Shown here piece by piece: positions 1 through 64,000 of a DNA stretch of 64,000 nucleotides. Where the stretch lies: sequence record ON529851.1, one strand, 5' to 3'. Under the pieces are notes generated by a model. That model was not told the DNA's origin. It made no database searches and saw only the letters and a program-made list of their open reading frames with translations. Position numbers and translations under genes: made by a program. How positions within the stretch are numbered: position 1 is the stretch's first letter; the number at the start of each line of letters is the position of its first letter.

Positions 1-303
1 TCGCCCGTCGTCGCCGACCGCTTGCGCCAGCACGTAGCGGGCCACGGCGGCGTCCGCCGGGACGGCCCACGCCACAACCATATCCAGCGTGTTACCGTCG
101 GCGTCGTGGGCGAAGATCGGGGAAACAGGGCCAGGTTCTTCCACGACGTCGGACGGGTCGAGGCCGAAGGGTCCGTCGAGCCAGACGGCGCGGGCCATGG
201 TCAGGCCGTCGCTGTAGGCGTCGCGTTCGGCCAGCGTCGCAAAAGGGCCGTGAAGGATATTCGCCGGGCAACGCAGATAGTGTCCAACCGCTGAATCGGT
301 CAT
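1..303 (-). CDS. Hypothetical early protein, runs off window start
   Basis: ATG at 303-301 after GGGAGG RBS and CtrA-type promoter (346-360); frame open to base 1 (MTDSAVGHYLRCP...). Confidence 0.7.
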   Translation of the reverse strand, partial: MTDSAVGHYLRCPANILHGPFATLAERDAYSDGLTMARAVWLDGPFGLDPSDVVEEPGPVSPIFAHDADGNTLDMVVAWAVPADAAVARYVLAQAVGDDGR

Positions 304-411
304 TGGGGCCTCCCTTGAATGAGCCTCATGCCTAGCACCGATTCGTTAACAAGAGGTTAACGCCGTGCGGCGGTCGGGCGTTAACCTTAACGGGCGTTAG
401 GAAAGCCAGGG

Positions 412-822
412 TCACAGGCCCCGGCACGTTGGGCCGAACCCGGACTCGATCGACGCGGGGTCGGTCAGGGGCAGGGCGCAGCGCCCGCAGCGGCCCTCAT
501 GATAGACCTTGAGCGCGGGCGGGATGCGCCCGGCGGCGAGGTGGGGCCACGCCCACGCGAAGGCGCGCGCGGACGGGGCGTCGGCGCCGATGCTGGCGCG
601 GCGGCCATGCCGGAACGAATCATCGGCGAAGATCGTGCCGAGGAAGGTGTAGTCGGCTTCGTTGTCCGCGCCCGTCAGGACCGACACGAACCAGACGCTG
701 TCCTTGGCGCCCACGCGATAGGTGAAGCGGGCGCCGGTGGTCTCGCTGACCAGCGTGACGCGGGCGCGCCCGGCGAGCATGAAACGGCGGACGGTTTCGG
801 CGGACATTTCAGCGGCGGACAT
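412..822 (-). CDS. DUF6011-like Zn-ribbon protein
   Basis: C-terminal CGRCALPLTDPASIESGFGPTC matches the recalled DUF6011 pattern. Confidence 0.7.
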   Translation of the reverse strand: MSAAEMSAETVRRFMLAGRARVTLVSETTGARFTYRVGAKDSVWFVSVLTGADNEADYTFLGTIFADDSFRHGRRASIGADAPSARAFAWAWPHLAAGRIPPALKVYHEGRCGRCALPLTDPASIESGFGPTCRGL

Positions 823-964
823 GGGGTCGGCTCCGGGCGGGTGATCCTGTCACCCTAGAGCCGATTCGTTAACAAAAGGTTAAGCCCGCGCCGTCGCCGG
901 GACGCGTTAAGGTTAACCGGCGGCAGGCGGGAAAACGCCGCCCGGCGAACCGGGCGGCGCGGGA

Positions 965-1474
965 TCAGGGGGCCAGAGGATCGGGGGCGGGGATGATCTC
1001 GACTTGACGCCGGCCCTGCTTGACGCGCCCGACCTTGATTCGCTTCTCGACGGCGGCGCGCGCCCATTCGTTGCGCGTGGTCTCGGCGGCGTGGCGGCCC
1101 GTCTCATCAACGGCGCTGTAGATGGAATACAGCAGGCCGAACAACGCGACCTCCGGCATGGCCTTGACCGCCTCCAGCATTTCGCCGTTATCGTAGGCGC
1201 CTGACACTTCCACGACGCGCGTCCCCGCGCCGTGCTGCATCAGAATGTAGAAGGTCGATTTGCGGTCGCGGCGGCGCTCGCTTTCGCCGGTGCGGCGGAC
1301 GGCCAGCTTGACGTCATAGGCGCGGTAACAGACGCCCGTGCCGGGCTTGCCGTTGTCGCTTCCCAGGATTCGCATTTCGCGTTCCGGCAGGGGATGGCGC
1401 AGGACCTCGAAGGGCTCGAAAGTCGTGTCGTCGGCGTAGCCCGACCCACGGGCGATGATGGCGCTTTTCAGCAT
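965..1474 (-). CDS. Hypothetical early protein
   Basis: ORF track; GGAGA RBS, CtrA-type promoter, downstream terminator. Confidence 0.8.
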   Translation of the reverse strand: MLKSAIIARGSGYADDTTFEPFEVLRHPLPEREMRILGSDNGKPGTGVCYRAYDVKLAVRRTGESERRRDRKSTFYILMQHGAGTRVVEVSGAYDNGEMLEAVKAMPEVALFGLLYSIYSAVDETGRHAAETTRNEWARAAVEKRIKVGRVKQGRRQVEIIPAPDPLAP

Positions 1475-1528
1475 GAGGGGTCTCCGGTTGCGAGCCTGTA
1501 TCTCTACAGGCCCGGCGTTAACAGGGGC

Positions 1529-1966
1529 TTAATACGTGATGTCGTTCGTGCGGTCCCGCAGGGCCTCGGCGTAGGTGTCGAAGGGCGCCGATTCGGCCTC
1601 TTCTTCGGCGTCATACCAATGGAACTTCTCGACCGGGGCGGCGTCTTCCGTCGCGCCGGGGTAGGTGCGCAGGAAGACTTCCAAGTCTTCCAGATCGGCG
1701 TCGTCCGGGTCCATTTGCAGGGCGAGGGCCTTGGGCTGGGCCGGGACCGCGCCGCCCGAATAGACGTCCACGCACACGCCCATGAAGGTCGCGATTTCGG
1801 TCGCCTGCTTCAGGAACAGCCGCTGATTGTCGCGGGGCAGGGCTTGGGCCACGGCCACCGTATAGGCGTCGCTGGCGAGGCTCCAGACCAGTTCGGTGAA
1901 GGTCTCGACGCCGTCGTCCATATCGGCGTAACCGACGACGGTGTAAAAGGCGGGGGATTCGGCCAT
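1529..1966 (-). CDS. Acidic hypothetical early protein
   Basis: ORF track; RBS and promoter; D/E-rich. Confidence 0.8.
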   Translation of the reverse strand: MAESPAFYTVVGYADMDDGVETFTELVWSLASDAYTVAVAQALPRDNQRLFLKQATEIATFMGVCVDVYSGGAVPAQPKALALQMDPDDADLEDLEVFLRTYPGATEDAAPVEKFHWYDAEEEAESAPFDTYAEALRDRTNDITY

Positions 1967-2156
1967 GGGGCGCTCCTGTTTCGTTGGGGATACCCTAGAC
2001 CGCAGAAGTTAACAATAGGTTAAGACGATGCAGTTTTTCGGGCGGGCGCGCCGGGCGTTAACCTTAACAAGCCGTTAACCTTACCGGCGGGCGGGCAGGG
2101 GCGGCCCCGGCCTAGAGCCGGGGCGCCGGGGCGGCGTCGTTCCGCCCCGTTCCTTG

Positions 2157-2360
2157 TCAGTCTTCGTCCGGGCGGTAATCCGGGTCGGGATCGAAGCGAC
2201 CGCAGAAGGTGCGGCCCTCCGATTCCATGTCAGGCTGAAAATCCCGGATGACGTAGAGCGCCCGGCCCACGGTGTTGAGGTTGAGCACCGCGACCGGGGC
2301 GCCCTTCCGGTCGGCGGTGCGTTGCGCGTCGCGCTTGGCCTGATCGAGGGTCATGCTCAC
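2157..2360 (-). CDS. Hypothetical protein
   Basis: Start overlaps upstream stop; terminator at about 2104-2125. Confidence 0.75.
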   Translation of the reverse strand: MSMTLDQAKRDAQRTADRKGAPVAVLNLNTVGRALYVIRDFQPDMESEGRTFCGRFDPDPDYRPDED

Positions 2361-2725
2361 CCCTCGTAACGGTCGTGAACCGAAACCGGGCCGCCGAAGC
2401 GCGAGCCGCCGAGACGTTCCACGGCTTCGTTAAAGCGGCTGTCCGAGGTTCCGGCGTAGTTGCCGCCGAACATCAGCCAGCGCGTGTCCATCTCGCCGGT
2501 GTCCGTCGCCGGGACGATCTTGACCGCGCCGCGCACGTTGCCCTTGACCAGATAGGCGGCGGGGCGCGACGGGTTGGGGTCGAACGGGCCGTCGACGTTG
2601 ACCAGGGTCAGTTGCGCGACCTTGGACGACACGCCGCCGTTGGTGCAGTCCACCGAGTCCAGCTTCAAAATGTCGCCCGGTTGGTCGGCGGCGCAGCGGC
2701 GGTAGATGGAAACGATCAGGCCCAT
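2357..2725 (-). CDS. Phage hypothetical protein
   Basis: RBS, promoter; TNGGVSS / MFGGNY..TSDSRF motifs recalled from phage proteins. Confidence 0.8.
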   Translation of the reverse strand: MGLIVSIYRRCAADQPGDILKLDSVDCTNGGVSSKVAQLTLVNVDGPFDPNPSRPAAYLVKGNVRGAVKIVPATDTGEMDTRWLMFGGNYAGTSDSRFNEAVERLGGSRFGGPVSVHDRYEG

Positions 2726-2798
2726 GGGGCTCTCCTTTGTTTGACCTTCACACCATAGCGCGAAGGTCTTAACAAGAGGTTAACGCCGGAAAGATTTT

Positions 2799-2963
2799 TC
2801 AGGCGGCGGGAAACAGGGCAGCGGTCGAGACGCCGCCTAGCAGGGCGCGGCGGAACGGGTCGAGCGCGACCACGGCGGCGGCCTTCGTCTTGCGGGCGCG
2901 CGGCTTGGGGGCCTTCGCGGCGGCGGGCTTGCGGGCGCGGGGTGTCTTCGGGGCGTCGGTCAT
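2799..2963 (-). CDS. Small K/A/R-rich basic peptide (54 aa)
   Basis: ATG 2963 below degenerate box at 3020; MTDAPKTPRARKPAAAK... Confidence 0.5.
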   Translation of the reverse strand: MTDAPKTPRARKPAAAKAPKPRARKTKAAAVVALDPFRRALLGGVSTAALFPAA

Positions 2964-3123
2964 GGCAGGGCCTTTCAGCAGGGGTTGAAGTCCAGAGCCC
3001 GCAGCCTCGCATTGATTCCTTACCAAAGGATTAACGGGCCAGGCGCCGCCGCCGGGCGTTAACCTTAACGGATCGGGCGGGACCGTTAACCACGGCGGAG
3101 GGGGGTCCGCCGTGGTCGTGGGG

Positions 3124-3462
3124 TCAGTTCACCCCGGCGATGATCGACAGGTCGCCGTAGAACTTGCCCTTGAACGGGATGCAATCGCCTTGCGGCGAGA
3201 GTTGGTGTTCAATCCAGAACCGGTCGTCGCCCTCGACCTTGGAGCCGTGCACGTTGCTGTAGCCCTTGGCTTCCCACTCGGCCATGACCTCGGGGAAGGC
3301 GGCGCGGAAGGCCTCGCGCTCCATGGCGAACTTGAGTTCGCTCATGTAGGTGATCTGGATATAGCGGAAGGGGCCGATGGTCGGGCCTTCGAATCCCCAG
3401 TCCTCCATGTTCTGATCGGCGTCGTCGCGGCCATGGAACAGGCGCAGATGAACGTCGGACAT
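3124..3462 (-). CDS. Hypothetical early protein
   Basis: Start re-assigned to MSDVHL after GGAGA RBS. Confidence 0.8.
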   Translation of the reverse strand: MSDVHLRLFHGRDDADQNMEDWGFEGPTIGPFRYIQITYMSELKFAMEREAFRAAFPEVMAEWEAKGYSNVHGSKVEGDDRFWIEHQLSPQGDCIPFKGKFYGDLSIIAGVN

Positions 3463-3640
3463 TGGTCGTCTCCTCTTTCGATACAGACCACTATAGAGGC
3501 GATTCGTTAACAAGGAGTTAACGCCGGGACGATTTTTCGGGCGGCGCGGGCGGGCGTTAACCTTAACATCCTGTTAACCTTAACAACCGGTTTACAGGCC
3601 CGTTAACCATGGCGGGGGCGCCGCCATGGTCGGGGTCCGG

Positions 3641-3892
3641 TCAGGCCGCCGGGGGCGGCGGGATCGGGTGGCGCTCGGCGAGGCTCTTGGCGGTCCACGA
3701 GTCGGGGGTCGAGAGGTCATAGGACTCGGCGAACAGGCGGGCGCACTCCTGCACCGTCTCACCCTTCAGGTGGTCTTCATACCAGCTACGCAGTTGGTCT
3801 TCATCGGCGCCCGCGTCGCGGTAGTCGATGCCGTAGCCCGCCAGCAAGGCGGCGTTGGCGGCGGCGAGCCAGAGTTCAAACGTGGGATACAT
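3641..3892 (-). CDS. Hypothetical early protein
   Basis: ORF track; RBS and promoter. Confidence 0.8.
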   Translation of the reverse strand: MYPTFELWLAAANAALLAGYGIDYRDAGADEDQLRSWYEDHLKGETVQECARLFAESYDLSTPDSWTAKSLAERHPIPPPPAA

Positions 3893-4080
3893 CGGGCGTC
3901 TCTCCTTGTTCCGATGCTTAGATCATACCCGGCAGAAGTTAACAAGAGGTTAAGACCAGAAAGATTTTTCAGGGGCCGACCGGGGCGGCGTTAACCTTAA
4001 CAGACCTTAATCTTTTGTTAAGGTTAACGGGCGGGGCCAGGAAATGGTTAACGGCCGTTAACCACTCCCCTTAACCGTCC

Positions 4081-4365
4081 CTAGTTGGGACGGTCGTCGG
4101 TGAACTCGATTTTCTTTTCCGTGGCGGCGATCAGGGTCGTGACGTCGGCGATGGCGTCGTCCAGCTTGGCGGCGCCCTTGTAGGTCTTGCCGGTCCAGCC
4201 GCCGACCATCGCCAGCAGGTTCTTGGCGGTGTAGGCCCGGTTGACCTTCATGCCGATCTTGAGGGCGTGCAGGCCCCGCCGGACGGCGATCATCTGGTAG
4301 CGGGCGATGGCCTCGCCGGTGTGGGTGACGGCGCCGTGTTCGGAGATGTGGACTTGATCGGTCAT
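4081..4365 (-). CDS. Hypothetical early protein
   Basis: ORF track; RBS and promoter. Confidence 0.8.
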   Translation of the reverse strand: MTDQVHISEHGAVTHTGEAIARYQMIAVRRGLHALKIGMKVNRAYTAKNLLAMVGGWTGKTYKGAAKLDDAIADVTTLIAATEKKIEFTDDRPN

Positions 4366-4562
4366 GTCTGTGTTCCCTTGTTGGTGAGATCACTATAGCG
4401 GCCTAGTTCTTAACAACAAGTTAAAATCGAAATAAATCGTGCCTAACGGAAAGGGTTAATTTTTCGGGGCCGGGCGTTAACCTTAACAAGAGGTTAACGG
4501 CTGTTAAGGTTAACGCCAGCGGGTCAGGCGAGACCGCCCCGGCGAACCGGGGCGGCGGGGGG

Positions 4563-4808
4563 TCAGCCGATCTGAAACAGGATGCGCGACAGCTTCTCGC
4601 GCTGCCGGCGCCCGCCGACCGGGGCGAGCACTTTACGCACCCGCAGGGTCCAGCCGCGATCCGGCATGACCACGGCGGGGTGATCGTTCCACATCGCCCC
4701 GGCGCGGCGCTCGACGGCGGCCAGCGTCCCGGTCAGGGTTTCGGTGCGTTCGCCGGGCTCGCCGTGGCGGTTGGCGATGGTCAGGCGGTAGGTGGCGAGA
4801 TCGGTCAT
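4563..4808 (-). CDS. Hypothetical early protein
   Basis: ORF track; promoter 4853, terminator about 4535-4560. Confidence 0.8.
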   Translation of the reverse strand: MTDLATYRLTIANRHGEPGERTETLTGTLAAVERRAGAMWNDHPAVVMPDRGWTLRVRKVLAPVGGRRQREKLSRILFQIG

Positions 4809-4903
4809 GGGCGGCTCCCGGTGGTTGATCCCGCCACACTACAGGCGAGGTCTTAACAAGGGGTTAACAGCAGGGGCGCCCCGGCGAACCGGGGCGGCGG
4901 GGG

Positions 4904-5527
4904 TCAGCCCAGATGAATGGCGCCGTCGTCGCCGGTGTAGAGATAGACCTCTTCGGGGTATTTTTGCGCGGCTTCCGTCAGGGCCTCGCCCTCCGCTTCG
5001 GGCCAGTCGCCGTCTTCCCAATACCCGACGCCGCTGCGGGTCCGGGTCATGTAGAAGTCATAACCGGCTTGCTCCTGCACCGAACAATTGACCGCGCGGA
5101 CCTCGCCCGACGCATAGGCCGCTTCCAAGGTGGCGGCGTTCTCGCGTTGGAAGCGTTCGCAATCCGCGACCATTTCGCGCAAGCCGTCCGGGTGAATCTC
5201 TTCCGGGCAAATCGTGTTGTCGCGGTCGTGGTCCGCGTTGGGGTGTCCGGTCGGATACTCGGCGCCGTTGGAGGCGGCGGCGGCGATGTAGCCGCGCGTG
5301 AACGAATCGCACGGCGTCAGGATCGACCAGGACTCGGCCTCATAGGCGGCGCGCGCCTCGGCGTTGGCCTCTTCGAGGGCGTCCACAACGGCGCGGGCTT
5401 CCGCGACCAGAGCGGCGGGTTCCGTGTGTGGGTATTGCATCACCGTCAGGGCGGCGATCTGCTTCGCCGTCAGGGGGCTATATTCGGGGACCGTGGTTTC
5501 GGCGGTCAGCTTGGCGAGGGTCGTCAT
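4904..5527 (-). CDS. Phage hypothetical protein (AGxDF.MTR..xGxG.W type)
   Basis: Start MTTLAKL after RBS; QAGYDFYMTRTRSGVGYW motif. Confidence 0.8.
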   Translation of the reverse strand: MTTLAKLTAETTVPEYSPLTAKQIAALTVMQYPHTEPAALVAEARAVVDALEEANAEARAAYEAESWSILTPCDSFTRGYIAAAASNGAEYPTGHPNADHDRDNTICPEEIHPDGLREMVADCERFQRENAATLEAAYASGEVRAVNCSVQEQAGYDFYMTRTRSGVGYWEDGDWPEAEGEALTEAAQKYPEEVYLYTGDDGAIHLG

Positions 5528-5896
5528 GGGGTTGCTCCCGTTGATGTGTGAGCATATTGCACGGCAAGGTCTTAACAACAAGTTAACGCCACGCAGATTT
5601 TTCAGCGGGCGGGCGGGCGTTAAGGTTAATGCGAAAGGCTCGCAAGGGGCGGCGTTAACCTTAACAGAATCGCCCGAAAAATTAACCACGCCCGTTGACG
5701 CTTTCTTAACGACTCGGCGCTAGGCTCAAGGGTTCCATAGCCACGCCTCGCGCCGGGTCCGACCCCCCGCGCGCGGTGGTCCGCGCTCGCCTCATCCGGG
5801 GCGGGGCGCCCGGCCACGCGCCCCGACATCAGGAGGCGCGAGCCCGCCCGGCTGGGCGGTCGATCGGTCATGCCGGCGGCCGCCAGGGCGGGGGTG

Positions 5897-6056
5897 CGTC
5901 GAATCGAAACGGCGTCAGGTCAAGTCGGCCGGCGTCAAATCGAAATGGCGTCAAGTCAAGTTTGATCGTGTCAAATCGAAATGGCGTCAAGTCAAGTTCG
6001 CCCGCGTCAAATCGAAACGGCGTCAGGTCAAGTTCGCCCGCGTCAAGTTTGATCCG
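5897..6056. repeat. 4 x 36-bp tandem repeat, two CGTCAA-type motifs per unit
   Basis: Units at 5897, 5933, 5969, 6005 (cgtcaaatcgaaayggcgtcargtcaagt...) plus partial at 6041. Confidence 0.95.
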
Positions 6057-6080
6057 CCAGGACCTGAGCGAAAACGAAGA

Positions 6081-6109
6081 CGCCCGGCGCGCATGAAAGC
6101 GGCCGGGCG
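6081..6109 (-). terminator. Intrinsic terminator
   Basis: CGCCCGGC...GCCGGGCG stem below the 22-aa peptide ORF. Confidence 0.6.
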
Positions 6110-6124
6110 TCAGGGGTCATCCGT

Positions 6125-6193
6125 TCAGAAACAGAGACCCACAATCATGAGGGCGAAAACGATCTTGGACGCGGAACAGAGTTTATCGAGCAT
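6125..6193 (-). CDS. 22-aa hydrophobic peptide MLDKLCSASKIVFALMIVGLCF
   Basis: AGAAGGAAG upstream, terminator downstream, paralog at 23546-23614. Confidence 0.65.
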   Translation of the reverse strand: MLDKLCSASKIVFALMIVGLCF

Positions 6194-6217
6194 ATTCAGG
6201 GGCTTCCTTCTACTAAG

Positions 6218-6361
6218 GAGTCACGCCCGGTAGTAAACGTGACAGGTCGTGGGAACGCTACAGGGAGAAAACTCGCGAGTCATCGTTCGGGGCTAACGTG
6301 ACTGAACTATTTGTTAATCCGGGGCCGGGTCTGGAGTCACGCTGGGTGGGAAACGTGACTC
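6218..6361. repeat. Three 28-bp dyads AGTCACG-N12-CGTGAC
   Basis: Dyads start at 6218, 6277, 6334. Confidence 0.9.
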
Positions 6362-6374
6362 CGGGGTTTCGGTT

Positions 6375-7358
6375 TCAGGCCTCGGCTTGGCGGACGACCG
6401 TGGCGGCGGTCGTGCGGCTGGCGAACTGCTCGCTCGCGATGTCCCCCTTCAGCCCCTCAAAGGCCATGATGCTCGCCCTCAGGTCCGGGGTGATGTAGTC
6501 GGTCCCCTCAGCGGTCGCGTCCGCCTGAAACAGGTCCAGCAGGCGCGCCCGCACCCCGGCGGCGTCGTCCGCATAGAGGATCGGCGCGCCCTCCTGCTCG
6601 GGCTCGATCCGATACGGGCGCCGCTCGCACTCGATCTCGAACGGCCCTTGCCAGTTGCGGACCTCGACCGGCGCCAGGGCGGCGTCGGACAGTTCGTCAA
6701 AGACGCCGTTCTCACGGTCGCCGCATTCCTCGACCTCGGCCTGAGACACGAAGAACTCATGGCGGGCGTCGTCCGCCGCGATAGCGTGGTCCATGATCCA
6801 CGCCTGACCTTGGAAGGTCGCGCGATAGGGCAGGGTTTCGGGCGCCGGCAGGGCGGACGCCGGGGGGTCGCGGTCCATCCAGAAGCGGTAGAGGGCCGCC
6901 CAGGCGCGCGCCCGCTGGCGGTCGCCGGTCGCGGGCAGATAGGCGTCGTGCAGGGCCTCGGCGGCGGCGGCCCGGTCCGGGCCGTCCGGATCGGCCTGAT
7001 CCGCCTCATGGGCGTCGAAGGTCAGCAGGACGGCTTGCGTATGGCGGGCGGTCCATTCACCGGCCGGACCCGCCGCCAGAACCTCGCGCACCTCGGGGAG
7101 GGTCAGGTGGGAAAACTGGGCAGGGTCCCCGGCGATCAATTCCGCAGGGTCCCCGGCCTTGGATTCGGCAGGGTCCCCGGTGATGAATTGGGCAGGGTCC
7201 CCGGCGATGGATTCGGCAGGGTCCCCCCGCTCGATTCCGTCCGCGATGACATAGAGCCGACCGATGAGGCCTTGGGCGGCTTCCGGCGTGGGGTTGTGGC
7301 GCAGCGCCAGCACTTGGGCGGCGGCGGCGCGGATCAGGGCGGGATAGGTGGTGCTCAT
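6375..7358 (-). CDS. Hypothetical protein with 5 x GDPA 8-aa repeat
   Basis: ORF track; GGAG RBS; repeat encoded by a 24-bp GGGTCCC array. Confidence 0.8.
   Translation of the reverse strand: MSTTYPALIRAAAAQVLALRHNPTPEAAQGLIGRLYVIADGIERGDPAESIAGDPAQFITGDPAESKAGDPAELIAGDPAQFSHLTLPEVREVLAAGPAGEWTARHTQAVLLTFDAHEADQADPDGPDRAAAAEALHDAYLPATGDRQRARAWAALYRFWMDRDPPASALPAPETLPYRATFQGQAWIMDHAIAADDARHEFFVSQAEVEECGDRENGVFDELSDAALAPVEVRNWQGPFEIECERRPYRIEPEQEGAPILYADDAAGVRARLLDLFQADATAEGTDYITPDLRASIMAFEGLKGDIASEQFASRTTAATVVRQAEA
7123..7225. repeat. 5 x GGGTCCC at 24-bp period inside a CDS
   Basis: 7123, 7147, 7171, 7195, 7219. Confidence 0.95.
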
Positions 7359-7496
7359 AAAGGGCTCCTCTTGGAGGGAGATGATCAGAGGTCCTGTCTA
7401 CCGGGAAGAAGTTAACATCCGGTTAACGGGGCGCATTCAGCGGCGGCGGCGCGTTTACCCGGCGTTAAGGTTAACGGCGGACGGGCGACCCGAAAG

Positions 7497-7530
7497 CGCC
7501 CGCCGGGGGAGACAACCCGGCGGGCGCGGT
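7497..7530 (-). terminator. Terminator hairpin with GTTGTCTCCC loop (also 15116-15145, 18645-18678)
   Basis: GCCGGG/CCCGGC stem, same loop in three places. Confidence 0.7.
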
Positions 7531-7550
7531 CCTGACGGGGAGACAGTCCG

Positions 7551-8033
7551 TCAGGAGATCGGGGTCAGTTCGTCCTCGAAGGCGTCGTATTCGGCGCCGT
7601 CGTCGGTGCGGACCCGATACATCGGGCCGACCTCCGCGTCGGCTTCGTCCTCAGCCAGCACGCGCAGAACCTCAGCCGGTGTGTCCGGGGCGGTGATGGC
7701 GTCCGAGCAGGTCGAGGTGAACAGGACTTGGGCGCCGGGCTCGAACGCAGGGGCCTGGGGCTCGGCGCCGTCTTCGTCGTCGTTAGACGCCTGGAACTCC
7801 GCCGACGACCCGTCGATCTGGGTGCCGGGCCAGGACACGCCAGGATCGGCCAGCATCCGCAGACAGCCGCTGATGTCGGGCTGGGCGCGGGTGCCGATAT
7901 AGTCGCTGTAGGCATCGGGGACGCCGACCGGGGTTCCGGGGTTCTCGGCGTGGTAGCGTTGCAGGGCCGCGTCGAACAGTTGGCGGGGGTCGGTCACGTC
8001 GAGGGTGATGGTGATCTGATAGGCGTCGCGCAT
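7551..8033 (-). CDS. Acidic hypothetical early protein
   Basis: ORF track; RBS, promoter, terminator. Confidence 0.8.
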   Translation of the reverse strand: MRDAYQITITLDVTDPRQLFDAALQRYHAENPGTPVGVPDAYSDYIGTRAQPDISGCLRMLADPGVSWPGTQIDGSSAEFQASNDDEDGAEPQAPAFEPGAQVLFTSTCSDAITAPDTPAEVLRVLAEDEADAEVGPMYRVRTDDGAEYDAFEDELTPIS

Positions 8034-8102
8034 GGGGCTCTCCCGGCTGGGGTGTTGATGACCTGACCCTACAGGTCAGGTCTTAACAAACGGTTAACAG
8101 GA

Positions 8103-8855
8103 TCAGGATTTGACCGGGGCGATGAGGCTGAACAGTTCGTTGTAGTCGTCGCCCTCGGGCGCCTTCTCCTCGGCGTTCAGCTTGTCGTCATAGGCCTTCG
8201 CCGCCGCGACGGTGCGGTCGTAGGCGTCCGCCTTGGCCTTCATGTCCGAGGCGTCCGTGCCGCCCGTCGCGGCGATCAGGGCGTGGCGCGCGGCTTCGGG
8301 CAGGGCGTCCCAGGCCTGATCATCCAGATCAAAGGCGCCCATGGCGCGGCTGGCGTCGTCGCGCTCGGCCTCGTCCAGTTCAGCCACGCGGGCTTGCAGC
8401 CGGGCGCGCTGTTCGGCGTCGGCCAGATTGGCGACGATGAAGCGCAGGTCCACCGGCTTGATCCCGTTGCCGCGCAGGAAGGCGACGACACGATCCCAGT
8501 CCGCGACCTCGGCCAAGGCGTCGCGCGGTTGCAGATCGTCCAGGCGGGCGGCGTGGTTGTCGCTGGCCTCGGACAGCATGGCGACCAGGGCCGGCGCCGT
8601 GGCGTCGTCCAGCAGGGCGGTGGAGCGGGCCAGGACCTTGCAGTGGGCTTGGTCGATGTCCCAGTCGATGGTTGAGGTCAGGGTCAGTTCCGACATGGCG
8701 GTCCAACCGTCTTGCAGGTCGGTGTCTTGCGCGAGCAGGGCGCGGGCGGCGACGACGGCCTCCTGCCCGCTCGCGGCCTCGACCGCGACGACCTTGAAGG
8801 CGTTGAGGGTGGCGTAGGCGGTGATGTGGAAGCTGTGCAGGGCGGGGCTGGACAT
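8103..8855 (-). CDS. Hypothetical early protein
   Basis: ORF track; RBS and promoter. Confidence 0.8.
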   Translation of the reverse strand: MSSPALHSFHITAYATLNAFKVVAVEAASGQEAVVAARALLAQDTDLQDGWTAMSELTLTSTIDWDIDQAHCKVLARSTALLDDATAPALVAMLSEASDNHAARLDDLQPRDALAEVADWDRVVAFLRGNGIKPVDLRFIVANLADAEQRARLQARVAELDEAERDDASRAMGAFDLDDQAWDALPEAARHALIAATGGTDASDMKAKADAYDRTVAAAKAYDDKLNAEEKAPEGDDYNELFSLIAPVKS

Positions 8856-9014
8856 GGTGTCTCCTGTCGTTGCGTTGAGGCTGTTCTAGCAGCCATTCCT
8901 TAACAAGAAGTTAACGCCAGTCAATTCTTTTCAGGCGGCGGGGCGACCGCCAGGCCCGTTAACCTTAACGCGAGCGGGTCGCAGAACGCCCGGCCAAAGC
9001 CGGGCGCCTTTGAC

Positions 9015-9758
9015 CTAGACCGGAGGCAGGTTGTTGAGATTGACGGTCGGCGGGGCGCCGTCTTTGCCGGTCTTGGCGGCTTGGAGGATCGACTCCATCA
9101 GGGTCTTGGTCGCCGTGCCTTCGCGCAATCTTTCAGCGGCGGAAGAGGCGTTGATGTTCTCGGCGTTGGCTCCCGGCGACGACAGGATGGCTTGGAGGCA
9201 AGCCCGCATCGCACCTTTAGCGGCGAGGTCGGCTTGCGTCGCCGCGTCGTGCAGGGCGGCGGCGTAATCCCCCTGCCCTTCGTCCGCCATCTGCATAAGA
9301 CGGGCGCCCTCTTGCAGCATCCGCACCGCTTCGTGGGCGGTGATGGCGATGGCGTTGGGCAGTTCGTCGGCCTCTTTGGCGTAGAGCGTCAGCAGCCGCG
9401 ACGCCTCTTCGGCGTCGCCGTTATAGACGGCGCCGGCGTCAGACCAATTGCTCGCCAGCACCGCCAAAGCGGCCTGAGCGGCGTAGTGGGCCAGGGTGGA
9501 GCCGCTTTCGAGGTTTTCAAGCTGCTGCGCCAGCCGCAGGGTCAGCGGGTCGGTGCTCTGGGCCAGCGCCAGGGTCAGGAACTCGGGCTGGACTTGGAAC
9601 TCCGTGACTGAGCCGTCGTCGGCGTCCGCCGACAGGCCTTCGGCGTCCCTGTAGTGCTGAATGGCGAACTCCAGCGAGCGACGGACATGGTCGGGGCTCA
9701 CAGCGCCGCCTTCGATCTGCAAGCTGACGATGTAGTTGATGGTGACGGGTGCGGTCAT
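9015..9758 (-). CDS. Hypothetical early protein
   Basis: ORF track; RBS, promoter, terminator. Confidence 0.8.
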   Translation of the reverse strand: MTAPVTINYIVSLQIEGGAVSPDHVRRSLEFAIQHYRDAEGLSADADDGSVTEFQVQPEFLTLALAQSTDPLTLRLAQQLENLESGSTLAHYAAQAALAVLASNWSDAGAVYNGDAEEASRLLTLYAKEADELPNAIAITAHEAVRMLQEGARLMQMADEGQGDYAAALHDAATQADLAAKGAMRACLQAILSSPGANAENINASSAAERLREGTATKTLMESILQAAKTGKDGAPPTVNLNNLPPV

Positions 9759-9892
9759 CGGTGTCTCCTGATGTGGCGTTGATCCTGTTCTAGCACCGAT
9801 TCGTTAACAACAAGTTAACGGCGTGAGGAGATTTCGGCGTTAACCTTAACGCGACGGGGTCGCAAAACGCCCGGCCGAAGCCGGGCGCTGCG

Positions 9893-10666
9893 TCAGGCGG
9901 GGACGCGGGAGAAGTCGGGGCTGTCGCCGTCCGCGACCGTCAGTTCGATCCACGACATACGCTCCATGTGGCGTTTGACGGACCCCTCCGACGACAGGCC
10001 GTTGAGGATATAGGACAGGGCGAGAATCTTGCCCGCCTCGCTGGCTCGGGCGCTGATCTGGGTGCAGTAGGACGAATCCTCCACGAACTCCCAGACGTCG
10101 TTGATCCGGCGCTCGACGGCGACCCGCATCAGGGGCTCGTCGCCGCTGTCGGTCGGGTCATAGTCGCCCGACGCGCCCTCGCCCTCGAAGTCCAGAATCA
10201 CCGCCACGTCGTCGCGTTCCAGGCGCAGCGATGGGAAACGGATCACGTCCGGCTCCGGGGGCGCATCCGGCAGAAGGTCGGCGGCGGCGACCGCCCAGTC
10301 TTCCAGCAGGGTCGAAGCCTCGACCATGGACGCCCCGGCTTGGCGCGCGTCGGTCAGGGCCTGAATATGGACGATGGCGGTTTCCAGCGCCGCCTCCATC
10401 CGAACGACATCGGCGCGTTGGGCGTAGGCCTCGGCGGCGGCGATCAGGCGTGGCTTGAGCGCGGCGACCTGGGCCTCGTTCAGGGGAAGGCTGTCGCTTT
10501 CGTCGCCGTCGATCAGTTGCAGGTAGGAGCCATCGCCGGGGGCGTCGGCGAAAGAGAACAGGACGGCGATGTCAGAGTCGCCGGACTCGTCGGTGGGCGA
10601 GTTCCAGATGTCACAGCGGAAATCGAGGTGGCCGTCATTCTGTGTCATAAAGATCGGGGCGGACAT
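9893..10666 (-). CDS. Acidic hypothetical early protein
   Basis: ORF track; RBS, promoter, terminator. Confidence 0.8.
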   Translation of the reverse strand: MSAPIFMTQNDGHLDFRCDIWNSPTDESGDSDIAVLFSFADAPGDGSYLQLIDGDESDSLPLNEAQVAALKPRLIAAAEAYAQRADVVRMEAALETAIVHIQALTDARQAGASMVEASTLLEDWAVAAADLLPDAPPEPDVIRFPSLRLERDDVAVILDFEGEGASGDYDPTDSGDEPLMRVAVERRINDVWEFVEDSSYCTQISARASEAGKILALSYILNGLSSEGSVKRHMERMSWIELTVADGDSPDFSRVPA

Positions 10667-10804
10667 GGGCGTCTCCTGTCATTGCGTTGATCCTGTTCTA
10701 GCACCGATTCGTTAACAAGAGGTTAACGCCGCGCTGCGAAACACTCGCGTTAACCTTAACGGCCGGCGCCCAGAAAACGCCCCGACCGAAGCCGGGGCGC
10801 GGGG

Positions 10805-11122
10805 TCAGCAGACGGTGTTCGCGCCGACCGTTTCGGAGACGTGGGTGGGCTCTTCGTCATCGTCGGCCTCGGCGGCGACCTCGGACGCCATGTCGTCATA
10901 GGTCGCGCCCATGTCTTCGGTCCAGCCCTCCAGGGCGTTGACGGCGCCGGCAAGGTCGCCGCTCGCCCAGTTGTCCACCACGCCTTGCGCCAGCAACACG
11001 CCCTCGGCGGCGTCCTGATAGAGGCTCAGCAGCAGGGCCGTGGACAGGGTGACGGTCTTCTCGCCCGCCGCCATGGCGGCGTCGAGGACGGAGTCGATGG
11101 TCGGTTCAGCGGCGTCGGTCAT
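10805..11122 (-). CDS. Acidic hypothetical early protein
   Basis: ORF track; RBS, promoter, terminator. Confidence 0.8.
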   Translation of the reverse strand: MTDAAEPTIDSVLDAAMAAGEKTVTLSTALLLSLYQDAAEGVLLAQGVVDNWASGDLAGAVNALEGWTEDMGATYDDMASEVAAEADDDEEPTHVSETVGANTVC

Positions 11123-11177
11123 GGGTGTCTCCCGGTGGTTGATGGTGTGACCCTACAGGCCAGAGGTTAACAACTCG

Positions 11178-11582
11178 TTAATTGGCTTTGACTTCTTCGC
11201 CGTCCAGATAGACCAGCGAACCCATCATGCCAAAGACAGGGTTGCGGTCGCCGCGATCCTTTTCGGCGGCCTCGAACCGTTCGAGAATGGCGGGCTGGCG
11301 CGCGAACCGGATATTGCGGAAATACGGCGTCTGCTTCTTGTCCATCCCGTCGAAGGCGAACCACTCGCGTTCGTGCGTTCCGCCGCCGAACCACGTCCGC
11401 TTGCGGCGAATGTAGATGGCCCGCTCGCCGTTGCCGGCCAGCAGCCACACAGACCGACCCGGCAGGGCCAGCGACAGGTCGCGCAGGGCGTCGCGCATCA
11501 TTTGATCCGACAAGGCGAACAGGCGGATTTCCGCCGCCTCGACCGTTTCGAGGGCGACGACGAAGGGATCGCGGCGGCTCAT
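11178..11582 (-). CDS. Hypothetical protein
   Basis: Coupled (ATGA) to upstream gene. Confidence 0.75.
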   Translation of the reverse strand: MSRRDPFVVALETVEAAEIRLFALSDQMMRDALRDLSLALPGRSVWLLAGNGERAIYIRRKRTWFGGGTHEREWFAFDGMDKKQTPYFRNIRFARQPAILERFEAAEKDRGDRNPVFGMMGSLVYLDGEEVKAN

Positions 11583-11878
11583 GCGGCGACGGGGACGCAG
11601 CGCGTCCCTTCCGGCAGGAGGTCGAGCGCGGCTTGGGTGAAATGGAAGCGGATTGGCCCCTCATAGTCGCCGCGCGCGATGGCGTCGGCGGCGGCGGTTC
11701 CCCAGCCCGTGGAAATCGAGCCCTTGGGCGTGACATCAACCCAGTTGGGGGCGTCATAGAGAATCCTGATCCGCAGGGTGTTTTCGGTGTGGCGGATCAG
11801 AAAATACTCGGTCCCGTCCGGGCCGACGATCTTGTGCGTCGGCTTGGACAGCTTGGCGCTCGGGGGCAGGAAGGCCAT
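11579..11878 (-). CDS. Hypothetical protein
   Basis: RBS and promoter. Confidence 0.8.
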   Translation of the reverse strand: MAFLPPSAKLSKPTHKIVGPDGTEYFLIRHTENTLRIRILYDAPNWVDVTPKGSISTGWGTAAADAIARGDYEGPIRFHFTQAALDLLPEGTRCVPVAA

Positions 11879-12019
11879 GAGGTGTCTCCTTTGTTCCTGA
11901 TCGTTCTAGCAGGGATTCGTTAACAAGAGGTTAACGCGCAGCGAAAAACGCGCCGGGCCGGCGTTAACCTTAACGCGAGCGGGTCGCAGAAAGGCCGGGG
12001 CGAACCCCGGCCTTGCGCG

Positions 12020-12715
12020 TCACTCTTTGGCGTGGCCCGCGTCGATCTTCACCGCCAGTTCGTCCATCCGGTCGGCCTTGTGGCGCAGCCAGTCGGCGGC
12101 GCGCTCGATGACCTCGACCATCGGCAGACGGTGCACCAGACCGGACGGGAACGACCCCGACAGGTTGTCCAGCAGCGTGATCGGCGGGACGTGACCGCAG
12201 GCGATATAGGCCGCTGCAAGGTGGTCGGTCAGGTTCATGCCGCCGCCGGTCAGGGCGATTTCATAGTCCGGTTCGTCGTGGCGCCCGTTGTCGATCTCAA
12301 TCAGGGTGCAGGCCAGACCCCAGGCGTCGAAGCGCGCGGCGATGGCGGCGATGCCTTCCGAGTCGACGTATTTCAGATCGACCGGCCAGCCGTAATTCAT
12401 CATGGGGTCGAAGCTGTCGCGCCACTCGTCGTATCCCTCCGTCTGGCGGAAGGCGTCTTCCAGTTCTTCGTCGGCCAGCACGGCGGCGCCGTCCACCTCG
12501 AACAGGGCGCGCGCCTTGGGGAAGTCGTCCCACAGGTCCGCCGCCCGCTCGTCGATCACGCCCAACGTGATCGCGGGCAGGACCGATTGGAAGCCGGGTT
12601 CGCCGGTGTCGGCGTTATAGAACTCCGACCAGTCGCGCTCCATCGAGTCGTTGGTGATCGAGGCCAGCGAGAAGGCGGCGTCGGCGGCGATGGGGCGGGG
12701 GAAGGGGTTCGACAT
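12020..12715 (-). CDS. Phage hypothetical protein
   Basis: RBS; PMMNYGWP / IALTGGGMNL motifs. Confidence 0.8.
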   Translation of the reverse strand: MSNPFPRPIAADAAFSLASITNDSMERDWSEFYNADTGEPGFQSVLPAITLGVIDERAADLWDDFPKARALFEVDGAAVLADEELEDAFRQTEGYDEWRDSFDPMMNYGWPVDLKYVDSEGIAAIAARFDAWGLACTLIEIDNGRHDEPDYEIALTGGGMNLTDHLAAAYIACGHVPPITLLDNLSGSFPSGLVHRLPMVEVIERAADWLRHKADRMDELAVKIDAGHAKE

Positions 12716-12892
12716 GGGGTCTCCTGATCCAGCATAGGGGTCTGATGCTGTTGAACATAGACACCATGTCTTAACAAAAGGTTAAAATCAAGCGGCATTA
12801 GAACCCTATGCTGGAAGAAAGTGGTTAATCCCGCGTTAAGGTTAACGACCGCCGCCGGGCAAAAGAAAACCCGGCCGAAGCCGGGTCTCTCG

Positions 12893-13603
12893 TCAGGGCT
12901 GATCGGGTTCGGCGCCGTTCATGACATCGACCGCCCCCGCCCAGGCCTCGTCCTCGCTGACGGCCCAGACCACTTCATCGCCCTCGGGGTTGATGGCGGT
13001 GTAGGGGAGGGGGTCGCCCTCCTTCTCGGAGAAGACGACCGAATAACCCGCCGCCGAGGCGGTGGTCTCGTTGTCGTCGTCGTCGTCCTCGCTCCTGAGG
13101 AGGCCGTCGCCCGCCAGCAGGTCGTCAATCGCCTGATTGCCGCGCTCGGACAACAGGTCTTCGATGCGGCGGCTGTTGTCGCGCAGCCAACCTTCCGGGT
13201 CGTCGCCGCCGTAGCGGTCGGTCAGGTCGTCGGTGGTGAAGACGACCGGCACGGCGCCGGCGGCGCGGATGGCCTCGGTCAGGGTATAGACATCGACCTC
13301 GGCCCAGGTGGCGTGAATGTCCGACTGGAAGTCCGCGAATTTCTCGGCCAGCATCACCGTCTCATTGTCGGTCAGATCGTCCAAGGCTTCAATCTGGTCG
13401 AGCGGTTTGATCGTTTCGATCTCGTTGTCGGTCAGGGTTTCACGCAGGGTTTCAGGGTCGGAGCCGATGTAACCCAGGCGGTTGGCGGCGGCTTGCACCT
13501 GCGCCTTGATGGCCGCGCCGCGACAGGCGAACGTCACGGCCTCGGGGGCGTTGTTGCGCGACTGGTGGTTGAGTTGGAAAAGCTGGATGCGGGCGGTGGT
13601 CAT
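12893..13603 (-). CDS. Acidic hypothetical early protein
   Basis: ORF track; RBS and promoter. Confidence 0.8.
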   Translation of the reverse strand: MTTARIQLFQLNHQSRNNAPEAVTFACRGAAIKAQVQAAANRLGYIGSDPETLRETLTDNEIETIKPLDQIEALDDLTDNETVMLAEKFADFQSDIHATWAEVDVYTLTEAIRAAGAVPVVFTTDDLTDRYGGDDPEGWLRDNSRRIEDLLSERGNQAIDDLLAGDGLLRSEDDDDDNETTASAAGYSVVFSEKEGDPLPYTAINPEGDEVVWAVSEDEAWAGAVDVMNGAEPDQP

Positions 13604-13664
13604 GACGGGTGTCTCCCGGTGAATGTCGATGGGCTGACCCTAGCGGCCAGAGGTTAACAAGAGG

Positions 13665-13772
13665 TTAACCGATGGTGTAGCGGCGCCAGATTTGTTGCCC
13701 CAGCATGACGGCGAACACCGCCAGCATGACCAGCACGGTCACGACCAGGGTCCGGGGTCCGGGGCGGGCCAT
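13665..13772 (-). CDS. 35-aa single-TM peptide MARPGPRTLVVTVLVMLAVFAVMLGQQIWRRYTIG
   Basis: ATG overlaps upstream TGA; hydrophobic core. Confidence 0.6.
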   Translation of the reverse strand: MARPGPRTLVVTVLVMLAVFAVMLGQQIWRRYTIG

Positions 13773-14233
13773 CAGTCGCCCTCGTCGTCAAGGGTCTCGA
13801 TGTCGCGGATGCTGCCCTCCCACAGGTCGCCGACCGGCCAGTAGTCAAGCTGCATCTTGACGCGGGCGTAACCGGCGTCAGCGTCGGTTAGGCCCTCGGT
13901 GATGATCTCGACGATCTCGCCCCGGTCGCCTTCGTCGGGGCAGAGGGCGCGCTGACCCACTTCCCAGTCGCCCACCTCGACCTCGTCTTCCTCGTCCTCC
14001 TCAGCCGTGAAGGCTTCCAGCCCGCGCATGGCGTCGGCCCAGGCCGTGACCGCCGCGACGTTGTCGCCGAGGATCGGGGTGGTGGAGCCCCACTGATGAT
14101 AGGAGCCCTCGTAATAGGAGGCCTTGATGAAGTGCTCCAAGCCGCCGGGCTCGCGGCGGTGGAACACGACCCAGGCGCCGTCCTCGGCTTCTTGCGCGCT
14201 CGGGCCGCGAATGTCGATCAGCTTGGAAGTCAT
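13772..14233 (-). CDS. Acidic hypothetical early protein
   Basis: ORF track; RBS and promoter. Confidence 0.8.
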   Translation of the reverse strand: MTSKLIDIRGPSAQEAEDGAWVVFHRREPGGLEHFIKASYYEGSYHQWGSTTPILGDNVAAVTAWADAMRGLEAFTAEEDEEDEVEVGDWEVGQRALCPDEGDRGEIVEIITEGLTDADAGYARVKMQLDYWPVGDLWEGSIRDIETLDDEGD

Positions 14234-14393
14234 GACGGGTGTCTCCTGTCGGATGGCGTTGAAGCCTGTCTAGCAGGAAGGTCTTAACAATAAGTTAACG
14301 CTGGGCCAAGGGGCGATTTTAACTTATCGTTAAGGTTAACGGGCGGCGGTCGGAAAAGAAACGCCCGGCGGTTTGAAAGCCGGGCGTTTGGGT

Positions 14394-15005
14394 TCAGACG
14401 TAGGCGGCGGTTTCGGCCAGCATCTCCGTCAGGGTCTCAGCGGAGATCATGGCGGCGAGTTGGTAGCGGCGGGCCGCAGCGCGGTAGGTGGCGGCGGTCT
14501 CTTTGGTCGGGTCATCGTTGAAGGCGGCGCGGGCCTCGTCCAACGTCGGCTCGGGGGTGTCATGGTCCTCGCGAATCGTCAACAGCGGTTCGTCTCGGCC
14601 GATGGCATAGAGGAAGACCGACACATCGCGGTCGGGCTGGGCGAAGCCCTGCTGATTCCAGATCATCCCGGCGAAGTGTTCGGCGGCCTCGCGATCCAGC
14701 GTGTCCGCGATCCGGTTGTCCAGCACCGTGTCCGTGCGGTGGTCGAAGGCGACGACGCGGAAGCCGGGCAGCGCGGCGGGCTGCACCGCGAACTCATAGT
14801 GAATGTCGGCTTCGGCGATCCAGCGGCTGATCGCGGTGATGGTCGGTTCCAGATCGTCCGGGGCGTCGTTGTCCTGCTGACACTCGCGCACGACATCGCG
14901 CAGGGCCGCGTCTTCGCTGATGTGGAGCGAGGCGCCCAGCCCGCCCGAATGGGACGTGACCAGTATGACCAGGGCGGGCAGGCCGGGGATGGTGGAAAGC
15001 TTCAT
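14394..15005 (-). CDS. Hypothetical early protein
   Basis: Start MKLSTIPG after GGAGA RBS. Confidence 0.8.
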   Translation of the reverse strand: MKLSTIPGLPALVILVTSHSGGLGASLHISEDAALRDVVRECQQDNDAPDDLEPTITAISRWIAEADIHYEFAVQPAALPGFRVVAFDHRTDTVLDNRIADTLDREAAEHFAGMIWNQQGFAQPDRDVSVFLYAIGRDEPLLTIREDHDTPEPTLDEARAAFNDDPTKETAATYRAAARRYQLAAMISAETLTEMLAETAAYV

Positions 15006-15149
15006 GGGGGGGTCTCCTTCGGTGAGGCTCCCTTGTCGCACGGATTCATTAACAAGAGGTTAACGCGCCGCGTTTATTTTCCGTTAAGGTTAACGGCCAG
15101 GCCGGGACCGAAAAAGCCCGCCGGGGGGAGACAACCCGGCGGGCTCGGT

Positions 15150-15233
15150 TCAGATCAGCGTCAGCAGGCTGAGCGCGATCAGAAGGTTCATGGCGATGAC
15201 CGGGCGGACGTGCGTCCTCAGGACGGCGGTCAA
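15150..15233 (-). CDS. 27-aa hydrophobic peptide
   Basis: TTG overlaps upstream TGA; (M)TAVLRTHVRPVIAMNLLIALSLLTLI; terminator follows. Confidence 0.45.
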   Translation of the reverse strand: MTAVLRTHVRPVIAMNLLIALSLLTLI

Positions 15234-15541
15234 GCGCCGGGCTCCGGGAAGCGCATCCCGTCGCCGGTCAGGACTTCCAGCGCGGTCGCGGCGGGCTTCA
15301 ACCCGGACTGTTCCAGGTCGACGCCCAGCGAGCGGACGGCGTCCTTCTCATCCTCGCGCCACGCCCCGGCGACCGGGATCGCGCGTTCCAGCACCTTCTT
15401 GCGGTCGTCCTGATAGGCGCCGAGCGCCCGGAACTGGACCGGCGAGGCCTTGGTGCGCTGGCGGCTGAGCATGGTCACGACCAGCCGACGCTGCGGCGAG
15501 ACGGTGACGCGGAAGGTGCGGGTGACGGTCGGGGTCGGCAT
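15230..15541 (-). CDS. Hypothetical protein
   Basis: AGGAGGT RBS. Confidence 0.75.
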   Translation of the reverse strand: MPTPTVTRTFRVTVSPQRRLVVTMLSRQRTKASPVQFRALGAYQDDRKKVLERAIPVAGAWREDEKDAVRSLGVDLEQSGLKPAATALEVLTGDGMRFPEPGA

Positions 15542-15708
15542 TCAGACCTCCTTTCGGGGGAGTTGTTTCAGAGCCCAGCGCCGGGCCGCCCCTCGGGTCG
15601 GCAACGGGTTGGACATGGCGATCAGGGTGTCGTCGCCGTTCCAGGCGGCGCCGTAGTAGGTCCCGTCAGGGCAGGCGGCGGTGGTGACGTAGGCGGGGGC
15701 GCGCACGG

Positions 15709-16083
15709 TCAGTCCTCATCCTCAAAGACCAGATCGAACTCGCTGTCCGGGTCGTTGAACTCCAAGGCCGTGGATTCGGATACGGTGGTGGTGCGCGAGG
15801 CGCCGAAGAGACCCATGGCCTCGCCTTGCGAGACGACCGAATAGGTCATGCGGACATCGGTGATGCTGGCGAAGTCGCCGAAGTGCTGATCGCGGCGGAC
15901 CAGCCCCTCGATCGCGGTGACTTTGGCCGAGGCCAGCAGTTCACGGCGAAGCGACTGGACGGTGTCGCGGGCCTCGGCCGAGCCGTTGAACGGACGGACC
16001 AGTTCCAGCGTCTCGATGGCGCTGATCGTCTGATTCATCCAGCCGGTCCCGACCAGATAGAGTTTCAAGGCAGCGTGGCTCAT
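15709..16083 (-). CDS. Hypothetical protein
   Basis: RBS and promoter. Confidence 0.8.
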   Translation of the reverse strand: MSHAALKLYLVGTGWMNQTISAIETLELVRPFNGSAEARDTVQSLRRELLASAKVTAIEGLVRRDQHFGDFASITDVRMTYSVVSQGEAMGLFGASRTTTVSESTALEFNDPDSEFDLVFEDED

Positions 16084-16143
16084 GCGGGGTCTCCTTCCCG
16101 GTGGTCGATGGTCTATCCCTACAGGACAGGGGTTAACAATCGG

Positions 16144-16767
16144 TTAACGCGCGATGTCTCTTTCGCCCGCCTGCCATGCGTCGGCGAGGTCGTGGATTTG
16201 CTCGGCGGACAGGCCGGGGTGCTCCATGCCGTTGGTCAGGATTTGACCGATGTCGTTGTCGTCGGGGGCGACCCGACCGGCGGCGAGTTCACGCGCCAGC
16301 AGGCGCAGGCCCGCCATGGCGGCGTCGTATTCACGCGGGCTGAGGCCCAGGACCGACGCGTCGCGGGGGTCGTTCAGACCCTGGGCGATGACGGTCGCCT
16401 CGGCGCGGGACAGGACGCCCTGCCCCTCGACCAGGGCCAGGATGAAGTCCGAGCGCGAGGTCTGCGTGGCCTTCAACCCGTCGCGGTGCTCCTCCCACAG
16501 GGCGGCGGCGTCGGACAGGCTGAGGCCGCCGCTTTCCAGCCGGTCAATGTCGAACGACAGGGCCAGATGCTCGGCGCGGCGCAGGGCGGCCGACAGGTGG
16601 TCGAAGTTGTCGTCGGCCTCGCCCTGATCCACCACCTGATAGGGCGAGCGATCCGGGTCCACCACGCCCGTCCAGTCGATGACCGAAAACGCGCCGGTCG
16701 GCCCGGTGCGCTCGGCGGCGGTGCGCAGGTTGGCGCTGATCTCGTTGAGATGGATGGGCGCAGGCAT
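16144..16767 (-). CDS. Hypothetical early protein
   Basis: RBS and promoter. Confidence 0.8.
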   Translation of the reverse strand: MPAPIHLNEISANLRTAAERTGPTGAFSVIDWTGVVDPDRSPYQVVDQGEADDNFDHLSAALRRAEHLALSFDIDRLESGGLSLSDAAALWEEHRDGLKATQTSRSDFILALVEGQGVLSRAEATVIAQGLNDPRDASVLGLSPREYDAAMAGLRLLARELAAGRVAPDDNDIGQILTNGMEHPGLSAEQIHDLADAWQAGERDIAR

Positions 16768-16823
16768 GGGGCGTCTCCCGTGTTTCGATGATCTGACCCT
16801 ACAGGACAGATGTTAACAAGAGG

Positions 16824-17366
16824 TTAATGGTAGGCGTCGATTTCCGACAGCGGCGGCAGGATGCGGAAGGGGATCGCCTCGCCGCCGTTCGCCTTGGCGA
16901 AGGCGTTCTCATAGGTCTTGTAGAGGCGGTCGCGGCGCCCGTCCGTGCGCAGGGTCCACTTGGTCGGGTGGCCGGGTTCCCAATTCTGATTGTGAGCGGC
17001 CTCGACGGCGGCGATGAAGTTCGCGACGGTCATTCCGTCATGGTCCTGCCGGGTCGGGGAGATGCTGTTCAGTTCGTGCCAGGGGTGGTCGTCGGCGTAG
17101 TGGGCGCCGCCGCCGTCGCTGGACCACGAAGCCGATTCCATCCCCAGCATGACGGGCAGGAAGTCGTCGCCGTCGCCGGTCAGCAGGGAACAGACCTTGA
17201 CCGCCTGCTCCATCGTCATCAGGCCGTCCAGAATGAATTCCAGATGCTCCTTATAGTTGGAAGCGTCGCGATACATATAGGACAGGCGCGTGTTCTGTCC
17301 CGGATGGCCCGCCCAGACGGACGGGTTGATCTGGTGCGGCAGGGCGGCGGGGGTCTGGTCGGTCAT
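16824..17366 (-). CDS. Hypothetical early protein
   Basis: RBS and promoter; YMYRDASNYK motif. Confidence 0.8.
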   Translation of the reverse strand: MTDQTPAALPHQINPSVWAGHPGQNTRLSYMYRDASNYKEHLEFILDGLMTMEQAVKVCSLLTGDGDDFLPVMLGMESASWSSDGGGAHYADDHPWHELNSISPTRQDHDGMTVANFIAAVEAAHNQNWEPGHPTKWTLRTDGRRDRLYKTYENAFAKANGGEAIPFRILPPLSEIDAYH

Positions 17367-17429
17367 GGCGTCTCCTCCATGGGGTGATCTCGATTGAGAC
17401 CACCCTACAGGACAGAAGTTAACAAGAGG

Positions 17430-17912
17430 TTAATCGGCGGCGGGAATTCTGAGGTCCACGCCGAAGACGTGAACCAGTTCGCCGGTCGGCTTGCGCACGA
17501 TCACGCCCAGCCACTGCTCCTCGACAAAATAGCCCGTCACCTCGGCGTCGCCGATGCGATTGACGGCGACGCGCACGGTCGCGCCGACCGGGGGCGGGGA
17601 GTCCTCGCCGGACCACAGGACGGAACCGGCGAGGCCCGGCGGCAGCAGTCGGCCGTCCTTCCAGCGCGCCAGTTCATAGGCGGGGACGTGGGGGCGCCAC
17701 AGGGGGGCGTAGACCTCCATCAGCCACGTCGGGCCGTAGGTGTTGCGGATCGCGCGCAGCAGTCCGCCGTCCGCTTCCTGGGTGTCGCCGCCGGTCGCCC
17801 ACAGGAGGGTCAGATGCTCTTTCCAACCGCCTTCGACCTTGGCGTATTTGTCGGCGAAGTTCAGCAGGGCGGCGGACGCCTCGGGCGTCAGGGCGGGGTA
17901 GGTGTCAGGCAT
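17430..17912 (-). CDS. Hypothetical early protein
   Basis: RBS and promoter. Confidence 0.8.
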   Translation of the reverse strand: MPDTYPALTPEASAALLNFADKYAKVEGGWKEHLTLLWATGGDTQEADGGLLRAIRNTYGPTWLMEVYAPLWRPHVPAYELARWKDGRLLPPGLAGSVLWSGEDSPPPVGATVRVAVNRIGDAEVTGYFVEEQWLGVIVRKPTGELVHVFGVDLRIPAAD

Positions 17913-18068
17913 GGGGCGTCTCCCTTGTTCGATGATCCCTTATAGCCACAATGTCTTAACAAAAGGTTAATTCCATGACAAGGGCGTGCGGGCGTTAACC
18001 TTAATGTGGCGTTAAGGTTAACGCGACCGGGTCGCAAGAAAGGTCCCCGGCCGAAGCCGGGGACGGGG

Positions 18069-18533
18069 TCAGGCGGCGTCCTTGTATTCGGGGAATTTGG
18101 CGATCAGGGCGGCGACCGTCTCCTCGACCGACTTCATGTTGGGGAAGTAGTGGTCGGCCGGATCGGCGAAGTCCAAGGCGAAGTCGCAGATGAAGGGGAT
18201 CGCGTCCCACTGCCAGCAGCGGCAGCATTCGAACCAGTCGCGCCCGTCCTGATTGAAGGCGATCCACACCGCCTCGAAATAGGGGCCAAGGCGCATCATC
18301 ACGTCGCGCATCTCGGCGGAGCCGTAGCCGTCCAAGGCGTCGTCCCAGCGCGCGTAGGCGGCCCGCCGCTCCTTGTCCTTGGCGCGCTGGTTGCGCGAAT
18401 CGACGGACAGGGCGACATACTCCCACGCCGCCATGGACGCGTGGATCGCGGCAGACGGATAGCTGGCGCGCATCTTGCGATACTTCTTGGCCGTGGGCGT
18501 GGGCTTGAACGTGGTGCGGTGCTTGTAGGGCAT
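18069..18533 (-). CDS. Hypothetical early protein
   Basis: Start MPYKHR after GGAGGAGA RBS. Confidence 0.8.
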   Translation of the reverse strand: MPYKHRTTFKPTPTAKKYRKMRASYPSAAIHASMAAWEYVALSVDSRNQRAKDKERRAAYARWDDALDGYGSAEMRDVMMRLGPYFEAVWIAFNQDGRDWFECCRCWQWDAIPFICDFALDFADPADHYFPNMKSVEETVAALIAKFPEYKDAA

Positions 18534-18688
18534 GGGCGTCTCCTCCCGGTTGATCCTGAGACCATAGACCCTAGAAGTTAACAAGAGGTTAACGCCGTGA
18601 ACGTCATGCGCCGTTAAGGTTAACGCCCGCGTGCGGGGAAAGCCGCGCCGCCGGGGGAGACAACCCGGCGGCGCGGCAGGCGGCGACC

Positions 18689-19246
18689 TCAGACGTTGTA
18701 GTCGCCGTATTCCGTCCCGCACTGGACGATTTCGCCGGTGGCGTCGTCCCAGTGGATGCGGTTCAGGCGCAGGATGCCGCCCCTGACGTGGGTCCATTCC
18801 ACCTGACAGGTGATCATGTCGTCGAAGATCGCCTTGGGCTCGCCGTATTGCGACCAGTCGATGCCGCCGCGCTGATCGACCTCGCCCTTGGCGTCGGACA
18901 GGATGCGGGCCAGCACGTCGGGCATGAGGCGACCCGGCGCCCTCTTGGTCCCATAGGAGCCGCGCCCGCCGTTCGTCATGTTGCTGAACTTCGTGAGGTC
19001 CTGCACATAGTTCTCGACCTCGACCGTCCCCGGCTGGGGCAGGTCATACATCAGGTCCGACAGAATGTCGCCGACCGGATAGGACTCCGTGGCGGCGTCC
19101 AGCCTGTCGGCCAGTTCGGCCCCCTCGTCGCCCGGCTGGACGTAGAGTTCGGCGCCGTCGGCGCGGCGCGCCAGGACGCCGCCCATCGAATCACGCCAGG
19201 CCTTGAACCCGCCGTCGTCGCTCTCCCAGGTCGGCGCCTTGCTCAT
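18689..19246 (-). CDS. Hypothetical protein
   Basis: Coupled to upstream gene; terminator follows. Confidence 0.8.
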   Translation of the reverse strand: MSKAPTWESDDGGFKAWRDSMGGVLARRADGAELYVQPGDEGAELADRLDAATESYPVGDILSDLMYDLPQPGTVEVENYVQDLTKFSNMTNGGRGSYGTKRAPGRLMPDVLARILSDAKGEVDQRGGIDWSQYGEPKAIFDDMITCQVEWTHVRGGILRLNRIHWDDATGEIVQCGTEYGDYNV

Positions 19247-19659
19247 GCCTCGACCTCCTCTTCGACTTCGGCATAGGCGCTGGGGATGCGCTTGTTCGTG
19301 TGATCGCAGAACAGATCGGGGTCCTCATAGTTGATCTGGACGCTGTCGAGGCGCCAGCCGGTCGAGGCGTCGTGCAGGTGGTCGTCACAGACCAGCGTGA
19401 AGTTCGCCTGCACCGCGTCGAACGACAGGGCGACGCCGTCGCGGGTGGCGAAATAGAGCGGATAGCCGCCGAGGTCCGTGTAAGGCCCGGCGCGCAGCGC
19501 GGCCTTGACCTGCTGAAGCGCCTTGACCGGATCGGCGTCGAAGCGGGCGGCCGATCCCTTATAGGCGGCGCGCAGCGGCTTGGCGGTTCCCCAGCCGGGC
19601 TGGCGGGTGTCGTAGAGGGCGCCATCGGACGAGGCGAAAAGGTGGGCGGGCAATGTCAT
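19243..19659 (-). CDS. Phage hypothetical protein (GGYPLYF...INYED..L.CDH)
   Basis: RBS, promoter, recalled phage motif. Confidence 0.8.
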   Translation of the reverse strand: MTLPAHLFASSDGALYDTRQPGWGTAKPLRAAYKGSAARFDADPVKALQQVKAALRAGPYTDLGGYPLYFATRDGVALSFDAVQANFTLVCDDHLHDASTGWRLDSVQINYEDPDLFCDHTNKRIPSAYAEVEEEVEA

Positions 19660-19828
19660 GGGGTCTCCTCCCGTTGCTGACCCTCCCTGTATCGCATGAA
19701 GTTCTTAACAACAAGTTAACGCCGCGTTTTATTTCCGGCGGCGGACGGCGGGCGTTAACCTTAACGCGCTGTTAAGGTTAATGCGAGCGGGTCGCGGAAG
19801 GGGCGCCCGGCCGAAGCCGGGCGCCGGT

Positions 19829-19969
19829 TCAGGCGGCGGTGCGGTAGCGGGTGTGGCCCCGGTCCCAGGTGTAGGCCTCGACCGATCCGCTCGGGTGGGG
19901 GTTGTTCCACCACTTGACGCCCCGGCGCGCGGCGGCGTAGCCCGCGCCTTCGATCTGGGCGGCGTCCAT
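19829..19969 (-). CDS. Rmf-like 46-aa protein
   Basis: MDAAQIEGAGYAAARRGVKWWNNPHPSGSVEAYTWDRGHTRYRTAA resembles the Rmf G.Y.A...G...(N/C)PY......W..G pattern. Confidence 0.5.
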   Translation of the reverse strand: MDAAQIEGAGYAAARRGVKWWNNPHPSGSVEAYTWDRGHTRYRTAA

Positions 19970-20214
19970 CAGGCGCCGATCCGGTGGGCCGGGCAGAAGC
20001 CCGACACGACCTTGACGCGACCACGCTTGAAACCGGGGCGCAGGGCGCGCGCCGAGCGTTCGGCGTCGGCGGTCTTCATGTGACCGCAGGCGCAGGACGC
20101 GCCGGGGTCGCGGGTCTGGGCCTCGCGCACCTTGTCGGCGCCGGCCTGTGTGCCGAGCCAGCCGCAGAAGGGCTCGCCGCCGACCGTGATGTGAGCGGGT
20201 TGGGTGTTAATCAT
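19969..20214 (-). CDS. Hypothetical protein
   Basis: Coupled ORF. Confidence 0.7.
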   Translation of the reverse strand: MINTQPAHITVGGEPFCGWLGTQAGADKVREAQTRDPGASCACGHMKTADAERSARALRPGFKRGRVKVVSGFCPAHRIGA

Positions 20215-20743
20215 CGTCGCCGTCCTCCTCGTCCTGGGGCATATCCTCGGCGTCGGTCAGGCCGGTGACGGTCCACCAGCCGAGGCCTTGAGCGTCACCC
20301 GACGTGTAGCCTTCGCGGACCATCGTCGCCATCGCTTCCAGCGCGTCGGCCACGTCCTCGTCGGTCATGGCGTCGTGACCGTTGAAGGTGAAGGTCGGCT
20401 TGACCGTCACCGGGGCGGGGGTCGATTCGCTGTTGATCTCTTCATGATGCGTCACGCTCTCGGCGACGATCTCAGCGAGGTCGTCGCCGACCAGCATCCA
20501 GTCTTCGGCGTCGCCGTCCGGGTCATAGACGACGAAGGCGCCGGGGTATTGCGCGACGCGGGCGCGCCAGCCGTTGCGCACCTCGGCGTGTTTCTCGCCG
20601 ATCCAGTCGGCGCCCATATGGGTTGCGCCCTCGTAGGCTCTGACCGGGAAATTGGTCGTCATCAGTTCGCTGCGGGTGGCGACGCGCAGGCCCCACACGT
20701 CGAGGGCGGTCTGGGCTTGCGTCAGGGTCATGGCGTCGGGCAT
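20207..20743 (-). CDS. Hypothetical protein
   Basis: Start MPDAMTL after AAGGAGG. Confidence 0.8.
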   Translation of the reverse strand: MPDAMTLTQAQTALDVWGLRVATRSELMTTNFPVRAYEGATHMGADWIGEKHAEVRNGWRARVAQYPGAFVVYDPDGDAEDWMLVGDDLAEIVAESVTHHEEINSESTPAPVTVKPTFTFNGHDAMTDEDVADALEAMATMVREGYTSGDAQGLGWWTVTGLTDAEDMPQDEEDGDDD

Positions 20744-20753
20744 CGGGGCCTCC

Positions 20754-20951
20754 TTAGAGATGGATCGCGGCGTCGAACGCCTGGGATTGCAGTTTCTTGG
20801 CGGCTTCGGCCTCGGCGGGGTAGAGCCGGGCCAGGCCGTCAAAGCGTTCTTTCTGATGCGAGCGCTCGCCCTCGGCGGCGGTCATGTGCATGACCTCGCC
20901 CCACAGGTGGGCCATTTCGAGGATCAGGACAGAGCGGCGGGAAGCGTTCAT
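20754..20951 (-). CDS. Hypothetical protein
   Basis: RBS and promoter. Confidence 0.75.
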   Translation of the reverse strand: MNASRRSVLILEMAHLWGEVMHMTAAEGERSHQKERFDGLARLYPAEAEAAKKLQSQAFDAAIHL

Positions 20952-21003
20952 GGCGGTCTCCTTGTTGACCTCGCCACCCTAGCAGCGAGGTCTTAACAAG
21001 AGG

Positions 21004-21249
21004 TTAACAGCGGCGGAGCATTTCACGCATCAGGGCTTCCTCGTTGCGGGCGATGTCCAGCGCGGCGCGGTCGTGGCCTTGCTCATGCGCCTGCTTGGCC
21101 TGCTGTCGGCAGATGTCCTGGCGCTTGCGGATGTCAGCCTCCGACAGGGTGCGGAACAGGGCGTCGGCCTCCTGATCGACCTTGACGGTCCAGTGCTGCT
21201 GCGATTCGTCGTCGGCGCGGAGATGGGCGGGGAAGTAGGCGTCGGCCAT
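21004..21249 (-). CDS. Hypothetical coiled-coil protein
   Basis: AGGAGG RBS. Confidence 0.75.
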   Translation of the reverse strand: MADAYFPAHLRADDESQQHWTVKVDQEADALFRTLSEADIRKRQDICRQQAKQAHEQGHDRAALDIARNEEALMREMLRRC

Positions 21250-21257
21250 GGGTCCTC

Positions 21258-21569
21258 CTAAAGGTTCTGGTCGCGGACGCGGGCGAGCGCGGTGTGGACG
21301 GCGGGGAGCAGGGTCGGCGTCTGGCCGCTCATCCAGAACTCGGTCGCGTCGCCCTCGCCCATCTGATGCGAGACGCCGTAGAAGCAGGCGCCGCGCGGGG
21401 TGTCGTCATTGGGGCATTGGACCCAGACCGGCAGGTCTTGGCCGTCGCGGGTGAGGACCAGCGCGTCATCCGTGCTGCCGTCGTCGGCGACCTCATAGCG
21501 GGCCGACAGGCCGGCAGCGGTCAGCAGGGTCATGGCGGCGGTCCAGGGGGCGCCTTGGGGAAGGGGCAT
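21258..21569 (-). CDS. Hypothetical protein
   Basis: RBS and promoter. Confidence 0.75.
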   Translation of the reverse strand: MPLPQGAPWTAAMTLLTAAGLSARYEVADDGSTDDALVLTRDGQDLPVWVQCPNDDTPRGACFYGVSHQMGEGDATEFWMSGQTPTLLPAVHTALARVRDQNL

Positions 21570-21704
21570 TGCGATCTCCTTTGTGCTGACCCTGTTCTAG
21601 CAATGATTCGTTAACAAGAGGTTAACGTCCTGCGCGGTGGTCCGGGGCGTTAACCTTAACAGGGTCAGGCCGGAAAACGCCCCGGCCGAAGCCGGGGCGC
21701 AGGG

Positions 21705-22595
21705 TCAGCCGACCCGCTCCTTCTTGAGGTGGTAGGACCGACCGTGGGTCATCAGGGAGCGGAACCCGCCCAACCGGGTCTCGCCCGGCGCCGGGGTCAC
21801 GACATAGACCGGATCGAGGAAGTCGTCGTTCCAGCGGATCACGTCGTCGAACGCCTGCGGCGTGTGCAGCACGACCTTATAGGGTTCGCCTTCGGGCGCG
21901 ACCAGATCGGTGGTGTGGTCCTCGTCGCCCTTGTAGCCGAACACCGACAGGACCGCGACCGGCAAGCCGTCGTCGAGCGTCGAGAGGTCTTGCAGGGCGC
22001 GGGCCTCGGCCAGCCGCTTGTGCGGCTCATAGAGGGCGCAGTCGCGCTTGAGCAGGTCAGCGCGCAAGGCGACGACACGCTGGGGCGTCAGGTCCAGAGA
22101 CGCGCAGGCCCCGATGACGACGCCGTAGATGAAGCCGAGTTCGTGCTGCGTGAGCGACACCATGCCGTCCATTCCCGCCGTCGCGACCTCCTGATTTTTC
22201 AGGCCGAACGCCGCCAGGGCGCCGGCGACGTCGCGGCACTCCTGCCGGGTCGGGGCGGTCTTGGCCTCGATGTGGAGGCGCAGGGTGTCGCGGGCCTTCA
22301 TCAGGTCCACAATCGCCAGCGACAGGCCGGTGTAGCGTCCATCTTCGACCGGGGCGGGCTTGGGCTTCGGGGCCGGGTAGGTCTCGACGCACAGCAGGCG
22401 GGCGCGGGTCTCCTCGACCGTATAGACCTCGACCTGATAGGCCATGCCGAGCGCCACGCGCAGTTCGTTGCGGATCGCCAGACCGGCCTCGGGGTCGGTG
22501 GTGGTCAGGCGCAGTTCGCCGATCCGGCGGTCCTCGCCCTGGGCGGGATGGCGGCGCGACAGTTCGAGGCGCAGGTCGTAGGGGGCGTCGGTCAT
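21705..22595 (-). CDS. Hypothetical early protein
   Basis: RBS, promoter, terminator. Confidence 0.8.
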   Translation of the reverse strand: MTDAPYDLRLELSRRHPAQGEDRRIGELRLTTTDPEAGLAIRNELRVALGMAYQVEVYTVEETRARLLCVETYPAPKPKPAPVEDGRYTGLSLAIVDLMKARDTLRLHIEAKTAPTRQECRDVAGALAAFGLKNQEVATAGMDGMVSLTQHELGFIYGVVIGACASLDLTPQRVVALRADLLKRDCALYEPHKRLAEARALQDLSTLDDGLPVAVLSVFGYKGDEDHTTDLVAPEGEPYKVVLHTPQAFDDVIRWNDDFLDPVYVVTPAPGETRLGGFRSLMTHGRSYHLKKERVG

Positions 22596-22648
22596 CAGGG
22601 TCTCCCGTGGTTGAGCGTCCGGTATAGCCGGAAGGTCTTAACAAACCG

Positions 22649-23020
22649 TTAACGGCGGTCTTCGCTGAGGCGGGCGAGTATTTCGTCGTTCGTCATCGTG
22701 TCCAGCAGGTCTTGCACCTGACGGGCCTTTTCGTCCTCGACCGCCTGAGCCGCCGCCTTGGCGCGGCGATGCTCGGCCAGCGCCGCCTTGCCCGCTTCGG
22801 TCGTCTCCGGGTCGATGGTCATGTAAAGGCTGACCTCGCGGCCCTGCCGATCCACGAAGGTCAGGCTTCCAGACGGACGCACCTTGACGGTGAACATCGC
22901 CTTGACCAGCCGCTCGGCGGTCTCTTGACCGAAGTCGCCGCCGAAGCTGCCGCCCGCCGCCTTGAGGGTGTTGTCGCTCTTGAGGCGGGTGTGATAGCCG
23001 ATGTTCTTGTAGGTGTGCAT
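22649..23020 (-). CDS. Hypothetical protein
   Basis: Start MHTYKNIG after AAGGAG. Confidence 0.8.
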   Translation of the reverse strand: MHTYKNIGYHTRLKSDNTLKAAGGSFGGDFGQETAERLVKAMFTVKVRPSGSLTFVDRQGREVSLYMTIDPETTEAGKAALAEHRRAKAAAQAVEDEKARQVQDLLDTMTNDEILARLSEDRR

Positions 23021-23030
23021 GGGGCGCTCC

Positions 23031-23369
23031 TTAGAAGGGAATGTCGTCGTCGAACGCGGGCGTCGTGACATAGGTCTGGGCGGGGCGGGCGCGGCGGGCG
23101 GCGTCCATCTCGGCGCGCTCCTCGTCCGTCGCGCTCCAATACTCGTCGTCTTCCGGGTGCGCGCCGGGCTCGCCGCGATAGTGCGGGTTCTTCACCCAAG
23201 CGTCGAACGGGTGCAGCAGCCACTCCACGTCAGGCGCCTCGAAGCCTTCCGACTGAGCGAACCCCGACAGGGCCAGGCTCATGTATTCGCCCTGGCTCAG
23301 CGACTCCATCGCCAGAGCGTCTTCCTTTTCGCGGCGGGCCTCTTCGGCCATTTCGATCACATCGCGCAT
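23031..23369 (-). CDS. Small acidic protein ending in SSB-like tail DDDIPF
   Basis: C-terminus PAFDDDIPF; W..NPHY.G.PG.HPE motif; no OB fold evident. Confidence 0.8.
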   Translation of the reverse strand: MRDVIEMAEEARREKEDALAMESLSQGEYMSLALSGFAQSEGFEAPDVEWLLHPFDAWVKNPHYRGEPGAHPEDDEYWSATDEERAEMDAARRARPAQTYVTTPAFDDDIPF

Positions 23370-23545
23370 CGGCGTCTCTCCTTGTGAGCCCCCTTTATGC
23401 CAGACAGAAGTTAACAACAAGTTAACGCCGACGCTTTTCTGCATTTTTCTTCAGGCGGCGGCTGCGGGCGTTAACCTTAACAGCCTGTTAAGGTTAACGG
23501 GCGGGCGGGGCCTGGGAAACGGCGTCCCGTAACGGGACGCCTCTC

Positions 23546-23614
23546 CTAGAAGGTGAGCATGATGACCAGCAGGGCCAGAAAGAGGCGGGAGGCGCCGGCC
23601 AGCTTGTCGATCAA
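23546..23614 (-). CDS. 22-aa hydrophobic peptide MIDKLAGASRLFLALLVIMLTF
   Basis: TTG overlaps upstream TGA; paralog of 6125-6193; hairpin follows. Confidence 0.6.
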   Translation of the reverse strand: MIDKLAGASRLFLALLVIMLTF

Positions 23615-24081
23615 GACTCGCTGTCCGCTTTCATCGCCGCGCACAGGGTTTCGACCAGCCGCTTGTGACGCGCCAGAGCGGCGGGGTCGGCGCGCTCGCC
23701 TTGGAAGGGGACCAGCACCAGAGGTGTGGCCGAGGGGTCCAGCGCCCAGAAGATTTCCGTCTCGCCGTCCGTCATCTGGTAGGTATAGACGTTCAGGTCG
23801 GCGGGGGCGTGGTCGAGGAAATAGACGCGCCCGTTGAACTTGACGTCGAAGGGCTGATCCGGCGTCGCCAAGTCGATCTCGGCCAGCACGGCGTCGCGCA
23901 CGGCGTCAATCGGGTGAACGCCGTCTTCGCCGATTTCATCAGGACGGGATTCGGCCTCGGCCTCCGCGTCGCGCTTGATGTCCTCGACCACGGCGGCGCG
24001 CGCCTCCTCCCAAGTCGCACAGGCGCTGGGCTCCTCGTCGGGCATGAAGCCCGAGACATTCGATCCGGTCACATAAGGCAT
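23611..24081 (-). CDS. Acidic hypothetical protein
   Basis: Start MPYVTGS after AAGGAGA. Confidence 0.8.
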   Translation of the reverse strand: MPYVTGSNVSGFMPDEEPSACATWEEARAAVVEDIKRDAEAEAESRPDEIGEDGVHPIDAVRDAVLAEIDLATPDQPFDVKFNGRVYFLDHAPADLNVYTYQMTDGETEIFWALDPSATPLVLVPFQGERADPAALARHKRLVETLCAAMKADSES

Positions 24082-24233
24082 CGGGGTCTCCTTGTTGGTT
24101 CCGATGGTGCAGACTACCCGACAAGGTCTTAACAAAAAGTTAACAGCGGCGCAATCGCTTTTCTTCGCGACGTTAACCTCTTGTTAACTTCCGTGTGGGA
24201 TAAGGGACAGGTCAACAACACAGGAGATCGCCG

Positions 24234-24479
24234 ATGGGCGAAGTCATCCCGCACCGCGTCTGGCGCAACACCCGGACCGAACGCACCGCTGGCGTGTTCG
24301 GCGCCGTGCCTTGGGTCTCGGACGCGGAGAAGTCCGACTGGGAACTGGTCACGGTCGGCTGGACCGTTCGCCACCCGGACGGCACGACCGGGGTCGGTCG
24401 CTTCGCCTTCGAGACGAAGGACGAGGCGCAGGCTTGGGTCGATGAGAATCCCAACTTCCCCGGCATGAGCCAAGGCTAG
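24234..24479 (+). CDS. Hypothetical protein, only + strand gene of the early zone
   Basis: AGGAGA RBS, inverted CtrA box 24173-24187, terminator about 24485-24515. Confidence 0.8.
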   Translation: MGEVIPHRVWRNTRTERTAGVFGAVPWVSDAEKSDWELVTVGWTVRHPDGTTGVGRFAFETKDEAQAWVDENPNFPGMSQG

Positions 24480-24533
24480 TCACAAGGGCGTCGGTCGCAA
24501 GGCCGGCGCCCTTCGCCGCTGCGACCGGCTCGC

Positions 24534-24893
24534 GTTAACCTTAACAGGGCGTTAACCTTAACAACCCTGCCCGCTCTAGGGGTATGACCGGGTAGGGCCA
24601 GGTATGACCGGGTCATACCGGGGCGGATTCCCGCTGAAAATCACCCAAATTCGCCGAATTTCGCCCAAAATCGCCGGATTTTGACCTTAAATCACTGTTT
24701 TTACTCGATTTTTCAGGTTTTCAGGCGGTTCAGCGGCCGTTAACCTTAACAGGGCGTTAACCTTAACGCTGGAATGGTTAACGGGGCGTTAACCTTAACG
24801 CGGGGATGGTTAACGCGGTGTTAACCTTAACGCCCGGATGGTTAACGGGCCGTTTACCTTAACGCCGGGAGGGTTAACGCCCCCAGGGTTAAT
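24534..24893. promoter_or_regulatory. Dense gene-less cluster of TTAA boxes; GGTATGACC-G-GGTCATACC palindrome at 24601-24619
   Basis: Chained GTTAACCTTAAC and TTAA-N7-TTAA units. Confidence 0.75.
24631..24727. repeat. Phased A/T-tract segment, inverted relative of 25802-25893
   Basis: A/T tracts about every 10 bp; reverse complement aligns by eye with 25802-25893. Confidence 0.7.
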
Positions 24894-24901
24894 CCGGGGC
24901 G

Positions 24902-25137
24902 CGTCAAATCGGGCGCGCGTCAAATTCGGCCGGCGTCAAATCGAAACGGCGTCAAGTCAGGTCGGGCGCGTTGAAGCGCGCTCGCGTCAAATCCAGATCG
25001 CGTCAAATTCGCGGGGCGTCAAATCGCGCTCCCGTCAAATCGGCCGCGCGTCAAATTCGCAGGGCGTCAAATCGGCCGCGCGTCAAATCGGCGGGGCGTC
25101 AAGTCGACCAGGCGGCGTTGAAGCGCGCCGACGTCAA
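24902..25137. repeat. 13 x CGTCAA, mostly at 16-bp period
   Basis: 24902, 24918, 24934, 24950, 24985, 25001, 25017, 25033, 25049, 25065, 25081, 25097, 25132. Confidence 0.95.
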
Positions 25138-25340
25138 GTCGGGCTGCCAGGGCGCGCCCGAGCGGGCTTGCGCGGCGCTCCGCCTTCCAGGGAGGACGAC
25201 CCGGAAGAAACGGCCTGAAACGCGCCCTGACGCGTCTTTGTAGCCCAGGCAGGGGCGCGGTCAAGCCGAGCGGGGCCGGGAAGGCCGTTTTCCGGGCCGT
25301 GGAGCGCCCTGGCGCGGGCGCGGCGGCCGCAGGGTCGCCG

Positions 25341-25789
25341 GAGTCACGAAATCCATCCACGGGCCGGAAAACCAGGCCCTGCGGGCGATCGTCAGTCACG
25401 ATACCTATGAAGCGTGACTCTGCTTGGATTTTTGTCAGTCACGAAACCCGGAGGCGGGCTCCGCCGGCGATCCTGGCGCCCAGGCGGGTCAGCGTCAGCG
25501 GTTGTGTCAATGCAGGACACAATAAGGCGCGATTGCGGCGAAACAGGATTTCAGACCGGAGTCACGTTTGCCGGAATCGAGGCTTGGGGCTTTTGTTGAT
25601 TTCATTGAGGTTTTTCTGGAAATCGCCGCGAAACGGAGTCACGAAGTCCGTTGTGCAGTGCAGCAATGCGCCGGATTTGAGCGGGTCCAGGCGGGGCGAA
25701 ACAGAGTCACGTTTCCCTAAGCCCATGAGATCGTTTAGCTTTTCAGGCGGGGTCGGCACCTGAGTCACGTTAGACACCAACGATGACTC
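25341..25789. repeat. AGTCACG cluster including N12 dyads at 25393 and 25762
   Basis: Half sites at 25341, 25393, 25413(rev), 25436, 25559, 25636, 25704, 25762, 25782(rev, degenerate). Confidence 0.9.
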
Positions 25790-25868
25790 CGGCAACAGAG
25801 GCCCGAAAACAGGCAAAATCGCTGTAAAATCAGGTATTTAGGGGTATTTTCGGGGATTTTAGGCGAAT

Positions 25869-26051
25869 TCAGCGCCGTTTTCGGTGAAATCGGGCCACAG
25901 ACTGGCTGGGAAGGTCTTGCCGCCCCGCTGAACGCCCGGCACGCTGCCGATGTCGCCGCTTCCGCTCCCACGGCGTGGGGTGGATGATCTGGACCGCCCA
26001 GAAGAGCAGCAGAAGGAAGACCAGGCCGCCCATCACGATCGCTATCGCCAT
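25869..26051 (-). CDS. Small membrane protein with basic tail
   Basis: MAIAIVMGGLVFLLLLFWAVQ...; AGGAGAG RBS. Confidence 0.6.
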   Translation of the reverse strand: MAIAIVMGGLVFLLLLFWAVQIIHPTPWERKRRHRQRAGRSAGRQDLPSQSVARFHRKRR

Positions 26052-26084
26052 TTCGCGCTCTCCTGCCCCCTGGGGAAACACCCA

Positions 26085-26290
26085 GGGTCCCTGACGGAAA
26101 AATTCGGATGGGTCCCCGGTCAGGAATTCGCCAGGGTCCCTGGACGAAGAATTCCGAAGGGTCCCCGGCGGGAAAATTCGCCAGGGTCCCTCGACCAGAA
26201 AATCCCGATGGGTCCCCGCCCGGATTATCGCCAGGGTCCCTGGGCGAAGAATTCCGAAGGGTCCCCGGCCCGAAAATCCGGAAGGGTCCC
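26085..26290. repeat. 9 x GGGTCCC at 24-26-bp period with AATT/AAAAT spacers
   Basis: 26085, 26110, 26134, 26159, 26184, 26210, 26234, 26259, 26284. Confidence 0.95.
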
Positions 26291-26650
26291 CGCAGGCTAC
26301 CACGCGGCGGCCGGCGCCGCCATGGGCGCCCGGCGTTAACCTTAATGGGGCGTTAACCATCCCTGTTAAGGTTAACGCCGGGGCAGGCCCCGTTAACCCT
26401 TTGATCGTTAAGGTTAACGCCGGGTGAATCTGGCGCGAGATCGTTGACAGGCGACTCAGGCGGGGTGTCGCGCTTATGCCACAGTTGAGCGGCGCCTTTG
26501 ACTGTCAACGAATCGCGTCTGGAAATCGCTTCCAGCGGAGCCCCGGTTTTGGACCTCTTCCTGACCTTTCCTGGATCATATCCCAACATCCAAAGAAAAA
26601 GGCCGGTGCAGGGCACCGACCTCTTTCGAGTCAGACGGGAAGGGGCCGGA

Positions 26651-29374
26651 TCAGCCGAACGAGCCGATCTTGCGGGAGCCGAAGCGGGTCCGGGAACCCT
26701 TCATCCACTGGAGGGCCTGGGTCATGGCGTCCACTTGGTCGTCGTGCGCGCCTTCGGGGAACTGCCCGACTTCCTTGGTGAAGGCGTCCATCCACTCGGC
26801 CTTCTTGGGCAGGAAGACGTCGCCGGCGGTGATCAGCGGGCTGACCTCGTCGAAGCGGAATTCCTTGGACTGGCCCTTGGGGTCGATGCCGACGATGGGG
26901 GCCGGGGCCAGGCGGCGGTGGCTGGTGGTCTGCCCCCGGTTCTGGATGTAGGCGGTGCCCTGGCCCTTGTCTTCGACCAGGATCACATCGACGCCGTCCT
27001 TGACCGCCTGCTGCTCGATCATCTCGATCATGGCGTCGAACTCGACCTTCTTGCGGGTCTGGCGCAACAGGTAATACTGGCGGTCGTTGGTCTCGCCCCA
27101 GGTCTGCACGACCGTGTAGTCGGCCCGCTGGTTGACCTTGGCGGCGCAGTCGACCGACAGGACGATGCGGCGGAAGTGGGCGCGCTTGTTCGGGATCGCC
27201 TTGCCGTGCTCATCGACATGGCCCTCGGCGCGTTGCTGCTTCAGCGCCTCCTCGGTCAGGTGCGGGGGCCGCTCGTAATACTGGAAGCGGCCGGCGATCG
27301 AGTCGTCGGAGGTCGCGGTGGCGTTCTGCTGGTAGACCAGGGCGAAACGCTGGTAGGACCATTCCGTCTTCTTCGTCTTGAAGAACGACAGGTCGTAATA
27401 GTCCCACAGCACGTCGCCCAGCTTGCGCCCGAGCACGTCGGTGTCCTCGTCGATGCACAGGGCCGGGGCCTCGACCTGGGTCCACTGGGCGTAGGCCGGC
27501 AGACGCGGGTTCATCTCCATCAGGTGGCCCGTCAGGTCGTGCTCGTGGAAGCGCGTCATGATCAGGAACATCTTGCCGAAGGGCAGCATCCGCGAACCGA
27601 TGTCGCCGACGAACCAGGTGTTGACCTTCTCGCGGGCGGCGGCCGATTCCGCCTCCTCGATCTTGGCGTAGGGGTCATCGACGCAGGCGAAGTTGGCGCG
27701 GAAGCCGTGAACGGCCTGCCCGGTGCCCTTGGCGACATACTGCCCGCCGTAGCCGGCGATGGCCCATTGGTCGGCGGCGCGCGTGGCGTAGTCGACCACC
27801 ACCTCGGGGAAGACGCGACGGAACTCCTGACCGCCGACCAGGGAGCGAATCTTCTTGGAGAACTCGTTCTCGACGAAGCGCTGGCTGTGGCCGCCGCCGA
27901 TGATCTTCAGCTTGGGATTGCGGCCCAGGCGCCAGGCGACGAACAGGCGCGAGGCGTAGGTCGAGTTGTGCACCACCACGCCGTCGGCGGTGAAGGTGTG
28001 ATCGCCGAACACGGTCAGGCAGCGGCACTCGCCGACGCCGGCGGCCTCGACCATCGCCACCTTGTCCGTCACCTTCGAGCCGTAGGGCAGGCGCTTGGCG
28101 ATGAAGTCCGGTTCGTGGCGGCCGTGGAAACTGATCCCGGCGTCGAGCAGGCGTTCGATCGCCGGCCCGCGCACCACCAGGGCCGCGCGGCGGTTCGCCT
28201 GCGGATGCTCGACCACGGCGTCGACGTCGTAACGGGCCAGCAGCTTTTGCAGGTCCTGGGCGAAGTCGGCCGACTTGATCCAGGCGATCAGGGTGGCCTG
28301 GCTGTATTTCTTCGGCGTCTCGCCGCGCAGGCGGAAGTAGGTCGTCAGGAAGTGCTTGATCTTCTCGTCGTCGCCCCGGAACACGAACTCGGGCACGCGG
28401 CGCTCGCCGGCGCGCTTGGTCATACCGAGTAGTTCCTGGTAGGGCCGGGTCGTTTTCGAGCGCAGCCGGATCAGGTGGCGCTTGTTCGCCGGCACCCAGC
28501 GACGGGCGTAGCGGATGCCCAGGGCGTCCAGCACCCGCTCGGCCTCCTCGACATGGGCCAGGGAGGAGAACCACATCTGGAGGTTCTGGTAGGGGGTGCC
28601 GTTCGGCGCGGTCGCATCGGTGTAGGAGCCGAAGGCGGCGATGAAGGCGGCGAGGGCAAAGACGTCCTTGGGCTGACCGGACGTGTCCTCGGGTTTTTCC
28701 GGGGTATGGCTGGTCATACCGACCACGCTCAGGTTCATGCGCGGGCGCAGGTTCTGGGCTTCGATCCAGTCGCCGTCGACCAGGAAGGGGTGGTCCGGGG
28801 CCGACCAGATCGTGCGGCCCTTCTCGGTCGTGATCTTCAGCAGCGGCAGTTCGCCCTGAACGTGGACCGCCTCGACCTTGCGGCGGCGGCCGGCGTGGGT
28901 GACGACCTCTTCGCCGACCTCGATCTCGCCCAGGGGCTTGTAGGCGCCCGAGCCCATCAGCACCGGGGTCGAGACGTGCAGCGGCTTGGCGTGACCGGGC
29001 GGGCAGTTCAGGATGAAGCGATCCAGTTCAGGATCGTTCTCGATCTTCTGGAGCAGTTCGGTCAGGTAGATGTGCCACTTGGATTCCGGCGGCTCATCCG
29101 GCGAGACGTATTCGCAGAAGGCGTTGAAGTCGTCGCGCGCCAGCGGCAGCAGCCGCTCCAGGTGGCGCTTTTGCAGTTCGTCGCCCAGGCCCATCAGGGC
29201 GTCGATCTGCTGATTGACCTCCTGGACGCCGGTGATCTTGATGATCCCCTGGCGGGTGTTCTCGGGCAGGATCAGGCCGCGCTCGGCGGCGCGCTTGGCT
29301 TCGGCGGCGAGGTTGTGGAGTTGCTTGGTGGCCTGCCGCGCCTTGATGCGGTCGGCGATGATGTAGTCAGACAT
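26651..29374 (-). CDS. terL: Terminase large subunit with intein
   Basis: Walker A CPPGHAK|ST split by intein; Walker B FACVDDP; MTRFH; nuclease IVLSVDCA...HDDQVDA. Confidence 0.95.
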   Translation of the reverse strand: MSDYIIADRIKARQATKQLHNLAAEAKRAAERGLILPENTRQGIIKITGVQEVNQQIDALMGLGDELQKRHLERLLPLARDDFNAFCEYVSPDEPPESKWHIYLTELLQKIENDPELDRFILNCPPGHAKPLHVSTPVLMGSGAYKPLGEIEVGEEVVTHAGRRRKVEAVHVQGELPLLKITTEKGRTIWSAPDHPFLVDGDWIEAQNLRPRMNLSVVGMTSHTPEKPEDTSGQPKDVFALAAFIAAFGSYTDATAPNGTPYQNLQMWFSSLAHVEEAERVLDALGIRYARRWVPANKRHLIRLRSKTTRPYQELLGMTKRAGERRVPEFVFRGDDEKIKHFLTTYFRLRGETPKKYSQATLIAWIKSADFAQDLQKLLARYDVDAVVEHPQANRRAALVVRGPAIERLLDAGISFHGRHEPDFIAKRLPYGSKVTDKVAMVEAAGVGECRCLTVFGDHTFTADGVVVHNSTYASRLFVAWRLGRNPKLKIIGGGHSQRFVENEFSKKIRSLVGGQEFRRVFPEVVVDYATRAADQWAIAGYGGQYVAKGTGQAVHGFRANFACVDDPYAKIEEAESAAAREKVNTWFVGDIGSRMLPFGKMFLIMTRFHEHDLTGHLMEMNPRLPAYAQWTQVEAPALCIDEDTDVLGRKLGDVLWDYYDLSFFKTKKTEWSYQRFALVYQQNATATSDDSIAGRFQYYERPPHLTEEALKQQRAEGHVDEHGKAIPNKRAHFRRIVLSVDCAAKVNQRADYTVVQTWGETNDRQYYLLRQTRKKVEFDAMIEMIEQQAVKDGVDVILVEDKGQGTAYIQNRGQTTSHRRLAPAPIVGIDPKGQSKEFRFDEVSPLITAGDVFLPKKAEWMDAFTKEVGQFPEGAHDDQVDAMTQALQWMKGSRTRFGSRKIGSFG
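27965..28984 (-). mobile_element. 340-aa intein with degenerate LAGLIDADG domain, Pro1 (class 3-like)
   Basis: Starts PLHVSTPV, block B DHPF, block F CRCLTV, ends VVHN|S; LAAFIAAFGS and FLTTYFRLRG as decayed endonuclease motifs. Confidence 0.9.
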
Positions 29375-29378
29375 GCTG

Positions 29379-29615
29379 TCAGTAGGTCTCGTGGGTGTCG
29401 AGCGCTACGGCCGCCAGCAGGTCGTCGACGTGAAAGATGAGGTCCGCATCGCCGCGTTGGCGCGTCAGGTGACGAATGGTGCGGAGGGTGTTTTCCAGCC
29501 GCAGAATGCGGCGGCGAAGGCGCGAGGCGCGGAGCATCAGCCCCGCCACCCCGATCAGGTAGACCGCGCTCAGGGCGAGCATCGTCCACAGGAACGAAGG
29601 CGGCAGGTCAGGCAT
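29379..29615 (-). CDS. Small single-TM protein
   Basis: N-terminal hydrophobic helix; coupled between terS and terL. Confidence 0.7.
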   Translation of the reverse strand: MPDLPPSFLWTMLALSAVYLIGVAGLMLRASRLRRRILRLENTLRTIRHLTRQRGDADLIFHVDDLLAAVALDTHETY

Positions 29616-30307
29616 CAGGAGAAGTCCGGCTCATCGAAGGCTTCGAGCGGCTCCAGGGCGTCCAGCTTGCCCATCACGTCGGCGGCGCGCGCGTCGTCCA
29701 TCAGGGCGACGTCGGTCTCCGATCCGGTGGTCAGCTTGCGGTCGCTCGGCGCGACCCGTTCGGTCTTCTTGACGTGGCCCTGGATCAGTTCCATCGCCGT
29801 CTCGTGACCGAACTCGCGGCTCAGGTCGGCCTCGGACTTCTCGGCCTGGGGCAGGGCGTTGATGGCGTCGCCCAGCATCACGTCCAGCTTGTCCAGGTCG
29901 AAGGACTGCGGCACGCTCGATCCGGTGTCGTCGCCCTGGCCGCCCGAGAACATGCCCAGGTCCTTGCCGATCAGTTCCAGGGCCGCGTTGGACTCCTTGA
30001 ACTGTCCGTCGGCCGCCGCGTTCTGGGCGTTCTCGGCCAGCTTCTGGATCACGAAGGCGCGGCTGACGCCGGTCATCTGTCCGACGACCTTGGCGGCTTC
30101 GACGGCGGCGAGCCGCTGGGATTCACGCTGGGCCTTCTGTTCCTCGAACAGTTCTTCGATCCGGGCGATGACGTCCGGGTCGGTTTCCAGGTGCTGGGTG
30201 GAGGAGCCGGGCGCATAGCCGGCGGCGAGCGCGGCTTTCGCGGCGTTCATACCCTTGGCGCGGTGGCGCGCGTAGAGTTCGTTGCGTTCGTTGGCGAGTC
30301 TTGCCAC
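29615..30307 (-). CDS. terS: Terminase small subunit-like protein
   Basis: N-terminal ELYARHRAKGMNAAKAALAAGY helix-turn-helix typical of TerS; upstream of terL. Confidence 0.7.
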   Translation of the reverse strand: MARLANERNELYARHRAKGMNAAKAALAAGYAPGSSTQHLETDPDVIARIEELFEEQKAQRESQRLAAVEAAKVVGQMTGVSRAFVIQKLAENAQNAAADGQFKESNAALELIGKDLGMFSGGQGDDTGSSVPQSFDLDKLDVMLGDAINALPQAEKSEADLSREFGHETAMELIQGHVKKTERVAPSDRKLTTGSETDVALMDDARAADVMGKLDALEPLEAFDEPDFS

Positions 30308-30316
30308 TATGGTTTA

Positions 30317-30568
30317 CTACTTCGAAAGGTCAGCCAGCTTTCGGGTCAGCTTGCCAATACGGATGTTGATGTCGAGGAAGGCTTCGTAATAGAAGGTCGC
30401 CTTGTCGCGGTTCTCTTCGATCACTTCATCGGTCACGTCCTGGAACACCAGAGACACGACCGAAGACTGGAATGAGGTGAAGGCGTCGGCCGTCAGTTCC
30501 GCCCGGTCCTGAAGCGCCTTGATCTCCTTACGGAGTCGCTGGCGCTCGGCGCGGGCCGTATCAGGCAT
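30317..30568 (-). CDS. Hypothetical coiled-coil protein
   Basis: Start MPDTARAE after GAGG. Confidence 0.75.
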   Translation of the reverse strand: MPDTARAERQRLRKEIKALQDRAELTADAFTSFQSSVVSLVFQDVTDEVIEENRDKATFYYEAFLDINIRIGKLTRKLADLSK

Positions 30569-31049
30569 CGTCCTCGGCCGCACCGGCGTCGACGAAATCG
30601 ACATCGACGTTGACCCGGACGCCCTGGGCGCCCAGGGCCGCCAGCACCTCGGACAGATTGACGGTCGAGCCGTCATCGTCGGCGTCGTCATCCTCGTCGG
30701 GCGGGACGTGATCGACGCCGCAGCCGATGTCGGAGACCGACAGCATGTCCTCGGGGATGATCGCCTCGACCTCTTCGGGCTCCTGGTTCTCCCACATCTT
30801 GTGGAAGCCCATCGGCACCTTGATCGGGATGCGCACCCGCACCAGCATCATGCCGCGATGGTCGAGCACGCCGACCGGGGTGATGATCGGTTCGCGCGGG
30901 TCGTCCACCAGGTGGTCGGCGGTCCAGGAGATCGAGCCGTCGTCCGAGGGGATCGGCCCGCCGCGCGGCCGTTCGGCCAGGTAGCGCCGCAGCGGCTTGC
31001 CCGAGAACTCGCGCACGGCGGCGCGGATGGCGGTGGTGTAATCGGTCAC
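30561..31049 (-). CDS. Hypothetical protein
   Basis: GTG start overlaps ruvC-like stop. Confidence 0.75.
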   Translation of the reverse strand: MTDYTTAIRAAVREFSGKPLRRYLAERPRGGPIPSDDGSISWTADHLVDDPREPIITPVGVLDHRGMMLVRVRIPIKVPMGFHKMWENQEPEEVEAIIPEDMLSVSDIGCGVDHVPPDEDDDADDDGSTVNLSEVLAALGAQGVRVNVDVDFVDAGAAEDDA

Positions 31050-31558
31050 AGGCTCGGGAACTCTACCAGGGTCAGGGGTTGCGGCGGCGCGGTCCGCAGA
31101 ACTTGCAGCACGGCGTAGAAGGCGATCATCGCCGCCTCGGCCCGGCCGTCGTCCTTGGCGCGCGAGAACAGGTCGTAGGCGCAGGGGAAAACCTGCATGG
31201 CCCGGCGGCGCGCTTCGTTCTTGTCCTTGGGCGTCTTGGTCAGCGTCTTCCACTCTTGCGGGCGCACCTTGGTCAGCATCGCCCGGCTGGCGGAGGCGCC
31301 TTCCAGGATTCCCAGGTTGCGGCCGAAGTTGAACGCCGAGACGACGCCCATCTGCGGGCTGGACCAGACGTCTTCGATGTAGACGTGGTCGGGCGCGGTC
31401 GCGTCGAACAGACGCGCGACGCCGGCCGGCGACACCGCCTCCTTGCCGCCCTTGCCCGGCTCCTTGGGCATGTCGGTGATGGCGACGGTCCAGACCTCGG
31501 TGTCGATCAGGGCCAAGGCCCCGTTCTTGCCGGGGTCGATTCCAATGATGCGGCTCAT
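31046..31558 (-). CDS. ruvC: RuvC-like Holliday junction resolvase
   Basis: IIGIDPG, YIEDV, SAFNFGRNLG, DDGRAEA motifs. Confidence 0.85.
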   Translation of the reverse strand: MSRIIGIDPGKNGALALIDTEVWTVAITDMPKEPGKGGKEAVSPAGVARLFDATAPDHVYIEDVWSSPQMGVVSAFNFGRNLGILEGASASRAMLTKVRPQEWKTLTKTPKDKNEARRRAMQVFPCAYDLFSRAKDDGRAEAAMIAFYAVLQVLRTAPPQPLTLVEFPSL

Positions 31559-32100
31559 GCGGACGCTCGCGGGACCGGGCGCATCAAGTCCTCCAGTTCG
31601 GCCTCCACGCCTTGACGCGTCGTCCGGTCGTAGAAGGAGGCGCGCTGGCCCTTGTAGTCCGCCAGCAGCCGGTCGTAGCGGGCGCGCAGATCGATGAGAG
31701 CCGCGTCCAGTTTGACGTTGCGGTCACGGGCGAGGCGAAGCTGCTCGGTCGCGTCATCGACGAGCGTCGGGTCCTGCGCCGCCAGGCGGGCGGCGGAGCG
31801 GCGAATGATCTCCATCGCGTTGGAGTCGTCGTTGGTCTGGGTGGCGAAGGGCGGATCGTCGCGCAGGTGCGGCCCCAGGGCGAAATCACCGCGCCGGACT
31901 TGGCTCTGCTTGATCATCTGCCAGGCGAGGTCTTCCGCGTAGCGGTGAATGGTCTCGTGAAAGGCCGTCAGGTCGTCCTGGCGCAGGCTCGACAGATCGA
32001 CGCCGTCGGGCATCTCGACCGACACGGTGAACCCCCGGTCATGGGTGGCGATGGTGTAGTGGCTGCCGGGCGTCGAGCAGGGCGTCTTCAGGCGGCTCAC
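31555..32100 (-). CDS. Hypothetical protein
   Basis: Coupled ORF in operon. Confidence 0.75.
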   Translation of the reverse strand: MSRLKTPCSTPGSHYTIATHDRGFTVSVEMPDGVDLSSLRQDDLTAFHETIHRYAEDLAWQMIKQSQVRRGDFALGPHLRDDPPFATQTNDDSNAMEIIRRSAARLAAQDPTLVDDATEQLRLARDRNVKLDAALIDLRARYDRLLADYKGQRASFYDRTTRQGVEAELEDLMRPVPRASA

Positions 32101-32264
32101 AGGCGTTCCGCCTTTTCTTCGAGCGCCGCGATCGCCATCTCCAGGGAGAGGATTTCAGAGTGGCTCATGTGATGTTCGGCGAGGGCGCGTTTCCACGCGT
32201 GGAGTTCCACGATGGCGGCGCGTTTGGCGTCGAGCGACGCCTGGGGGCGGTCGAGGCCGGTCAT
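32097..32264 (-). CDS. Hypothetical 55-aa protein
   Basis: ATGA coupling; MTGLDRPQ...AERL. Confidence 0.6.
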   Translation of the reverse strand: MTGLDRPQASLDAKRAAIVELHAWKRALAEHHMSHSEILSLEMAIAALEEKAERL

Positions 32265-32485
32265 GCGAAGTCCTGCCCGAAGCGCAGGGACAGGCGGTCG
32301 CTCTCGGTGTTGTCGTCCTGCTTCTGCTGCATGCGCAGGAAGGCGGCCTCGAAGGTCAGGCGCTGCATCTCGGCGAGATAGTCGCGCAGGACCTGGGCGT
32401 CGGGCGAGCCGGCGGCGTCCAGCGCCTCGACGTGCTGTTCGATCAGGGTCCGGCCGGCGGAACGGATGGCGGCGCTGTCGGTCAC
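32261..32485 (-). CDS. Hypothetical protein
   Basis: Coupled ORF. Confidence 0.7.
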   Translation of the reverse strand: MTDSAAIRSAGRTLIEQHVEALDAAGSPDAQVLRDYLAEMQRLTFEAAFLRMQQKQDDNTESDRLSLRFGQDFA

Positions 32486-32649
32486 CAGGCGCTCTCCTCG
32501 GCCCGCACCTTGTGGGCGATCTCGGCGTATTCGTCGGTCGGGTCGTAGTCGGCGTCGAACTCGTCGAAGGCCTTGTTGAGCACGCGCAGCGGCGGCGTCA
32601 GCACCTGGACCGGCGAAGGGGCGGGGCGGTTAACCTTAACGGCGGTCAC
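32482..32649 (-). CDS. Hypothetical 55-aa protein
   Basis: GTGA coupling; MTAVKVNRP...ESAW. Confidence 0.55.
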   Translation of the reverse strand: MTAVKVNRPAPSPVQVLTPPLRVLNKAFDEFDADYDPTDEYAEIAHKVRAEESAW

Positions 32650-33221
32650 GCGGCGGTTCCCTTGCGCGCGGGCAGCGTGCTCACGCCGTGCTCGTCGGTG
32701 GTGATGTTGGACACGACCCGTTCGGCCAGGACCCGGCGCGGCTCGCCGGCCTTGACCAGACCCTCGAAGCCCTGCACCAGGGCCGAGGCGTAGCCGTTGT
32801 CCACGGCGATGACGGTGCCGGCGCGCAGCTTGTCGTTGTGATCGGCCCAGACGATCTGATGATGGGACTTGCCGGGGAAGCGGAAGCCGGTGCGCATCGC
32901 CCATTCGGCGGTCTCGATCCGCAGAGAGAAGGCGAGGCTGTCGGTGACGTCGCGCAGCAGCAGGGCCAGGGCCATGTCGGCGGGCCAGGAGAATTCGTTC
33001 TTCAGCACCAGCGCCATGCGGAAGCCGTCCGCGCCCGCCGCACGCAGGGCGGTGGTGACAGCAGCGGTGACCTCGGCGTCGGGCAGCGCCGGGATGCGGG
33101 GCTTGAGCCAGGCCTGGAGGCCGTCGAGGTGGCGACCGATCGCACGGACGACAACGCAGTCAGCAAGGGGATCAGGACGGGCGTCGCCTTCAGGGGGCGT
33201 GCGCAGGAAACCGTGGGCCAT
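32646..33221 (-). CDS. Hypothetical protein, first gene of packaging operon
   Basis: ORF track. Confidence 0.75.
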   Translation of the reverse strand: MAHGFLRTPPEGDARPDPLADCVVVRAIGRHLDGLQAWLKPRIPALPDAEVTAAVTTALRAAGADGFRMALVLKNEFSWPADMALALLLRDVTDSLAFSLRIETAEWAMRTGFRFPGKSHHQIVWADHNDKLRAGTVIAVDNGYASALVQGFEGLVKAGEPRRVLAERVVSNITTDEHGVSTLPARKGTAA

Positions 33222-33270
33222 GAGGCGGGAGAACTCGGCAGACCCCGGAGGTGGGTTCTGTTACGAGGCC

Positions 33271-33301
33271 GATTTCTTACATAATTTCCGCCGTCTGTCA
33301 A
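33271..33301 (-). promoter_or_regulatory. Sigma70-type promoter of packaging operon
   Basis: TTGACA at 33301-33296 then AT-rich -10 region. Confidence 0.55.
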
Positions 33302-33559
33302 GATTTACGGCAGTCAGAGTCAGCCTTAACGGCAATCGACCCTGCAAGCAAGGGGTTTGTCGATCGCGCACGCTGACGACCGGCGAGACCACCGCGAAGG
33401 CGGCGACCAGGGATTTACGAGCCCTGAGGAACAATTCTGAATTGTTGGACTCTGAGGACCAATTACCCTCTCTCCTTACCCCCCATACTGCAAGTTTGGG
33501 ATATTATTAATGAAAGAGAAAGAAAGAGAGGAAGCGACTTTAGCCTCGTCATTCTCTAT

Positions 33560-33850
33560 CATTAAACGTATCCCAAAATGGTAATAGAAGAGATAGGGGG
33601 TAGGGCAGGGCAGTTTAGCCCTTGGTGTTCGTTTCCATTAAACGTATCCCATAATCGTAGTAGTAGTGGTAGGGGGTAGGGCAGGGTCTCTCAGGCTATG
33701 GTGTTCGTTTCCATTAAACGTATCCCATAAACGCTGTAGCAGCGGTAGGGGGTAGGGCCTATGTGTTCGTTTCCTTTAAAACTATCCCAAAATAACGGTG
33801 GATACTGGTGTGTGGTGGGCTTCCATACTTAGCCTTTAAAACTAACCCAA
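33560..33850. repeat. AT-rich iteron-like array (76-bp unit), candidate replication origin
   Basis: CATTAAACGTATCCC at 33560, 33636, 33712, variants 33774, 33834; TAGGGGGTAGGGC at 33594, 33670, 33746. Confidence 0.85.
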
Positions 33851-33940
33851 CATTTCCCTGGTGTATCCAAGGGACCTCCAGGCAGCAAAAAGCCCCAGGC
33901 GGCGAACCTGGGGCCTTGGGTCGGACCACCGTCTGGAGGT

Positions 33941-35137
33941 CTAAGACATGCGCGCTTCCCGGTAGGCTTCGATCTCCGACATGCGCATCGCGTCGGGCGT
34001 TTCCCGGTTCGGCCGCAGCTTCTCCCCTCGGAAGTCGAGCATGAGGACGCCTCGGCTCGCCATCACCGGGTCGATCCCCAGTTCGCGGGCCAGTGTCTCA
34101 TAGAAGCTGACCGGCGCCCAGCAGTGGATGTTGATGCCGCAGCCGATCTCGGGGCTCTCGAACCGGTCCAGCAGGTCCAGCAGCAGCGACAGGCCTTCAC
34201 GGCTGTTGCGCCGATCCTCGCGGAAGTCCGCCACCTGGTCGGTCGTGGCCCCCTGCTCCAGCATGGCGTCGACCTTGGCCTGGGTCTCGCCGGCGAACCA
34301 GTCGTGGGTCTCGCGCTTGATCGCCTGTTGCTGCATCAGGGCGTAGAGGGCGGCGGCGACCTTCGGCTTGCGCACGAAGTCCTCACGCTTGATCCCCATG
34401 GAGCGCCGCGCCGCATTATAGACCGCCCCCACCTGGACGAAGAAGTCGTCACGCGCCGCCGACTGCTTCTTCTCGTTGCCGCCCAGTTCGGCGACGGTCA
34501 TCTTGACCATCAGGCCGCCGAAATAGCCCCGCAGGGTCATCTGGTTCAGTTCGTCCTGGGGCAGGTTGTAGAGGCCGATGCGCAGCAGGTCCTGGCGGAT
34601 CACCTCGCTCTCGCGCAGCAGCTTCTTGATCTGGGCGTAGCCGGTGGTGTCGCGGGGATCGTAGGCGGTGCGCAGCGCGTTGTCTTCGGCGGTGTCGGTG
34701 CCGTAGCGGCGGCGCGTGGCCTGCTTGCGCACCTGGGTGAAGTCCTCGCCGGCCGGGCGCAGCCCGTGGTCGTCCATGATCTCGGCGAAGGTGGCGAAAC
34801 CACCGCGTTTACGGATGGAGTCCAGGATCGACTGCTCGATCTGATCGGCCATGCCCAGCCCCTTGCGGTGGAAACCACCGCTGACGGTGTAAGCGCCGCG
34901 CCGGCCCTCGATCCGCGTGAGCGCGCCGGACTTCCACATGTTGATCAGGGTCTGCGACACCACCTTGCGCCCGGCCGGCGTATCCCATTCCTCGCCGAGG
35001 AACGGCAGCACGTCCAGCGCACCACCGCCCTCCTCCATCCGGCTCAGCGCGTCAGCGATCGCGCGCTTGAAGACGTTCTGGGTCACGGGCTTGCCGTGGA
35101 GGGTCTTTTCGAGGTTGTCGGAGCCGGAGGTGCGCAT
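33941..35137 (-). CDS. Putative DNA-binding protein with winged-helix-like segments
   Basis: Two wHTH-like segments judged by eye; next to iteron array. Confidence 0.6.
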   Translation of the reverse strand: MRTSGSDNLEKTLHGKPVTQNVFKRAIADALSRMEEGGGALDVLPFLGEEWDTPAGRKVVSQTLINMWKSGALTRIEGRRGAYTVSGGFHRKGLGMADQIEQSILDSIRKRGGFATFAEIMDDHGLRPAGEDFTQVRKQATRRRYGTDTAEDNALRTAYDPRDTTGYAQIKKLLRESEVIRQDLLRIGLYNLPQDELNQMTLRGYFGGLMVKMTVAELGGNEKKQSAARDDFFVQVGAVYNAARRSMGIKREDFVRKPKVAAALYALMQQQAIKRETHDWFAGETQAKVDAMLEQGATTDQVADFREDRRNSREGLSLLLDLLDRFESPEIGCGINIHCWAPVSFYETLARELGIDPVMASRGVLMLDFRGEKLRPNRETPDAMRMSEIEAYREARMS

Positions 35138-35162
35138 ATAAATAGCCTCTATGAATCGCCGT

Positions 35163-35192
35163 CATGTTAACCATGCTGACATTCAATGTCAA
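35163..35192 (-). promoter_or_regulatory. Promoter TTGACA-17-TAACAT overlapped by TGACATT-C-AATGTCA palindrome and TTAACCAT
   Basis: Palindrome 35177-35191; TTAACCAT 35167-35174. Confidence 0.75.
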
Positions 35193-35264
35193 GATTATGG
35201 GATATAAATAATGTCGCGTAATGGAAAAATAGGCGAAATGCGCCAGACCACCGCCCGAAACGAC

Positions 35265-35320
35265 ATCACTCGTGCGCTTCGCGCCCTCGTGCCTGCCTCC
35301 GGCAGCCCTCCTTCGGAACT
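35265..35320 (+). repeat. Dispersed two-hairpin element, copy 1
   Basis: ATCACTCGTGCGCTTCGCGCCCTCGTGCCTGCCTCCGGCAG. Confidence 0.85.
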
Positions 35321-35364
35321 CCCTGCGGCCGCTACTGCGTGAACCTGTTTCGGTCCAGACCAGC

Positions 35365-35514
35365 CAAGGCCTGGCACGGCTGGATCGGTTGGATCGGTTG
35401 GATTGGTCCCTGCGGGCTCATTCAGTCAAGGTCGGACAAGGCTTGGCACGGCTGGATCGGCTGCTTCGGGCTCGCTCGGTCAAGACCAGACAAGGCCTGG
35501 CACGGCTGGATCGG
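35365..35514 (+). repeat. 3 x CAAGGCYTGGCACGGCTGGATCGG
   Basis: Copies at 35365, 35437, 35491. Confidence 0.9.
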
Positions 35515-35611
35515 TTCTCCGGTCAACATGGCTGGCCGGCGCCACCGTCTGGTCGGCTTCACAGCATGACAACCTTCGGACCTCCACGACGGGTCGGCCG
35601 AACCGAGTCCA

Positions 35612-35668
35612 GGGCTTCCGGAGGACGGACGGCGAAGCCGGGCACGAGGGGGCGAAGCCCACGAGTGG
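35612..35668 (-). repeat. Dispersed two-hairpin element, inverted copy
   Basis: Reverse complement CACTCGTGGGCTTCGCCCCCTCGTGCCCGGCTTCGCCG...CCTCCGGAA. Confidence 0.85.
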
Positions 35669-35982
35669 TAGCGAGCGCTGACAATAGGATTTGTCATCGC
35701 GCCCTTACAATCTGCCACTGTCATTTTTCACGGCGGTGGTTGACAGCACCACCGGCAGTCCGTAGACAACCTGGGCCGGGAGCGTTCTGCTCAGTCCGTG
35801 ACCGGCTCTGGAAGAGAAGAGCGGCCGGCCCCTCCCGTACGAGGATGCTGGTCGCTCCGATCTCGCGGGATCAGGCTTTCCTGAACTTTCCTGAAATGTA
35901 TCCCAACATTCCGAAGGGGTCCCGCAGGACCACCGCCGTGTAGAATGCAGGACCACCGCCCGCATAATGCGCCAGGTCGAGC

Positions 35983-36125
35983 ATCACTCCTGCGCTTCGC
36001 GCCGTCGTGCCCGGCTCCGCCGGCCGCACCTCCGGTCGCCCTATAGGATAAGGCCCGGCACTCGAACGCAGGTCGAGCCGGCCGCAACGTCAACACGGTG
36101 CCCGACAAGGCTCGGCACAGCCGTG
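35983..36125 (+). repeat. Dispersed hairpin element, copy 3
   Basis: About 95 nt near-identical to 43478-43580. Confidence 0.85.
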
Positions 36126-36244
36126 TGATTGCTTGGACTTTCCTGAAATCTATCCCAAAAAATCGCAACAGCCTTCACGGTCAAACCAATTTTCAACCGA
36201 CTCGGGCTCACGCCGGCCTTGTCCTGGAGGGGCCTAGTCGGCCC

Positions 36245-36532
36245 TCAGCGGGCCTCTGGGATCAGCGGGACGCCGTTCAGGACCGCGTCGAACTGTTCGA
36301 TCAGGTCGTAGGTGGATTTCATCTCGCCGTCGATCTCGACCTCGTCCAGGTTCCAGTCCGTGGCGATGCTGGCGAGTTGCCGGGCGACCCGGACCGCTTC
36401 GAGCGCGGCGAGCAGGCGCTGATAGTCGGGGTCTTCCAGGATCAGGTCCTGGTCGTCCGGGTGGACGCCGATCAGGCGGGTGCGGATATAGCTGGCGAGG
36501 ATGTCGGCTTGGGTCGGGGGTGCTGAGGTCAT
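36245..36532 (-). CDS. Hypothetical protein
   Basis: ORF track; AAAGG upstream. Confidence 0.7.
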   Translation of the reverse strand: MTSAPPTQADILASYIRTRLIGVHPDDQDLILEDPDYQRLLAALEAVRVARQLASIATDWNLDEVEIDGEMKSTYDLIEQFDAVLNGVPLIPEAR

Positions 36533-36614
36533 GCCTTTATGTGTCAGGCATCTTGACCGGGGTCAAGGGGATCGCCGCCCGCCCCGGTGCAACGGAGCGG
36601 GCGCGCAGCCTGGT

Positions 36615-36718
36615 CAAACAGCAAACCCCAGGCGGGCGCACCACAGGGGCGCCTCGATCTCGCGCTCACCGAAGAGCGCCACGTCCGCCGCAGTAGGAAC
36701 GAGAACCTGCGCGAACGG
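36615..36718 (-). ncRNA. Candidate sRNA-3
   Basis: TTGACC(36753-36748)-17-CAATGT; stem with pyrimidine-rich loop, then GCGCTC/GAGCGC hairpin; 3' end uncertain. Confidence 0.5.
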
Positions 36719-36830
36719 ACCTGGACATTGCCGTCGATCCTGACAAAGGTCAAGGAAAATCCCCGCATGTCCACAGGCGCGTCGCCCAGGCCGGTCAAGG
36801 AAAATGCCGCCCTGCGGTGGTCCGGCCAGC

Positions 36831-36953
36831 AAAAACCCGCCGGCGAGGGACCGGCGGGTTCGGGCTCTGTTCAGGAAGCCGCGCTCGTGAAGAGCGCCAC
36901 AGCCGCCTTGCCGGGGAGGTACTGAAAGGAGTCGACGGTCCCGGCGCGACTGG
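36831..36953 (-). ncRNA. Candidate sRNA-2
   Basis: TTGACA(36988-36983)-17-CATACA; no ATG; intrinsic terminator 36831-36860. Confidence 0.65.
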
Positions 36954-37001
36954 ACCTTCTGTATGCCGGGGCTGGCAGTGTGTGTCAATGGGGCTGACAC
37001 G

Positions 37002-37095
37002 AAAAGACCCGCCGGCGAACCGACGGGTCTGGATCGATCAAGATGCTTTATCTCGAAAGCCGGAGCCCCGGACGGCACAGGATACGCGTGCCTTG
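37002..37095 (-). ncRNA. Candidate sRNA-1
   Basis: TTGACA(37129-37124)-17-CATAAG; no ATG; three hairpins; terminator 37002-37030. Confidence 0.65.
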
Positions 37096-37171
37096 TTCCC
37101 CTTATGGGGCGAACCGTGCTGGGTGTCAAGAATCCAGGCAGCCGAGATTCCTCCCGAGGGCGGGCGCCGGG

Positions 37172-37609
37172 TCAAGAGACGGGGCGGACGGCGGTCGCGT
37201 AGTTGTCGAACGCGTCGATTCGGATGCAGAAGGAGACGATGTCCCCCGGCTTGAACCGGTTGTCCGCCTCTGCGATCCAGGCGTCCCCGTCGACAGGTCC
37301 TGTGCGGCGCACGTAGAGGCGTCCCGAGGGGTGGGTGCGTACGATCCCCCTGTAGCGGTTGTTCCTCAGCTTACGGACATCAACCGCGTGGTCGGTGCCG
37401 TCCTCGGTGACCTGGAGATCGAACGCCACGCGCTCGCCCCGATACAGAGGCGCGCAGCCGGAGCGGAATGCGGCGTCCGTGAGCATGGGGACGCGGCGGT
37501 CCCCAGCGGTGGTGTCCGTGATGATGCTATAGGCGCCATCGCGTAGGTCGAGGTAACCGTCTCTGACGTATTCCTTGCGAAAAGCGTACTCTGCGGGTGT
37601 TTCGCTCAT
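37172..37609 (-). CDS. Protein with two cold-shock/OB-like repeats
   Basis: GERVAFDLQVTEDGTDHAVDV and PGDIVSFCIRIDAFDNYATAV resemble CSD C-termini. Confidence 0.6.
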   Translation of the reverse strand: MSETPAEYAFRKEYVRDGYLDLRDGAYSIITDTTAGDRRVPMLTDAAFRSGCAPLYRGERVAFDLQVTEDGTDHAVDVRKLRNNRYRGIVRTHPSGRLYVRRTGPVDGDAWIAEADNRFKPGDIVSFCIRIDAFDNYATAVRPVS

Positions 37610-38322
37610 CAGTCTTCCCTTCTCTCGGGCACGCCGTATTCGGCCTCCGGGTATTGGTCGTGGGTGTAGTCCTCGACCGCGTCGAAGCCTTGCTCCTTGG
37701 CGATCTCCAGAGCCTCGTCAGCGCTGCTGGCGCGGATCGTCCACTGGTCGCGGCTGGTCCAGGTCACGTCGATGTCGTAGAGGCCTTCGCCTTCCGGCTC
37801 AGGTTCCGGCGTCGGGTCGGACACGGTGATCGTTATGGCGGTGGTCTCGGCCGCCTGCCCCTGGACAGTTTCCCGGATGGTGACGACGCCTTCGTCGGTC
37901 GCCGAGAGGACTTCCACCCGATGACCCCGGAGCGCGCTCAGGCGCCCTTCTTCATGGGCCGCCGCGATGATCCGATTGAGATAGTAGCGCGACACCCCGT
38001 CCATGAAGACCTTGAACTCGGGCTCCAGCAGCACGCGGCGGATGAAGGCTTCATCGGTCACATAGGCGCCGATGTTCGATCGCAGAAAGCGGTGGCGATA
38101 GTCCGGCAGGGACTCGGGCGCGACCGCGACCAGATCGTGCGCGACCAACTCGGTATCTTCGGCTCGCAGGGCGAACTCGACCTGGGCGAAGCGCGGCAGA
38201 TCGGCCAGGCCTTGCTGGGCGCCGTCGGCGACGCGCACCGTCCTCACGGTGGGTTCGCGCTGCGCGACGAACCAGCGGTCGTTGAACTGGAAGAGGCCTC
38301 CGCGATTAGGGCGTTCGGTCAT
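37609..38322 (-). CDS. Hypothetical protein
   Basis: Start MTERPNRG after AAGGAGA. Confidence 0.75.
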   Translation of the reverse strand: MTERPNRGGLFQFNDRWFVAQREPTVRTVRVADGAQQGLADLPRFAQVEFALRAEDTELVAHDLVAVAPESLPDYRHRFLRSNIGAYVTDEAFIRRVLLEPEFKVFMDGVSRYYLNRIIAAAHEEGRLSALRGHRVEVLSATDEGVVTIRETVQGQAAETTAITITVSDPTPEPEPEGEGLYDIDVTWTSRDQWTIRASSADEALEIAKEQGFDAVEDYTHDQYPEAEYGVPERRED

Positions 38323-38392
38323 GGGGTCTCCTTGGGGATCAGATCGGCGTTGAAGTGGGCGCGGCCACGCCTGTCGGTGAAGAAACCCTCCA

Positions 38393-38599
38393 TCATGGGT
38401 AGACCTGCTTGACGTCGGCTGCTCGGTCGCCGCCCTCGCACACAGGCGCCAGACGATAGGTGACAATGTCGCCCGGCGCGAAGACCTTGTCGTCCACGCC
38501 ACCCTCAACGGGAAGCCAGTCCTCGTAGCCCGACACCTGGGTGGTCAGGAAGGCGTTCGGACCCGCACAGTGCAGGATGCCTTGAAGACGTTCGGTCAT
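38393..38599 (-). CDS. Single cold-shock/OB-like protein
   Basis: 68 aa; PGDIVTYRLAPVCEGGDRAADV. Confidence 0.6.
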   Translation of the reverse strand: MTERLQGILHCAGPNAFLTTQVSGYEDWLPVEGGVDDKVFAPGDIVTYRLAPVCEGGDRAADVKQVYP

Positions 38600-39486
38600 C
38601 CCGCCACCGGCATGATGTCGACCGCAAACGTCTGGCCGGTCTGGTTGCGCTCCAGTCGGTAGGTCACGACGGGGCTATCGCCTTCCTCGATCTGCACCAC
38701 GAAGGTGCCGGCGGTGGCGATCCAGTGCTGGTGGTTCGACTCCTGGGTCGCCACGAAGATGTCGCGACCGGAGCGGATCAGGATGCCGCGCTTGCGCGGC
38801 GACGGGTTGCTGCCGTCAGCCTGGCCGCAGGCGTCATAGGTGCTGTTCGGCAGGGGCTTCCTGGGGGCGAAGGGCCGGATGGCGGTCGCGTAGCGCTGCC
38901 CGGAATTCCCTTCGATCACCGCGTAGGAGACGCGCTCGTGCGGCCGCAGCCCGTATTCCTGCCCCGAGGTCAGCCTGATCGCGTCGCTGCCGTCCTCGGG
39001 GTAGATCACGACCCAGGCGTGCGACATGCCCGGCGTGTCCGTGGGCTCCTTCTGGGTGCCGATGATGCCGGTGAACCGCGCGGGCGCCTTCGCCGTCTCG
39101 GGCGACCCGCCGGGGACGAAGAACTCGCCGCGTTCCTGCACCTGGAACAAATAGTCGATCCGCTCGCGTTCTTCCTGGGTCACGTAGTCTGGGCCGTGCG
39201 CCCGCTGCGCGACATCCAGGGCGTCGCTGATGAAGTTGATCTCGCACTGCCTGCGGGGCGTCCCATTGTGCATACGGGCGCCGACCAGCATGCCGCTGAG
39301 TTCGGCGTCCGACGCGATGTCGAAGGGGATTGTCCGACAGAGGAACAGCGCCAACGCCAACGCGCGGTCCATCCCGAGCCGCGCGCCATGCCCCTGCGGC
39401 AAGCGACGATGATAGTCGTTGTCCACCGCCTTCTCGTATAGGAACAGGATCAGGGCGGCGTGCTGCTCGCGCGTCTTCGGGGTCAT
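38596..39486 (-). CDS. Protein with two C-terminal cold-shock/OB-like repeats
   Basis: ERVSYAVIEGNSGQRYATAI and VVTYRLERNQTGQTFAVDI. Confidence 0.65.
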   Translation of the reverse strand: MTPKTREQHAALILFLYEKAVDNDYHRRLPQGHGARLGMDRALALALFLCRTIPFDIASDAELSGMLVGARMHNGTPRRQCEINFISDALDVAQRAHGPDYVTQEERERIDYLFQVQERGEFFVPGGSPETAKAPARFTGIIGTQKEPTDTPGMSHAWVVIYPEDGSDAIRLTSGQEYGLRPHERVSYAVIEGNSGQRYATAIRPFAPRKPLPNSTYDACGQADGSNPSPRKRGILIRSGRDIFVATQESNHQHWIATAGTFVVQIEEGDSPVVTYRLERNQTGQTFAVDIMPVAG

Positions 39487-39584
39487 CGGGGCTCCTCTTG
39501 TCTGTCAACGAACGACGTAGCAGGCGCCGACAGGATATGCAACAGCGATTGACAGGATCGGCGGCACACGCTTATGGTCGCGTC

Positions 39585-40322
39585 ATGATCCTGACCGACC
39601 TCGCCCAGCATAACCAGAAGCGGCTGAAGAAGCACGACGTCATGTCGATCGCCCGCTCGGTGAAGAAGCACCTCTCGCGCCTGACGTCCATGGGCTACGT
39701 CGCCGGCGCCGTCGCGGCGGGCGAGCGCGGCATCGTCACCGTCACCACGCAAGGCCGCCGCTTCGAGGTCGCGGTGCGCGAGATTTCCTGCGATGAAGAG
39801 ATCGACCAGGCCAACGCGTTCAACGCGGCTCGCAAGGCCCTCGACCCAGAGAACCTGCCGCCGGTCGCCGGCCCTGCCCCCGAGGGCGTCATCCAGACGC
39901 TCGCTGCCGAAGCGCGGCACGGCTGTCCGATCAAGACCTGGGTTTCCGCACCTCCGCCTGGGGTGATCACCGGCAAGGCGTCGCGCGTCCTGGAAGCCCG
40001 GAGCACCCTGGCCGGGCTCAACATCGACGGCGAGTACGTCTATCGCAACTACGCGGTCAACTATGACGGCCGGACCTGGGACGACCTGACGCCGAGCGAG
40101 CGCCTGTCGTGGGACGACCAGGCGGCGCTGCTCGTCGGCCGCCTCGCCCGGAAGAAGGCCCCGGAGCCCGTCGCAGCGGTCAAGACGCCCGAGCCGGTCA
40201 CCGGCCGCGACCTCTACATGACGATGATCGACAACTCCGGCGTCCACTGTAACCGCTTCCCTGGCTGGGACGAACTGGACGCGGCCGCGCAGGCGGATTG
40301 GAACCGAAAGGCTCAAAACTGA
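39585..40322 (+). CDS. Hypothetical protein
   Basis: ATG just after TTGACA(39549)-TATGGT promoter, probably leaderless. Confidence 0.7.
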   Translation: MILTDLAQHNQKRLKKHDVMSIARSVKKHLSRLTSMGYVAGAVAAGERGIVTVTTQGRRFEVAVREISCDEEIDQANAFNAARKALDPENLPPVAGPAPEGVIQTLAAEARHGCPIKTWVSAPPPGVITGKASRVLEARSTLAGLNIDGEYVYRNYAVNYDGRTWDDLTPSERLSWDDQAALLVGRLARKKAPEPVAAVKTPEPVTGRDLYMTMIDNSGVHCNRFPGWDELDAAAQADWNRKAQN

Positions 40323-41122
40323 TGCACTGGGTCCTGCAAGAGAACATGTTCGGCGAACTCGCCTACGCCGAGTTCTGCCGCACGCTGGGCCGGCTCGGCC
40401 TGCCCTATTCGGTCCACCGGGTCGTCCCCTTCATCGGGACCTTCCTGGACGAACCGCAGATCGACACGAACAACGCCATCTGCATGGGCTCCTACTCGAT
40501 GCGCTACAAGGCCGCCGAGATGGGATGGAATCCCGGTGTGTTCGATCTGGAGCCGTTCGACTTCCCCGTCCAGCACGCCCACTGGGGCGCCAACATGCTG
40601 AACGCGGACTCGCGCGTCCTGCCGCTGCGCGAGGTGAACCTGGGCGAGACGCGCGCCTTCATCCGCCCGAGCCACGACACCAAGGCCTTCCCGGCGAAGG
40701 TCTATGATCCGTTCGAGTTTGTGGAGTGGCAGGCCAGGGTCGAGAAGCTGGGCGACATGCCTCGGGAAATGCTGGACCGCAACACCCTGGTCCAGGTCAG
40801 TCCCGTGCGGGAAATCTATGAGGAATACCGCTTCTGGGTGATCCGGGGCGAGATCGTCTGCGCCTCGCTCTACAAGCGCGGCGACCGGGGGCTCCATGAC
40901 GCCGACGTGCCGCTGGCCTACCACGAGTACGTCCGCGCCATGATCGACATCTGGCAGCCGCACGAGGCCTTCGTGATCGACGTGGCGAACGTGCCCGACG
41001 ACGGCGACGGCTGGCGCGGGATCAAGATCATCGAGATCAACACGATCAACGCGGCGGGCTTCTACGCGGCGAACCTGCCGAAGCTGGCGATGGCGTTCGA
41101 AGACGCCTTCAACGAGGGCTGA
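40322..41122 (+). CDS. ATP-grasp domain protein (DUF4343/R2K-like)
   Basis: FIRPSHDTK.F, EYRFWVIRG, FVIDVA, IIEINTIN..GFY. Confidence 0.8.
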   Translation: MHWVLQENMFGELAYAEFCRTLGRLGLPYSVHRVVPFIGTFLDEPQIDTNNAICMGSYSMRYKAAEMGWNPGVFDLEPFDFPVQHAHWGANMLNADSRVLPLREVNLGETRAFIRPSHDTKAFPAKVYDPFEFVEWQARVEKLGDMPREMLDRNTLVQVSPVREIYEEYRFWVIRGEIVCASLYKRGDRGLHDADVPLAYHEYVRAMIDIWQPHEAFVIDVANVPDDGDGWRGIKIIEINTINAAGFYAANLPKLAMAFEDAFNEG

Positions 41123-41295
41123 CGGGTGTCGTTCGGCCACCGCCCGCCGATCTCTGATGATGTAATCCGACACATCCGCAGTACCGAGACGACCGACAAG
41201 ACGCTGTGCGGGCGGGCCATCGGCCGGGTCTATGACGAACGCCCAGGCTCCCCCGCCACCTGCAAGAAGTGCATCCGCCTGAGAGACGCCTGTCC

Positions 41296-41652
41296 ATGCT
41301 GAAGCTGTTCCGCCGCCGTCCTAAACCGCCGCCGGCGCCGCCCGCTTTTCAACCGCCGCCCCAGGTCGAGATCGTCGAGACCTATGACGGCTACCTGATC
41401 CGCCAGGCGGGGACGGGCCTATACGCCTGGTTCGCGAACGCTGATGTCCCTCATTGGCATCCGCGCGACTGGCGCAATCATGATCACCCGTTCGGTTACG
41501 CCTACTCGCTCTACCGCTCCAAAGACCTCGAACTCGCCCGCACCACCTGCGCTCAGGTCGAGGCCTACATGGGGCGTGAGGCGGAGCGGGACCATCGCAC
41601 CGCCGTGGAGGCCTTCGAGCGCGCCGTCTACGCCGAGCGGGTGATCACCTGA
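41296..41652 (+). CDS. Hypothetical protein
   Basis: GAGA RBS; MLKLFRRR. Confidence 0.7.
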   Translation: MLKLFRRRPKPPPAPPAFQPPPQVEIVETYDGYLIRQAGTGLYAWFANADVPHWHPRDWRNHDHPFGYAYSLYRSKDLELARTTCAQVEAYMGREAERDHRTAVEAFERAVYAERVIT

Positions 41653-41906
41653 TGCCCGCCACCGAAACCTACATCTGCCTCACCTGCCGGAAGGACTTCA
41701 CGGCCCGCACCGCCGACCGCCTGCGCGGCTGGGCGCGGTTCTGCTGCAAGTCCTGCAAGGCCAAGCAGATGAAGCCGGGCATTCGGGGCCGCCGCGTCAC
41801 CCACGTCATCGTCGACGAATACGCCCTGGGCGGCTCGGTCGCCAACGGCGCCTATCACGACTTCGACGACACCCACCCCTTCTCGGGCGACGCCCTGGAG
41901 CCGTAG
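41652..41906 (+). CDS. Small Zn-finger protein
   Basis: CLTC...FCCKSC. Confidence 0.7.
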   Translation: MPATETYICLTCRKDFTARTADRLRGWARFCCKSCKAKQMKPGIRGRRVTHVIVDEYALGGSVANGAYHDFDDTHPFSGDALEP

Positions 41907-41908
41907 CG

Positions 41909-42283
41909 ATGCAGATCAAGATGAAGGGCCGGGTGGTCTATGCCGGCGGGCTTCTGGAGATTGACGGCTTCACCGTCTCCAATCCGCTGGACTCGACGCC
42001 CCTGGGTGAAATCCCCGAGACCCTGACCCTCACCGGTGAACTGGTCATGACGGAGACGCAACGCGCCCGTTTCGAGGCCTGGGCCGAGGAGATGCGGGCG
42101 AAGGAACTGGCGCGGATCAAGGCGCTGGCGGCCGCGTCGGGGCTCTCCGTGGTCTATGACACCACCGTCTTCGAGATGGCGTGGTCGCCTCAGTATGGCG
42201 CTGACGGCGCCGTGCTCGGCTGGTTCAGCAACACCACCGACGAATACCGCGCTGGCCCTGACTATCCTGGAGACGACGCGTGA
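41909..42283 (+). CDS. Hypothetical protein
   Basis: ORF track, operon context. Confidence 0.7.
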   Translation: MQIKMKGRVVYAGGLLEIDGFTVSNPLDSTPLGEIPETLTLTGELVMTETQRARFEAWAEEMRAKELARIKALAAASGLSVVYDTTVFEMAWSPQYGADGAVLGWFSNTTDEYRAGPDYPGDDA

Positions 42284-42386
42284 CCATCGCCCTCGTGATC
42301 CTCATTCCGCTGGCAGTTGCCGTCCTGCTTGAACTCATGTGCTGTGTGTCAGCGCCGAACCCTGTCCTCCCCGGAGACGAACGCCC

Positions 42387-42647
42387 GTGACCTATCGCAA
42401 GCGCTTCGACGCCCTGACCCATGGCGACCTCTTCTATCTGGACCTGGACAGAGGTGTGATCGCGCTGTCGTATGGGATCACCACCGTTCCCGACGGTCAG
42501 GTCCAGATTCACTACGTCCTGCCCGGCGACGGGTCCGTTTACCGGCGCACGGTGACGGCGGCGCACCAGACTCTCATCCTCACCAAGCCCTCTCGCGCCG
42601 AGGTGCGGGAACTGAAGGCGTACAACGGATTGCATGCACCATGCTGA
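42387..42647 (+). CDS. Hypothetical protein
   Basis: GTG after GGAGA. Confidence 0.65.
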   Translation: MTYRKRFDALTHGDLFYLDLDRGVIALSYGITTVPDGQVQIHYVLPGDGSVYRRTVTAAHQTLILTKPSRAEVRELKAYNGLHAPC

Positions 42648-42892
42648 GCACCCCTGCATGGGTTAAGCCCTGTACCGCCCTCGCCCCTGGCGACATCTTC
42701 TTCGTCGACCTGGGGCAGGACAAGCGCGGCCGTGTCGTGTCGGCCGCGCTAGTCTTCGGCGGTGCCCTCAAGGTGGTCTATGAGGCTGAAGAGGGTGAGA
42801 AGTATCGCCTAATCATGGCGCAGGATCGTCTGGTCTGCGTGATCGCCCCAGCGCTCTGGGACGACGACTCCTACACGGCGTTCGGTCGGTGA
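42641..42892 (+). CDS. Hypothetical protein
   Basis: Overlaps upstream stop. Confidence 0.65.
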   Translation: MLSTPAWVKPCTALAPGDIFFVDLGQDKRGRVVSAALVFGGALKVVYEAEEGEKYRLIMAQDRLVCVIAPALWDDDSYTAFGR

Positions 42893-42902
42893 GGACCACC
42901 GC

Positions 42903-43421
42903 CTAGAGCGTGATGGTGATGCGGACGTTCTCCGGCGGCACGCCGAAGTGATCGGCGACCAGGTCCTTGGCCTGGTCGACCACCGCCTTCGGTTCCTGAA
43001 TAGGGTCGACTTCGATCCAGATCAGGGCGTTCAGGTCGATGTCCAGATCGCCCGAGTCGAAGTATTGCACCGGGTTCTTACCCTTGAACGGGATCAGCAG
43101 CGGGCCGTCCACCAAGGCATAGCGCTCGAAGGTGATCTTCTGCCGGCCGTCGCCATCGTCGGCGTCCACGATCTCGCCGACCTCGCCTATCAGGAAGGCG
43201 TGCTTGTGCTCGACATCGGCGGTCTCGCCCTTGTGGCTGTAGGGGCCGTGCAGGTTGCGGGCGCAGATGACCCACCCGGTCCGACGCAGGCGGCTGCGGT
43301 CGGCGCGCCAGGACTGCGTCCCGCCTTCGCGGAGAATTTGGTCGACGCTCTTGTAGGTCAGGACGGCGACGTAGGTGTCAGGCTGCGCCAAGGCAATGTT
43401 CTCCATGAATGATGCAAACAT
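42903..43421 (-). CDS. Hypothetical protein of bacterial appearance (moron-like)
   Basis: ILREGGTQSW, KNPVQY, AKDLVADHFGVPPENVRITI; start may be ATG 43406. Confidence 0.75.
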   Translation of the reverse strand: MFASFMENIALAQPDTYVAVLTYKSVDQILREGGTQSWRADRSRLRRTGWVICARNLHGPYSHKGETADVEHKHAFLIGEVGEIVDADDGDGRQKITFERYALVDGPLLIPFKGKNPVQYFDSGDLDIDLNALIWIEVDPIQEPKAVVDQAKDLVADHFGVPPENVRITITL

Positions 43422-43477
43422 CCATAGGACAGGCCCAACATTGCGTCAATACCACCGCCTACAATGCGGCAATGTTT

Positions 43478-43660
43478 ATCACTCCTGCGCTTCGCGCCGT
43501 CGTGCCCGGCTGCCGCCGGCCGCACCTCCGGTCACCCTATAGGAAAAGCGATCAGCCCCGGCACTCGAACGCAGTTCGAGCCGCACGGCCTATTCGACCA
43601 CCACCGTCCTCTGTCCCAGGACACAGGACACCAGGCTCGGCACGGCCTATTCGACTGCCT
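43478..43660 (+). repeat. Dispersed hairpin element, copy 4
   Basis: ATCACTCCTGCGCTTCGCGCCGTCGTGCCCGGC...; GGCAC-loop hairpins follow. Confidence 0.85.
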
Positions 43661-43949
43661 CGACCGGATCGCCTTTCCCGTTCAGGCCAGGCTCAACGTC
43701 ATCCCCGTTCAGGCCCGGCACGACCGCAACGACCTCTCGGCCCGTCCGCCGGCATGTCTCCAGCAGCGTCTCTTCCAATCGACCGGCCCGGTTCCTGGAC
43801 CGCCACACGATGTCGACCTGGCAGATGAAGGGCTGGTTGTTCAGGATGCGGACGGCGCGAGCGCGCGCCGAGTCCATGTCGAACGCCTCCGACAGCGGCT
43901 CCAGCCGCTTGACGAAATGATGTTCCTGGTGGCGTCGGGTCCCGATCAT
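43647..43949 (-). CDS. Hypothetical protein
   Basis: Coupled ORF. Confidence 0.65.
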   Translation of the reverse strand: MIGTRRHQEHHFVKRLEPLSEAFDMDSARARAVRILNNQPFICQVDIVWRSRNRAGRLEETLLETCRRTGREVVAVVPGLNGDDVEPGLNGKGDPVEAVE

Positions 43950-44113
43950 CGACCCATCGCCCAGACGGCAAGCAGGAAGGTGGCGGTGGCGAGGTTGATC
44001 GGATTGAAGTCGAACGGTCCGACGCCAAAGCCCACCAGGTAACCCCCGATGACCAGCACGGCGACACCGACGTCGACGCTGTAGCGGATGATGCGGTCGA
44101 CATCCATCTTCAT
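43946..44113 (-). CDS. Small two-TM protein
   Basis: Hydrophobic; GGGAGA RBS. Confidence 0.7.
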   Translation of the reverse strand: MKMDVDRIIRYSVDVGVAVLVIGGYLVGFGVGPFDFNPINLATATFLLAVWAMGR

Positions 44114-44130
44114 GTTGTTCTCCCTGGTGA

Positions 44131-44871
44131 TCATTCGACGATCAGGCCGTGCTTCAAGGCTTCCTCGCGCGTCAGGTTCTGCTTCTCATCCAGGACCAAC
44201 ACCGACTCGGCTCTCGCCGAGGTCGGATACCGGCACTGGATCGAGATGCGGTGCCCGTGGTTGTAGGCCCAGAAGTGACCGCGCCCATACTGGGCGTCCA
44301 GCGCCGCTTGCAGGTCCGTGCGGATGTCGTTGATGTGACGGCCGTCGCGGGGCGTGTCGTTACAGATCAACCACTGCATCGGCGCCAGTGTCGCGGCGTC
44401 CAGAAGCATGCGATCGAAGTCAGCGAACTGCGACGGCTTCTTATCCCAGTTCGGCCGGCGATCCGGGGGCCGATTGTCGGTCATGTTCCAGGGCCTCTCG
44501 GGCGCCTTGAACGGCACGGCCTCGATCCAGTAGGTCTGGAGCGACGTGCTCCAACGTAGGCGCTGCTCCAACCCGGACGCGTCTTCCAACGCCTTCAGCC
44601 GCTCCAGGGCGGCGGCGCGGGCGAGGTCGCGTGCATCGCTCCCCGCCCGGACGGCTTCGGCGGCGAAGTCGGCGCACGCATACACGTCGGGGCCGGGGGT
44701 CAGGATCGGCTCGACGATATAGGCCTCCTGGGCGGGGTCCCAACGCCGGCGAAACTGAGCGACGCCCGTCCGCTCCAGCGCCTTGATGCGGTCAGCGGCC
44801 GCCATCGCGGCCTGGGCCTGACCATCATCGGCGCCCTTCTGGGGATAGTCGGCTGCGCGGTAGATGGGCAT
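44131..44871 (-). CDS. Hypothetical protein
   Basis: RBS; promoter 44901-44927. Confidence 0.8.
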   Translation of the reverse strand: MPIYRAADYPQKGADDGQAQAAMAAADRIKALERTGVAQFRRRWDPAQEAYIVEPILTPGPDVYACADFAAEAVRAGSDARDLARAAALERLKALEDASGLEQRLRWSTSLQTYWIEAVPFKAPERPWNMTDNRPPDRRPNWDKKPSQFADFDRMLLDAATLAPMQWLICNDTPRDGRHINDIRTDLQAALDAQYGRGHFWAYNHGHRISIQCRYPTSARAESVLVLDEKQNLTREEALKHGLIVE

Positions 44872-44928
44872 CGGGGCGTCTCCTCTTCAGTTGAGGATCA
44901 TGTAAAGGAATGATTTGAGGCTGTCAAC

Positions 44929-45909
44929 CTACTCGTCGTCCGCCCGCGTGACGGGGACGCCGGCGAGGCGCTGCGCGCGCTCCCAGATTTCCGCGTCTGT
45001 CAGGTAGCCCTCGCCGCCCTGGTTGTAGCCGTAGCGCTTCGCTTTCAACTGCCCGACGACGTCGGCCAAGGCCTGGCGCAGCAGGGTGGCGTCGCCCGCC
45101 GCCGCCAACTTGCGCGCTGCCGTCTGTTGCCAATCGGCCTCCGCATGCGCCTTCGCCGCGTCCAGCGTGGGGAAGGTGTCGAACGCGAACGGGTCGTCTA
45201 TCCGCCAGCAGATGAAGTTCTCCAGGTCAGGCTGGATGCTGTAGACGCCGCCGAAGCCCGGCGCGATCAGGATGCTTTCGGCGTGACCGTTGTCCCGATC
45301 GAAGGCGGACGGCTTGCGCCAGTCGAGCGGCAGAATGCCCGGCGTGGGAAGCGCGATCAGGACCATACGTGCGTCGTCCAGGGTGGGGTCGGGGGCGCCC
45401 CCGGCAAACAGGGCGTTCTTGGCCGCGACCAGGACGCCGAGCGGCCAATCCACGGACGCGGCGTCCGGTCCGGGCCGTCCGACATTGTAGAAGTAGTTGT
45501 CCATCACCTCGCGGACGTCCGCCTCGGTCAGTTCGTCGGCGTCGCGGCGCTTACGGTTGACGTTGTAGAGGATTTCCGAGATGTCGCGGTCGGACGGCTT
45601 GCGCGGCACGACCTGCATGACCGCCCCGGATTCCGCCTGCGGCGGTCGCTGGTTCCAGGCCGCGATTGCGGTCGCGTCGTCGGGTGAAATGACGCTGTCG
45701 GGGCAGGGCGGCGCGCCCTCCGTATAGTTCGCGGCGCAGACGACGCGCCGGCGCATGGGACCGTAGGAGCCGCCGTCGACGCCCTTCCCCTTGCCGACCC
45801 AGTCGCCCATCGTGCCGATCAGCTTGCCCGGCCCGCCGCAATGCGGGCAGGGGGCGATCTCCGCCAGTGCGACCTCAGGGCTGGGCTTCACATTGATGTC
45901 GGACAGCAT
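44929..45909 (-). CDS. Protein with N-terminal Lar-like CPHCG Zn ribbon
   Basis: IAPCPHCGG...AIAAWNQR resembles Lar-family motif. Confidence 0.7.
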   Translation of the reverse strand: MLSDINVKPSPEVALAEIAPCPHCGGPGKLIGTMGDWVGKGKGVDGGSYGPMRRRVVCAANYTEGAPPCPDSVISPDDATAIAAWNQRPPQAESGAVMQVVPRKPSDRDISEILYNVNRKRRDADELTEADVREVMDNYFYNVGRPGPDAASVDWPLGVLVAAKNALFAGGAPDPTLDDARMVLIALPTPGILPLDWRKPSAFDRDNGHAESILIAPGFGGVYSIQPDLENFICWRIDDPFAFDTFPTLDAAKAHAEADWQQTAARKLAAAGDATLLRQALADVVGQLKAKRYGYNQGGEGYLTDAEIWERAQRLAGVPVTRADDE

Positions 45910-45967
45910 GGCGATCTCCTCTTCAGTTGAGGCGATCTGTAAAGGAATGAATTGCGCCCGTCAAGCG

Positions 45968-46183
45968 TCAATCGGTAGTCTCGGCCTGGACGAAGCACGC
46001 CCACGCGAAGATGAAACAGACGACAGCGACCGGCAACAGCGCCTCGGCCGCCTGGAACGCCCGCAGGGGCAGGAGGATGCCCAACACCGTCAGGACGACG
46101 CCCGCCCCGCCAAAGAGCAAGCAGGGGACGTTCGCCATCAGACTGAGGGGCTGGCGCCCAGTCTTGTTGTCGCGGGTGTTCAT
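45968..46183 (-). CDS. Small two-TM protein
   Basis: GGAGGG RBS; hydrophobic. Confidence 0.7.
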   Translation of the reverse strand: MNTRDNKTGRQPLSLMANVPCLLFGGAGVVLTVLGILLPLRAFQAAEALLPVAVVCFIFAWACFVQAETTD

Positions 46184-46191
46184 AGGCCCTC

Positions 46192-46287
46192 CTAGTTGTT
46201 CGACAGGATTTCCCCGACCATCATGAAGATGAGCATCAGGAAGATGAAGGCGACGAGGCCGAAAGCGATGTAGTCGACGGGTTGCAT
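46192..46287 (-). CDS. 31-aa TM peptide MQPVDYIAFGLVAFIFLMLIFMMVGEILSNN
   Basis: AAGGAAAG upstream. Confidence 0.6.
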   Translation of the reverse strand: MQPVDYIAFGLVAFIFLMLIFMMVGEILSNN

Positions 46288-46398
46288 GCGTCTTTCCTTT
46301 TGTCTGCGACGGCGATCAGTCGCCTGAAGAAGTCGTCCGGCGCCGGCCGGAGCCAGGGCGTCTGGTAGTATCGGTCGCCGTTACGGGTCCAGTAGGAC

Positions 46399-46698
46399 TC
46401 AGCCGGCATGGTCGTCCGCCAGACGTTTGTCGCGGGCGTCCATCGTCGCCAGCATCATGGACAGGCTACCGATGCACGCAAACGCCTTGGGGTAGCTGTT
46501 CGGCTCCGCCTCGGCGTCACGGCAAACCGCCTTAACACCCGCCGCCATGTCCTTGACCGCCAGCGTGCGCTCGTCGGCCACACGCTCGTCGGCGCGCTCC
46601 TGCATGATCTGGTGCGTCACGAGGAAGGTGGTGGTGACCGCGAGCATCACGGCGATCCCGAACAGCGCCCATAGGGCGGCCTTGTCAGTCTTCGTCAC
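46399..46698 (-). CDS. Single-TM protein
   Basis: N-terminal TM; similar layout to 47361-47639. Confidence 0.7.
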   Translation of the reverse strand: MTKTDKAALWALFGIAVMLAVTTTFLVTHQIMQERADERVADERTLAVKDMAAGVKAVCRDAEAEPNSYPKAFACIGSLSMMLATMDARDKRLADDHAG

Positions 46699-46993
46699 TG
46701 GCGCGGAACTCCTCTTTCAAGCTGTAAAGGCGCAACACGCGATTGCGTCCCAGGCTGTCACAGGCGTGGAGCCGTCCGATCTCGAAACGCTCGTCCCGGC
46801 CGAGCCAGGACGCCGCGACCTGGGCGCGGTTGAGCGGGTGCGGGCTCATGCCCTTCCACAACTTGGGTTCAGGCACGGCGTCGCAGAAGGCCGAGTTCAT
46901 CCAGCCGTCCATGACACAGACGCTCCAGATGACGCCGCCGCCTTCGCGGCGCATCAGGGCGATCATGGCGTCGCCGACCGGATTGGTCTTCAT
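46685..46993 (-). CDS. Hypothetical protein
   Basis: ATGA coupling; MKTNPVG. Confidence 0.7.
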   Translation of the reverse strand: MKTNPVGDAMIALMRREGGGVIWSVCVMDGWMNSAFCDAVPEPKLWKGMSPHPLNRAQVAASWLGRDERFEIGRLHACDSLGRNRVLRLYSLKEEFRASDED

Positions 46994-47364
46994 GCCGTGA
47001 TCCCCATGCGGCGCATCAGGCCGCTGATGTAGCGGGCGCCGAAGGCGTGGTAGGTGAAGAAGAGCGACGGGTGTCCGAAGCAGTCGTCGTTGCGGCCGAC
47101 CTCGTTGCGGGCGGCGCGCTCGCGGGCGTCGCTCGGCATGATGCAGCCGTTCGCGGCCGTATGAAGGGCGCCGACGCAGTAGGCGGTCTCGGGGTTCTCG
47201 GGGCCGTGGTCGCGCAGGTGGCAGGACGGGACCTGGTTCTCCTGCACCACGTCGGCATACCATTGCGCTTCGTGCCCGCCCAGGTAGCCCTGGAGGGCGT
47301 CCTTGCGCCACGGGCACTCGTTGCAGGGGGTCTTGTGGATCAGGCGGCGGTTGTCGGTGGTCAC
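46990..47364 (-). CDS. DUF6283-like Cys/His protein
   Basis: PCNECPWRKD, PSCH, YCVGAL. Confidence 0.7.
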   Translation of the reverse strand: MTTDNRRLIHKTPCNECPWRKDALQGYLGGHEAQWYADVVQENQVPSCHLRDHGPENPETAYCVGALHTAANGCIMPSDARERAARNEVGRNDDCFGHPSLFFTYHAFGARYISGLMRRMGITA

Positions 47365-47639
47365 GAAGGCTCCTGGATTTCGCGGTGGCTCAAGCGCGCC
47401 CAGACGAAGGCGCGCATCCGTCCGGCGCCGACGCATTGTTCGCGCGAGGCGTTCGGGGCGGGCTCGGTGCAGATCATCTGCTCGGCGTCTGCGAGGTCTT
47501 TGAGCACGGCGCGGCGTTCGTCGACCTCTCCCTGCTGGGTCTGGCTGGAAACCCCGGCGGCGAGGCCGACCACGAAGATGAGGGCGGCGGCGAGAAACGC
47601 CACCACCGTCACCAAGGGGGTAGTCCGGCGGTCGCCCAT
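47361..47639 (-). CDS. Single-TM protein
   Basis: N-terminal TM. Confidence 0.7.
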   Translation of the reverse strand: MGDRRTTPLVTVVAFLAAALIFVVGLAAGVSSQTQQGEVDERRAVLKDLADAEQMICTEPAPNASREQCVGAGRMRAFVWARLSHREIQEPS

Positions 47640-48247
47640 CAGATCGTCTCCAGCTTCTTGCCCGTCAGGGCTTCCAGCGCGGCGGCGGCCGCGCGATAGT
47701 TCTCCAGCCGGAACACCGACGTGGCGGGTCCGCCGACGAAGCCGTGGTCGGTCCAGATTTCATGGCTGCCGTCTTCGGCCGCGTCGTAGCTGCGCACGAC
47801 GGCCGCGAACGGGGCCAGCGCCGCGATCGCCTGTTCGAGCGTTTCCACCGAAGGGGTGGGCGGCGGCGTGTAGGGGCGGATGTAGGAGATGATGCACTGC
47901 CAGGCGACGTCGGGGAAATCGCAGGCGCGGCCGCGCATCACCGCCCCCGTCACCAGCCGGGCCTCGATCACCGTCTCGCCGACGGGGTTGACGTCGCCGG
48001 TGAACTTCAACCAGCCGTCCCGGCGGGGCCGCCCGATGAAGGTGTAGTAGGTCAGCGGTCCCGCCATCCCACCGATGCCGATGCCGCCGCCCTTCGCAGC
48101 GCTGGGGTCCCGCTGAAGGGTTCGGATCGCGCCGAAACACGGACGGCCGCGATGCGTCGCCCACACAAAATCGCCAACCTGGATATGGGCCGAGTTCTGG
48201 ATCGTCAGGCGCTCGCCGAGCGCGGGCAAGGTGGTGGTGTCGGTCAT
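47639..48247 (-). CDS. Hypothetical protein
   Basis: Coupled ORF. Confidence 0.75.
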   Translation of the reverse strand: MTDTTTLPALGERLTIQNSAHIQVGDFVWATHRGRPCFGAIRTLQRDPSAAKGGGIGIGGMAGPLTYYTFIGRPRRDGWLKFTGDVNPVGETVIEARLVTGAVMRGRACDFPDVAWQCIISYIRPYTPPPTPSVETLEQAIAALAPFAAVVRSYDAAEDGSHEIWTDHGFVGGPATSVFRLENYRAAAAALEALTGKKLETI

Positions 48248-48612
48248 GCTTTAAAGCCTGCGTTTCCAATGGACAGGCCTACGGCGGCGGCCATACGGTC
48301 GCTGATCTCGCGCAGCGTGGTGGTCTCGCCGGCGATGAAGGTGTTGCGCTCGGCGACCCATTCCCGGATCAGAGCCTCCAGGTCCGGCGCGTTGTGCGGC
48401 CGGATGACGAAGGGCTCGTCGCAGGGGTCCTCGAAAATAGAGTCCTTGGCCTTGGCGTACCACTGGTAGAGGTCGGTCCCGTCGTAGCGGAACAGACGCG
48501 GGTCGCGGACGCCGACCTTCGGCATCTGGTTATAGGCGAAGGATTCCATGTCAGGGACGTGGGTCCGGTCCGCCGAAGCCGGGAAATCATACGTCAGGTG
48601 CGTGTCGCTCAT
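48244..48612 (-). CDS. Hypothetical protein
   Basis: Start MSDTHL after AAGGAGG; promoter 48639. Confidence 0.75.
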   Translation of the reverse strand: MSDTHLTYDFPASADRTHVPDMESFAYNQMPKVGVRDPRLFRYDGTDLYQWYAKAKDSIFEDPCDEPFVIRPHNAPDLEALIREWVAERNTFIAGETTTLREISDRMAAAVGLSIGNAGFKA

Positions 48613-48661
48613 GCGGTCCTCCTTCGTGGTCAGGGGTGTGTAAAGGAACGATTTGCGTCTG

Positions 48662-50071
48662 TCAACGCTTGCCAGCTTGGTCACGCTTTTCGAGCATGTC
48701 GGTGAAGGCCGTCCACAGACCCTCGTTGACGATGAAGTCGTCGCGCAGCCGCAGCAGGTCCGACCACTCGGCCTGCGCCCGCCACGGATTCTCCTCGTCC
48801 TCAGGCGTCGCCCCCAGGGCGTCCAGGACCTTGCGCGCCTCGGCGTGGGCGAGCCGACCAGCGGCCTCGGCCTGTTTCCAGGCGTTGGTGTCGAGGTGTC
48901 GTTGACCAGGTTCGTAGAAGGCCAGGATGAAGTTGAGCGCGCCCCAGCACTTCTCCAGCGCCTCGGTCGCGCCCTGGAGGGCGTCGGCGTCCCGGAGGCC
49001 CTGCTGACCGGCTTCGGTTTCCCGTTCCTGCGCCGCCGCGTCCAGCCGGGCGTTGTAGGCCGCCACGCCACGCTTCAGGTAGTCCATCCAGTCGATTGCG
49101 GCGCAGCGCTCGAAGTAGGCGGGATCATCCACCGGCAGGGCGGCGTTCGTGCGCCATCCGGCCCGGAACGCCGCGAACTGGTCGGACGCCGCTTGCAGGC
49201 CGATCATCGTCCACAGGTCGTCCGCCAGCAGGCGGATGGCGCCCACGGGCGCCGACTTGTGCGGATGGTCGAAGAGACCTCCCGCGATCAGATCAAACAG
49301 GTGGTCGGCGGACCGCAGGCCTTCCTTCGGACCCGCCGTCGCCTGCGCCAGGATGTCGCCGATCCAGGCGTTCATCTTCTGACCGCTGGCGAGCGCCGCC
49401 GCTTGAGCCGGATCGGCGGCGCTGCGCAGCAGCGGCCACAGGGCGTTCGCCACGTCATCCGCCATCAGATCGTAGTCGCCGGCGCGGCGATGCGTGATCA
49501 GGTCCTTCACCGAAGCCTTCAGCGCCGCCTCATCCTTGAACGCGGGGACATGCGGCGTCGCCTTCAAGGCTTCGGCCGCCATGTCGCAGGCCCGCTCGGC
49601 GACGGCCCGGAACTTCTCGTCGCCGCTGTCGCAGCGGGCGATCCACAGCTTGTCCTGGCACTCCCCCAGAGCGACGCGCAGGTGCTCGACGTTGAGCGGG
49701 TCGGACAGCGCGCGCCCCCACATGCGGAACTGGACGGCCTGGGCGCGACAGGATGCGGCCACGCGCCGGCTGTTGTCGGCGCGCTTGGCCTTCATGGGGT
49801 CGGGGTTCTCCGCCCAGTCGGCCGCGTCTTCGTCGTAACGCACGGCGTCGTCGTCATTCGACTCGGCCTGCCGCAGGCAATAGGCGTGCAGGGCGGCGAT
49901 GCTGGGGTCAGACGTGAGTTCGGCCGCGACAGCGTCGGCCTGGGCCTGCGCGGGCTCGCCATAGATGGCGAAGCCTTCGCCGGGCTCCCAGTGGACGGGG
50001 TAGTCGGCGCCCCACCAGGTGACTTCACGGTCGTTGCGGACCCAGCCGAGCGGCGTGCGGATGTCGGTCAT
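48662..50071 (-). CDS. Hypothetical 469-aa protein
   Basis: AAGGAG RBS. Confidence 0.8.
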   Translation of the reverse strand: MTDIRTPLGWVRNDREVTWWGADYPVHWEPGEGFAIYGEPAQAQADAVAAELTSDPSIAALHAYCLRQAESNDDDAVRYDEDAADWAENPDPMKAKRADNSRRVAASCRAQAVQFRMWGRALSDPLNVEHLRVALGECQDKLWIARCDSGDEKFRAVAERACDMAAEALKATPHVPAFKDEAALKASVKDLITHRRAGDYDLMADDVANALWPLLRSAADPAQAAALASGQKMNAWIGDILAQATAGPKEGLRSADHLFDLIAGGLFDHPHKSAPVGAIRLLADDLWTMIGLQAASDQFAAFRAGWRTNAALPVDDPAYFERCAAIDWMDYLKRGVAAYNARLDAAAQERETEAGQQGLRDADALQGATEALEKCWGALNFILAFYEPGQRHLDTNAWKQAEAAGRLAHAEARKVLDALGATPEDEENPWRAQAEWSDLLRLRDDFIVNEGLWTAFTDMLEKRDQAGKR

Positions 50072-50082
50072 CAGGGGCTCCT

Positions 50083-50631
50083 TCAGATCATGTCCATAGC
50101 GCGCAGGCGCGCGGCGGCGCCGTAGACCCGGACGGTTTCACGGGTGATTCGGGGGTCGCTCAGACTGCTGGTCACCAGGGGCGCGTGACACTCGTCGGTC
50201 GGCTCGAACACGCCCAACGACATGGCGCGCCCGGTGTAGATTTGCTGGTAGGATAGCGGGAACGGGTAGGGGTAGTGCCCCTCCGGCTTGTCGCCGGCGC
50301 AGAACATGCGCAGATAGCCGAGAGGCTCGGGATCACGCACGTCTTCGACGCCGGTCTCCTCACGCAGTTCGCGGAGCGCAGCGTCCAGCATCCCTTCGCC
50401 GGCCTCGATATGTCCCCCCGCCATCTCGATCCCGCGCCGGGTGTTATGTGCCAGGACCACCGCCCAGGTGTCCAGATAGGGGACCATGAAGGCGGTCCGG
50501 GTCAGGTCTTCAGGGGCCTCGTCGTCCGACAGGATCAGATCAACCCGGTTCGGGAGCGGCAGCCAGTCGACATCAAACTCGGTGCGCGCAATCACGGCGC
50601 CTGGCGGCAAGGTGGTCTTGGGGGTGGACAT
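50083..50631 (-). CDS. Nudix hydrolase
   Basis: Nudix box GGHIEAGEGMLDAALRELREETG. Confidence 0.9.
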   Translation of the reverse strand: MSTPKTTLPPGAVIARTEFDVDWLPLPNRVDLILSDDEAPEDLTRTAFMVPYLDTWAVVLAHNTRRGIEMAGGHIEAGEGMLDAALRELREETGVEDVRDPEPLGYLRMFCAGDKPEGHYPYPFPLSYQQIYTGRAMSLGVFEPTDECHAPLVTSSLSDPRITRETVRVYGAAARLRAMDMI

Positions 50632-50798
50632 GGGCGCTCCTTCAACGGTTCTCCCGCCGTGTAAAGGAACGGTGTGAGGATTACAAGCAGAACTTCTTGC
50701 CGCCTGACAAGATTCGTGTCACTCAGAATTTACCGTCAGGGAGAACCCCTGCCGGCGCCAGGCGGCTGCGGCCGTCGATCGAAAGGACCACCGCCCCC

Positions 50799-51947
50799 AT
50801 GAGCGGCACTGACCTGCGCGTGCGCGCGCACATCACCTATTCTGTCACGTCCTATCATGAGACGGGCAAAACCGGCACAAGCCGGGAAGCGGGCTCCGGC
50901 TTCTCGTTGGACTCCGCCAACGCCATCGCCGAGGCCCTTTACGGCGTGTCTTCCCAGCCCCGCGCCCTGTATCAGATCGCGGTGAATGAACAGGTGCATG
51001 ACACCGCCCAACCCAGCGGCGCCCAGCCCGACTGGCTGGCGAGCGCCGCCGCATGGCTCGCACTTCGCCCGGCGGGCACCCTCATGACGGTGGAACGGGT
51101 CGACGCCGGCGACCGGATGGGCACGCGCCTGACCACCTACGAGCCGGTCAAGACACGCAGCGCGCCCGAAGTCTTCACGATCAAAACCTCAGGGTTTGAT
51201 CTGAAGGGCGGCCTGGGTGATCTCCAGAGTGTCGCTGATACGGTCAAGGACTCCATTATGCGCGAGATCAGCCGCATCAACCTGCCCGAGCGGTGGGAGG
51301 ACCTGTCGAGCGAAACCACCCGGCGTGGGCTGGAAGCCTTCATGGCGGTCCAGACGGTGGGCAAGGATGCCTGGCGGGATCATGAGATCGAGGGGATGGT
51401 CAACCGCATCGCTCAGCGCACCGGCAAGGCCAAGATCGACCTGCGGCGTATGTTTGAGAACGCCCAGGAGCGGGTGATGGAGGCCAAACGCATCCTGGCG
51501 GACGCCGTCCCGACCACGGCGCCCCTGACCGCGCGTGAAGAGCATTACTGCAAGAACCGCGCGAAGGGCTGTTCGCCTGTGGTCGCCGCGCGTTATGCCG
51601 GCTACCTCAGCGACTGGCGCTCGACGTTCAACGTGGGCGGACTCGAAAACTCGCCCCCGATCCAGGCGCGGATCGCGGAACTGATCACCGCCAAGGCTCC
51701 GGCCGAAGCCACGCCCCAAGCCCTGCCCGCCGGCGCCGCCCGCCTCGACAACGCCACGCAGGAGTTCTTCGCCCTGAACATCGGCTTCTACGGCATGACG
51801 GTCGAGGCGGCCGCCAAGCAGATGAGCCTGCCGCTGGAAACGGCGGACGGTCTGATGGAGATGCCGACGGTGAAGGCGCGGATCAAGTTCTTCCAGCGCA
51901 CGCTCCGGGCAAACGTCGAGGCCTTCCGCGCGGAAGGGCCGCAATGA
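50799..51947 (+). CDS. Protein with TerS-like helix-turn-helix segment(s)
   Basis: EEHYCKNRAKGCSPVVAARYAGY; AAAGGA RBS. Confidence 0.7.
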   Translation: MSGTDLRVRAHITYSVTSYHETGKTGTSREAGSGFSLDSANAIAEALYGVSSQPRALYQIAVNEQVHDTAQPSGAQPDWLASAAAWLALRPAGTLMTVERVDAGDRMGTRLTTYEPVKTRSAPEVFTIKTSGFDLKGGLGDLQSVADTVKDSIMREISRINLPERWEDLSSETTRRGLEAFMAVQTVGKDAWRDHEIEGMVNRIAQRTGKAKIDLRRMFENAQERVMEAKRILADAVPTTAPLTAREEHYCKNRAKGCSPVVAARYAGYLSDWRSTFNVGGLENSPPIQARIAELITAKAPAEATPQALPAGAARLDNATQEFFALNIGFYGMTVEAAAKQMSLPLETADGLMEMPTVKARIKFFQRTLRANVEAFRAEGPQ

Positions 51948-52291
51948 AGCGCGTCTTCGACGACCACGGCCTCTGGAACCCGGAGGCTCACGCCGCCGGG
52001 CTCCGGGCGCTGCCGCTGGTGAAGCAGGCGTTTGAACTGCTGCTGGGCGAGGGCTACAACCCTCGCGAGGCGCAGGCGCTGCTCAACGCCACGGTGGATG
52101 AGGAGACGCTGGACCGCATTCTTGTGGTCAAGGAGCGGCTTCGTCTGAAGCAGGCCGGGCACGCCGAGGCGGAGCGGGTCGGCAACCTGCGCCGGCATGT
52201 GCCGTTCCCGCCGGCCGACCACCCTGTCTTCACGCCCGAGCACAAGGCGAAGGCCTTCAACTTGGTGCGGCCTGAAGGCGAATCGGTATGA
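51944..52291 (+). CDS. Hypothetical protein
   Basis: ATGA coupling. Confidence 0.75.
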   Translation: MKRVFDDHGLWNPEAHAAGLRALPLVKQAFELLLGEGYNPREAQALLNATVDEETLDRILVVKERLRLKQAGHAEAERVGNLRRHVPFPPADHPVFTPEHKAKAFNLVRPEGESV

Positions 52292-52566
52292 GCCCTGGAT
52301 ACAAGGCGGTCGTGGTCCAAGACGGGTTCCTCCGAAACCGCTACGGATACGAGCAACGTGTCGCGCCGGGCTGCTTCACCATTGTGGACGAGCACGACAA
52401 CCCGATCCGCACCCATGACGGCTTCGCAGTCTTTGCCAGCCTCAAGGAGGCGGCCTGGTGCGCCGAGTTGATGCGCGGCGCCTATTTCGAGGGCGAGGCC
52501 AGCGTCAAGGCGGCCATGCGGAACCTGCTCGACATCCCTGAACCACCGGACGACGAAGACGGCTGA
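52288..52566 (+). CDS. Hypothetical protein
   Basis: ATGA coupling. Confidence 0.75.
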   Translation: MSPGYKAVVVQDGFLRNRYGYEQRVAPGCFTIVDEHDNPIRTHDGFAVFASLKEAAWCAELMRGAYFEGEASVKAAMRNLLDIPEPPDDEDG

Positions 52567-52570
52567 AGGC

Positions 52571-52600
52571 TTGACGGTATGGAGGCGGCCGTGCTACACA
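52571..52600 (+). promoter_or_regulatory. Sigma70-type promoter upstream of tRNA leader
   Basis: TTGACG 52571-52576; GCTACACA 52593-52600 (Caulobacter-like -10). Confidence 0.7.
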
Positions 52601-52607
52601 ACGCCCC

Positions 52608-52640
52608 ATGCTGACCGCCCTGAGACTCAGGACTGCCTAA
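52608..52640 (+). CDS. Candidate leader peptide MLTALRLRTA (AGA, AGG codons)
   Basis: ATG CTG ACC GCC CTG AGA CTC AGG ACT GCC TAA at the predicted start site. Confidence 0.55.
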   Translation: MLTALRLRTA

Positions 52641-52667
52641 GCGCCCCAGACCACCGGGGCGCTTTTT
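52639..52667 (+). terminator. Intrinsic terminator directly before the tRNA
   Basis: AAGCGCCCC-AGACCACC-GGGGCGC-TTTTT. Confidence 0.8.
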
Positions 52668-52668
52668 C

Positions 52669-52743
52669 GCGTCCTGGGTGTGTCGGACAGCACGTTCAGC
52701 TTCTAACTGGAAAGGCCGGGTTCGATTCCTGGAGGACGCGCCA
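52669..52743 (+). tRNA. trnR: tRNA-Arg(UCU)
   Basis: Cloverleaf: GCGTCCT/AGGACGC, D GTGT/GCAC, anticodon TTCAG-CTTCTAA-CTGGA, T CCGGG-TTCGATT-CCTGG, encoded CCA. Confidence 0.92.
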
Positions 52744-52781
52744 TCGCTTGACACCCTTTGAGGGGCGTGCACCATTCTCCT

Positions 52782-53027
52782 ATGAAGAAACACCCTGACC
52801 CATGGTGCGGCGTCGCCGCCTTGCGCGCGCTTCACCTCCCCTACGCCGCCCAATCGTTCCCAGGCGCCACGTACCTACGTACAGAGTTCTGTACGGTATT
52901 TGACAAGTGGACCACCGTCTATCAGGACCCCAAGGGGCAGGAGTGCGTGATGGTTGAGATGTGGCAAGACCCTGAGGGTAAGACCGGCCGCATGGCGGTC
53001 ATCAAACCGCGCGGCGTACTCCACTGA
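52782..53027 (+). CDS. Hypothetical protein, probably leaderless
   Basis: Own promoter TTGACA 52748 and CATTCT. Confidence 0.7.
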   Translation: MKKHPDPWCGVAALRALHLPYAAQSFPGATYLRTEFCTVFDKWTTVYQDPKGQECVMVEMWQDPEGKTGRMAVIKPRGVLH

Positions 53028-53190
53028 TCACTCGTGGGCTTCGCCCCCTCGTGACTGCCTGCGGCAGCCATCCTCCGGAACCCGGCACGCCTGTAACGGC
53101 CCCAGGCTGATCACGCCCGGCACAGCCTGCCGACCGTTTCGACTGATCCCGAACGGGAACATTCCGCCCAGGCCCGGCACCGCCGCAGCG
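53027..53190 (+). repeat. Dispersed hairpin element, copy 5
   Basis: ATCACTCGTGGGCTTCGCCCCCTCGTGACTGCCTGCGGCAG; three CGGCAC motifs follow. Confidence 0.85.
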
Positions 53191-53346
53191 TTTTGATCCC
53201 GTGCGGGATCACGCCGATGGTCGCCATATCATCCGCAACGGCCGATAAGGGTTGATATGGGCGCCATCAGGGCCGGCGGGCAGTCGAGGCGGACGCATCA
53301 GATATGACGCGTTGGGCGGCCTAACGCGTCACTTATGGTGCACGGG

Positions 53347-53736
53347 CTAGGCGCGACGCACCAACGGCGTGTCGACGAAACGCTCATCGGCGAACATCAC
53401 CCCGACCAGTGCATAGAGGTCGGGATCAGCGGCGAAGTCTTCCACCACGTCCATGACGAACAACTCGGCTGTCCAGCCCCATCCGTTGTCCTGGACGATG
53501 GTCTGGTTCAGGTCGAGCAGCCGCTGGACGGCGCGCTCGTCCCACACGTAGAGGGCGCCGCCGAAGACGTTGCTTTCGGCCTGCGTGAACACGCGGTGCT
53601 GGAGGTCGGTGGTCTGGAGCCAGGCCAGCGCCCGTTCCAGGGTCCACCCCGCCATCACGATGGTGCCCAGCGGCAGATACCCCATGGGCTTGTCGCGGCC
53701 GACCCGCAGGAGGTCGTTCATGTAGGATTCGGACAT
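53347..53736 (-). CDS. Hypothetical protein
   Basis: Start MSESYM overlaps upstream stop. Confidence 0.75.
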   Translation of the reverse strand: MSESYMNDLLRVGRDKPMGYLPLGTIVMAGWTLERALAWLQTTDLQHRVFTQAESNVFGGALYVWDERAVQRLLDLNQTIVQDNGWGWTAELFVMDVVEDFAADPDLYALVGVMFADERFVDTPLVRRA

Positions 53737-54344
53737 CAGTCGTTCCCGTAGGGGTGGATGGTGCGCTCGGCGAACCGGTAGGCGTTGTCCTCGGGCAGCA
53801 CGCCCTGGCGCTGGCCGTCGCCGTCGTAGCCGATGCGCTCCTTCAGTCGTTCGGTATAGTGCTTGAGCCAGACGGCGGCCGCGACCTCGGACTTGAATGA
53901 GCGTTCCGTCAGGCGGCCGTAATGGCAAAGCCAGACCGCGTGAAAATCTGGCGGCGGGCTGGAGACGTAGGACCTGCGCTCGGGCGAGCCCGGCGCGCCC
54001 ACCACGTAAGAGCGGCGTTCCGTTCCTTCGGCTTCCGTGTAAATGGAGCGCTCGGTGATGACGAAGTCAGGGTATTCCTCGCCGGTCGCGCGCGCGATCA
54101 CATACTCCGGAAACTGCGCGGCGAAGGCCGCCTTGCGCTCGGCCTCGATCGCGTCATAGGCGTCCCAGAGCGGAGCCCATAGCCGGTCGTTCTCGGCCAT
54201 CTTGGCGTACTCACGCTCGTTCGCTCGCCGGTTGTATTCTTCCCAGGATACGGGGTTACGCCCAGGCCAAATGAGCCACATCAGGAAGACGCACAGGGCT
54301 AACACCAGCAAGGCGCCGAGGATATAGCAGGTGTAGTCGGGCAT
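53736..54344 (-). CDS. Single-TM protein
   Basis: MPDYTCYILGALLVLALCVFLMWLIW; AGGAGG RBS. Confidence 0.75.
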   Translation of the reverse strand: MPDYTCYILGALLVLALCVFLMWLIWPGRNPVSWEEYNRRANEREYAKMAENDRLWAPLWDAYDAIEAERKAAFAAQFPEYVIARATGEEYPDFVITERSIYTEAEGTERRSYVVGAPGSPERRSYVSSPPPDFHAVWLCHYGRLTERSFKSEVAAAVWLKHYTERLKERIGYDGDGQRQGVLPEDNAYRFAERTIHPYGND

Positions 54345-54397
54345 GAGGTCCTCCTGGGTTGTCGTCGAGGATCGTGTAAAGGAATGATCTGCGTTAG

Positions 54398-54739
54398 TCA
54401 AGCCGCCAGAGCGGCGATGGTCAAGGCGACCGCCGCCAGCGTGATCATCTTGCCCGATCCCCTGATCAGGCTGTCGCCATAGGAGAGCGAGGCCGGGTCG
54501 CCCCAACTCCGGCGCTCCCGCCCCGCGAGCGTCATCATGCCCGCGAACAGGGCGAGGAAGCCTGCGGTCGCCAGGAAGGTCAGGACGACCCACCCCACCG
54601 ACAGCGGGAAGAAGGCGAACATGCCCCAGACCAGAAATAGGCCCAAGGTGAATCCGCCTTCGATGTCCCGGTGCAGGGGTTCGTAGTCGGCGGCCGCCAT
54701 GCGGGCCGAGGCGAGACGCAGGTGCGTTTCATGATTCAT
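54398..54739 (-). CDS. Multi-TM protein
   Basis: Hydrophobic; AAGGAG RBS. Confidence 0.7.
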   Translation of the reverse strand: MNHETHLRLASARMAAADYEPLHRDIEGGFTLGLFLVWGMFAFFPLSVGWVVLTFLATAGFLALFAGMMTLAGRERRSWGDPASLSYGDSLIRGSGKMITLAAVALTIAALAA

Positions 54740-55263
54740 GGGAGGGGCTCCTTCAAGGCGGCGAGCACCGCCGCGACCGCGACGGGGTTCATGGTGAGCG
54801 GCTCGCCTTCGCCGCGCAGGCGGGCGGTCCAGTAGGCGTCCTGTTCCCGGACATGGGCGCCCCAGTCCCGGACGTGTTGATCCGGCTGGGCCGGTAAGAC
54901 AGCGGTTCCGGCGCGGATGTCGCAGATCACGCCGAACTGCTCCAGGCAGAAGGTCTCGGCCATCTGGATGGCTTGTTCCGTCGCGGGGCCTTCGGCGGCC
55001 TCGTAGAGGATCATGGCGTGCCACAGGGTCTCCTGCCCGACGGCGAAGGTCTGGCGGACATCTTCACTGATCTCGGCGCCGACGATCTGCATCACCCCCG
55101 CGTGGAATCCGCACATGAAGTCGAAGGCAGCCCGACGTCCGGCATCATCGGCCGCATCCGCCACCGCGTAGATGCGCTCCAGAGCGTCCAGCACCAGGGC
55201 GTCTTCAGTCCCGCGCTGGCAGGCGTAGGCGAACGTGGTGAGGTCGTCGGCGCGCTGGGTCAT
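54736..55263 (-). CDS. Hypothetical protein
   Basis: Coupled ORF. Confidence 0.75.
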   Translation of the reverse strand: MTQRADDLTTFAYACQRGTEDALVLDALERIYAVADAADDAGRRAAFDFMCGFHAGVMQIVGAEISEDVRQTFAVGQETLWHAMILYEAAEGPATEQAIQMAETFCLEQFGVICDIRAGTAVLPAQPDQHVRDWGAHVREQDAYWTARLRGEGEPLTMNPVAVAAVLAALKEPLP

Positions 55264-55562
55264 CCCTCAGGCATGTCCATGGCGGGGCTATCGCGCAGGA
55301 TGCCGTAGGCCTCGGCGTCCGACAGGTTGCTGTCGAGTAGCTGTTGGGCCATCCAGTGGCGGGTGGCGGAGATCGGGTGCGGTCCATCGGCGGCGCGGTT
55401 CAACGACAGGACCTTGACGGCCTCTTCGATCGTCAGGGCGTCCACCAGAGCCGCCGACGGAGTCGGCCCGCCGATGGTGGTCTGGAACAGCCTCTGGTCG
55501 ACCACGCGCAGGGTCGAGGCCATGGCGCGCAGACGGTTCAACAGGGAGGGGGCGTCGGTCAT
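55260..55562 (-). CDS. Hypothetical protein
   Basis: Coupled ORF. Confidence 0.75.
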   Translation of the reverse strand: MTDAPSLLNRLRAMASTLRVVDQRLFQTTIGGPTPSAALVDALTIEEAVKVLSLNRAADGPHPISATRHWMAQQLLDSNLSDAEAYGILRDSPAMDMPEG

Positions 55563-55972
55563 GAGGACCCTTTCAGTTCGGGTGGAAGTTCAAACAGGCG
55601 GCGCTCGCCGGCCCGGTCGCGCCAGGCGTTGATCATCGCGATGGAGGCGGCGTATCCGGTGATCTCGGCGTCCATCGACGGGGTCAGCTTGAAGGCGGCG
55701 CGCAGGGCCTGCGCCCTGGGGTCTTCCCGCATCTGCATCAGGTGCTTGGACAGCACCTTCAAGGGATGGGGCCGGAACAGCAGGATGTCGAGGATGATCG
55801 ACAGGTTCGACCGCCCCGCCTGGTTCATGACCGTATCGTGGATGGCGGTGTTCACAGCGGCGGCGCCCATCCCCGGATTGACGCCGAAGGCTCGACAGAC
55901 AGGCGCGGCGATCTCAGGGTTCGCCAGCAGGTAGCGCACCAGGACGTTCACCGCGTCAGGACGACCGCTCAC
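55559..55972 (-). CDS. Hypothetical protein
   Basis: Coupled ORF. Confidence 0.75.
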   Translation of the reverse strand: MSGRPDAVNVLVRYLLANPEIAAPVCRAFGVNPGMGAAAVNTAIHDTVMNQAGRSNLSIILDILLFRPHPLKVLSKHLMQMREDPRAQALRAAFKLTPSMDAEITGYAASIAMINAWRDRAGERRLFELPPELKGSS

Positions 55973-56301
55973 GCGTCGTCCCGGTAGGCGGCGAAGAGGC
56001 GCTGCGCCTCGGCGGCCCGCTTCAGGCGCCCGGTGATGCCGGACTGGATGACCTGCTCACAGTAGGCCTTGGCGGCGTCCGCCGTCTCGAAGCCCAGCTT
56101 GCCGTTGTTGTTGACCAGCGCGCCCCACTTATGCGTCTCGAAGTCGAAGCCGATGTTCACACGCGCCTCGTAGTCGCCGTGGATCAGCTTCCAGACGGGC
56201 TCGCCGTTGTTCTCGCCGGCGTTGCGCCACGACATGGTGCGGTCGCCGACCGGCTCGGGGGTGAAGCGCTCCTGGGCCAGCGGATTAGGGGCGTCGGTCA
56301 T
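55969..56301 (-). CDS. Hypothetical protein
   Basis: Coupled ORF. Confidence 0.75.
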   Translation of the reverse strand: MTDAPNPLAQERFTPEPVGDRTMSWRNAGENNGEPVWKLIHGDYEARVNIGFDFETHKWGALVNNNGKLGFETADAAKAYCEQVIQSGITGRLKRAAEAQRLFAAYRDDA

Positions 56302-56543
56302 GCGATCTCCTCGAAGTTGATGCGGGCGATGAAATAGCGTTGCGGGACCCGGTCCCAGGCGTCCTTGGTGGTCTTCAGGCGTTCGGTGCGGCGATCGTTC
56401 GCGCTCCTCAGGAAGGCCTGGGCCTCGGCGAGGTCCATAGGAACCGAGACGCTCCAGACCTTTCCGCTCCTCTCGATGCGGACGACGTAAATCTTGTCCT
56501 GCTCAACAGGGGCGGGCGAAACAGATACTGATACAGCAGTCAT
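56298..56543 (-). CDS. Hypothetical protein
   Basis: Start MTAVSV; promoter 56571. Confidence 0.7.
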   Translation of the reverse strand: MTAVSVSVSPAPVEQDKIYVVRIERSGKVWSVSVPMDLAEAQAFLRSANDRRTERLKTTKDAWDRVPQRYFIARINFEEIA

Positions 56544-56659
56544 GGGGTCCCTTCGGTTGATGAGGGTTGGTGTAAAAGAACGATCTGCGTATGTCAACCG
56601 GAATATCACGCTTTGTCAGCCCGAGAGAGTTGACAGACGTCATTCGCCCCTCTAGGAAT

Positions 56660-56819
56660 GCCGTCGTTGGTGGCGCTCCCACCCTCTCCCGAGGCGACGG
56701 TCAGACGGATCAAGAGGGTGACGCGGTAGGAGCCATGACTTTGATGAGGCCTGCCGGATCGCCGGCGTGAACGCAGGCTAGTCCGAGACATGCGGGTTCG
56801 ACTCCCGGCCGCCGGCCCA
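56660..56819 (+). ncRNA. Candidate tRNA-like structured RNA ending in T-arm and CCA
   Basis: CGGG-TTCGACT-CCCG (56793-56807) then CCGCCGG-C-CCA; TTGACA at 56630; no complete cloverleaf. Confidence 0.45.
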
Positions 56820-56837
56820 AATTCACTGGAGGTCCGC

Positions 56838-57284
56838 ATGACCACGATCGCCGAACTGCTGGAGCAGACCCCCGCTCGCATGGACACCGGCATCGAGATG
56901 CTGGTCGGCTCGCGCTACAACCACGTCCAGGAGGTCGAGGACCATCACCTCTACGGACTGATCTATAACGCCGACTTCTGCCCTCGGGTAGAGCAGCACA
57001 TCTTCCACGAGGCGGTCTATGATTACCGGCGGTCCTGGGCCTTGTTCGGGGTCCGGTTCAACGGCGCCTGGGTCATGCTGTGCTCGAACGCCGGCCGCGA
57101 ACTGGACGACTACACCCAACGTCAGGTCCTGGACGCCGAGGCCTATGTCGCCATGATCGCCTACATTCGGTCCGAACTCGTGCGGCACGGCGAGACGCCG
57201 CTGCCCGAGGTCACGCCGCTGGACACGGAAGTCCAGTTCACCTTCTACGGACATGACGTCCGTGAGCCGCACTACCACTTCTAG
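56838..57284 (+). CDS. Hypothetical protein
   Basis: GGAGGT RBS; MTTIAELL. Confidence 0.8.
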   Translation: MTTIAELLEQTPARMDTGIEMLVGSRYNHVQEVEDHHLYGLIYNADFCPRVEQHIFHEAVYDYRRSWALFGVRFNGAWVMLCSNAGRELDDYTQRQVLDAEAYVAMIAYIRSELVRHGETPLPEVTPLDTEVQFTFYGHDVREPHYHF

Positions 57285-57291
57285 GAGCCCC

Positions 57292-57783
57292 ATGAACTTC
57301 GCCGACCTCAAGAACCTGCTGGCCCGACACGGCTTCGGCAACATCACCGCGATCAACCATGTCGCGGGATCACTGCGCGAGGCCGGGCTGATCCAGGCCG
57401 GCACGAAGACGCCCATGACGGCCGAGGACGCCGTGGCGATGATCCTGGGGATGTCGTGCCGGGGGACGGTGCGCGAGAAGTTCCACAACGTGGAGGCGCT
57501 GCTGGCGATGCGGGGCATCAACACTGAGGGCGACAACACCTTCGGCGCCTACCTGGCGGCCCTGCTGCACAATTATCAGCCGGACCAACACCGCTACAGC
57601 CTGACGCTGTCGCCAGACCGCCCCGCCGCCACCATCCGCGCTTTCGACACCTATCTGGGCGAAGGCGTCTCCGTCCCCTGGGGCAAAGCGGTCACCATCA
57701 CCTCGCCCCTGGAGCCGGTGATCTGGTCAGTGGCGATCTATCACGAGGTCCTGCATGACGTCGCCCTGGCGTTGCGCGCATGA
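57292..57783 (+). CDS. Hypothetical protein
   Basis: AGGAG RBS; MNFADLK. Confidence 0.75.
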   Translation: MNFADLKNLLARHGFGNITAINHVAGSLREAGLIQAGTKTPMTAEDAVAMILGMSCRGTVREKFHNVEALLAMRGINTEGDNTFGAYLAALLHNYQPDQHRYSLTLSPDRPAATIRAFDTYLGEGVSVPWGKAVTITSPLEPVIWSVAIYHEVLHDVALALRA

Positions 57784-57965
57784 GCCCCGCCGACAAGGCT
57801 GACAAGGTCCGCCGGGCTCTTCTGATGATCGCCCAGGAGGTTGACGCCGACCACGCCGCGCGGATTGTCACGGCCCTGGATGAGAGCCCAGAAGACACCC
57901 TGGCGCGGTTCTTCGACATCGTCATGCATGGCCGCGACCCCCAGGCCTGCACCACCGCCAGCTAA
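57780..57965 (+). CDS. Hypothetical protein
   Basis: ATGA coupling. Confidence 0.7.
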   Translation: MSPADKADKVRRALLMIAQEVDADHAARIVTALDESPEDTLARFFDIVMHGRDPQACTTAS

Positions 57966-58024
57966 CAAAAAAGGCCCTGCCCGTTCCCAGGTCAGGGCCT
58001 CTATTAGCAGTCGAGCCGCCTATA

Positions 58025-58648
58025 TTAGACGCCGTAGCCCGGCTCAAGCGCGCGACGCATGTTCTGACGCGCCTGAACTTCCAGCGGCTTGAACTGCTCC
58101 GTGAAGAAGATCGATGGCTGCTCCAGGGTGTGCTGGAGGAAGGCGCGACGCCCCTTCTCGTAGGCGGCCGGGTCCAGACCGCCCGACAGGAACTCCAGCT
58201 TCAGGTTCTCGCTGTTGCGGTCGTACTCGACGGGATCGGCCGCCAGCGGCGCCATGTCGAGGTCGACCATGTGGCGGATCATGTGCCGCACCGACGGGTC
58301 GTTATGCTGGAACTCGTCCGGGTTGTGATGGATCGTGACCAGGATCAGCGCCTCGGCGATCTCAGGCTGGACGAACAACCCCTTCGCGCGCCACGCCTCC
58401 AGGCTCTGGCGTTCGTTCCAGCCCTTCTCGCGGCCGATCTGGTAGACGCAGTCGTGCGCAGCCACGGCGGTGCGGAAGATCACCTCCAGGTGATCCGGGA
58501 AGTAGGGCTTGCGGTAGCCGAGGACGCGCAGACCGCGCGTGGCGCCGCTGTCGTGCATCTCCAGCATCTCCAGGACGTGGAAGACGCTGTGGTAGCGGCG
58601 GTGCGGCTCGTCGTAGAGGCGCAGGAGTTCGAGTTGGGTGAGATTCAT
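58025..58648 (-). CDS. HD-superfamily metal-dependent phosphohydrolase (COG4339-like)
   Basis: YDEPHRRYHS..H, AHDCVY, DLDM, Y.KGRRAFL, EVQARQN. Confidence 0.8.
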   Translation of the reverse strand: MNLTQLELLRLYDEPHRRYHSVFHVLEMLEMHDSGATRGLRVLGYRKPYFPDHLEVIFRTAVAAHDCVYQIGREKGWNERQSLEAWRAKGLFVQPEIAEALILVTIHHNPDEFQHNDPSVRHMIRHMVDLDMAPLAADPVEYDRNSENLKLEFLSGGLDPAAYEKGRRAFLQHTLEQPSIFFTEQFKPLEVQARQNMRRALEPGYGV

Positions 58649-58660
58649 GGGGGCCTGCGG

Positions 58661-58894
58661 TTACCGGTTGAGCGAGAGGCGTCCCGCATGGAACGCCCGG
58701 ATCGGGTTGAGCCCGTCGTCCAGCGGCTGGAACGCCTTCCACAGGTCGTTGCGCCAGGGCTTGGTCAGAGCGAGGATGCGGTCGCGTTCGGCGCCCTCCA
58801 GCACTTCACCGGTGTCGGGATCGACGACATAGAAGTCGTGTGTCATCAGCCGGCGGAAGGCGTCGCACATCTGTTCGGAGGGGTTGGACCGCAT
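58661..58894 (-). CDS. Hypothetical protein
   Basis: Own TTGACA at 58928-58923. Confidence 0.7.
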   Translation of the reverse strand: MRSNPSEQMCDAFRRLMTHDFYVVDPDTGEVLEGAERDRILALTKPWRNDLWKAFQPLDDGLNPIRAFHAGRLSLNR

Positions 58895-58943
58895 AGCTTC
58901 ACCTTGCGCATGCCGCCGCGAATGTCAAGGATACCGACAATGC

Positions 58944-59155
58944 AAAACGCCCCCGGCGAACCGGGGGCGTCAGGGTGGCGTAGAACAAACGACACGATCC
59001 GAAAAGGGTCCGGGCTCCACTCCCCCGTTAGCTGTTCGGTCGGCTCACCGTAAGGCCCGACGGTGATCGTCGCCGGGTTGCAGTCCCACCCCCGGCTGGC
59101 TTGGCTTAATCCGGGGACCGAGGTCCCTAGTTGCTGCGCCGCTATGCCTGTGCAT
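58944..59155 (-). ncRNA. Structured ORF-poor segment ending in a terminator (sRNA or long 3' UTR)
   Basis: Hairpins 59114-59127, 59072-59096, 59045-59066; terminator 58944-58970. Confidence 0.4.
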
Positions 59156-59177
59156 GGTGCCTGAATAGGCGTAAAAG

Positions 59178-59387
59178 TCAAGCTTTCGGCGCCGCCTTGC
59201 GCATCCTGGCCGCCAGAGGATCGTCGGCGCCGCGAGGCTCGGCGCCGTCCGGCAGCACGCTATAGGCGACGAACGGGTTGTGCCGGTGCGCGCCGACCTT
59301 GATCATCGATAGCACGGTCTTCTCGCGCAGGATCAGGTAGCGAGGCTCGTCCCGGAACCAGACCTCAAAGCGCCGGCGTTTCGACAT
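59178..59387 (-). CDS. Small basic protein
   Basis: Coupled ORF. Confidence 0.7.
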   Translation of the reverse strand: MSKRRRFEVWFRDEPRYLILREKTVLSMIKVGAHRHNPFVAYSVLPDGAEPRGADDPLAARMRKAAPKA

Positions 59388-59572
59388 CAGTCGGGGAACA
59401 TCGCCGCGCGCTGTTCCGGCGTCAGGCGCGGGCTCGGCAGGCGTGTCCGTAGACGTGTGGCGATCCGCCGGGCCAGGTCATAGTCGGCCTCCTCCAGGAA
59501 CTCCGGGGTCACGTCTTCCAGCGCGTTGAACCACTGGCGCAGCAGGTCGATCTCTTCATCGCTGAAAATCAC
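59387..59572 (-). CDS. Hypothetical protein
   Basis: GTGA coupling; MIFSDEEID. Confidence 0.65.
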   Translation of the reverse strand: MIFSDEEIDLLRQWFNALEDVTPEFLEEADYDLARRIATRLRTRLPSPRLTPEQRAAMFPD

Positions 59573-60093
59573 AGCTTCACAATCCCCTCGCAGGTGCGGG
59601 TGTAATAGAGCGCGCCCTGGACGGCCGGGTGCTGGTAGTAGGAGAAGCCGCAGCGGCAGACGACGTCGCCGCCGGCGCGCGGCACGCCGACCTCGTCGAT
59701 GAAGAGGCGGTCCGCCTCGGCCAGGAGGGCGGGCGCGTTGCCGTGGTGATCGTAGCCCAGGCTCTCGCGCATGGTGTCGGGGATGCCGAACAGGCGCTTG
59801 TCGCGCCGAGCCTCGATCTCCTTGCACAGGTCGCTGTAGGCTTTGATGATCCACAGCGACGCGTCGCGTTGGGCGCTCGGGTCGCCCTCGTAGTAGGCGA
59901 TGACTGGGTTCATCTCGTTGAGGTAAACAGTCCATCCCGGCCCTTTCGCCTTGGTCCCCTCTACCTGGACGCCGTAGATGTCCCCTTGATACCTGCGCAG
60001 GACGGTCCTCAACAGGTCCCCGCCGGACCCAGGCTCCATCTCCACCACGCCTTCCGGCAGGAACTTCGCCCGCCGCTCGCGCGCTGTCGTCAT
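59569..60093 (-). CDS. Hypothetical protein with C-terminal CRC..H...C motif
   Basis: Coupled ORF. Confidence 0.75.
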   Translation of the reverse strand: MTTARERRAKFLPEGVVEMEPGSGGDLLRTVLRRYQGDIYGVQVEGTKAKGPGWTVYLNEMNPVIAYYEGDPSAQRDASLWIIKAYSDLCKEIEARRDKRLFGIPDTMRESLGYDHHGNAPALLAEADRLFIDEVGVPRAGGDVVCRCGFSYYQHPAVQGALYYTRTCEGIVKL

Positions 60094-60287
60094 CCGTATC
60101 GTCCTTCATCTTCACGCCGACGCGGCATGTCATGATCTTCGCGGCGGTCCTCGAAGACCTCGATCGCCCGCGTCAGGCGCTCTCGCACATGATGCCGCCG
60201 CGCGTCTTTCCTGATCTTCGGCAGTTCCGCCAGCGCCAGGCGCAGGGCGTCCTCGATCATGTCGCCGTAGTCGTCGTCGATGATCAC
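60090..60287 (-). CDS. Hypothetical protein
   Basis: Coupled ORF. Confidence 0.7.
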   Translation of the reverse strand: MIIDDDYGDMIEDALRLALAELPKIRKDARRHHVRERLTRAIEVFEDRREDHDMPRRREDEGRYG

Positions 60288-60538
60288 GCGGGGGCCGCCT
60301 TCGGCAGCGAATCCACGATGACGTGCCCCGCGACGTCGAGCCGCAGGCCTTGGCCGTCCCCCGCGAACTCGCCCGCCAACTGCCGGGCCGCGCCGGACGG
60401 ATCAGGCTTGTGCCAGACCTGCCAGCCGCCGGCACGGGTGCAGGTAACCGCGACATTGTAGGGCAGGTCGAAGATCGACGTGCGCTCCATGTCCTCGGTC
60501 GTCAGGTGCAGGTCGTGATAGGAGGGCGCCTCGCTCAC
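60284..60538 (-). CDS. Hypothetical protein
   Basis: Coupled ORF. Confidence 0.7.
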   Translation of the reverse strand: MSEAPSYHDLHLTTEDMERTSIFDLPYNVAVTCTRAGGWQVWHKPDPSGAARQLAGEFAGDGQGLRLDVAGHVIVDSLPKAAPA

Positions 60539-60837
60539 CGCTTGACCTCGAACGTCTTGCCGTTGGGACTATGGAGGATTTCGCCGTACAGCGGCACGAC
60601 GTCGAACACCTCGGTCGAGCCGTCGGCCCAGCCCTTCAATCCTCGCAGGTCCCGCTCCCGGAGCAGACGCAGATGCGCCTCGCCGGCCTCGAAGGAGGTG
60701 AAGATGGTCGCTCGGGTCGGCGCCCGGTTCCACATGGGCGGCGTCTCGTAATAGACTACGCGGACAACGCCGTCGGGCGACGTCTTGGTCGACCGCAGGA
60801 CCCAGCAGTGCTCTTCCAGCAGGGTGATCTTGCTCAT
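60535..60837 (-). CDS. Hypothetical protein
   Basis: Coupled ORF. Confidence 0.7.
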   Translation of the reverse strand: MSKITLLEEHCWVLRSTKTSPDGVVRVVYYETPPMWNRAPTRATIFTSFEAGEAHLRLLRERDLRGLKGWADGSTEVFDVVPLYGEILHSPNGKTFEVKR

Positions 60838-60922
60838 GCCTGACCACCCAGGAGGAAGCGCAGGTTGCCCAGCGGGTCGAAGAAGCCGCGCCAGCCGGCG
60901 CCGAGGTGACGCAAGACGAACG

Positions 60923-61234
60923 TCACAGTCCGGCCGCCTTGCGCGCCGCCTTGATGTCGCCGATGCGCACCGAGACGTTGTTGAGCACGATCCGGTCGTC
61001 GTCCTCCAGGCCGCGCCACTTGCCGTCGCTCGGCGCGCCGTAGTAGTCGGCCGCCTTGCGGGCGACCGCGTCCAGGGCGCTGATCCGCACGAACGCCGCG
61101 CTCAGCAGATCGCGGGCGTGTCCGCCCAGGCCGTGCGGGGTCAGGGCGTCGGTCGCATCCAGCGCCAGCAGGGCGCCGATGCTGCCCAGAAGGTTGGCGT
61201 TGTCGCCCCGGAAGGTGTCGGTGATCTCGGTCAT
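60923..61234 (-). CDS. Hypothetical protein
   Basis: AGGA RBS. Confidence 0.75.
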   Translation of the reverse strand: MTEITDTFRGDNANLLGSIGALLALDATDALTPHGLGGHARDLLSAAFVRISALDAVARKAADYYGAPSDGKWRGLEDDDRIVLNNVSVRIGDIKAARKAAGL

Positions 61235-61237
61235 GGT

Positions 61238-61669
61238 CTATCCTATGCGGAAGACGATGCGCTCGACGCCCATCGCCTGCATCTGGTGGAGGTCGGTAAA
61301 GAAGTCGTCGCCCAGGTGCTCCCGGACCGTCATGATCTGACCGCCTTCACGGAGATTGGTGAAGGTCTGATCGTAGTCAAACGCCAGCAATTCTGTCAAC
61401 GTCAGCCAGGATTTTACACCATCCCCCAGGTCGTAGGCGTCCGCCCAGGCCGTCCACTCGCCGAAACGGCCCATCTCGTAGGGAGGCTCCGCCGGCCAGT
61501 CGCTCGGAAGGTAGCGCGCCTCGGTGATAAAGGGCGCTTCGGCGTAGTTGCGCTGGTTGGCGAGAACGCCGTAAATGGCGTAGCTGGTCCATTCAGGCGT
61601 GAACCCGACCGGCTCCCACAGGCCTGCGCCGTTGCGTCGCTGCGCGATCAGTTTGATGAAAGCGCTCAT
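61238..61669 (-). CDS. Phage hypothetical protein
   Basis: YAIYGVLANQRN, SWLTLTELL, RIVF motifs. Confidence 0.75.
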   Translation of the reverse strand: MSAFIKLIAQRRNGAGLWEPVGFTPEWTSYAIYGVLANQRNYAEAPFITEARYLPSDWPAEPPYEMGRFGEWTAWADAYDLGDGVKSWLTLTELLAFDYDQTFTNLREGGQIMTVREHLGDDFFTDLHQMQAMGVERIVFRIG

Positions 61670-61989
61670 GACGACAGGCTCGCAAGAGCCTCTCGCGCCT
61701 TCCCGTACTCGATCTCCAGGAGCCCGGCGATGTGCGTCTCAGGGTCGTATTGATGGGCGAAGTCCGGGTGGAACCAGAACCGGGCGTGGTCCGAAATCCC
61801 GTCCGGCTCGCGGTAGGTCCAGAGCCCGCCATGACCCTGCATCAGTCCTTCCGACAGGCTGTAACCAGGGCGTCGCGTGACGCCGTCGAAATGTCCGCCG
61901 TCGATGTATCCGGGCATCGCCGGACCCCCGAACGCCGCATAGATGGTCCGGAACATCAGACGTTCCTGGTTGGTGGCGTAGCGGATCAT
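61666..61989 (-). CDS. Hypothetical protein
   Basis: Coupled ORF. Confidence 0.7.
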   Translation of the reverse strand: MIRYATNQERLMFRTIYAAFGGPAMPGYIDGGHFDGVTRRPGYSLSEGLMQGHGGLWTYREPDGISDHARFWFHPDFAHQYDPETHIAGLLEIEYGKAREALASLSS

Positions 61990-62411
61990 GCGGCGGCCTC
62001 GAACAGGCGTTTCAAATCACGGACCGCGAGGCGCACCCCCCGTCGTGTCCAGACCGGGGTCCCGGCGTGCTCAGCCAGAAGCTGCGTGACCTGAGGGTCC
62101 CACGGCGACAGCCCCGCGTTGAAGGTCCGGAAGAGGTCCCGCTGCGCCTTGAGGAAGGCGGAACCAGGCAGGCCGTATTCCTCGCGCACGAGGCCACACC
62201 AGAAATGCATCATCCGCTGGACGTGTACGAAGTCGGCGCGATAGGCTTTGCGGGGATCGATGCAGCAGCGCCGGCCGTCCCATCCGGTCGCGGCGACCGC
62301 CTCGCGGAACTCGCGCCGAAGCCGCGCTTCGGCCGTGACGATCAACTCGACCTGGAAGGTTTCGACCTGCGCCCGCAGGCGCGCCCAGGTGTCTTCGGAG
62401 ACGGCGGTCAC
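61986..62411 (-). CDS. Hypothetical protein
   Basis: GTGA coupling; MTAVSEDTW. Confidence 0.7.
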   Translation of the reverse strand: MTAVSEDTWARLRAQVETFQVELIVTAEARLRREFREAVAATGWDGRRCCIDPRKAYRADFVHVQRMMHFWCGLVREEYGLPGSAFLKAQRDLFRTFNAGLSPWDPQVTQLLAEHAGTPVWTRRGVRLAVRDLKRLFEAAA

Positions 62412-62623
62412 GACGCTAACCGGACCAGCCAGGCGATTGATCCCGTGACGCCCGCAAGCCCCCCGGCCAACAACACGGTGTAGAGGCCGTAGCGGACCCA
62501 AAGCCCGCAATCCCCACGACCTTCTCCGCCGAAGCGCAAAACGCCGCCCACGCCCACGCAGACCAAACCCGTGAACAGGAGAATCGCGGCGATGCTGTAG
62601 TAAATCACTTCGTTCTGGGTCAT
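62408..62623 (-). CDS. Small two-TM protein
   Basis: GGAGG RBS; hydrophobic. Confidence 0.7.
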   Translation of the reverse strand: MTQNEVIYYSIAAILLFTGLVCVGVGGVLRFGGEGRGDCGLWVRYGLYTVLLAGGLAGVTGSIAWLVRLAS

Positions 62624-62907
62624 GCGGTGGCCTCCCGCGCCAGGAACCGCCGCCTCGCCTCTCGCGCCTTCATCCCGCATTCGGTCGTGATGGAGCCGAA
62701 CGGCTCCCCGTCGCCCTCCAGGCAGGCGTCCTCGTCGTTGGCGTAGCGGGCCAGGGCTTCGTCAACCAGGGCCAGTTCGGTTTCCAGTGCGGCGATGTGC
62801 GCCGCAGCGTCCTTGACGACGGCCGGGCCGCGCCACTCGTCGCAGCCCAGTTTGGCGGCCTTGTCCAGGAAGTAGGCGGCGCGGGGTTTGATCAGATCAG
62901 GACCCAT
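62620..62907 (-). CDS. Hypothetical protein
   Basis: Start MGPDLIKP. Confidence 0.7.
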   Translation of the reverse strand: MGPDLIKPRAAYFLDKAAKLGCDEWRGPAVVKDAAAHIAALETELALVDEALARYANDEDACLEGDGEPFGSITTECGMKAREARRRFLAREATA

Positions 62908-63604
62908 AGGCATCGCCCAGCTTGATCTCCAGATTGGCGTACACGGCCTCGGCGGCGGGCTTGAACCATTCGTGGCCGGGACGGAAGGCGTTGAAGTCGA
63001 TCTCCGACCCGGTCTCGCGAGGCTGGAGCGCGGCGTTGTGCCACTCGTTCGGATCGATGCCGGCCTTCCGCGCCAGGGCGAACGAAATGCGGCGGATGGC
63101 GGACGAACGATGATCCATGGAGCCGTGCTCCAGCGCCGACACCATGACCTCGACCAGATCGACCAGGGCCACAACCACCGCCGGGTCCGCTTCGGCGACG
63201 AAGTCGTTCTCTTCGCTGCCGTCGAAGGTGGCGATCCACCCACCGTCACGGTCCGCCAGATAGCCCGATTCATTGCCGTAGAGCGTGCGGGTGCGTTCGG
63301 TATGCTGCCAAGGGGTCGGCGACAGTTCCTGGGCGTCCTGGGCGGCCGCCCGCAAGCGGCGCAGGCGCGCCCGGTCGATCACGGTGTCGTCGGGTTTGTC
63401 GGCTGCGGGCGCATAGCCGACCTGACGGGCCGCCGCCGGCCCCAGCACCAGAGCATAGTGACGCGCGCAGATATAGGCCGTCAGGTTGTGACGGGAGGGG
63501 TTGGGGTCGTCGTGCGGGATTTCCTCACCGATCTTGGCGACGGCGGGCGCGCCGCAGCGGCAGGTCTCGCCCTCGCAGGTGTTGGAGACAAAGGGCGCGC
63601 TCAC
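62897..63604 (-). CDS. Ead/Ea22-like domain protein with N-terminal Cys/His motif
   Basis: DFVAEADPAVVVALVD resembles Ead/Ea22 motif; GTGA coupling. Confidence 0.6.
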   Translation of the reverse strand: MSAPFVSNTCEGETCRCGAPAVAKIGEEIPHDDPNPSRHNLTAYICARHYALVLGPAAARQVGYAPAADKPDDTVIDRARLRRLRAAAQDAQELSPTPWQHTERTRTLYGNESGYLADRDGGWIATFDGSEENDFVAEADPAVVVALVDLVEVMVSALEHGSMDHRSSAIRRISFALARKAGIDPNEWHNAALQPRETGSEIDFNAFRPGHEWFKPAAEAVYANLEIKLGDAYGS

Positions 63605-63999
63605 AGTTCCAGCCCCGCGCCAAACAGCACCGACTTGGCCCGCTCGATTTCGGGCGCGTCTTCCTGATCCTCGGCCAGCATGCCTTCGCCTACCGCCCAG
63701 TCCATCGTCGGATAGATGCTTTCCCATGCTGCGCCCCAGTCGTCGCCTTCGCCGGCGGCACGCGCCATCTCCATGGCCCATTGCGCCATGGGCAGGACGC
63801 CTTGCAGCGCCAGGGCGGCTTCGGTGGGTATCGGCACGCCCGTGATCCAGCCCTCCAACGCCAGGGCGTTGCCGCGCACGCGTTCGACCAGGGTGGGGTA
63901 GGACGAGGCGAGCGCGCCCGCCTCCTCGGCGTTGAAGCCTTGCAGGAAGACGTGCAGGTCGCACAGGTCGCTGTAAGTCTCGCGGATGTGCTCCTCCTG
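63601..63999 (-). CDS. Hypothetical protein, 5' end outside window
   Basis: Frame open to window end. Confidence 0.7.
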   Translation of the reverse strand, partial: QEEHIRETYSDLCDLHVFLQGFNAEEAGALASSYPTLVERVRGNALALEGWITGVPIPTEAALALQGVLPMAQWAMEMARAAGEGDDWGAAWESIYPTMDWAVGEGMLAEDQEDAPEIERAKSVLFGAGLEL

Positions 64000-64000
64000 G

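Follow-up and report, generated by a model that had tools for sequence, protein, structure and literature searches.

The stretch of DNA analysed here (64,000 nt, the window) is 100% identical over its whole length to the genome of Brevundimonas phage vB_BpoS-Marchewka (ON529851.1), in which it occupies record positions 62001-126000; a record position is the window position plus 62000. Marchewka is a jumbo siphophage of 348,421 bp that belongs to the Dolichocephalovirinae (the phiCbK subfamily). Four close relatives, Bambus, Domovoi, Kabachok and Papperlapapp, share 84-94% identity with it, and the Caulobacter phages CcrColossus and the phiCbK/CcrSwift group are more distantly related. Phages of the phiCbK type are standard tools of Caulobacter biology, and to our knowledge almost nothing is known about the timing of their genes beyond CtrA boxes and XRE factors.

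In a part of the window where all genes lie on the minus strand, we found three tandem copies of the inverted repeat AGTCACG-N12-CGTGACT (Table 1). Read in gene direction, the stop codon of CDS MARCHEWKA_01340 is followed after 12 nt by dyad 3, and then by dyad 2, dyad 1, a ribosome-binding sequence and a small ORF of 22 aa, after which come a GC-rich hairpin, a block of GTCAAGT/GTCAAATCGAAA tandem repeats and CDS 01330. The sequence-only reading that had first pointed to these dyads gave them spacers of exactly 12 nt and starts 59 and 57 bp apart, and both values hold for the triple. All five N12 dyads that it listed, here and at a second locus, are present, at coordinates that it had placed one base early by including a flanking G. 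The amino acid sequence of the 22-aa ORF is kept in four relatives. CcrColossus has its own triple of N12 dyads (11843, 11876 and 11916), followed by the counterpart of the small ORF, the hydrophobic 24-aa gp022, and then by an annotated terminator at the place that matches the GC-rich hairpin.

Other repeats occur near the triple and elsewhere in the genome. Alternating GGGTCCC(C) repeats with a period of ~25 nt are found at window 26085-26290 and 7123-7225 and at record 55684-55791. The copy at 7123-7225 lies within annotated CDS 01340 and is translated as DPAE(S/L)IAG repeats; because this repeat is non-coding in CcrSwift and phiCbK, directly after terL, the 5' part of CDS 01340 is doubtful. 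At intervals of 16-36 nt, CGTCAA(A/G)T iterons in tandem arrays border both dyad loci (window 5891-6046 and 24885-25140) as well as a third locus (record 54454-54660), and have equivalents in CcrColossus (1380-1520) and CcrSwift. These arrays look like origin-type or protein-loading iterons.

Table 1. Coordinates of the dyads, half-sites and neighbouring features. Positions refer to the window unless a phage is named.
Feature	Position	Strand	Details
Dyad 3	6335..6360	-	perfect (0 mismatches); first in gene direction
Dyad 2	6278..6303	-	2 mismatches; one arm is the recurrent variant AGTCATCG, invariant in five phages
Dyad 1	6219..6244	-	1 mismatch; ends 25 nt before the small-ORF ATG
Small ORF, hydrophobic, unannotated (MLDKLCSASKIVFALMIVGLCF)	6125..6193	-	22 aa; ribosome-binding sequence GAAGGAAG
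GC-rich hairpin with T-rich tail	6066..6111	-	ends the small-ORF unit
Repeat-rich stretch downstream of terL	24480..26650		~2.2 kb; holds the half-site array
Isolated half-site GGAGTCACGAAATCC	25342..25348	+	AGTCACG search
N12 dyad	25394..25419	+	0 mismatches; right arm in relatives either CGTGACT or CGATGACT
Isolated half-site CAGTCACGAAACCC	25437..25443	+	AGTCACG search
Isolated half-site GGAGTCACGTTTGCC	25560..25566	+	AGTCACG search
Isolated half-site GGAGTCACGAAGTCC	25637..25643	+	AGTCACG search
Isolated half-site AGAGTCACGTTTCCC	25705..25711	+	AGTCACG search
N12 dyad	25763..25788	+	2 mismatches; AGTCATCG variant arm; kept in five phages
Dyad ~105 nt before capsid-gene ATG	Marchewka 28636; CcrColossus 39624; CcrSwift 30816
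Dyad at PhoH/next gene boundary	Marchewka 345310; CcrColossus 71545; CcrSwift 54079
Dyad at tail tube/chaperone boundary	Marchewka 341367; CcrColossus 75498; CcrSwift 58013
Dyad before lectin-like head gene	CcrColossus 48759; CcrSwift 36754		not found in Marchewka
Isolated 12-mer after RNA ligase gene	CcrColossus 136381; Marchewka 271673
Isolated 12-mer ahead of nrdA	CcrColossus 116000; Marchewka 287380
Isolated 12-mer after DNA polymerase gene	CcrColossus 124541; Marchewka 296399

The second locus is an array of eight co-oriented half-sites in the non-coding leader adjoining the predicted genome end, 0.85-1.3 kb from the terL stop, and the isolated half-sites that the sequence-only reading had mentioned there are real. 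The sole annotated CDS in the repeat-rich stretch is a doubtful 71-aa ORF (window 25562-25777). Also present in this stretch are AT-rich segments, CGTCAAATCG iterons, arrays of GTTAAC, which resembles the CtrA box, and GGGTCCC repeats that recur about every 25 nt. Dense arrays of GTTAACCTTAAC and TTAA-N7-TTAAC units, which match the CtrA box, lie at window 24534-24565, 24739-24880 and 26335-26420; CtrA binding at sites of this type has been published for phiCbK-type phages (PMC9437464). A palindrome, TGTGTCAATGCAGGACACA (window 25503-25521), sits in the middle of the half-site array and is almost invariant in five phages. Between the GGGTCCC repeats and the array is an unannotated ORF of 60 aa (window 25869-26051, minus strand) with an N-terminal membrane helix and a basic tail, and CcrSwift carries gp001, also a small membrane ORF, at the equivalent position.

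For CcrColossus, the genome ends are known from experiment (PMC3556154). Its first 1.9 kb contain repeat families in the same order as the Marchewka region read outwards from terL, with a dyad at 654, which is the counterpart of the Marchewka dyad at 25763..25788, and half-sites at 727, 854 and 886, so that the CcrColossus array lies 654-890 bp from the mapped left terminus. The matching leader of CcrSwift has a dyad at 1236 and half-sites at 1560. On the basis of this shared order with a genome of mapped ends, the physical left end of Marchewka probably lies just downstream of terL, beyond the right edge of the repeat-rich stretch; an alignment of the CcrColossus terminus to Marchewka revealed no conserved junction. 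Marchewka and CcrColossus are colinear in gene order across this region, and the CcrColossus triple is internal to its terminal repeat, at 11.8 kb of 16.7 kb. By this comparison, the Marchewka triple is probably likewise inside a predicted long terminal repeat and not at a repeat boundary.

With up to two mismatches allowed, AGTCACG-N12-CGTGACT has five matches against 0.28 expected, a number that none of 100 shuffles reached, and these five, all at the two window loci, are the only N12 dyads in the whole genome. Confinement to the two loci is a property of the N12 form only: a whole-genome scan with a variable spacer recovered five N13 dyads, at record 28636, 258545, 299030, 341367 and 345310, all outside the window. 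The core of the element can be written as AGTCAYG-N12/13-CRTGACT, and its extended half-site is the 12-mer GAGTCACGTTTC. Exact copies of this 12-mer number six in Marchewka and 12 in CcrColossus, where a calculation for a random 12-mer on both strands gives an expectation of ~0.04. Altogether, Marchewka has 10 dyads and at least six isolated 12-mers, and CcrColossus has more. Across the lineages the spacer is N12 or N13, and also N11 in CcrSwift.

The half-sites of the triple are invariant in five close phages (84-94% identical), whilst the spacers and flanks vary and the gaps between dyads are shorter by 21 and 22 bp in Kabachok and Papperlapapp. The half-site array is likewise kept, with a rearrangement in Kabachok, where one half-site is duplicated and two isolated half-sites are missing. 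A metagenome contig of a relative differs at 37 positions in 306 nt; of these differences 34 are listed, and all 34 lie outside the half-site cores. The element is widespread among metagenomic relatives. In the sequencing runs with phage DNA the phage share was at most 0.09, and the contigs, sparse DNA carry-over at a depth of 2-4, showed no genome ends. All four close relatives have the five N13 dyads at equivalent places, and several dyads and isolated 12-mers have equivalents at the same gene boundaries in the Caulobacter phages (Table 1). A further dyad precedes the DNA polymerase gene, well away from the genome end. The dyads, then, are copies of a lineage-specific cis element that is conserved in the phiCbK subfamily. 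A full-text literature search returned no description of the motif, nor is it mentioned by Gill et al. 2012.

The leader that runs from the dyad to the start of the capsid gene (record 28530-28640) is itself strongly conserved in Marchewka, CcrColossus and CcrSwift, and contains a ATTCCCTCGG...CCGAGGGG stem. This leader probably stabilises the mRNA or is a regulatory structure.

The placement of the element follows the genes. Eighteen of the 24 mapped sites begin 0-14 nt past the stop codon of the preceding gene in the same direction, or overlap this stop codon, and the next start codon follows at a distance of 0-211 nt. Every isolated 12-mer is oriented with transcription (12 of 12 in CcrColossus), and their orientation switches wherever gene direction switches. 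The dyad at the PhoH boundary must be transcribed, as a conserved start codon is only 14-22 nt away. At 258545, the Marchewka 'dyad' is located inside a conserved sigma-70-type promoter, TTGACA-N17-TATGTG, of the gene for a small tyrosine recombinase; its half-sites occupy the interval from the -35 to the -10 element, where Marchewka has them in inverted and CcrColossus in direct orientation. The distance from a dyad to the TTGACA of the downstream promoter varies between orthologues (13 vs 23 nt, and 52 vs 64 nt).

A sigma-70 promoter scan found none at either window dyad locus, an intrinsic-terminator scan called no dyad, and neither locus matched Rfam or known RNA families. Sequences downstream of dyads are not T-rich, the window dyads lack a T-run, and only CcrColossus 48759 has a T-rich tail. 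We rejected the intrinsic terminator as an explanation because the window dyads lack the U-tract that would directly follow a GC-rich hairpin. The half-site as a phage promoter was also rejected as the main reading, since dyads would fire convergently; no phage RNA polymerase has been reported for the subfamily (PMC3556154).

Our preferred model, to which we assign a probability of about 45%, is that the element is an operator- or 'stoperator'-like site for a putative phage-encoded DNA-binding regulator of transcription at gene boundaries. From the occurrence, conservation, position and orientation of the sites, we infer a double-stranded DNA target, a binder encoded by the phage and an effect on transcription. 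A putative phage protein would recognise each half-site through a single subunit and would occupy a dyad with two. The phage would place the element at the downstream edges of coding regions and inside at least one promoter, where the bound protein would control the host RNA polymerase, either by blocking or gating read-through or by repressing initiation. The three tandem copies would gate the tiny hydrophobic-peptide gene within the predicted terminal repeat.

Several lines of evidence argue for a DNA-binding protein. The element is rare (five N12 and five N13 dyads in 348 kb), its half-sites are invariant whilst spacers and flanks change, and its placement is matched in CcrColossus, CcrSwift and Marchewka. 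Conserved isolated half-sites are unable to form a hairpin, half-sites occur inside the recombinase promoter, and the clustered copies are invariant despite weak hairpins. The lack of a T-run after the window dyads and of any Rfam match points the same way, and the stoperators of phage L5 provide a precedent (PMC9283540). The sequence-only reading had proposed binding sites for a dimeric protein, TerS or a recombinase, and the part that survives is a sequence-specific, probably dimeric binder, which fits the invariance of the half-sites. A phage rather than a host regulator is favoured by a search for the perfect extended palindrome in 185,579 genomes, which returned 24 scattered matches, none of them in Caulobacter or Brevundimonas; with the perfect palindrome in no Caulobacterales chromosome, a host regulon is unlikely. 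What argues against a DNA-binding protein is the variable spacer (N11-N13), which is unusual for a rigid dimer, and the anchoring to the upstream stop codon and not to a downstream promoter. In a wider and rather unlikely extension of the model, elongation control would be genome-wide and orientation-dependent: one factor would read GAGTCACGTTTC at cistron ends and also organise the terminal-repeat leader, by way of the triple that would gate a tiny membrane peptide and of the half-site array next to the packaging end, coupling the timing of expression to the state of the genome end.

The main rival, possible though somewhat unlikely, is a stem-loop in the transcript, with a conserved lower stem AGUCACG/CGUGACU right after the stop codon, that acts as a factor-dependent attenuator, processing site or stabiliser. 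Such a stem-loop would set the relative expression of neighbouring cistrons, and the small ORF would have three such hairpins, the triple, in its leader. The stop-codon anchoring of 18 of the 24 sites and the necessarily transcribed PhoH-boundary copy speak for RNA and against an operator, as do the copies at CcrColossus 48759 and CcrSwift 36754, which are annotated as rho-independent terminators in their records. A loop of free length would accommodate N11-N13, and the variant arm CGATGACT, which recurs with the same polarity, can be taken as a 3' arm with a bulged A. The folding energies of single copies are -12 to -22 kcal/mol, and their inner arms co-vary, as expected of a selected hairpin: at arm positions 10-13, both sides had changed in 29 cells, where shuffles gave 16.1 +/- 3.1 (0 of 500), and the upper-stem pairs at matching sites include TTTCC/GGAAA, ATCCC/GGGAT, ATTCC/GGAAT and TTAGCC/GGCTAA. 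This covariation, however, partly tracks lineage, and some sites are hybrids that combine an AAAC arm with a TTTG arm. Folding does not favour the sense strand (-306 vs -295 kcal/mol for the antisense, summed over 24 sites, which is not significant), and among position-6 variants on the sense strand C.A mismatches (five) are as common as G.U pairs (three). The clustered copies, although invariant, would form poor hairpins, with C.A mismatches and energies of -5 to -11 kcal/mol. Isolated 12-mers and left-end half-sites are conserved without a partner, the half-sites inside the promoter are upstream of the start site, and a U-tract is absent. The invariant outer half-sites are most likely read sequence-specifically, on DNA, whilst some single copies may additionally be selected to fold.

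A packaging signal bound by TerS or terminase, comparable to cosB or pac, would explain the two window clusters and leave the other copies as unrelated re-use, and we consider it improbable. The distance of the array from the terL stop, the CcrColossus array close to the mapped left terminus and the CcrSwift copy at 1236 fit such a signal; TerS is kept in all three lineages, and arrays of repeated sites would suit an oligomeric TerS ring. Yet conserved gene boundaries far from the end hold at least 10 further copies, the triple is separated from terL by ~20 kb in Marchewka and lies within the repeat in CcrColossus, and co-orientation flips between modules, unlike a one-directional packaging signal. 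The earlier suggestion of a role for TerS alone is contradicted by the copies elsewhere in the genome, at record 28.6, 258.5, 299.0, 341.4 and 345.3 kb, although the half-site array beside terL could serve packaging.

It is very improbable that the dyads are core sites of the phage small tyrosine recombinase (record 257840-258514; Pfam Phage_integrase, E 1.9e-19). Perfect copies do show 11-bp arms and 6-7-bp spacers, like dif or lox-type sites, one copy is at the promoter of the recombinase gene, and the recombinase is kept in all three lineages. Nevertheless, the inner parts of the window copies are non-palindromic, many sites per genome would invite deletions, and neither stop-codon anchoring nor the co-orientation of isolated arms is explained; the site at the recombinase gene is better read as a promoter operator. 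The likeness to resolvase res sites drawn in the sequence-only reading did not hold up either. A res site has three dyad subsites with unequal spacers and adjoins a serine recombinase gene, whereas the three Marchewka dyads have equal 12-nt spacers and no serine recombinase gene adjoins them: the genes flanking the triple contain no Pfam recombinase domain.

If the element is an operator-like site, the phage genomes offer several candidate binders. One is a CI-like (CI/C2-type) repressor homologue (record 280729-281445; HTH_3), which matches phrog_4 over its full length and is kept in all three lineages. The region upstream of its own gene carries a different, conserved palindrome, TCTGGC-N11-GCCAGA, again in all three lineages, which counts against the DNA-binding reading with this candidate. 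In the 382-aa protein encoded at window 50799-51947 (plus strand), residues 246-297 hold a short helix-turn-helix stretch that resembles the TerS N-terminus and is possibly repeated further along; CcrColossus and CcrSwift carry the motif but lack a homologue of this protein. For one stretch of the protein there is a paralogous match at record 228.5 kb. The candidates also include TerS itself (window 29615-30307), the small tyrosine recombinase and a T5 A1-like protein. Outside this set of candidates, record 278355-279740 encodes an RNA-binding protein of the Ro60/TROVE type, with a vWA domain, that is 70% identical between Marchewka and CcrColossus.

The observation that most halves contain GANTC is borne out, with GAGTC in 11 of the 15 halves at the two loci. 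GANTC is depleted across the Marchewka genome (655 observed vs 1098 expected), and GAGTC plus GACTC further still (253 vs 746 expected), as is the case in CcrColossus and CcrSwift; against this depletion the GAGTC of the half-sites stands out. The proposed methylation sensitivity is not a feature of the family, as the CcrSwift copies AAGTCACG/TAGTCACG are without GANTC, and an effect in the Marchewka lineage is possible. On the same grounds we rejected dependence on GcrA/CcrM as a family feature. The extended GcrA motif does not fit the dyad.

The element has partial parallels in well-known systems. In the OR and OL regions of phage lambda, three tandem dyad operator sites lie ahead of a gene; Marchewka resembles this arrangement in having a triple ahead of a gene and in encoding a CI-like homologue. 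Unlike those of lambda, the Marchewka sites are 26 bp long with half-sites about two helical turns apart, their spacing is not conserved, they have no divergent promoter pair, and the palindrome upstream of the CI-like gene is another one. The lambda cosB R sites and pac are repeated TerS-bound sites near terL and the genome end, whereas the Marchewka element also occurs throughout the structural and replication modules. REP/BIME elements and the RNase III sites of phage T7 are conserved intergenic palindromes, single or clustered, that follow genes and can shape mRNA stability. Unlike REP/BIME, the Marchewka element has a lower stem that is invariant across genera, and its sites are orthologous and not mobile.

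Closer parallels are found among phages of other groups. The asymmetric stoperators of mycobacteriophage L5 are found in short gaps between genes, are oriented with transcription and double as promoter operators (PMC9283540). Like these stoperators of the Cluster A mycobacteriophages, which a monomeric repressor (L5 gp71) binds to stop elongation, the Marchewka element is present in many copies in short intergenic spaces and promoters, its isolated 12-mers follow transcription as asymmetric units, and the effect proposed is on both initiation and elongation (PMC9283540). It differs in occurring also as near-symmetric inverted pairs (N12/N13), and in belonging to virulent jumbo phages of Caulobacterales, unlike the temperate Cluster A phages. 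The 17-bp palindromes of the Cluster O mycobacteriophages (TGTTCGG-N3-CCGAACA), which are prolate-headed siphophages, are also invariant inverted repeats with a variable centre that are mostly intergenic, present in tens of copies and unexplained in function (PMC4351075). They have another sequence and a much shorter spacer, about one-third of the copies are inside genes, and stop-codon anchoring or oriented half-sites have not been reported for them (PMC4351075).

Overall, the element represents a concrete cis-regulatory code of ~10-25 sites per genome that extends over three genera and metagenomic relatives, marking the boundaries of capsid, tail and replication genes as well as the terminal-repeat leader. 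For annotators, some of the 'terminators' in these genomes are members of a sequence-specific family, and the analysis also points to two unannotated genes for small membrane peptides. The identity of the binder would open the early-to-late switch to testing, and would show whether stoperator-like control of elongation exists beyond the temperate actinophages.

Follow-up and report, generated by a model that had tools for sequence, protein, structure and literature searches.

Over a dozen enzymes of bacterial replication, recombination, and repair use the C-terminal tip of bacterial SSB as a hub to find ssDNA, and the tip has been pursued as an antibacterial target. On many genome-maintenance enzymes, it fits a hydrophobic pocket that has basic residues on its flanks. 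The terminal phenylalanine and its carboxylate are essential for this docking. In E. coli, the proteins that dock on the tip include Pol III chi, PriA, RecO, RecQ, RecJ, RecG, ExoI, RNase HI, and Ung.

The C-terminus of E. coli SSB is ...MDFDDDIPF (PMC5872125). The nearest precedent for this ending on a phage protein of another ancestry is the DUF669 (T7 gp2.5-like) ssDNA-binding proteins of prophages, which end in DDDIPF; the authors suggest that they mimic the C-terminus of SSB and engage host proteins (2026, PMC13687109). A full-text search of the literature on SSB tail mimics or decoys in phages did not return a description of an SSB-tip protein that does not bind DNA. Here we consider such a candidate, MARCHEWKA_01640 from a Brevundimonas jumbo phage. 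The new elements are the homologous family to which the tip protein belongs, the size and folded core of that family, and how its tails compare with those of resident SSBs.

MARCHEWKA_01640 and its genomic setting

We analyzed a stretch of 64,000 nucleotides from ON529851.1 ("the window"); window positions are record positions minus 62,000. A tblastn search with the 112-aa product gave a 100% match to Brevundimonas phage vB_BpoS-Marchewka (ON529851.1), a 348-kb siphovirus of the Dolichocephalovirinae that was isolated on B. pondensis LVF1 (PMC10070969). The sequencing runs in which this stretch is found come from wastewater or viral metagenomes and, being stored as contigs, do not report on expression. 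In the GenBank record, the gene is annotated as a "hypothetical protein." The features that we refer to below are:

23031-23369, minus strand: coding sequence of MARCHEWKA_01640, 112 aa plus stop codon; member of PHROG 36991
23376-23383, minus strand: Shine-Dalgarno-like AAGGAGAG, 6 nt ahead of the ATG at 23369 (read from the sequence)
23410-23426, minus strand: promoter element of the CtrA-box type, GTTAAC-N5-GTTAAC, 40 nt ahead of the ATG
23238-23369, minus strand: N-terminal helical hairpin, residues 1-44 (helices 2-22 and 26-44)
23145-23222, minus strand: conserved core motif W..L...D.W..NP.Y.G.P..HPEDD, residues 50-75 (beta-hairpin and loop)
23055-23144, minus strand: linker, residues 76-105 (helices 75-79 and 82-94, then a coil rich in Ala, Pro, and Thr); family members differ in both its sequence and its length
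23034-23054, minus strand: tip FDDDIPF, residues 106-112, a putative docking peptide like that of SSB (from conservation in homologs and likeness to SSB)
22649-23020, minus strand: downstream cistron, 123 aa, which starts 10 nt past the stop codon with no box between

The original prediction was of a 112-residue acidic protein with a DDDIPF tail and without an OB fold, and both parts of it are borne out. The ORF translation and the GenBank coding sequence (23031-23369) agree on the protein, which has a net charge of -17, contains WVKNPHYRGEPGAHPE, and ends in ...TPAFDDDIPF-stop. (We rejected a 137-aa frame that starts at 23444 as the gene, as it crosses the promoter box and is absent from the GenBank record.) As to the OB fold, a Pfam scan of the product gave no match of any kind, hence none to the SSB model PF00436, and a six-frame search for PF00436 in the records of phages Marchewka and Gurke gave no match (the controls were positive). 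The AlphaFold2 model is mostly helical. The protein thus has the acidic DDDIPF-type tip of a bacterial SSB and not its N-terminal OB-fold domain. With a net charge of -17 and no OB fold, it is unlikely to bind ssDNA.

AlphaFold2 gave a poor model with 6 sequences (pLDDT of 62) and a model with a pLDDT of 93.3 and a pTM of 0.71 with 150 sequences. The latter has helices at residues 2-22, 26-44, 75-79, and 82-94 and a beta-hairpin (strands 50-53 and 57-60) that is followed by a long loop with NPHYRGEPGAHPEDD. Residues 95-112 were modeled as coil, with a pLDDT of about 72. With its four predicted helices and two short strands, the core is not an OB fold. Residues N61, P62, and P72 are invariant across the family, and conservation reaches at least 90% at G42, W50, D56, W58, Y64, G66, H71, and E73; as judged from the alignment, this exceeds the needs of a passive tail carrier. 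The best explanation of the model and the sequence is that MARCHEWKA_01640 is a soluble, folded, and strongly acidic protein, with a predicted non-OB core, a variable acidic linker rich in Ala and Pro, and an SSB-like tip.

Structure searches did not place the core. Foldseek against the PDB found no fold relative (best E = 2.9), VIA-align against 48,161 chains matched the helical hairpin alone (best Z of 2.9), a search of BFVD with the model returned uncharacterized homologs alone, and a search of the ESM Atlas gave no usable match. A sequence-profile search of the PDB had a weak local match (E = 0.31) to the NPPY region of the BREX methyltransferase PglX (8c45), which is most likely due to chance. 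We also rejected an N6-adenine methyltransferase with NPPY as its motif IV, as this protein is much too small for one and its second Pro position is variable. Similarly, we do not consider this to be a DNA-mimic antirestriction protein of the ArdA/Ocr type, as ArdA matched just 3 of 150 members (at E = 0.025) and there was no matching fold.

The pattern GTTAAC-N5-GTTAAC, which is the CtrA box TTAA-N7-TTAAC, has 37 matches in the window (between 345 and 24857), and none would be expected by chance. The boxes up to 24144 are in a single orientation, ahead of small minus-strand genes. CtrA control of promoters in phiCbK-type phages has been published (PMC9437464). MARCHEWKA_01640, which sits in this array, may be expressed early. 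A scan of the surrounding sequence for E. coli-type promoters and terminators turned up nothing of relevance. A 29-nt perfect palindrome (23470-23498, GTTAACCTTAACAGGCTGTTAAGGTTAAC) and a GC-rich hairpin (23521-23541, GGCGTCCCGTTACGGGACGCC) lie between the upstream gene and the MARCHEWKA_01640 promoter; the hairpin is not followed by a T-run. Further along, between the block of orphan genes and the terminase region, a dense cluster of GTTAAC-type boxes (24540-24857) has no gene behind it, and four of these boxes (24745, 24777, 24809, and 24841) are spaced at exactly 32 nt.

MARCHEWKA_01640 and the downstream cistron (22649-23020) are probably co-transcribed, given the layout. The product of that cistron had no significant match in Pfam or PHROG, and it is not similar to the gene that follows the Gurke homolog, so it is not a conserved partner. 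At the position of this cistron, phage Domovoi has a gene that is annotated as a winged helix-turn-helix DNA-binding protein.

MARCHEWKA_01640 belongs to a minus-strand block of small orphan genes, 3.3 kb from the large terminase gene. Scans of the neighboring genes with Pfam, NCBIfam, and PHROG gave no functional assignment. An unrelated phage contig, about 30 kb long, has a family member as the first gene of an operon that diverges from the terminase. When we clustered the neighbors of 150 family loci, we found no conserved partner gene; the one thing that recurred was that some of the loci are close to the terminase. The surroundings of the Bradyrhizobium copy gave no lead either. (The large terminase subunit in the window, 907 aa at 26651-29374 on the minus strand, contains an intein at residues 135-470, with Intein_splicing and Hom_end_hint matches, ahead of its Terminase_6C nuclease domain.)

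The PHROG 36991 family and its C-terminal tip

Conservation of the tail in homologs had been named beforehand as a test of the idea, and the tail is conserved in all 7 close relatives and in about 40% of the family. The gene is present in all seven of the Brevundimonas jumbo phages of the phage collection. Five of the homologs end in FDDDIPF, while those of Gurke and Kikimora, which are about 50% identical overall, end in LDSDIPF. Gurke and Kikimora use other codons in the tip than the other phages do (ATA vs. ATT for Ile and CCT vs. CCC for Pro), as well as another stop codon. These synonymous changes imply that it is the peptide that is conserved, not the DNA. Metagenomic homologs with 63-77% identity end in SDDIPF, GDDIPF, DDGMPF, or DQDIPF, behind linkers that have diverged and have indels. 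Going by these comparisons, the tip is under purifying selection in all of the close relatives.

A single occurrence of the motif would be a poor argument. Across 64 kb, 0.27 occurrences of D-x-P-F-stop are expected and at least one is seen in 24 of 100 shuffles, so a lone occurrence is within chance expectation and the case rests on conservation in homologs. In six-frame translations, [DE]-I-P-F-stop occurs exactly once in Marchewka and once in Gurke, and in both phages the occurrence is this gene.

The product matches the HMM for PHROG 36991 ("unknown function") with E = 1.2e-11 over residues 33-89, and 148 of 150 aligned homologs match it as well. No Pfam or NCBIfam model covers the family, as judged by scans of the protein and the 150 homologs; PHROG 36991 alone was matched. 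When we searched 1.84 billion representative proteins with a profile of the family, there were 701 matches at E ≤ 1e-3, of which 112 were at E ≤ 1e-10; the matches listed range from 48 to 137 aa. The first helix is absent from many of the short members.

Among 155 sampled members, 65 end in PF, and 58 of these have acidic-x-PF. The consensus for the members that end in PF is D(-6) D(-5) D(-4) [ILV](-3) P F, behind a variable acidic linker. We also scanned IMG/VR with a back-translated core motif and found 119 further loci, of which 37 have the PF end. Pooling the sequences with a recognizable core, the tip is present in 107 of 298. The linker in these is a median of 31 residues long, with Asp+Glu making up 27% of it, and it is also rich in Ala and Pro. 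In the other 191, the stop codon comes a median of 9 residues past the HPE motif; an acidic end is usual (118 of 191), and the last residue is aromatic in 49. As read from these sequences, PHROG 36991 has two architectures: the core alone, or core, linker, and SSB tip. Because the core is found without the tip in more than half of the family, it should have a function of its own and be more than a carrier for the tail. When we mapped the presence of the tail on a tree of the core, there were 47 changes, as compared to 48.5 in shuffles (the tree is built from about 50 columns and its representatives are at most 50% identical).

One IMG/VR locus is unusual. In IMGVR_UViG_3300014491_000004 (3-3383, minus strand), the family core makes up the C-terminal end of an open frame of over 1127 aa, which had no match in Pfam. 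The core may be fused here to a large phage protein, or a gene boundary upstream of it may have gone unrecognized.

Turning to bacteria, a motif scan of their genomes gave 31 copies, which are probably on prophages or other mobile elements; most are in Acetobacteraceae and Bradyrhizobium. A tblastn search of plasmids had no match. Many acetic-acid bacteria (genomes of Komagataeibacter, Novacetimonas, Acetobacter, and Gluconacetobacter) contain near-identical members of 100 aa that end in WWPDDPTP. There are sometimes two of these per genome, one was on a contig that was assigned to a plasmid, and a second variant ends in RDPCPF.

To compare the tip to real SSB tails, we read the SSB genes in 30 genomes from the order of Candidatus Phycosocius, an alphaproteobacterium that has a family member; Caulobacter vibrioides was a positive control for the same SSB model. 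Within this one order, all 29 of the SSBs with a readable frame end in [DEN]D[DE]IPF (14 with DDEIPF and 11 with DDDIPF). For five genomes that contain a family member, the tail of that member and the tail of the resident SSB are:

Bradyrhizobium: family tail ADDDIPF; resident SSB tail MDDDIPF
Gemmatimonadales MAG: family tail GEDELPF; resident SSB tail PDDDLPF
Bacteroidota MAG: family tail DLDDMPF; resident SSB tail EMDDLPF
Phycosocius: family tail DLEDPF; resident SSB tail LEDDIPF
Komagataeibacter: family tail RDPCPF or WWPDDPTP; resident SSB tail LDDEIPF

In three of the five, the family tail resembles that of the resident SSB, including the difference between phyla in I or L, and in the other two it has drifted. 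This is suggestive, although five genomes are a small sample.

Candidate roles for the tip

The evidence supports the view that MARCHEWKA_01640 is a functional mimic of the SSB tip on a non-OB protein, because the tip appears to be under selection, because it recurs in about 40% of the family behind a linker that varies freely, and because it matches the SSB tips of the host's order. Our preferred, if tentative, explanation is that the protein is a soluble mimic that competes with host SSB as a decoy or inhibitor. It would be made from the host-CtrA-type promoter, and its tip would insert into the hydrophobic and basic pockets where host genome-maintenance enzymes dock on SSB. As the protein would not bind ssDNA, it would compete with SSB and uncouple the docking enzymes from the host's ssDNA, which might protect or favor phage DNA. 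Binding to one particular target may be made tighter or more specific by the core. Several points weigh against a decoy. First, more than half of the family consists of a core without an SSB-type tip. Second, a monovalent tip is a poor competitor of tetrameric SSB unless it is abundant or is aided by the core. Third, the match between the tail and the host SSB is imperfect, with divergence in Komagataeibacter and Phycosocius.

A more elaborate proposal, which we regard as doubtful, would make PHROG 36991 a widespread and undescribed family of bipartite effectors. The core would grip one host genome-maintenance or defense enzyme, or would mimic its DNA substrate, and the borrowed tip would plug the SSB-docking pocket. 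Sister jumbo phages would have converged on this with unrelated acidic proteins. In CtrA-timed phages, such effectors might protect the incoming genome while lysis is deferred.

An adaptor is nearly as plausible as a decoy, although we would still call it somewhat unlikely. Here the core would bind a specific target (a protein of the phage's replisome or recombination machinery, a protein bound to phage DNA, or another host protein), and the tip would recruit a host SSB-dependent enzyme, such as chi/clamp loader, PriA, or RecO, to that target and so redirect host machinery to phage DNA. The 11 invariant or near-invariant residues in about 30 core positions are beyond what a tail carrier needs, and the core exists alone in about 60% of members, both of which fit with this. 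Also, we did not find a recognizable SSB in the phage, so a tail in trans could be useful, and the layout of core, linker, and tip resembles the hub logic of SSB itself. However, we found no conserved neighboring gene or partner, and the core does not have a known fold or family that would name its target. Recruitment and inhibition are indistinguishable in silico.

Another candidate is docking within the phage, in which the tip would address a phage polymerase, helicase, primase, or RNase H and its likeness to SSB would reflect shared chemistry rather than mimicry of the host. T7 gp2.5 and T4 gp32 have acidic, Phe-terminated tails that organize the phage's own replisome, which is a parallel to this. 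Much of the DNA metabolism of this group of jumbo phages is phage-encoded, and there is a ribonuclease H gene 8 kb away.

The related Caulobacter phages bear on this. CcrBL9 has EIPF-stop on three unrelated proteins (at record positions of about 13.5 kb, 52.8 kb, and 237.6 kb): an 88-aa protein with a charge of -28 that ends in YDDDEIPF, a 230-aa HNH-like protein that ends in DADEIPF, and a 143-aa protein that ends in LDDEIPF. There are no EIPF-stop proteins in phiCbK. We did not find PHROG 36991 by tblastn in the phiCbK-type phages of Caulobacter, including CcrBL9. A tip on three unrelated proteins, one of which is HNH-like, suggests an internal code. Against this, the tip of MARCHEWKA_01640 is exactly the bacterial consensus and not a phage-specific variant, and across phyla the family's tip resembles the resident SSB tails (LPF in Gemmatimonadales, L/MPF in Bacteroidota, and IPF in Alphaproteobacteria). 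Also, the family is found in phage contigs of about 30 kb, with no replication gene recognized in the stretch that was sampled. Overall, we think that internal docking is improbable.

Less probable again is that the DNA-free tip is a decoy for host defense. It would saturate or mislead a sensor or nuclease of the immune system that either senses the SSBs of phages or docks on the tails of SSBs. Accessory gene blocks are a typical seat of anti-defense genes, and this gene, like other members of the family, is in a block of small orphans beside the terminase. Defense that is triggered by phage SSB has been described in a preprint on DRT4. Three members had weak matches to ArdA and one matched the RadC JAB domain, but the ArdA matches are not significant (E = 0.025). 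None of the searches that we made found a defense system that reads the SSB tip, and the wide host range of the family argues for a universal target over a sporadic defense system.

Finally, it is very unlikely that the ending serves no docking purpose and either resembles SSB by chance or is a signal for degradation or stability. Chance can account for one D-x-P-F-stop in 64 kb, and the tail is scattered on the tree of the short core (47 changes vs. 48.5 when shuffled), but that tree is too weak to be informative (about 50 columns, with representatives at most 50% identical), acidic-x-PF is at the extreme C-terminus of 58 of 155 members behind linkers that cannot be aligned, and there are synonymous substitutions inside the conserved tip codons.

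If our preferred reading of MARCHEWKA_01640 as an SSB-tip mimic is true, it would, as far as our literature search shows, be the first viral decoy or adaptor to be described for the SSB hub. It would also give a function to a family of over 700 sequence clusters that has none, and it would provide a ready tool for perturbing the SSB interactome.

Comparison with known systems

Ocr, ArdA, and T7 gp5.9 are, like MARCHEWKA_01640, small and very acidic proteins that are encoded in accessory regions, and they act by molecular mimicry, as MARCHEWKA_01640 may. However, they mimic DNA rather than a peptide motif, they do not have an SSB-type tip, and they are not significantly similar to MARCHEWKA_01640.

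The DUF669 proteins are closer, in that they are phage or prophage proteins of non-SSB ancestry that carry the bacterial SSB tip, as in PHROG 36991. In contrast to PHROG 36991, they bind ssDNA; PHROG 36991 is strongly acidic, has no match to DUF669, and has a fold without a match among solved structures. MARCHEWKA_01640 does not match either of the models for the DUF669/Enc34 type (PF05037 or PF10991), and a direct Pfam scan of the protein was also negative for them. More broadly, PF00436, PF10991, and PF05037 had no match in Marchewka, Gurke, CcrBL9, or phiCbK, although for PF10991 and PF05037 the controls were also silent, so their absence is weakly shown.

The 88-aa protein of CcrBL9, a phage of the same subfamily (Dolichocephalovirinae), is likewise small and extremely acidic with an SSB-type tip, and it is in the terminal-repeat gene block. 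It is not homologous to MARCHEWKA_01640 and does not have the NPxYxG..HPEDD core; in a profile comparison with the PHROG 36991 family, the six residues of the tip alone align. This points to convergence of the 88-aa protein and this family on the same device, as far as can be judged from the sequences. The same tip on different and mostly acidic scaffolds in sister phages supports a functional tip, whether the pocket belongs to the host or to the phage.

As compared to bacterial SSB itself, MARCHEWKA_01640 is a protein of 112 aa with a net charge of -17, without an OB fold or a match to PF00436. In both proteins the tip is at the end of a variable linker, which is rich in Gly, Gln, and Pro in SSB and is acidic and rich in Ala and Pro in the family of MARCHEWKA_01640. 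The last seven residues, FDDDIPF, are identical to those of E. coli SSB, so existing assays can be used to test this idea directly.

Follow-up and report, generated by a model that had tools for sequence, protein, structure and literature searches.

A dispersed, strand-asymmetric triple-hairpin element of Brevundimonas and Caulobacter jumbo phages, a candidate single-stranded-DNA signal

Results and Discussion

A triple-hairpin element in jumbo phages and small mobile elements

The Brevundimonas jumbo phage vB_BpoS-Marchewka carries a dispersed element of 58-63 bases with three tiny hairpins per copy, which we tentatively read, from its sequence, as a recognition signal in single-stranded DNA that is specific to one strand and would most likely serve priming in phages without a recognisable primase; we regard this reading as plausible rather than probable. 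The window analysed is a stretch of 64,000 nucleotides (bases 62001-126000 of record ON529851.1), and all coordinates refer to it. A first-pass annotation had proposed five copies in the window, and a covariance model search recovered every one. Copy 1 (35265..35322, model R1, 74.1 bits) is on the + strand in the orientation written by that annotation, hereafter the TNC orientation, with its mini-hairpins on the - strand. Copy 2 (35612..35669, -, model R1, 70.3 bits) is the sole inverted copy of the genome, and copies 3 (35983..36041, 75 bits), 4 (43478..43537, 74.1 bits) and 5 (53027..53084), all found with model R1, are on the + strand. The five copies score 70-75 bits (E about 1e-14), and the next best match in the window reaches 23 bits. 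Their intergenic location, also claimed earlier, agrees with the GenBank annotation; the first base of copy 5 doubles as the final base of the TGA that ends the + gene at 52782-53027. The 10-mer ATCACTCSTG by itself occurs at chance level in the window (6 matches vs 6.1 expected), unlike the full element, which is above chance. Because the loop of hairpin 2 has one inserted nucleotide in copy 4 relative to copy 3 (TGCC vs TCC), no reading frame is common to the copies.

The whole 348-kb genome holds ten copies, the five outside the window having been missed by the first-pass annotation. The family comprises 49 distinct sequences from Brevundimonas and Caulobacter jumbo phages, small elements with a primase-helicase gene, and islands inserted in bacterial comM. 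Scanning 185,579 species genomes yielded a few true matches, and the three bacterial copies whose neighbours were checked all lie inside elements interrupting comM. Copy number ranges from 2 to 10, and copies were located in phages and integrated mobile elements only. At gathering thresholds, Rfam recovered a tRNA-Arg alone from the whole window, and the region 35100-36300 gave zero matches even at E<=10; the literature searched holds no mention of the element, so that its earlier description as unrecognised stands. The suggestion that it is REP-like is not supported, since copies are few and bacterial matches are confined to mobile elements. REP and BIME sequences are likewise short GC-rich imperfect palindromes between genes, sometimes in inverted pairs and thought to act as single-stranded-DNA hairpins, but REPs are chromosomal, present in hundreds of copies and tied to a RAYT gene, whereas this element occurs in 2-10 copies in phages and mobile elements.

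Covarying stems and strand-asymmetric loops

The variants of hairpins 1 and 2 listed in the first-pass annotation match the sequence exactly, and its argument from paired compensatory change, that pairing is selected, holds in larger alignments (35 copies aligned with MAFFT; 39 and 53 copies in model-based alignments). Overall, 98.1% of 772 stem cells pair, with G.U in only two of them, and 9 of the 16 pairs vary on both sides (60 cells). The observed covariation was reached by none of 500 shuffles, slid controls were 22-48% paired, and the pairing outcome was the same on the MAFFT alignment, which is not fitted to structure. Two features had been missed: a third hairpin of 3-4 bp, WCC-TYC-GGW, which covaries between A-T, T-A and G-C, and a basal helix CAC/GTG around hairpin 1, which encloses a near-invariant TC/TC internal loop (48 of the 49 distinct copies). 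The basal helix region also has one covarying pair (G-C / C-G). RNA folding energies of the copies are no better than those of shuffled sequence (z -0.7 to +1.1), and the advantage of the purine-loop strand in nearest-neighbour DNA energy is only 1-3.5 kcal/mol, at modest z values of -0.5 to -1.9; nearest-neighbour models do not capture mini-hairpin stability (PMC13037366).

The loops distinguish the two strands. Hairpin 1 has the loop TTC, TCC or TGC in 45 of the 49 distinct copies, while all 49 have TCC, TTC, TGC, TGCC or TACC in hairpin 2 and TCC or TTC in hairpin 3. The loop-closing pair is C-G in all three hairpins (49/49), and second pairs are G-C or C-G except in one copy. Since T-N(1-2)-C loops are closed by C-G, the complement reads as three mini-hairpins of the forms GCGNAGC, CCGNAGG and GCGNNAGC, and the TC/TC internal loop becomes tandem G.A mismatches (5'-CGAG/3'-GAGC). 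On this complement, which is the opposite of the strand written earlier, 143 of 147 loops begin with G and end with A (49 copies; three- and four-base loops counted), and the exact heptamers GCGAAGC and GCGGAGC are present. All three hairpins match the mini-hairpin DNA of Hirao and co-workers (GCGNAGC / GCGNNAGC) in their G-N-A or G-N-N-A loops, C-G closing pair and GC-rich second pairs. That DNA, however, is a physical structure and not a functional family, whereas here three motifs are joined in a fixed order with conserved flanks (CACGAG ... CGAGTG). The mini-hairpin is formed by GNA loops only, and RNA versions are far less stable; the heptamer of N4 promoters is GCGGAGC, and RSF1010 ssiA has CCGAAGG as its mini-hairpin (PMC13037366, PMC4496689).

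This fit to ultra-stable mini-hairpin DNA motifs makes a single-stranded-DNA signal probable rather than an RNA gene. The first-pass annotation had left the choice between a non-coding RNA and a single-stranded-DNA signal; the loops, the few wobbles, the orientation and an intragenic copy favour the latter and weaken the former. Counting against the DNA-strand reading, hairpin 1 is lengthened in the Colossus / Gurke / CcrPW class of copies by tandem T.G / G.T on the TNC strand, which corresponds to C.A mismatches on the proposed strand. More generally, covarying hairpins of a phage genome are not necessarily an RNA gene.

Orientation and candidate origins

In Marchewka, 9 of 10 copies are on one strand, and the genes near these nine are on the - strand for six copies and on the + strand for three. 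All copies are co-oriented in Colossus (6/6) and CcrPW (5/5), as found with two different search patterns, and in every small element with several copies. Copy 8 is intragenic, within the C-terminal coding part of an opposite-strand gene, and its position is kept in Papperlapapp and Gurke; the same coding position in divergent phages indicates that the copies are old and fixed, not recently shuffled. Uniform orientation might also merely reflect selection against inverted repeats able to invert the genome.

Between copies 1 and 2 lie three 41-nt iteron-like repeats (TCGGTCAAGACCAGACAAGGCCTGGCACGGCTGGATCGG) at 35350..35516 (+), detected by a repeat search. A three-phage alignment places three such units in Marchewka and Bambus and at least 5-7 in Papperlapapp, and the arrangement in which the inverted pair brackets the array is kept in both other phages. 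In at least four lineages of small elements, the element directly borders 8-11-bp iterons that are arranged in both orientations about an AT-rich tract; next to this iteron/AT-rich region a DUF927 / DUF5906 helicase-type gene has its 3' end, and the facing of the element is constant. These iteron and AT-rich regions are candidate origins. At 35-36 kb of the window, GC skew shows no sign of an origin and simply tracks gene orientation. The 140-kb spread of the copies would be odd for origins.

A proposed priming signal

In phiCbK-like phages a T7-like polymerase is present, but neither a primase nor an SSB can be recognised (PMC3556154). A non-exhaustive primase search in Marchewka showed the protein annotated as 'primase' to be ArdC-like and the helicase to be an SF1 enzyme of the Dda/RecD type. 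On the present reading, the element would belong to the cis-acting DNA signals and would not be a gene. Once the duplex opens, through the action of an initiator or helicase at an origin, the passage of a fork or negative supercoiling, the complement of the TNC strand would fold into three adjacent, unusually stable mini-hairpins, the first lengthened by the tandem G.A mismatches and the CAC/GTG base. Hairpins of this type are resistant to SSB and nucleases, and the cluster could mark the start of nucleic-acid synthesis on single-stranded DNA, that is, act as a single-strand initiation (priming) signal, presumably recognised by the host primase or by an element-encoded primase-helicase. Copies 1 and 2, on opposite strands, face each other over the iteron array, as would be expected of a bidirectional origin, and the remaining copies point one way along the genome. 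A broader version of this reading strikes us as possible but doubtful: that a triple mini-hairpin signal, common to primase-less jumbo phages and to unrelated small replicons of their hosts, captures host primase/SSB, or another enzyme reading single-stranded DNA, and starts DNA or RNA synthesis at defined sites with a common orientation. Lagging-strand priming would need far more than ten sites in 348 kb.

Single-strand initiation (ssi) signals are useful to replicons that do not recruit primase via a DnaB-type helicase. The oric of phage G4 consists of three hairpins used by host DnaG and SSB, and ssiA and ssiB of RSF1010 are initiation signals of the RepB' primase. Like the element, these are short, strand-specific single-stranded-DNA sequences with stable hairpins containing mini-hairpin motifs; CCGAAGG of ssiA is also hairpin 3 of copy 1; and ssi signals lie beside iterons and an AT-rich region, with two sites on opposite strands of one origin, a layout matched by copies 1 and 2 at their candidate origin. 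The differences are that no sequence similarity is seen outside the mini-hairpin cores, that the three hairpins here are very small (3-5 bp stems) and theirs longer, and that here ten copies are dispersed over 348 kb, mostly away from iterons, with priming only proposed.

To our knowledge, almost nothing is known of replication start or transcription organisation in phiCbK-like jumbo phages. A sharply defined strand-specific element offers concrete sites to test, ten per genome and common to small primase-helicase replicons and comM islands within one host group. If it proved to be a triple mini-hairpin capture signal, it would represent a new ssi/hairpin-promoter class outside the enterobacterial plasmid, microvirus and N4 systems and, for Dolichocephalovirinae, the first defined signal acting in cis on replication or transcription. 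A priming or hairpin-promoter role would extend mini-hairpin DNA biology past a few enterobacterial examples and might provide a compact tool, for example an SSB-resistant initiation site in Caulobacter.

Alternative readings

Among the alternatives, the one that survives best, though we consider it unlikely, is a structured RNA in the TNC sense: a 5' leader of operons or origin-directed transcripts, or a small RNA, acting on the transcript or polymerase via stability, processing, put/nut-like antitermination, or primer/R-loop formation at origins. The covarying pairs are consistent with it, as is the one copy class in which tandem G.U extends hairpin 1. In 9 of 38 contexts (~5 independent lineages) a TAnnnT hexamer has its end 11-13 nt upstream of the element, against none at that distance on the other side; the second copy of small elements follows operator-like repeats and lies 120-230 nt before co-oriented genes; and some copies are directly 3' of co-oriented genes or tRNA-Arg. 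Yet UNC triloops, a UC/UC internal loop and a 3-bp triloop hairpin 3 are no stable RNA motifs, the core stems are nearly without G.U, and folding energies at shuffle level and the lack of an Rfam match add to this. In Marchewka, surrounding genes run antisense to six of the nine co-oriented copies and one copy is intragenic, a strict sigma-70 scan gave no promoter upstream of copies 1, 3 and 4, and the promoter-like stretch upstream of copy 2 is lost in Bambus.

Rather less likely is a PeSL-type boundary cassette, as known from T4-like phages (PMC2839356, PMC4122927), in which a hairpin module at gene or operon junctions near promoters would insulate or terminate transcription both ways, the repeated module serving as a recombination site that shuffles small gene cassettes. 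Several copies do lie directly after stop codons or a tRNA or beside -35 boxes (TTGACA is 7 nt from copies 7 and 9), positions that a transcription-boundary role fits equally. Gene content also changes exactly at the element edge: in Domovoi and Gurke the element (the orthologue of copy 5) comes immediately after tRNA-Arg; a 246-nt ORF separates the two in Marchewka, and a 966-nt multi-HTH gene does so in Papperlapapp. Copy 2 borders a 45-nt deletion in Bambus, one - gene is flanked by two GACCACCGCC motifs, and wobble-free stems can fold in both senses. PeSLs are similarly dispersed, co-oriented, conserved intergenic motifs amid small variable genes, with gene gain and loss at their edges, but they hold an early promoter and an ordinary stem-loop. 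The conserved 58 nt of the element contain no promoter, nearby promoter-like hexamers being variable and on either side. A symmetric hairpin role would moreover leave the invariant T...C loop ends, the TC/TC loop and the uniform orientation unexplained, and it sits poorly with strand-asymmetric loops and an intragenic copy fixed at one position in divergent phages. No T-run follows the element on either strand and a terminator scan reports none at the copies, although the phage has canonical terminators elsewhere (e.g. 52640-52668). An identity as intrinsic terminator was rejected on the same ground, a hairpin without a following U/T tract.

It is improbable that the element is a hairpin promoter, with template-strand mini-hairpins read by a non-canonical RNA polymerase as in N4 early transcription and transcripts running in the TNC orientation. 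Early promoters of the N4 virion RNA polymerase have a 5-7-bp stem with a GGA/GAA loop on one DNA strand in several co-oriented copies, and a GC-rich heptamer whose loop G and A and closing G:C are strictly required, and hairpin 2 of the complement has a 5-bp stem, a GGA/GAA/GCA loop and the heptamer GCGGAGC, the same mini-hairpin, in co-oriented copies. However, no virion or single-subunit RNA polymerase is evident in the annotation tables or by Pfam (~25 proteins, the very large virion proteins aside), the Papperlapapp product annotated as 'RNA polymerase' is a multi-HTH protein, and 30-40-kb elements carrying the motif are unlikely to encode a giant polymerase. There is neither an A-tract ruler nor a conserved start-site spacing, the N4 pattern of a hairpin 5' of early genes with a fixed start ~8 nt downstream is not found, many copies have no co-oriented gene downstream, many face the 3' ends of converging genes, copies follow genes or, in one case, lie within one, and the element also occurs in unrelated small replicons. 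Least probable of all is a protective or decoy DNA, whose one-strand nuclease-resistant hairpins would stall AddAB / RecBCD-like or other defence enzymes from the genome end in a polar, Chi-like manner: the uniform orientation, the increasing density of copies toward the terminase end (8.6, 9.0, 9.3, 16.8 and 26 kb from terL, beyond that sparser) and the exonuclease resistance of mini-hairpin DNA (PMC13037366) are compatible with it, but it is purely inferential, including as to which genome end enters first, and leaves the origin-like neighbours in small elements and the inverted pair round the iterons unexplained.

Sequences flanking the element

ACCACCGCC, which had been noted upstream of three copies, was found before copies 1, 3 (two times) and 4, and also ~60 nt away from copy 2. 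The GACCACCGCC motif lies 9 nt upstream of copy 1 (35246..35255, +), where it corresponds to GGCGGTGGTC on the mini-hairpin strand, 3' of the hairpins; two tandem motifs lie upstream of copy 3 (35928..35960, +), and copies adjacent to candidate origins in small elements have the motif 5-22 nt upstream. Copy 4 is preceded at 18 nt by TACCACCGCC (43450..43459, +), which on the - strand adjoins a TTGACG -35-like hexamer of the neighbouring - gene, a putative promoter. A consensus scan gave a sigma-70-like promoter, TTGACA-17-TAACAT, at 35164..35192 (-), in the AT-rich tract beside copy 1; it would serve the - gene at 33941-35137. AGGCYYGGCAC occurs twice downstream of copy 3, at 36051..36118 (+), with the hairpin CTCGAACGCAGGTCGAG after the first unit, and similar units follow copy 4 (43554-43643) and copy 5 (53113-53180). 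The hairpin CTCGA...TCGAG described earlier as common to copies 3 and 4 is present at 36061-36077 and 43564-43580. AGGCYYGGCAC has 23 matches vs 7.7 expected, clustered 3' of the copies.

A triple-hairpin repeat family

The window corresponds to bases 62001-126000 of Brevundimonas phage vB_BpoS-Marchewka (ON529851.1; 100% match over 12 kb), a member with a 348-kb genome of the Dolichocephalovirinae, the phiCbK-like jumbo siphophages. Within it, the element lies among small hypothetical genes, upstream of the large and small terminase genes (26651-29374 and 29615-30307, both minus strand in the deposited annotation). The first-pass annotation had proposed five intergenic copies (copies 1 to 5). 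A covariance model recovers all five, at 35265-35322 (+), 35612-35669 (-), 35983-36041 (+), 43478-43537 (+) and 53027-53084 (+), with 70-75 bits, the next best match in the window scoring 23 bits, and the deposited annotation places each of them between genes. Inspection confirms hairpins 1 and 2, the ACCACCGCC motif and the extra hairpin common to copies 3 and 4; a third small hairpin, previously overlooked, comes after hairpin 2. Copies 1 to 3 share a 1.1-kb gap (35138-36244) without coding potential according to a GC3-based gene finder; genes outside annotated records were called by a crude GC3 filter. Protein coding was rejected for the repeat itself: copy 3 and copy 4 are offset by a single inserted base in one loop, which shifts the frame, and remain similar beyond it; 35138-36244 contains no high-GC3 ORF.

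Relatives were gathered by BLAST against phage records, by pattern scans of IMG/VR, species genomes and metagenomes, and by model searches. The model, built from 35 family members and run on phage and bacterial sequences with at least 40 bits taken to mark a true member, returned 53 such matches, 49 of them distinct sequences. Across the whole Marchewka genome it finds 10 copies where BLAST finds 5 places, so that a BLAST copy count is misleading. Looser pattern scans yield mostly chance matches: none of 40 new IMG/VR loci and 14 of 120 metagenome loci passed the model. The suggestion that the family is unrecognized stands, with no match in Rfam, and a tRNA-like or other known RNA was rejected, ARAGORN and Rfam finding tRNA-Arg only.

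On the strand read by the first-pass annotation, here called the T...C-loop strand, the consensus begins with (A/C/T)TCAC TC G, followed by a variable 3-7-bp stem with a TTC, TCC or TGC loop, C TC GTG, one unpaired base, the second hairpin (CYGSC, T(N)NC, GSCRG), 3-4 unpaired bases and the third (WCC, TYC, GGW). Structurally, a basal CAC/GTG helix carries hairpin 1, the two being separated by a TC/TC internal loop (48 of 49 copies) and a covarying pair, either G-C or C-G.

Selection on base pairing

The compensatory changes first noted among five copies hold in the larger, model-based alignment, where 98.1% of 772 cells are paired and 9 of 16 pairs have changed on both sides (in 60 cells), statistics that overstate independence because the copies are related paralogues and orthologues. 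None of 500 column shuffles reaches the observed pairing and covariation values, a count that is no probability given this relatedness. Sliding the partners by 1-3 columns lowers pairing to 22-48%, and a plain MAFFT alignment gives the same covariation picture. Hairpin 1 alone is built from GCGC/GCGC, GGGC/GCCC, GAGC/GCTC, AGGCC/GGCCT, GACGC/GCGTC and AACGCC/GGCGTT stems, among others. The slid controls and this variety of stems make a convincing case that pairing is under selection. Folding energy is uninformative: RNA z-scores lie near 0, no better than shuffled sequence, and DNA z-scores are modest, by themselves no better than shuffles.

Strand asymmetry and orientation

The loops are strongly asymmetric. 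Of 147 loops, 143 have T as their first base and C as their last, three-base and four-base loops alike. Every hairpin loop is closed by C-G, and the single mismatch beside the internal loop is mostly T.C or C.T. On the complementary, purine-loop strand the loops therefore read G-N-A or G-N-N-A with C-G as closing pair, accompanied by a tandem G.A motif (5'-CGAG / 3'-GAGC) and G.A mismatches. Mini-hairpin DNA is defined as GCGNAGC / GCGNNAGC; GNA alone among triloops forms it, a sheared G-A pair is needed, and the structure withstands heat, urea, nucleases and SSB, its RNA counterparts being far less stable (PMC13037366). As far as sequence can tell, the purine-loop strand matches this definition, and the exact heptamers GCGAAGC, GCGGAGC and CCGAAGG occur among the copies. 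GCGGAGC is the mini-hairpin of the N4 promoter and CCGAAGG that of RSF1010 ssiA (PMC13037366). Wobble pairs are scarce (G.U in 2 of 772 stem cells), which is unusual for an RNA family of such diversity. One contrary sign comes from a class including the Colossus, Gurke and CcrPW phage copies (and others), where hairpin 1 is extended by tandem T.G / G.T that pairs on the T...C-loop strand only.

Orientation is nearly uniform and does not follow transcription. Nine of the 10 Marchewka copies lie on the same strand, their adjacent genes being on the opposite strand in six cases and on the same strand in three. All six Colossus and all five CcrPW copies share one strand (two independent search patterns), and small elements with two or three copies have them all co-oriented. 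Copy 8 (record 172914-172976; 46914-46976 of record stretch L160) is intragenic: it falls within the stretch encoding the C terminus of MARCHEWKA_03370, a gene on the opposite strand, and accounts for ∼21 of that protein's residues. In this copy CGC/GCG replaces CAC/GTG as the basal helix. The copy is kept in place in phage Papperlapapp and also in Gurke, a far more divergent phage, and mobility of this copy is ruled out by its identical position in divergent phages.

Loops and mismatches, the few wobbles, the orientation and the intragenic copy together point away from an RNA in the T...C-loop sense. The initial alternative between a noncoding RNA and a single-stranded DNA signal therefore leans toward DNA, on the strand opposite the one originally read. 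A leader or small RNA transcribed in the T...C-loop sense now appears unlikely. It would draw on the G.U pairs of one class of copies, on co-oriented downstream genes in some contexts and on promoter-like hexamers: in 9 of 38 contexts, from about five independent lineages, the element is preceded by TAnnnT, whose end lies 11-13 nt away. However, a strict sigma-70 scan detects no promoter ahead of copies 1, 3 and 4. Also weighing against this reading are the loop chemistry, the copies that lie antisense to genes or inside one, and the absence of an Rfam match or a folding-energy signal.

Genomic contexts

Some copies have sharp edges. Copies 5 and 10 and one CcrPW copy begin on the final stop-codon base of a co-oriented gene. 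In Domovoi, tRNA-Arg and the copy 5 orthologue overlap by the final tRNA base, and in Gurke the orthologue starts 4 nt after the tRNA; between tRNA-Arg and element lie a 246-nt ORF in Marchewka and a 966-nt gene in Papperlapapp (positions 29353-30318 of its sequence L004), annotated 'RNA polymerase' and made of repeated HTH domains (HTH_23, sigma-70 region 4-like). Copies 7 and 9 sit between opposite-strand genes, with the -35 hexamer of the next gene 7 nt from the element (TTGACA-17-TACATC, AGGAGG, ATG, read by eye). Phage Bambus lacks 45 nt directly abutting the ATCAC end of copy 2 (∼8183-8200 of its sequence L038 against window 35670-35716), a stretch that includes the promoter-like TTGTAA-18-TATTGT. 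Such borders at stop codons, -35 boxes and the ends of tRNA genes, together with indels at the element edge like the Bambus deletion, would suit a PeSL-like boundary and recombination cassette. This reading, compatible with a DNA-level signal, is improbable as the explanation and leaves the strand-asymmetric loops unaccounted for.

The small elements, found as 30-40-kb viral contigs and as MAG contigs of Caulobacterales, offer another type of context. One copy is directly followed by 8-11-bp iterons, in both orientations, around an AT-rich tract, a region adjoining the 3' end of the gene for a protein of 1000-1300 residues that has helicase-type domains (DUF927 or DUF5906). This iteron-side copy has a constant facing and a GACCACCGCC motif 5-22 nt upstream. 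Beyond the helicase-type gene sits another copy in the same orientation, following operator-like repeats and preceding co-oriented genes. The iteron and AT-rich regions are origin-like and would be candidate origins. Searches of Pfam and PDB sequences for a primase at the N-termini of the Rep proteins gave no match.

In the window, three 41-nt repeats lie between copies 1 (+) and 2 (-), which are turned toward each other, and an AT-rich tract with a strong minus-strand promoter adjoins copy 1. GC skew gives no information on the origin location, as it follows gene orientation. In bacterial genomes, the three copies examined all lie in elements that split a Mg-chelatase-like (comM/yifB-type) gene, in Brevundimonas diminuta 3F5N (L010 1867-2505), Brevundimonas sp. 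UBA7534 (L016 4385-5071) and a Proteobacteria MAG (L021 5834-6808), implying that the element also travels on integrated islands or prophages.

A putative start site for synthesis

From sequence, pairing, orientation and position, we tentatively favor a strand-specific DNA-level signal recognized as a start site for synthesis, with priming its most likely form. Once the duplex is opened, the purine-loop strand would fold into three adjacent SSB-resistant mini-hairpins, which would then be recognized as a synthesis start, as in the known priming signals G4 oric and RSF1010 ssiA/ssiB. Priming is attractive because the sequence fits the mini-hairpin motif, the signal is polar yet independent of transcription direction, the element adjoins origin-like regions in small replicons, and copies 1 and 2 face each other around iterons, where primers from each strand could be extended across the opened region.

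The replication genes bear on this model. In phiCbK-like phages the polymerase is T7-like, the helicase lacks a primase domain and no SSB was detected (PMC3556154). The Marchewka helicase is SF1 Dda/RecD-like and, unlike DnaB, would presumably not recruit the host primase, which would make primase-entry sites acting in cis useful. MARCHEWKA_01010 (record 51772-52683; 1772-2683 of record stretch L165), annotated 'DNA primase', has an ArdC-N domain and a zincin metallopeptidase domain in Pfam, which makes it an ArdC-like anti-restriction protein rather than a primase.

In N4 promoters, the stability of the template-strand hairpin and its ability to extrude depend on the G and A of the loop and on the closing G:C pair (PMC4496689). 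The hairpin is common to both systems; an N4-type promoter is nevertheless very unlikely here, no matching polymerase having been found among the proteins searched. Least probable is a nuclease barrier or Chi-like polar signal, which fits the uniform orientation and the greater copy density toward the terminase end and nothing besides.

Full-text literature searches returned no description of such a repeat in Caulobacter or Brevundimonas phages. Mini-hairpin DNA as a physical motif, and ssi signals or hairpin promoters as kinds of function, are known; the triple arrangement, conserved flanks, host range and presence in jumbo phages are new, and the function is putative.

Neighboring repeats, motifs and RNA genes

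Iteron-like repeats with a CAAGGCCTGGCACGGCTGGATCGG core (window 35350-35516; L004 10977-11246) number three in Marchewka and Bambus and at least 5-7 in Papperlapapp, some units carrying an inserted hairpin CTCGAACGTGTTCGAG. A CRISPR-like array was rejected for the 41-nt repeats, whose spacing is irregular and whose units are directly tandem in Papperlapapp. Shorter AGGCYYGGCAC units come after copies 3 to 6; a sigma-54 promoter was rejected for the GGCAC units, spacing checked by eye revealing no GC at -12.

A ∼146-nt block (35717-35864, +) is near-identical in Marchewka, Bambus and Papperlapapp within a spacer of ∼86% identity. It opens with GGCGGTGG, followed by TTGACA-17-TAGACA (35740-35768), has no Rfam match, and could be a key region for regulation or encode a small RNA.

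Matches to the GACCACCGCC-type motif with at most one mismatch are enriched in the window (57 vs 12.9 expected). Two, at 42894-42903 and 43450-43459, flank a minus-strand gene (42903-43406) that is absent from the corresponding place in Papperlapapp and looks like an insertion at such a motif; another, at 50786, overlaps a gene's ribosome-binding site. Minus-strand gene starts are repeatedly preceded by the motif TGTAAAGGAA(Y)GGTGTG (window 50650-50675; record 148400-148435 and 195400-195438), which on the coding strand reads as part of a TTGACA-17-TAC... promoter and may represent a phage promoter class.

A canonical intrinsic terminator (GCGCCCC...GGGGCGC plus TTTTT, window 52640-52668) lies just upstream of tRNA-Arg, indicating that Marchewka uses ordinary terminators where needed. 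Elsewhere, a Ro60/Rsr orthologue with TROVE and vWA domains (record 278355-279740; 2355-3740 of record stretch L163) is flanked by ∼1-kb non-coding gaps that might hold a Y RNA, for which Rfam gave no match there. A permuted tmRNA gene lies nearby (49693-49950 of record stretch L162), and the genome also encodes RtcB, an RNA ligase and a CCA-adding enzyme.
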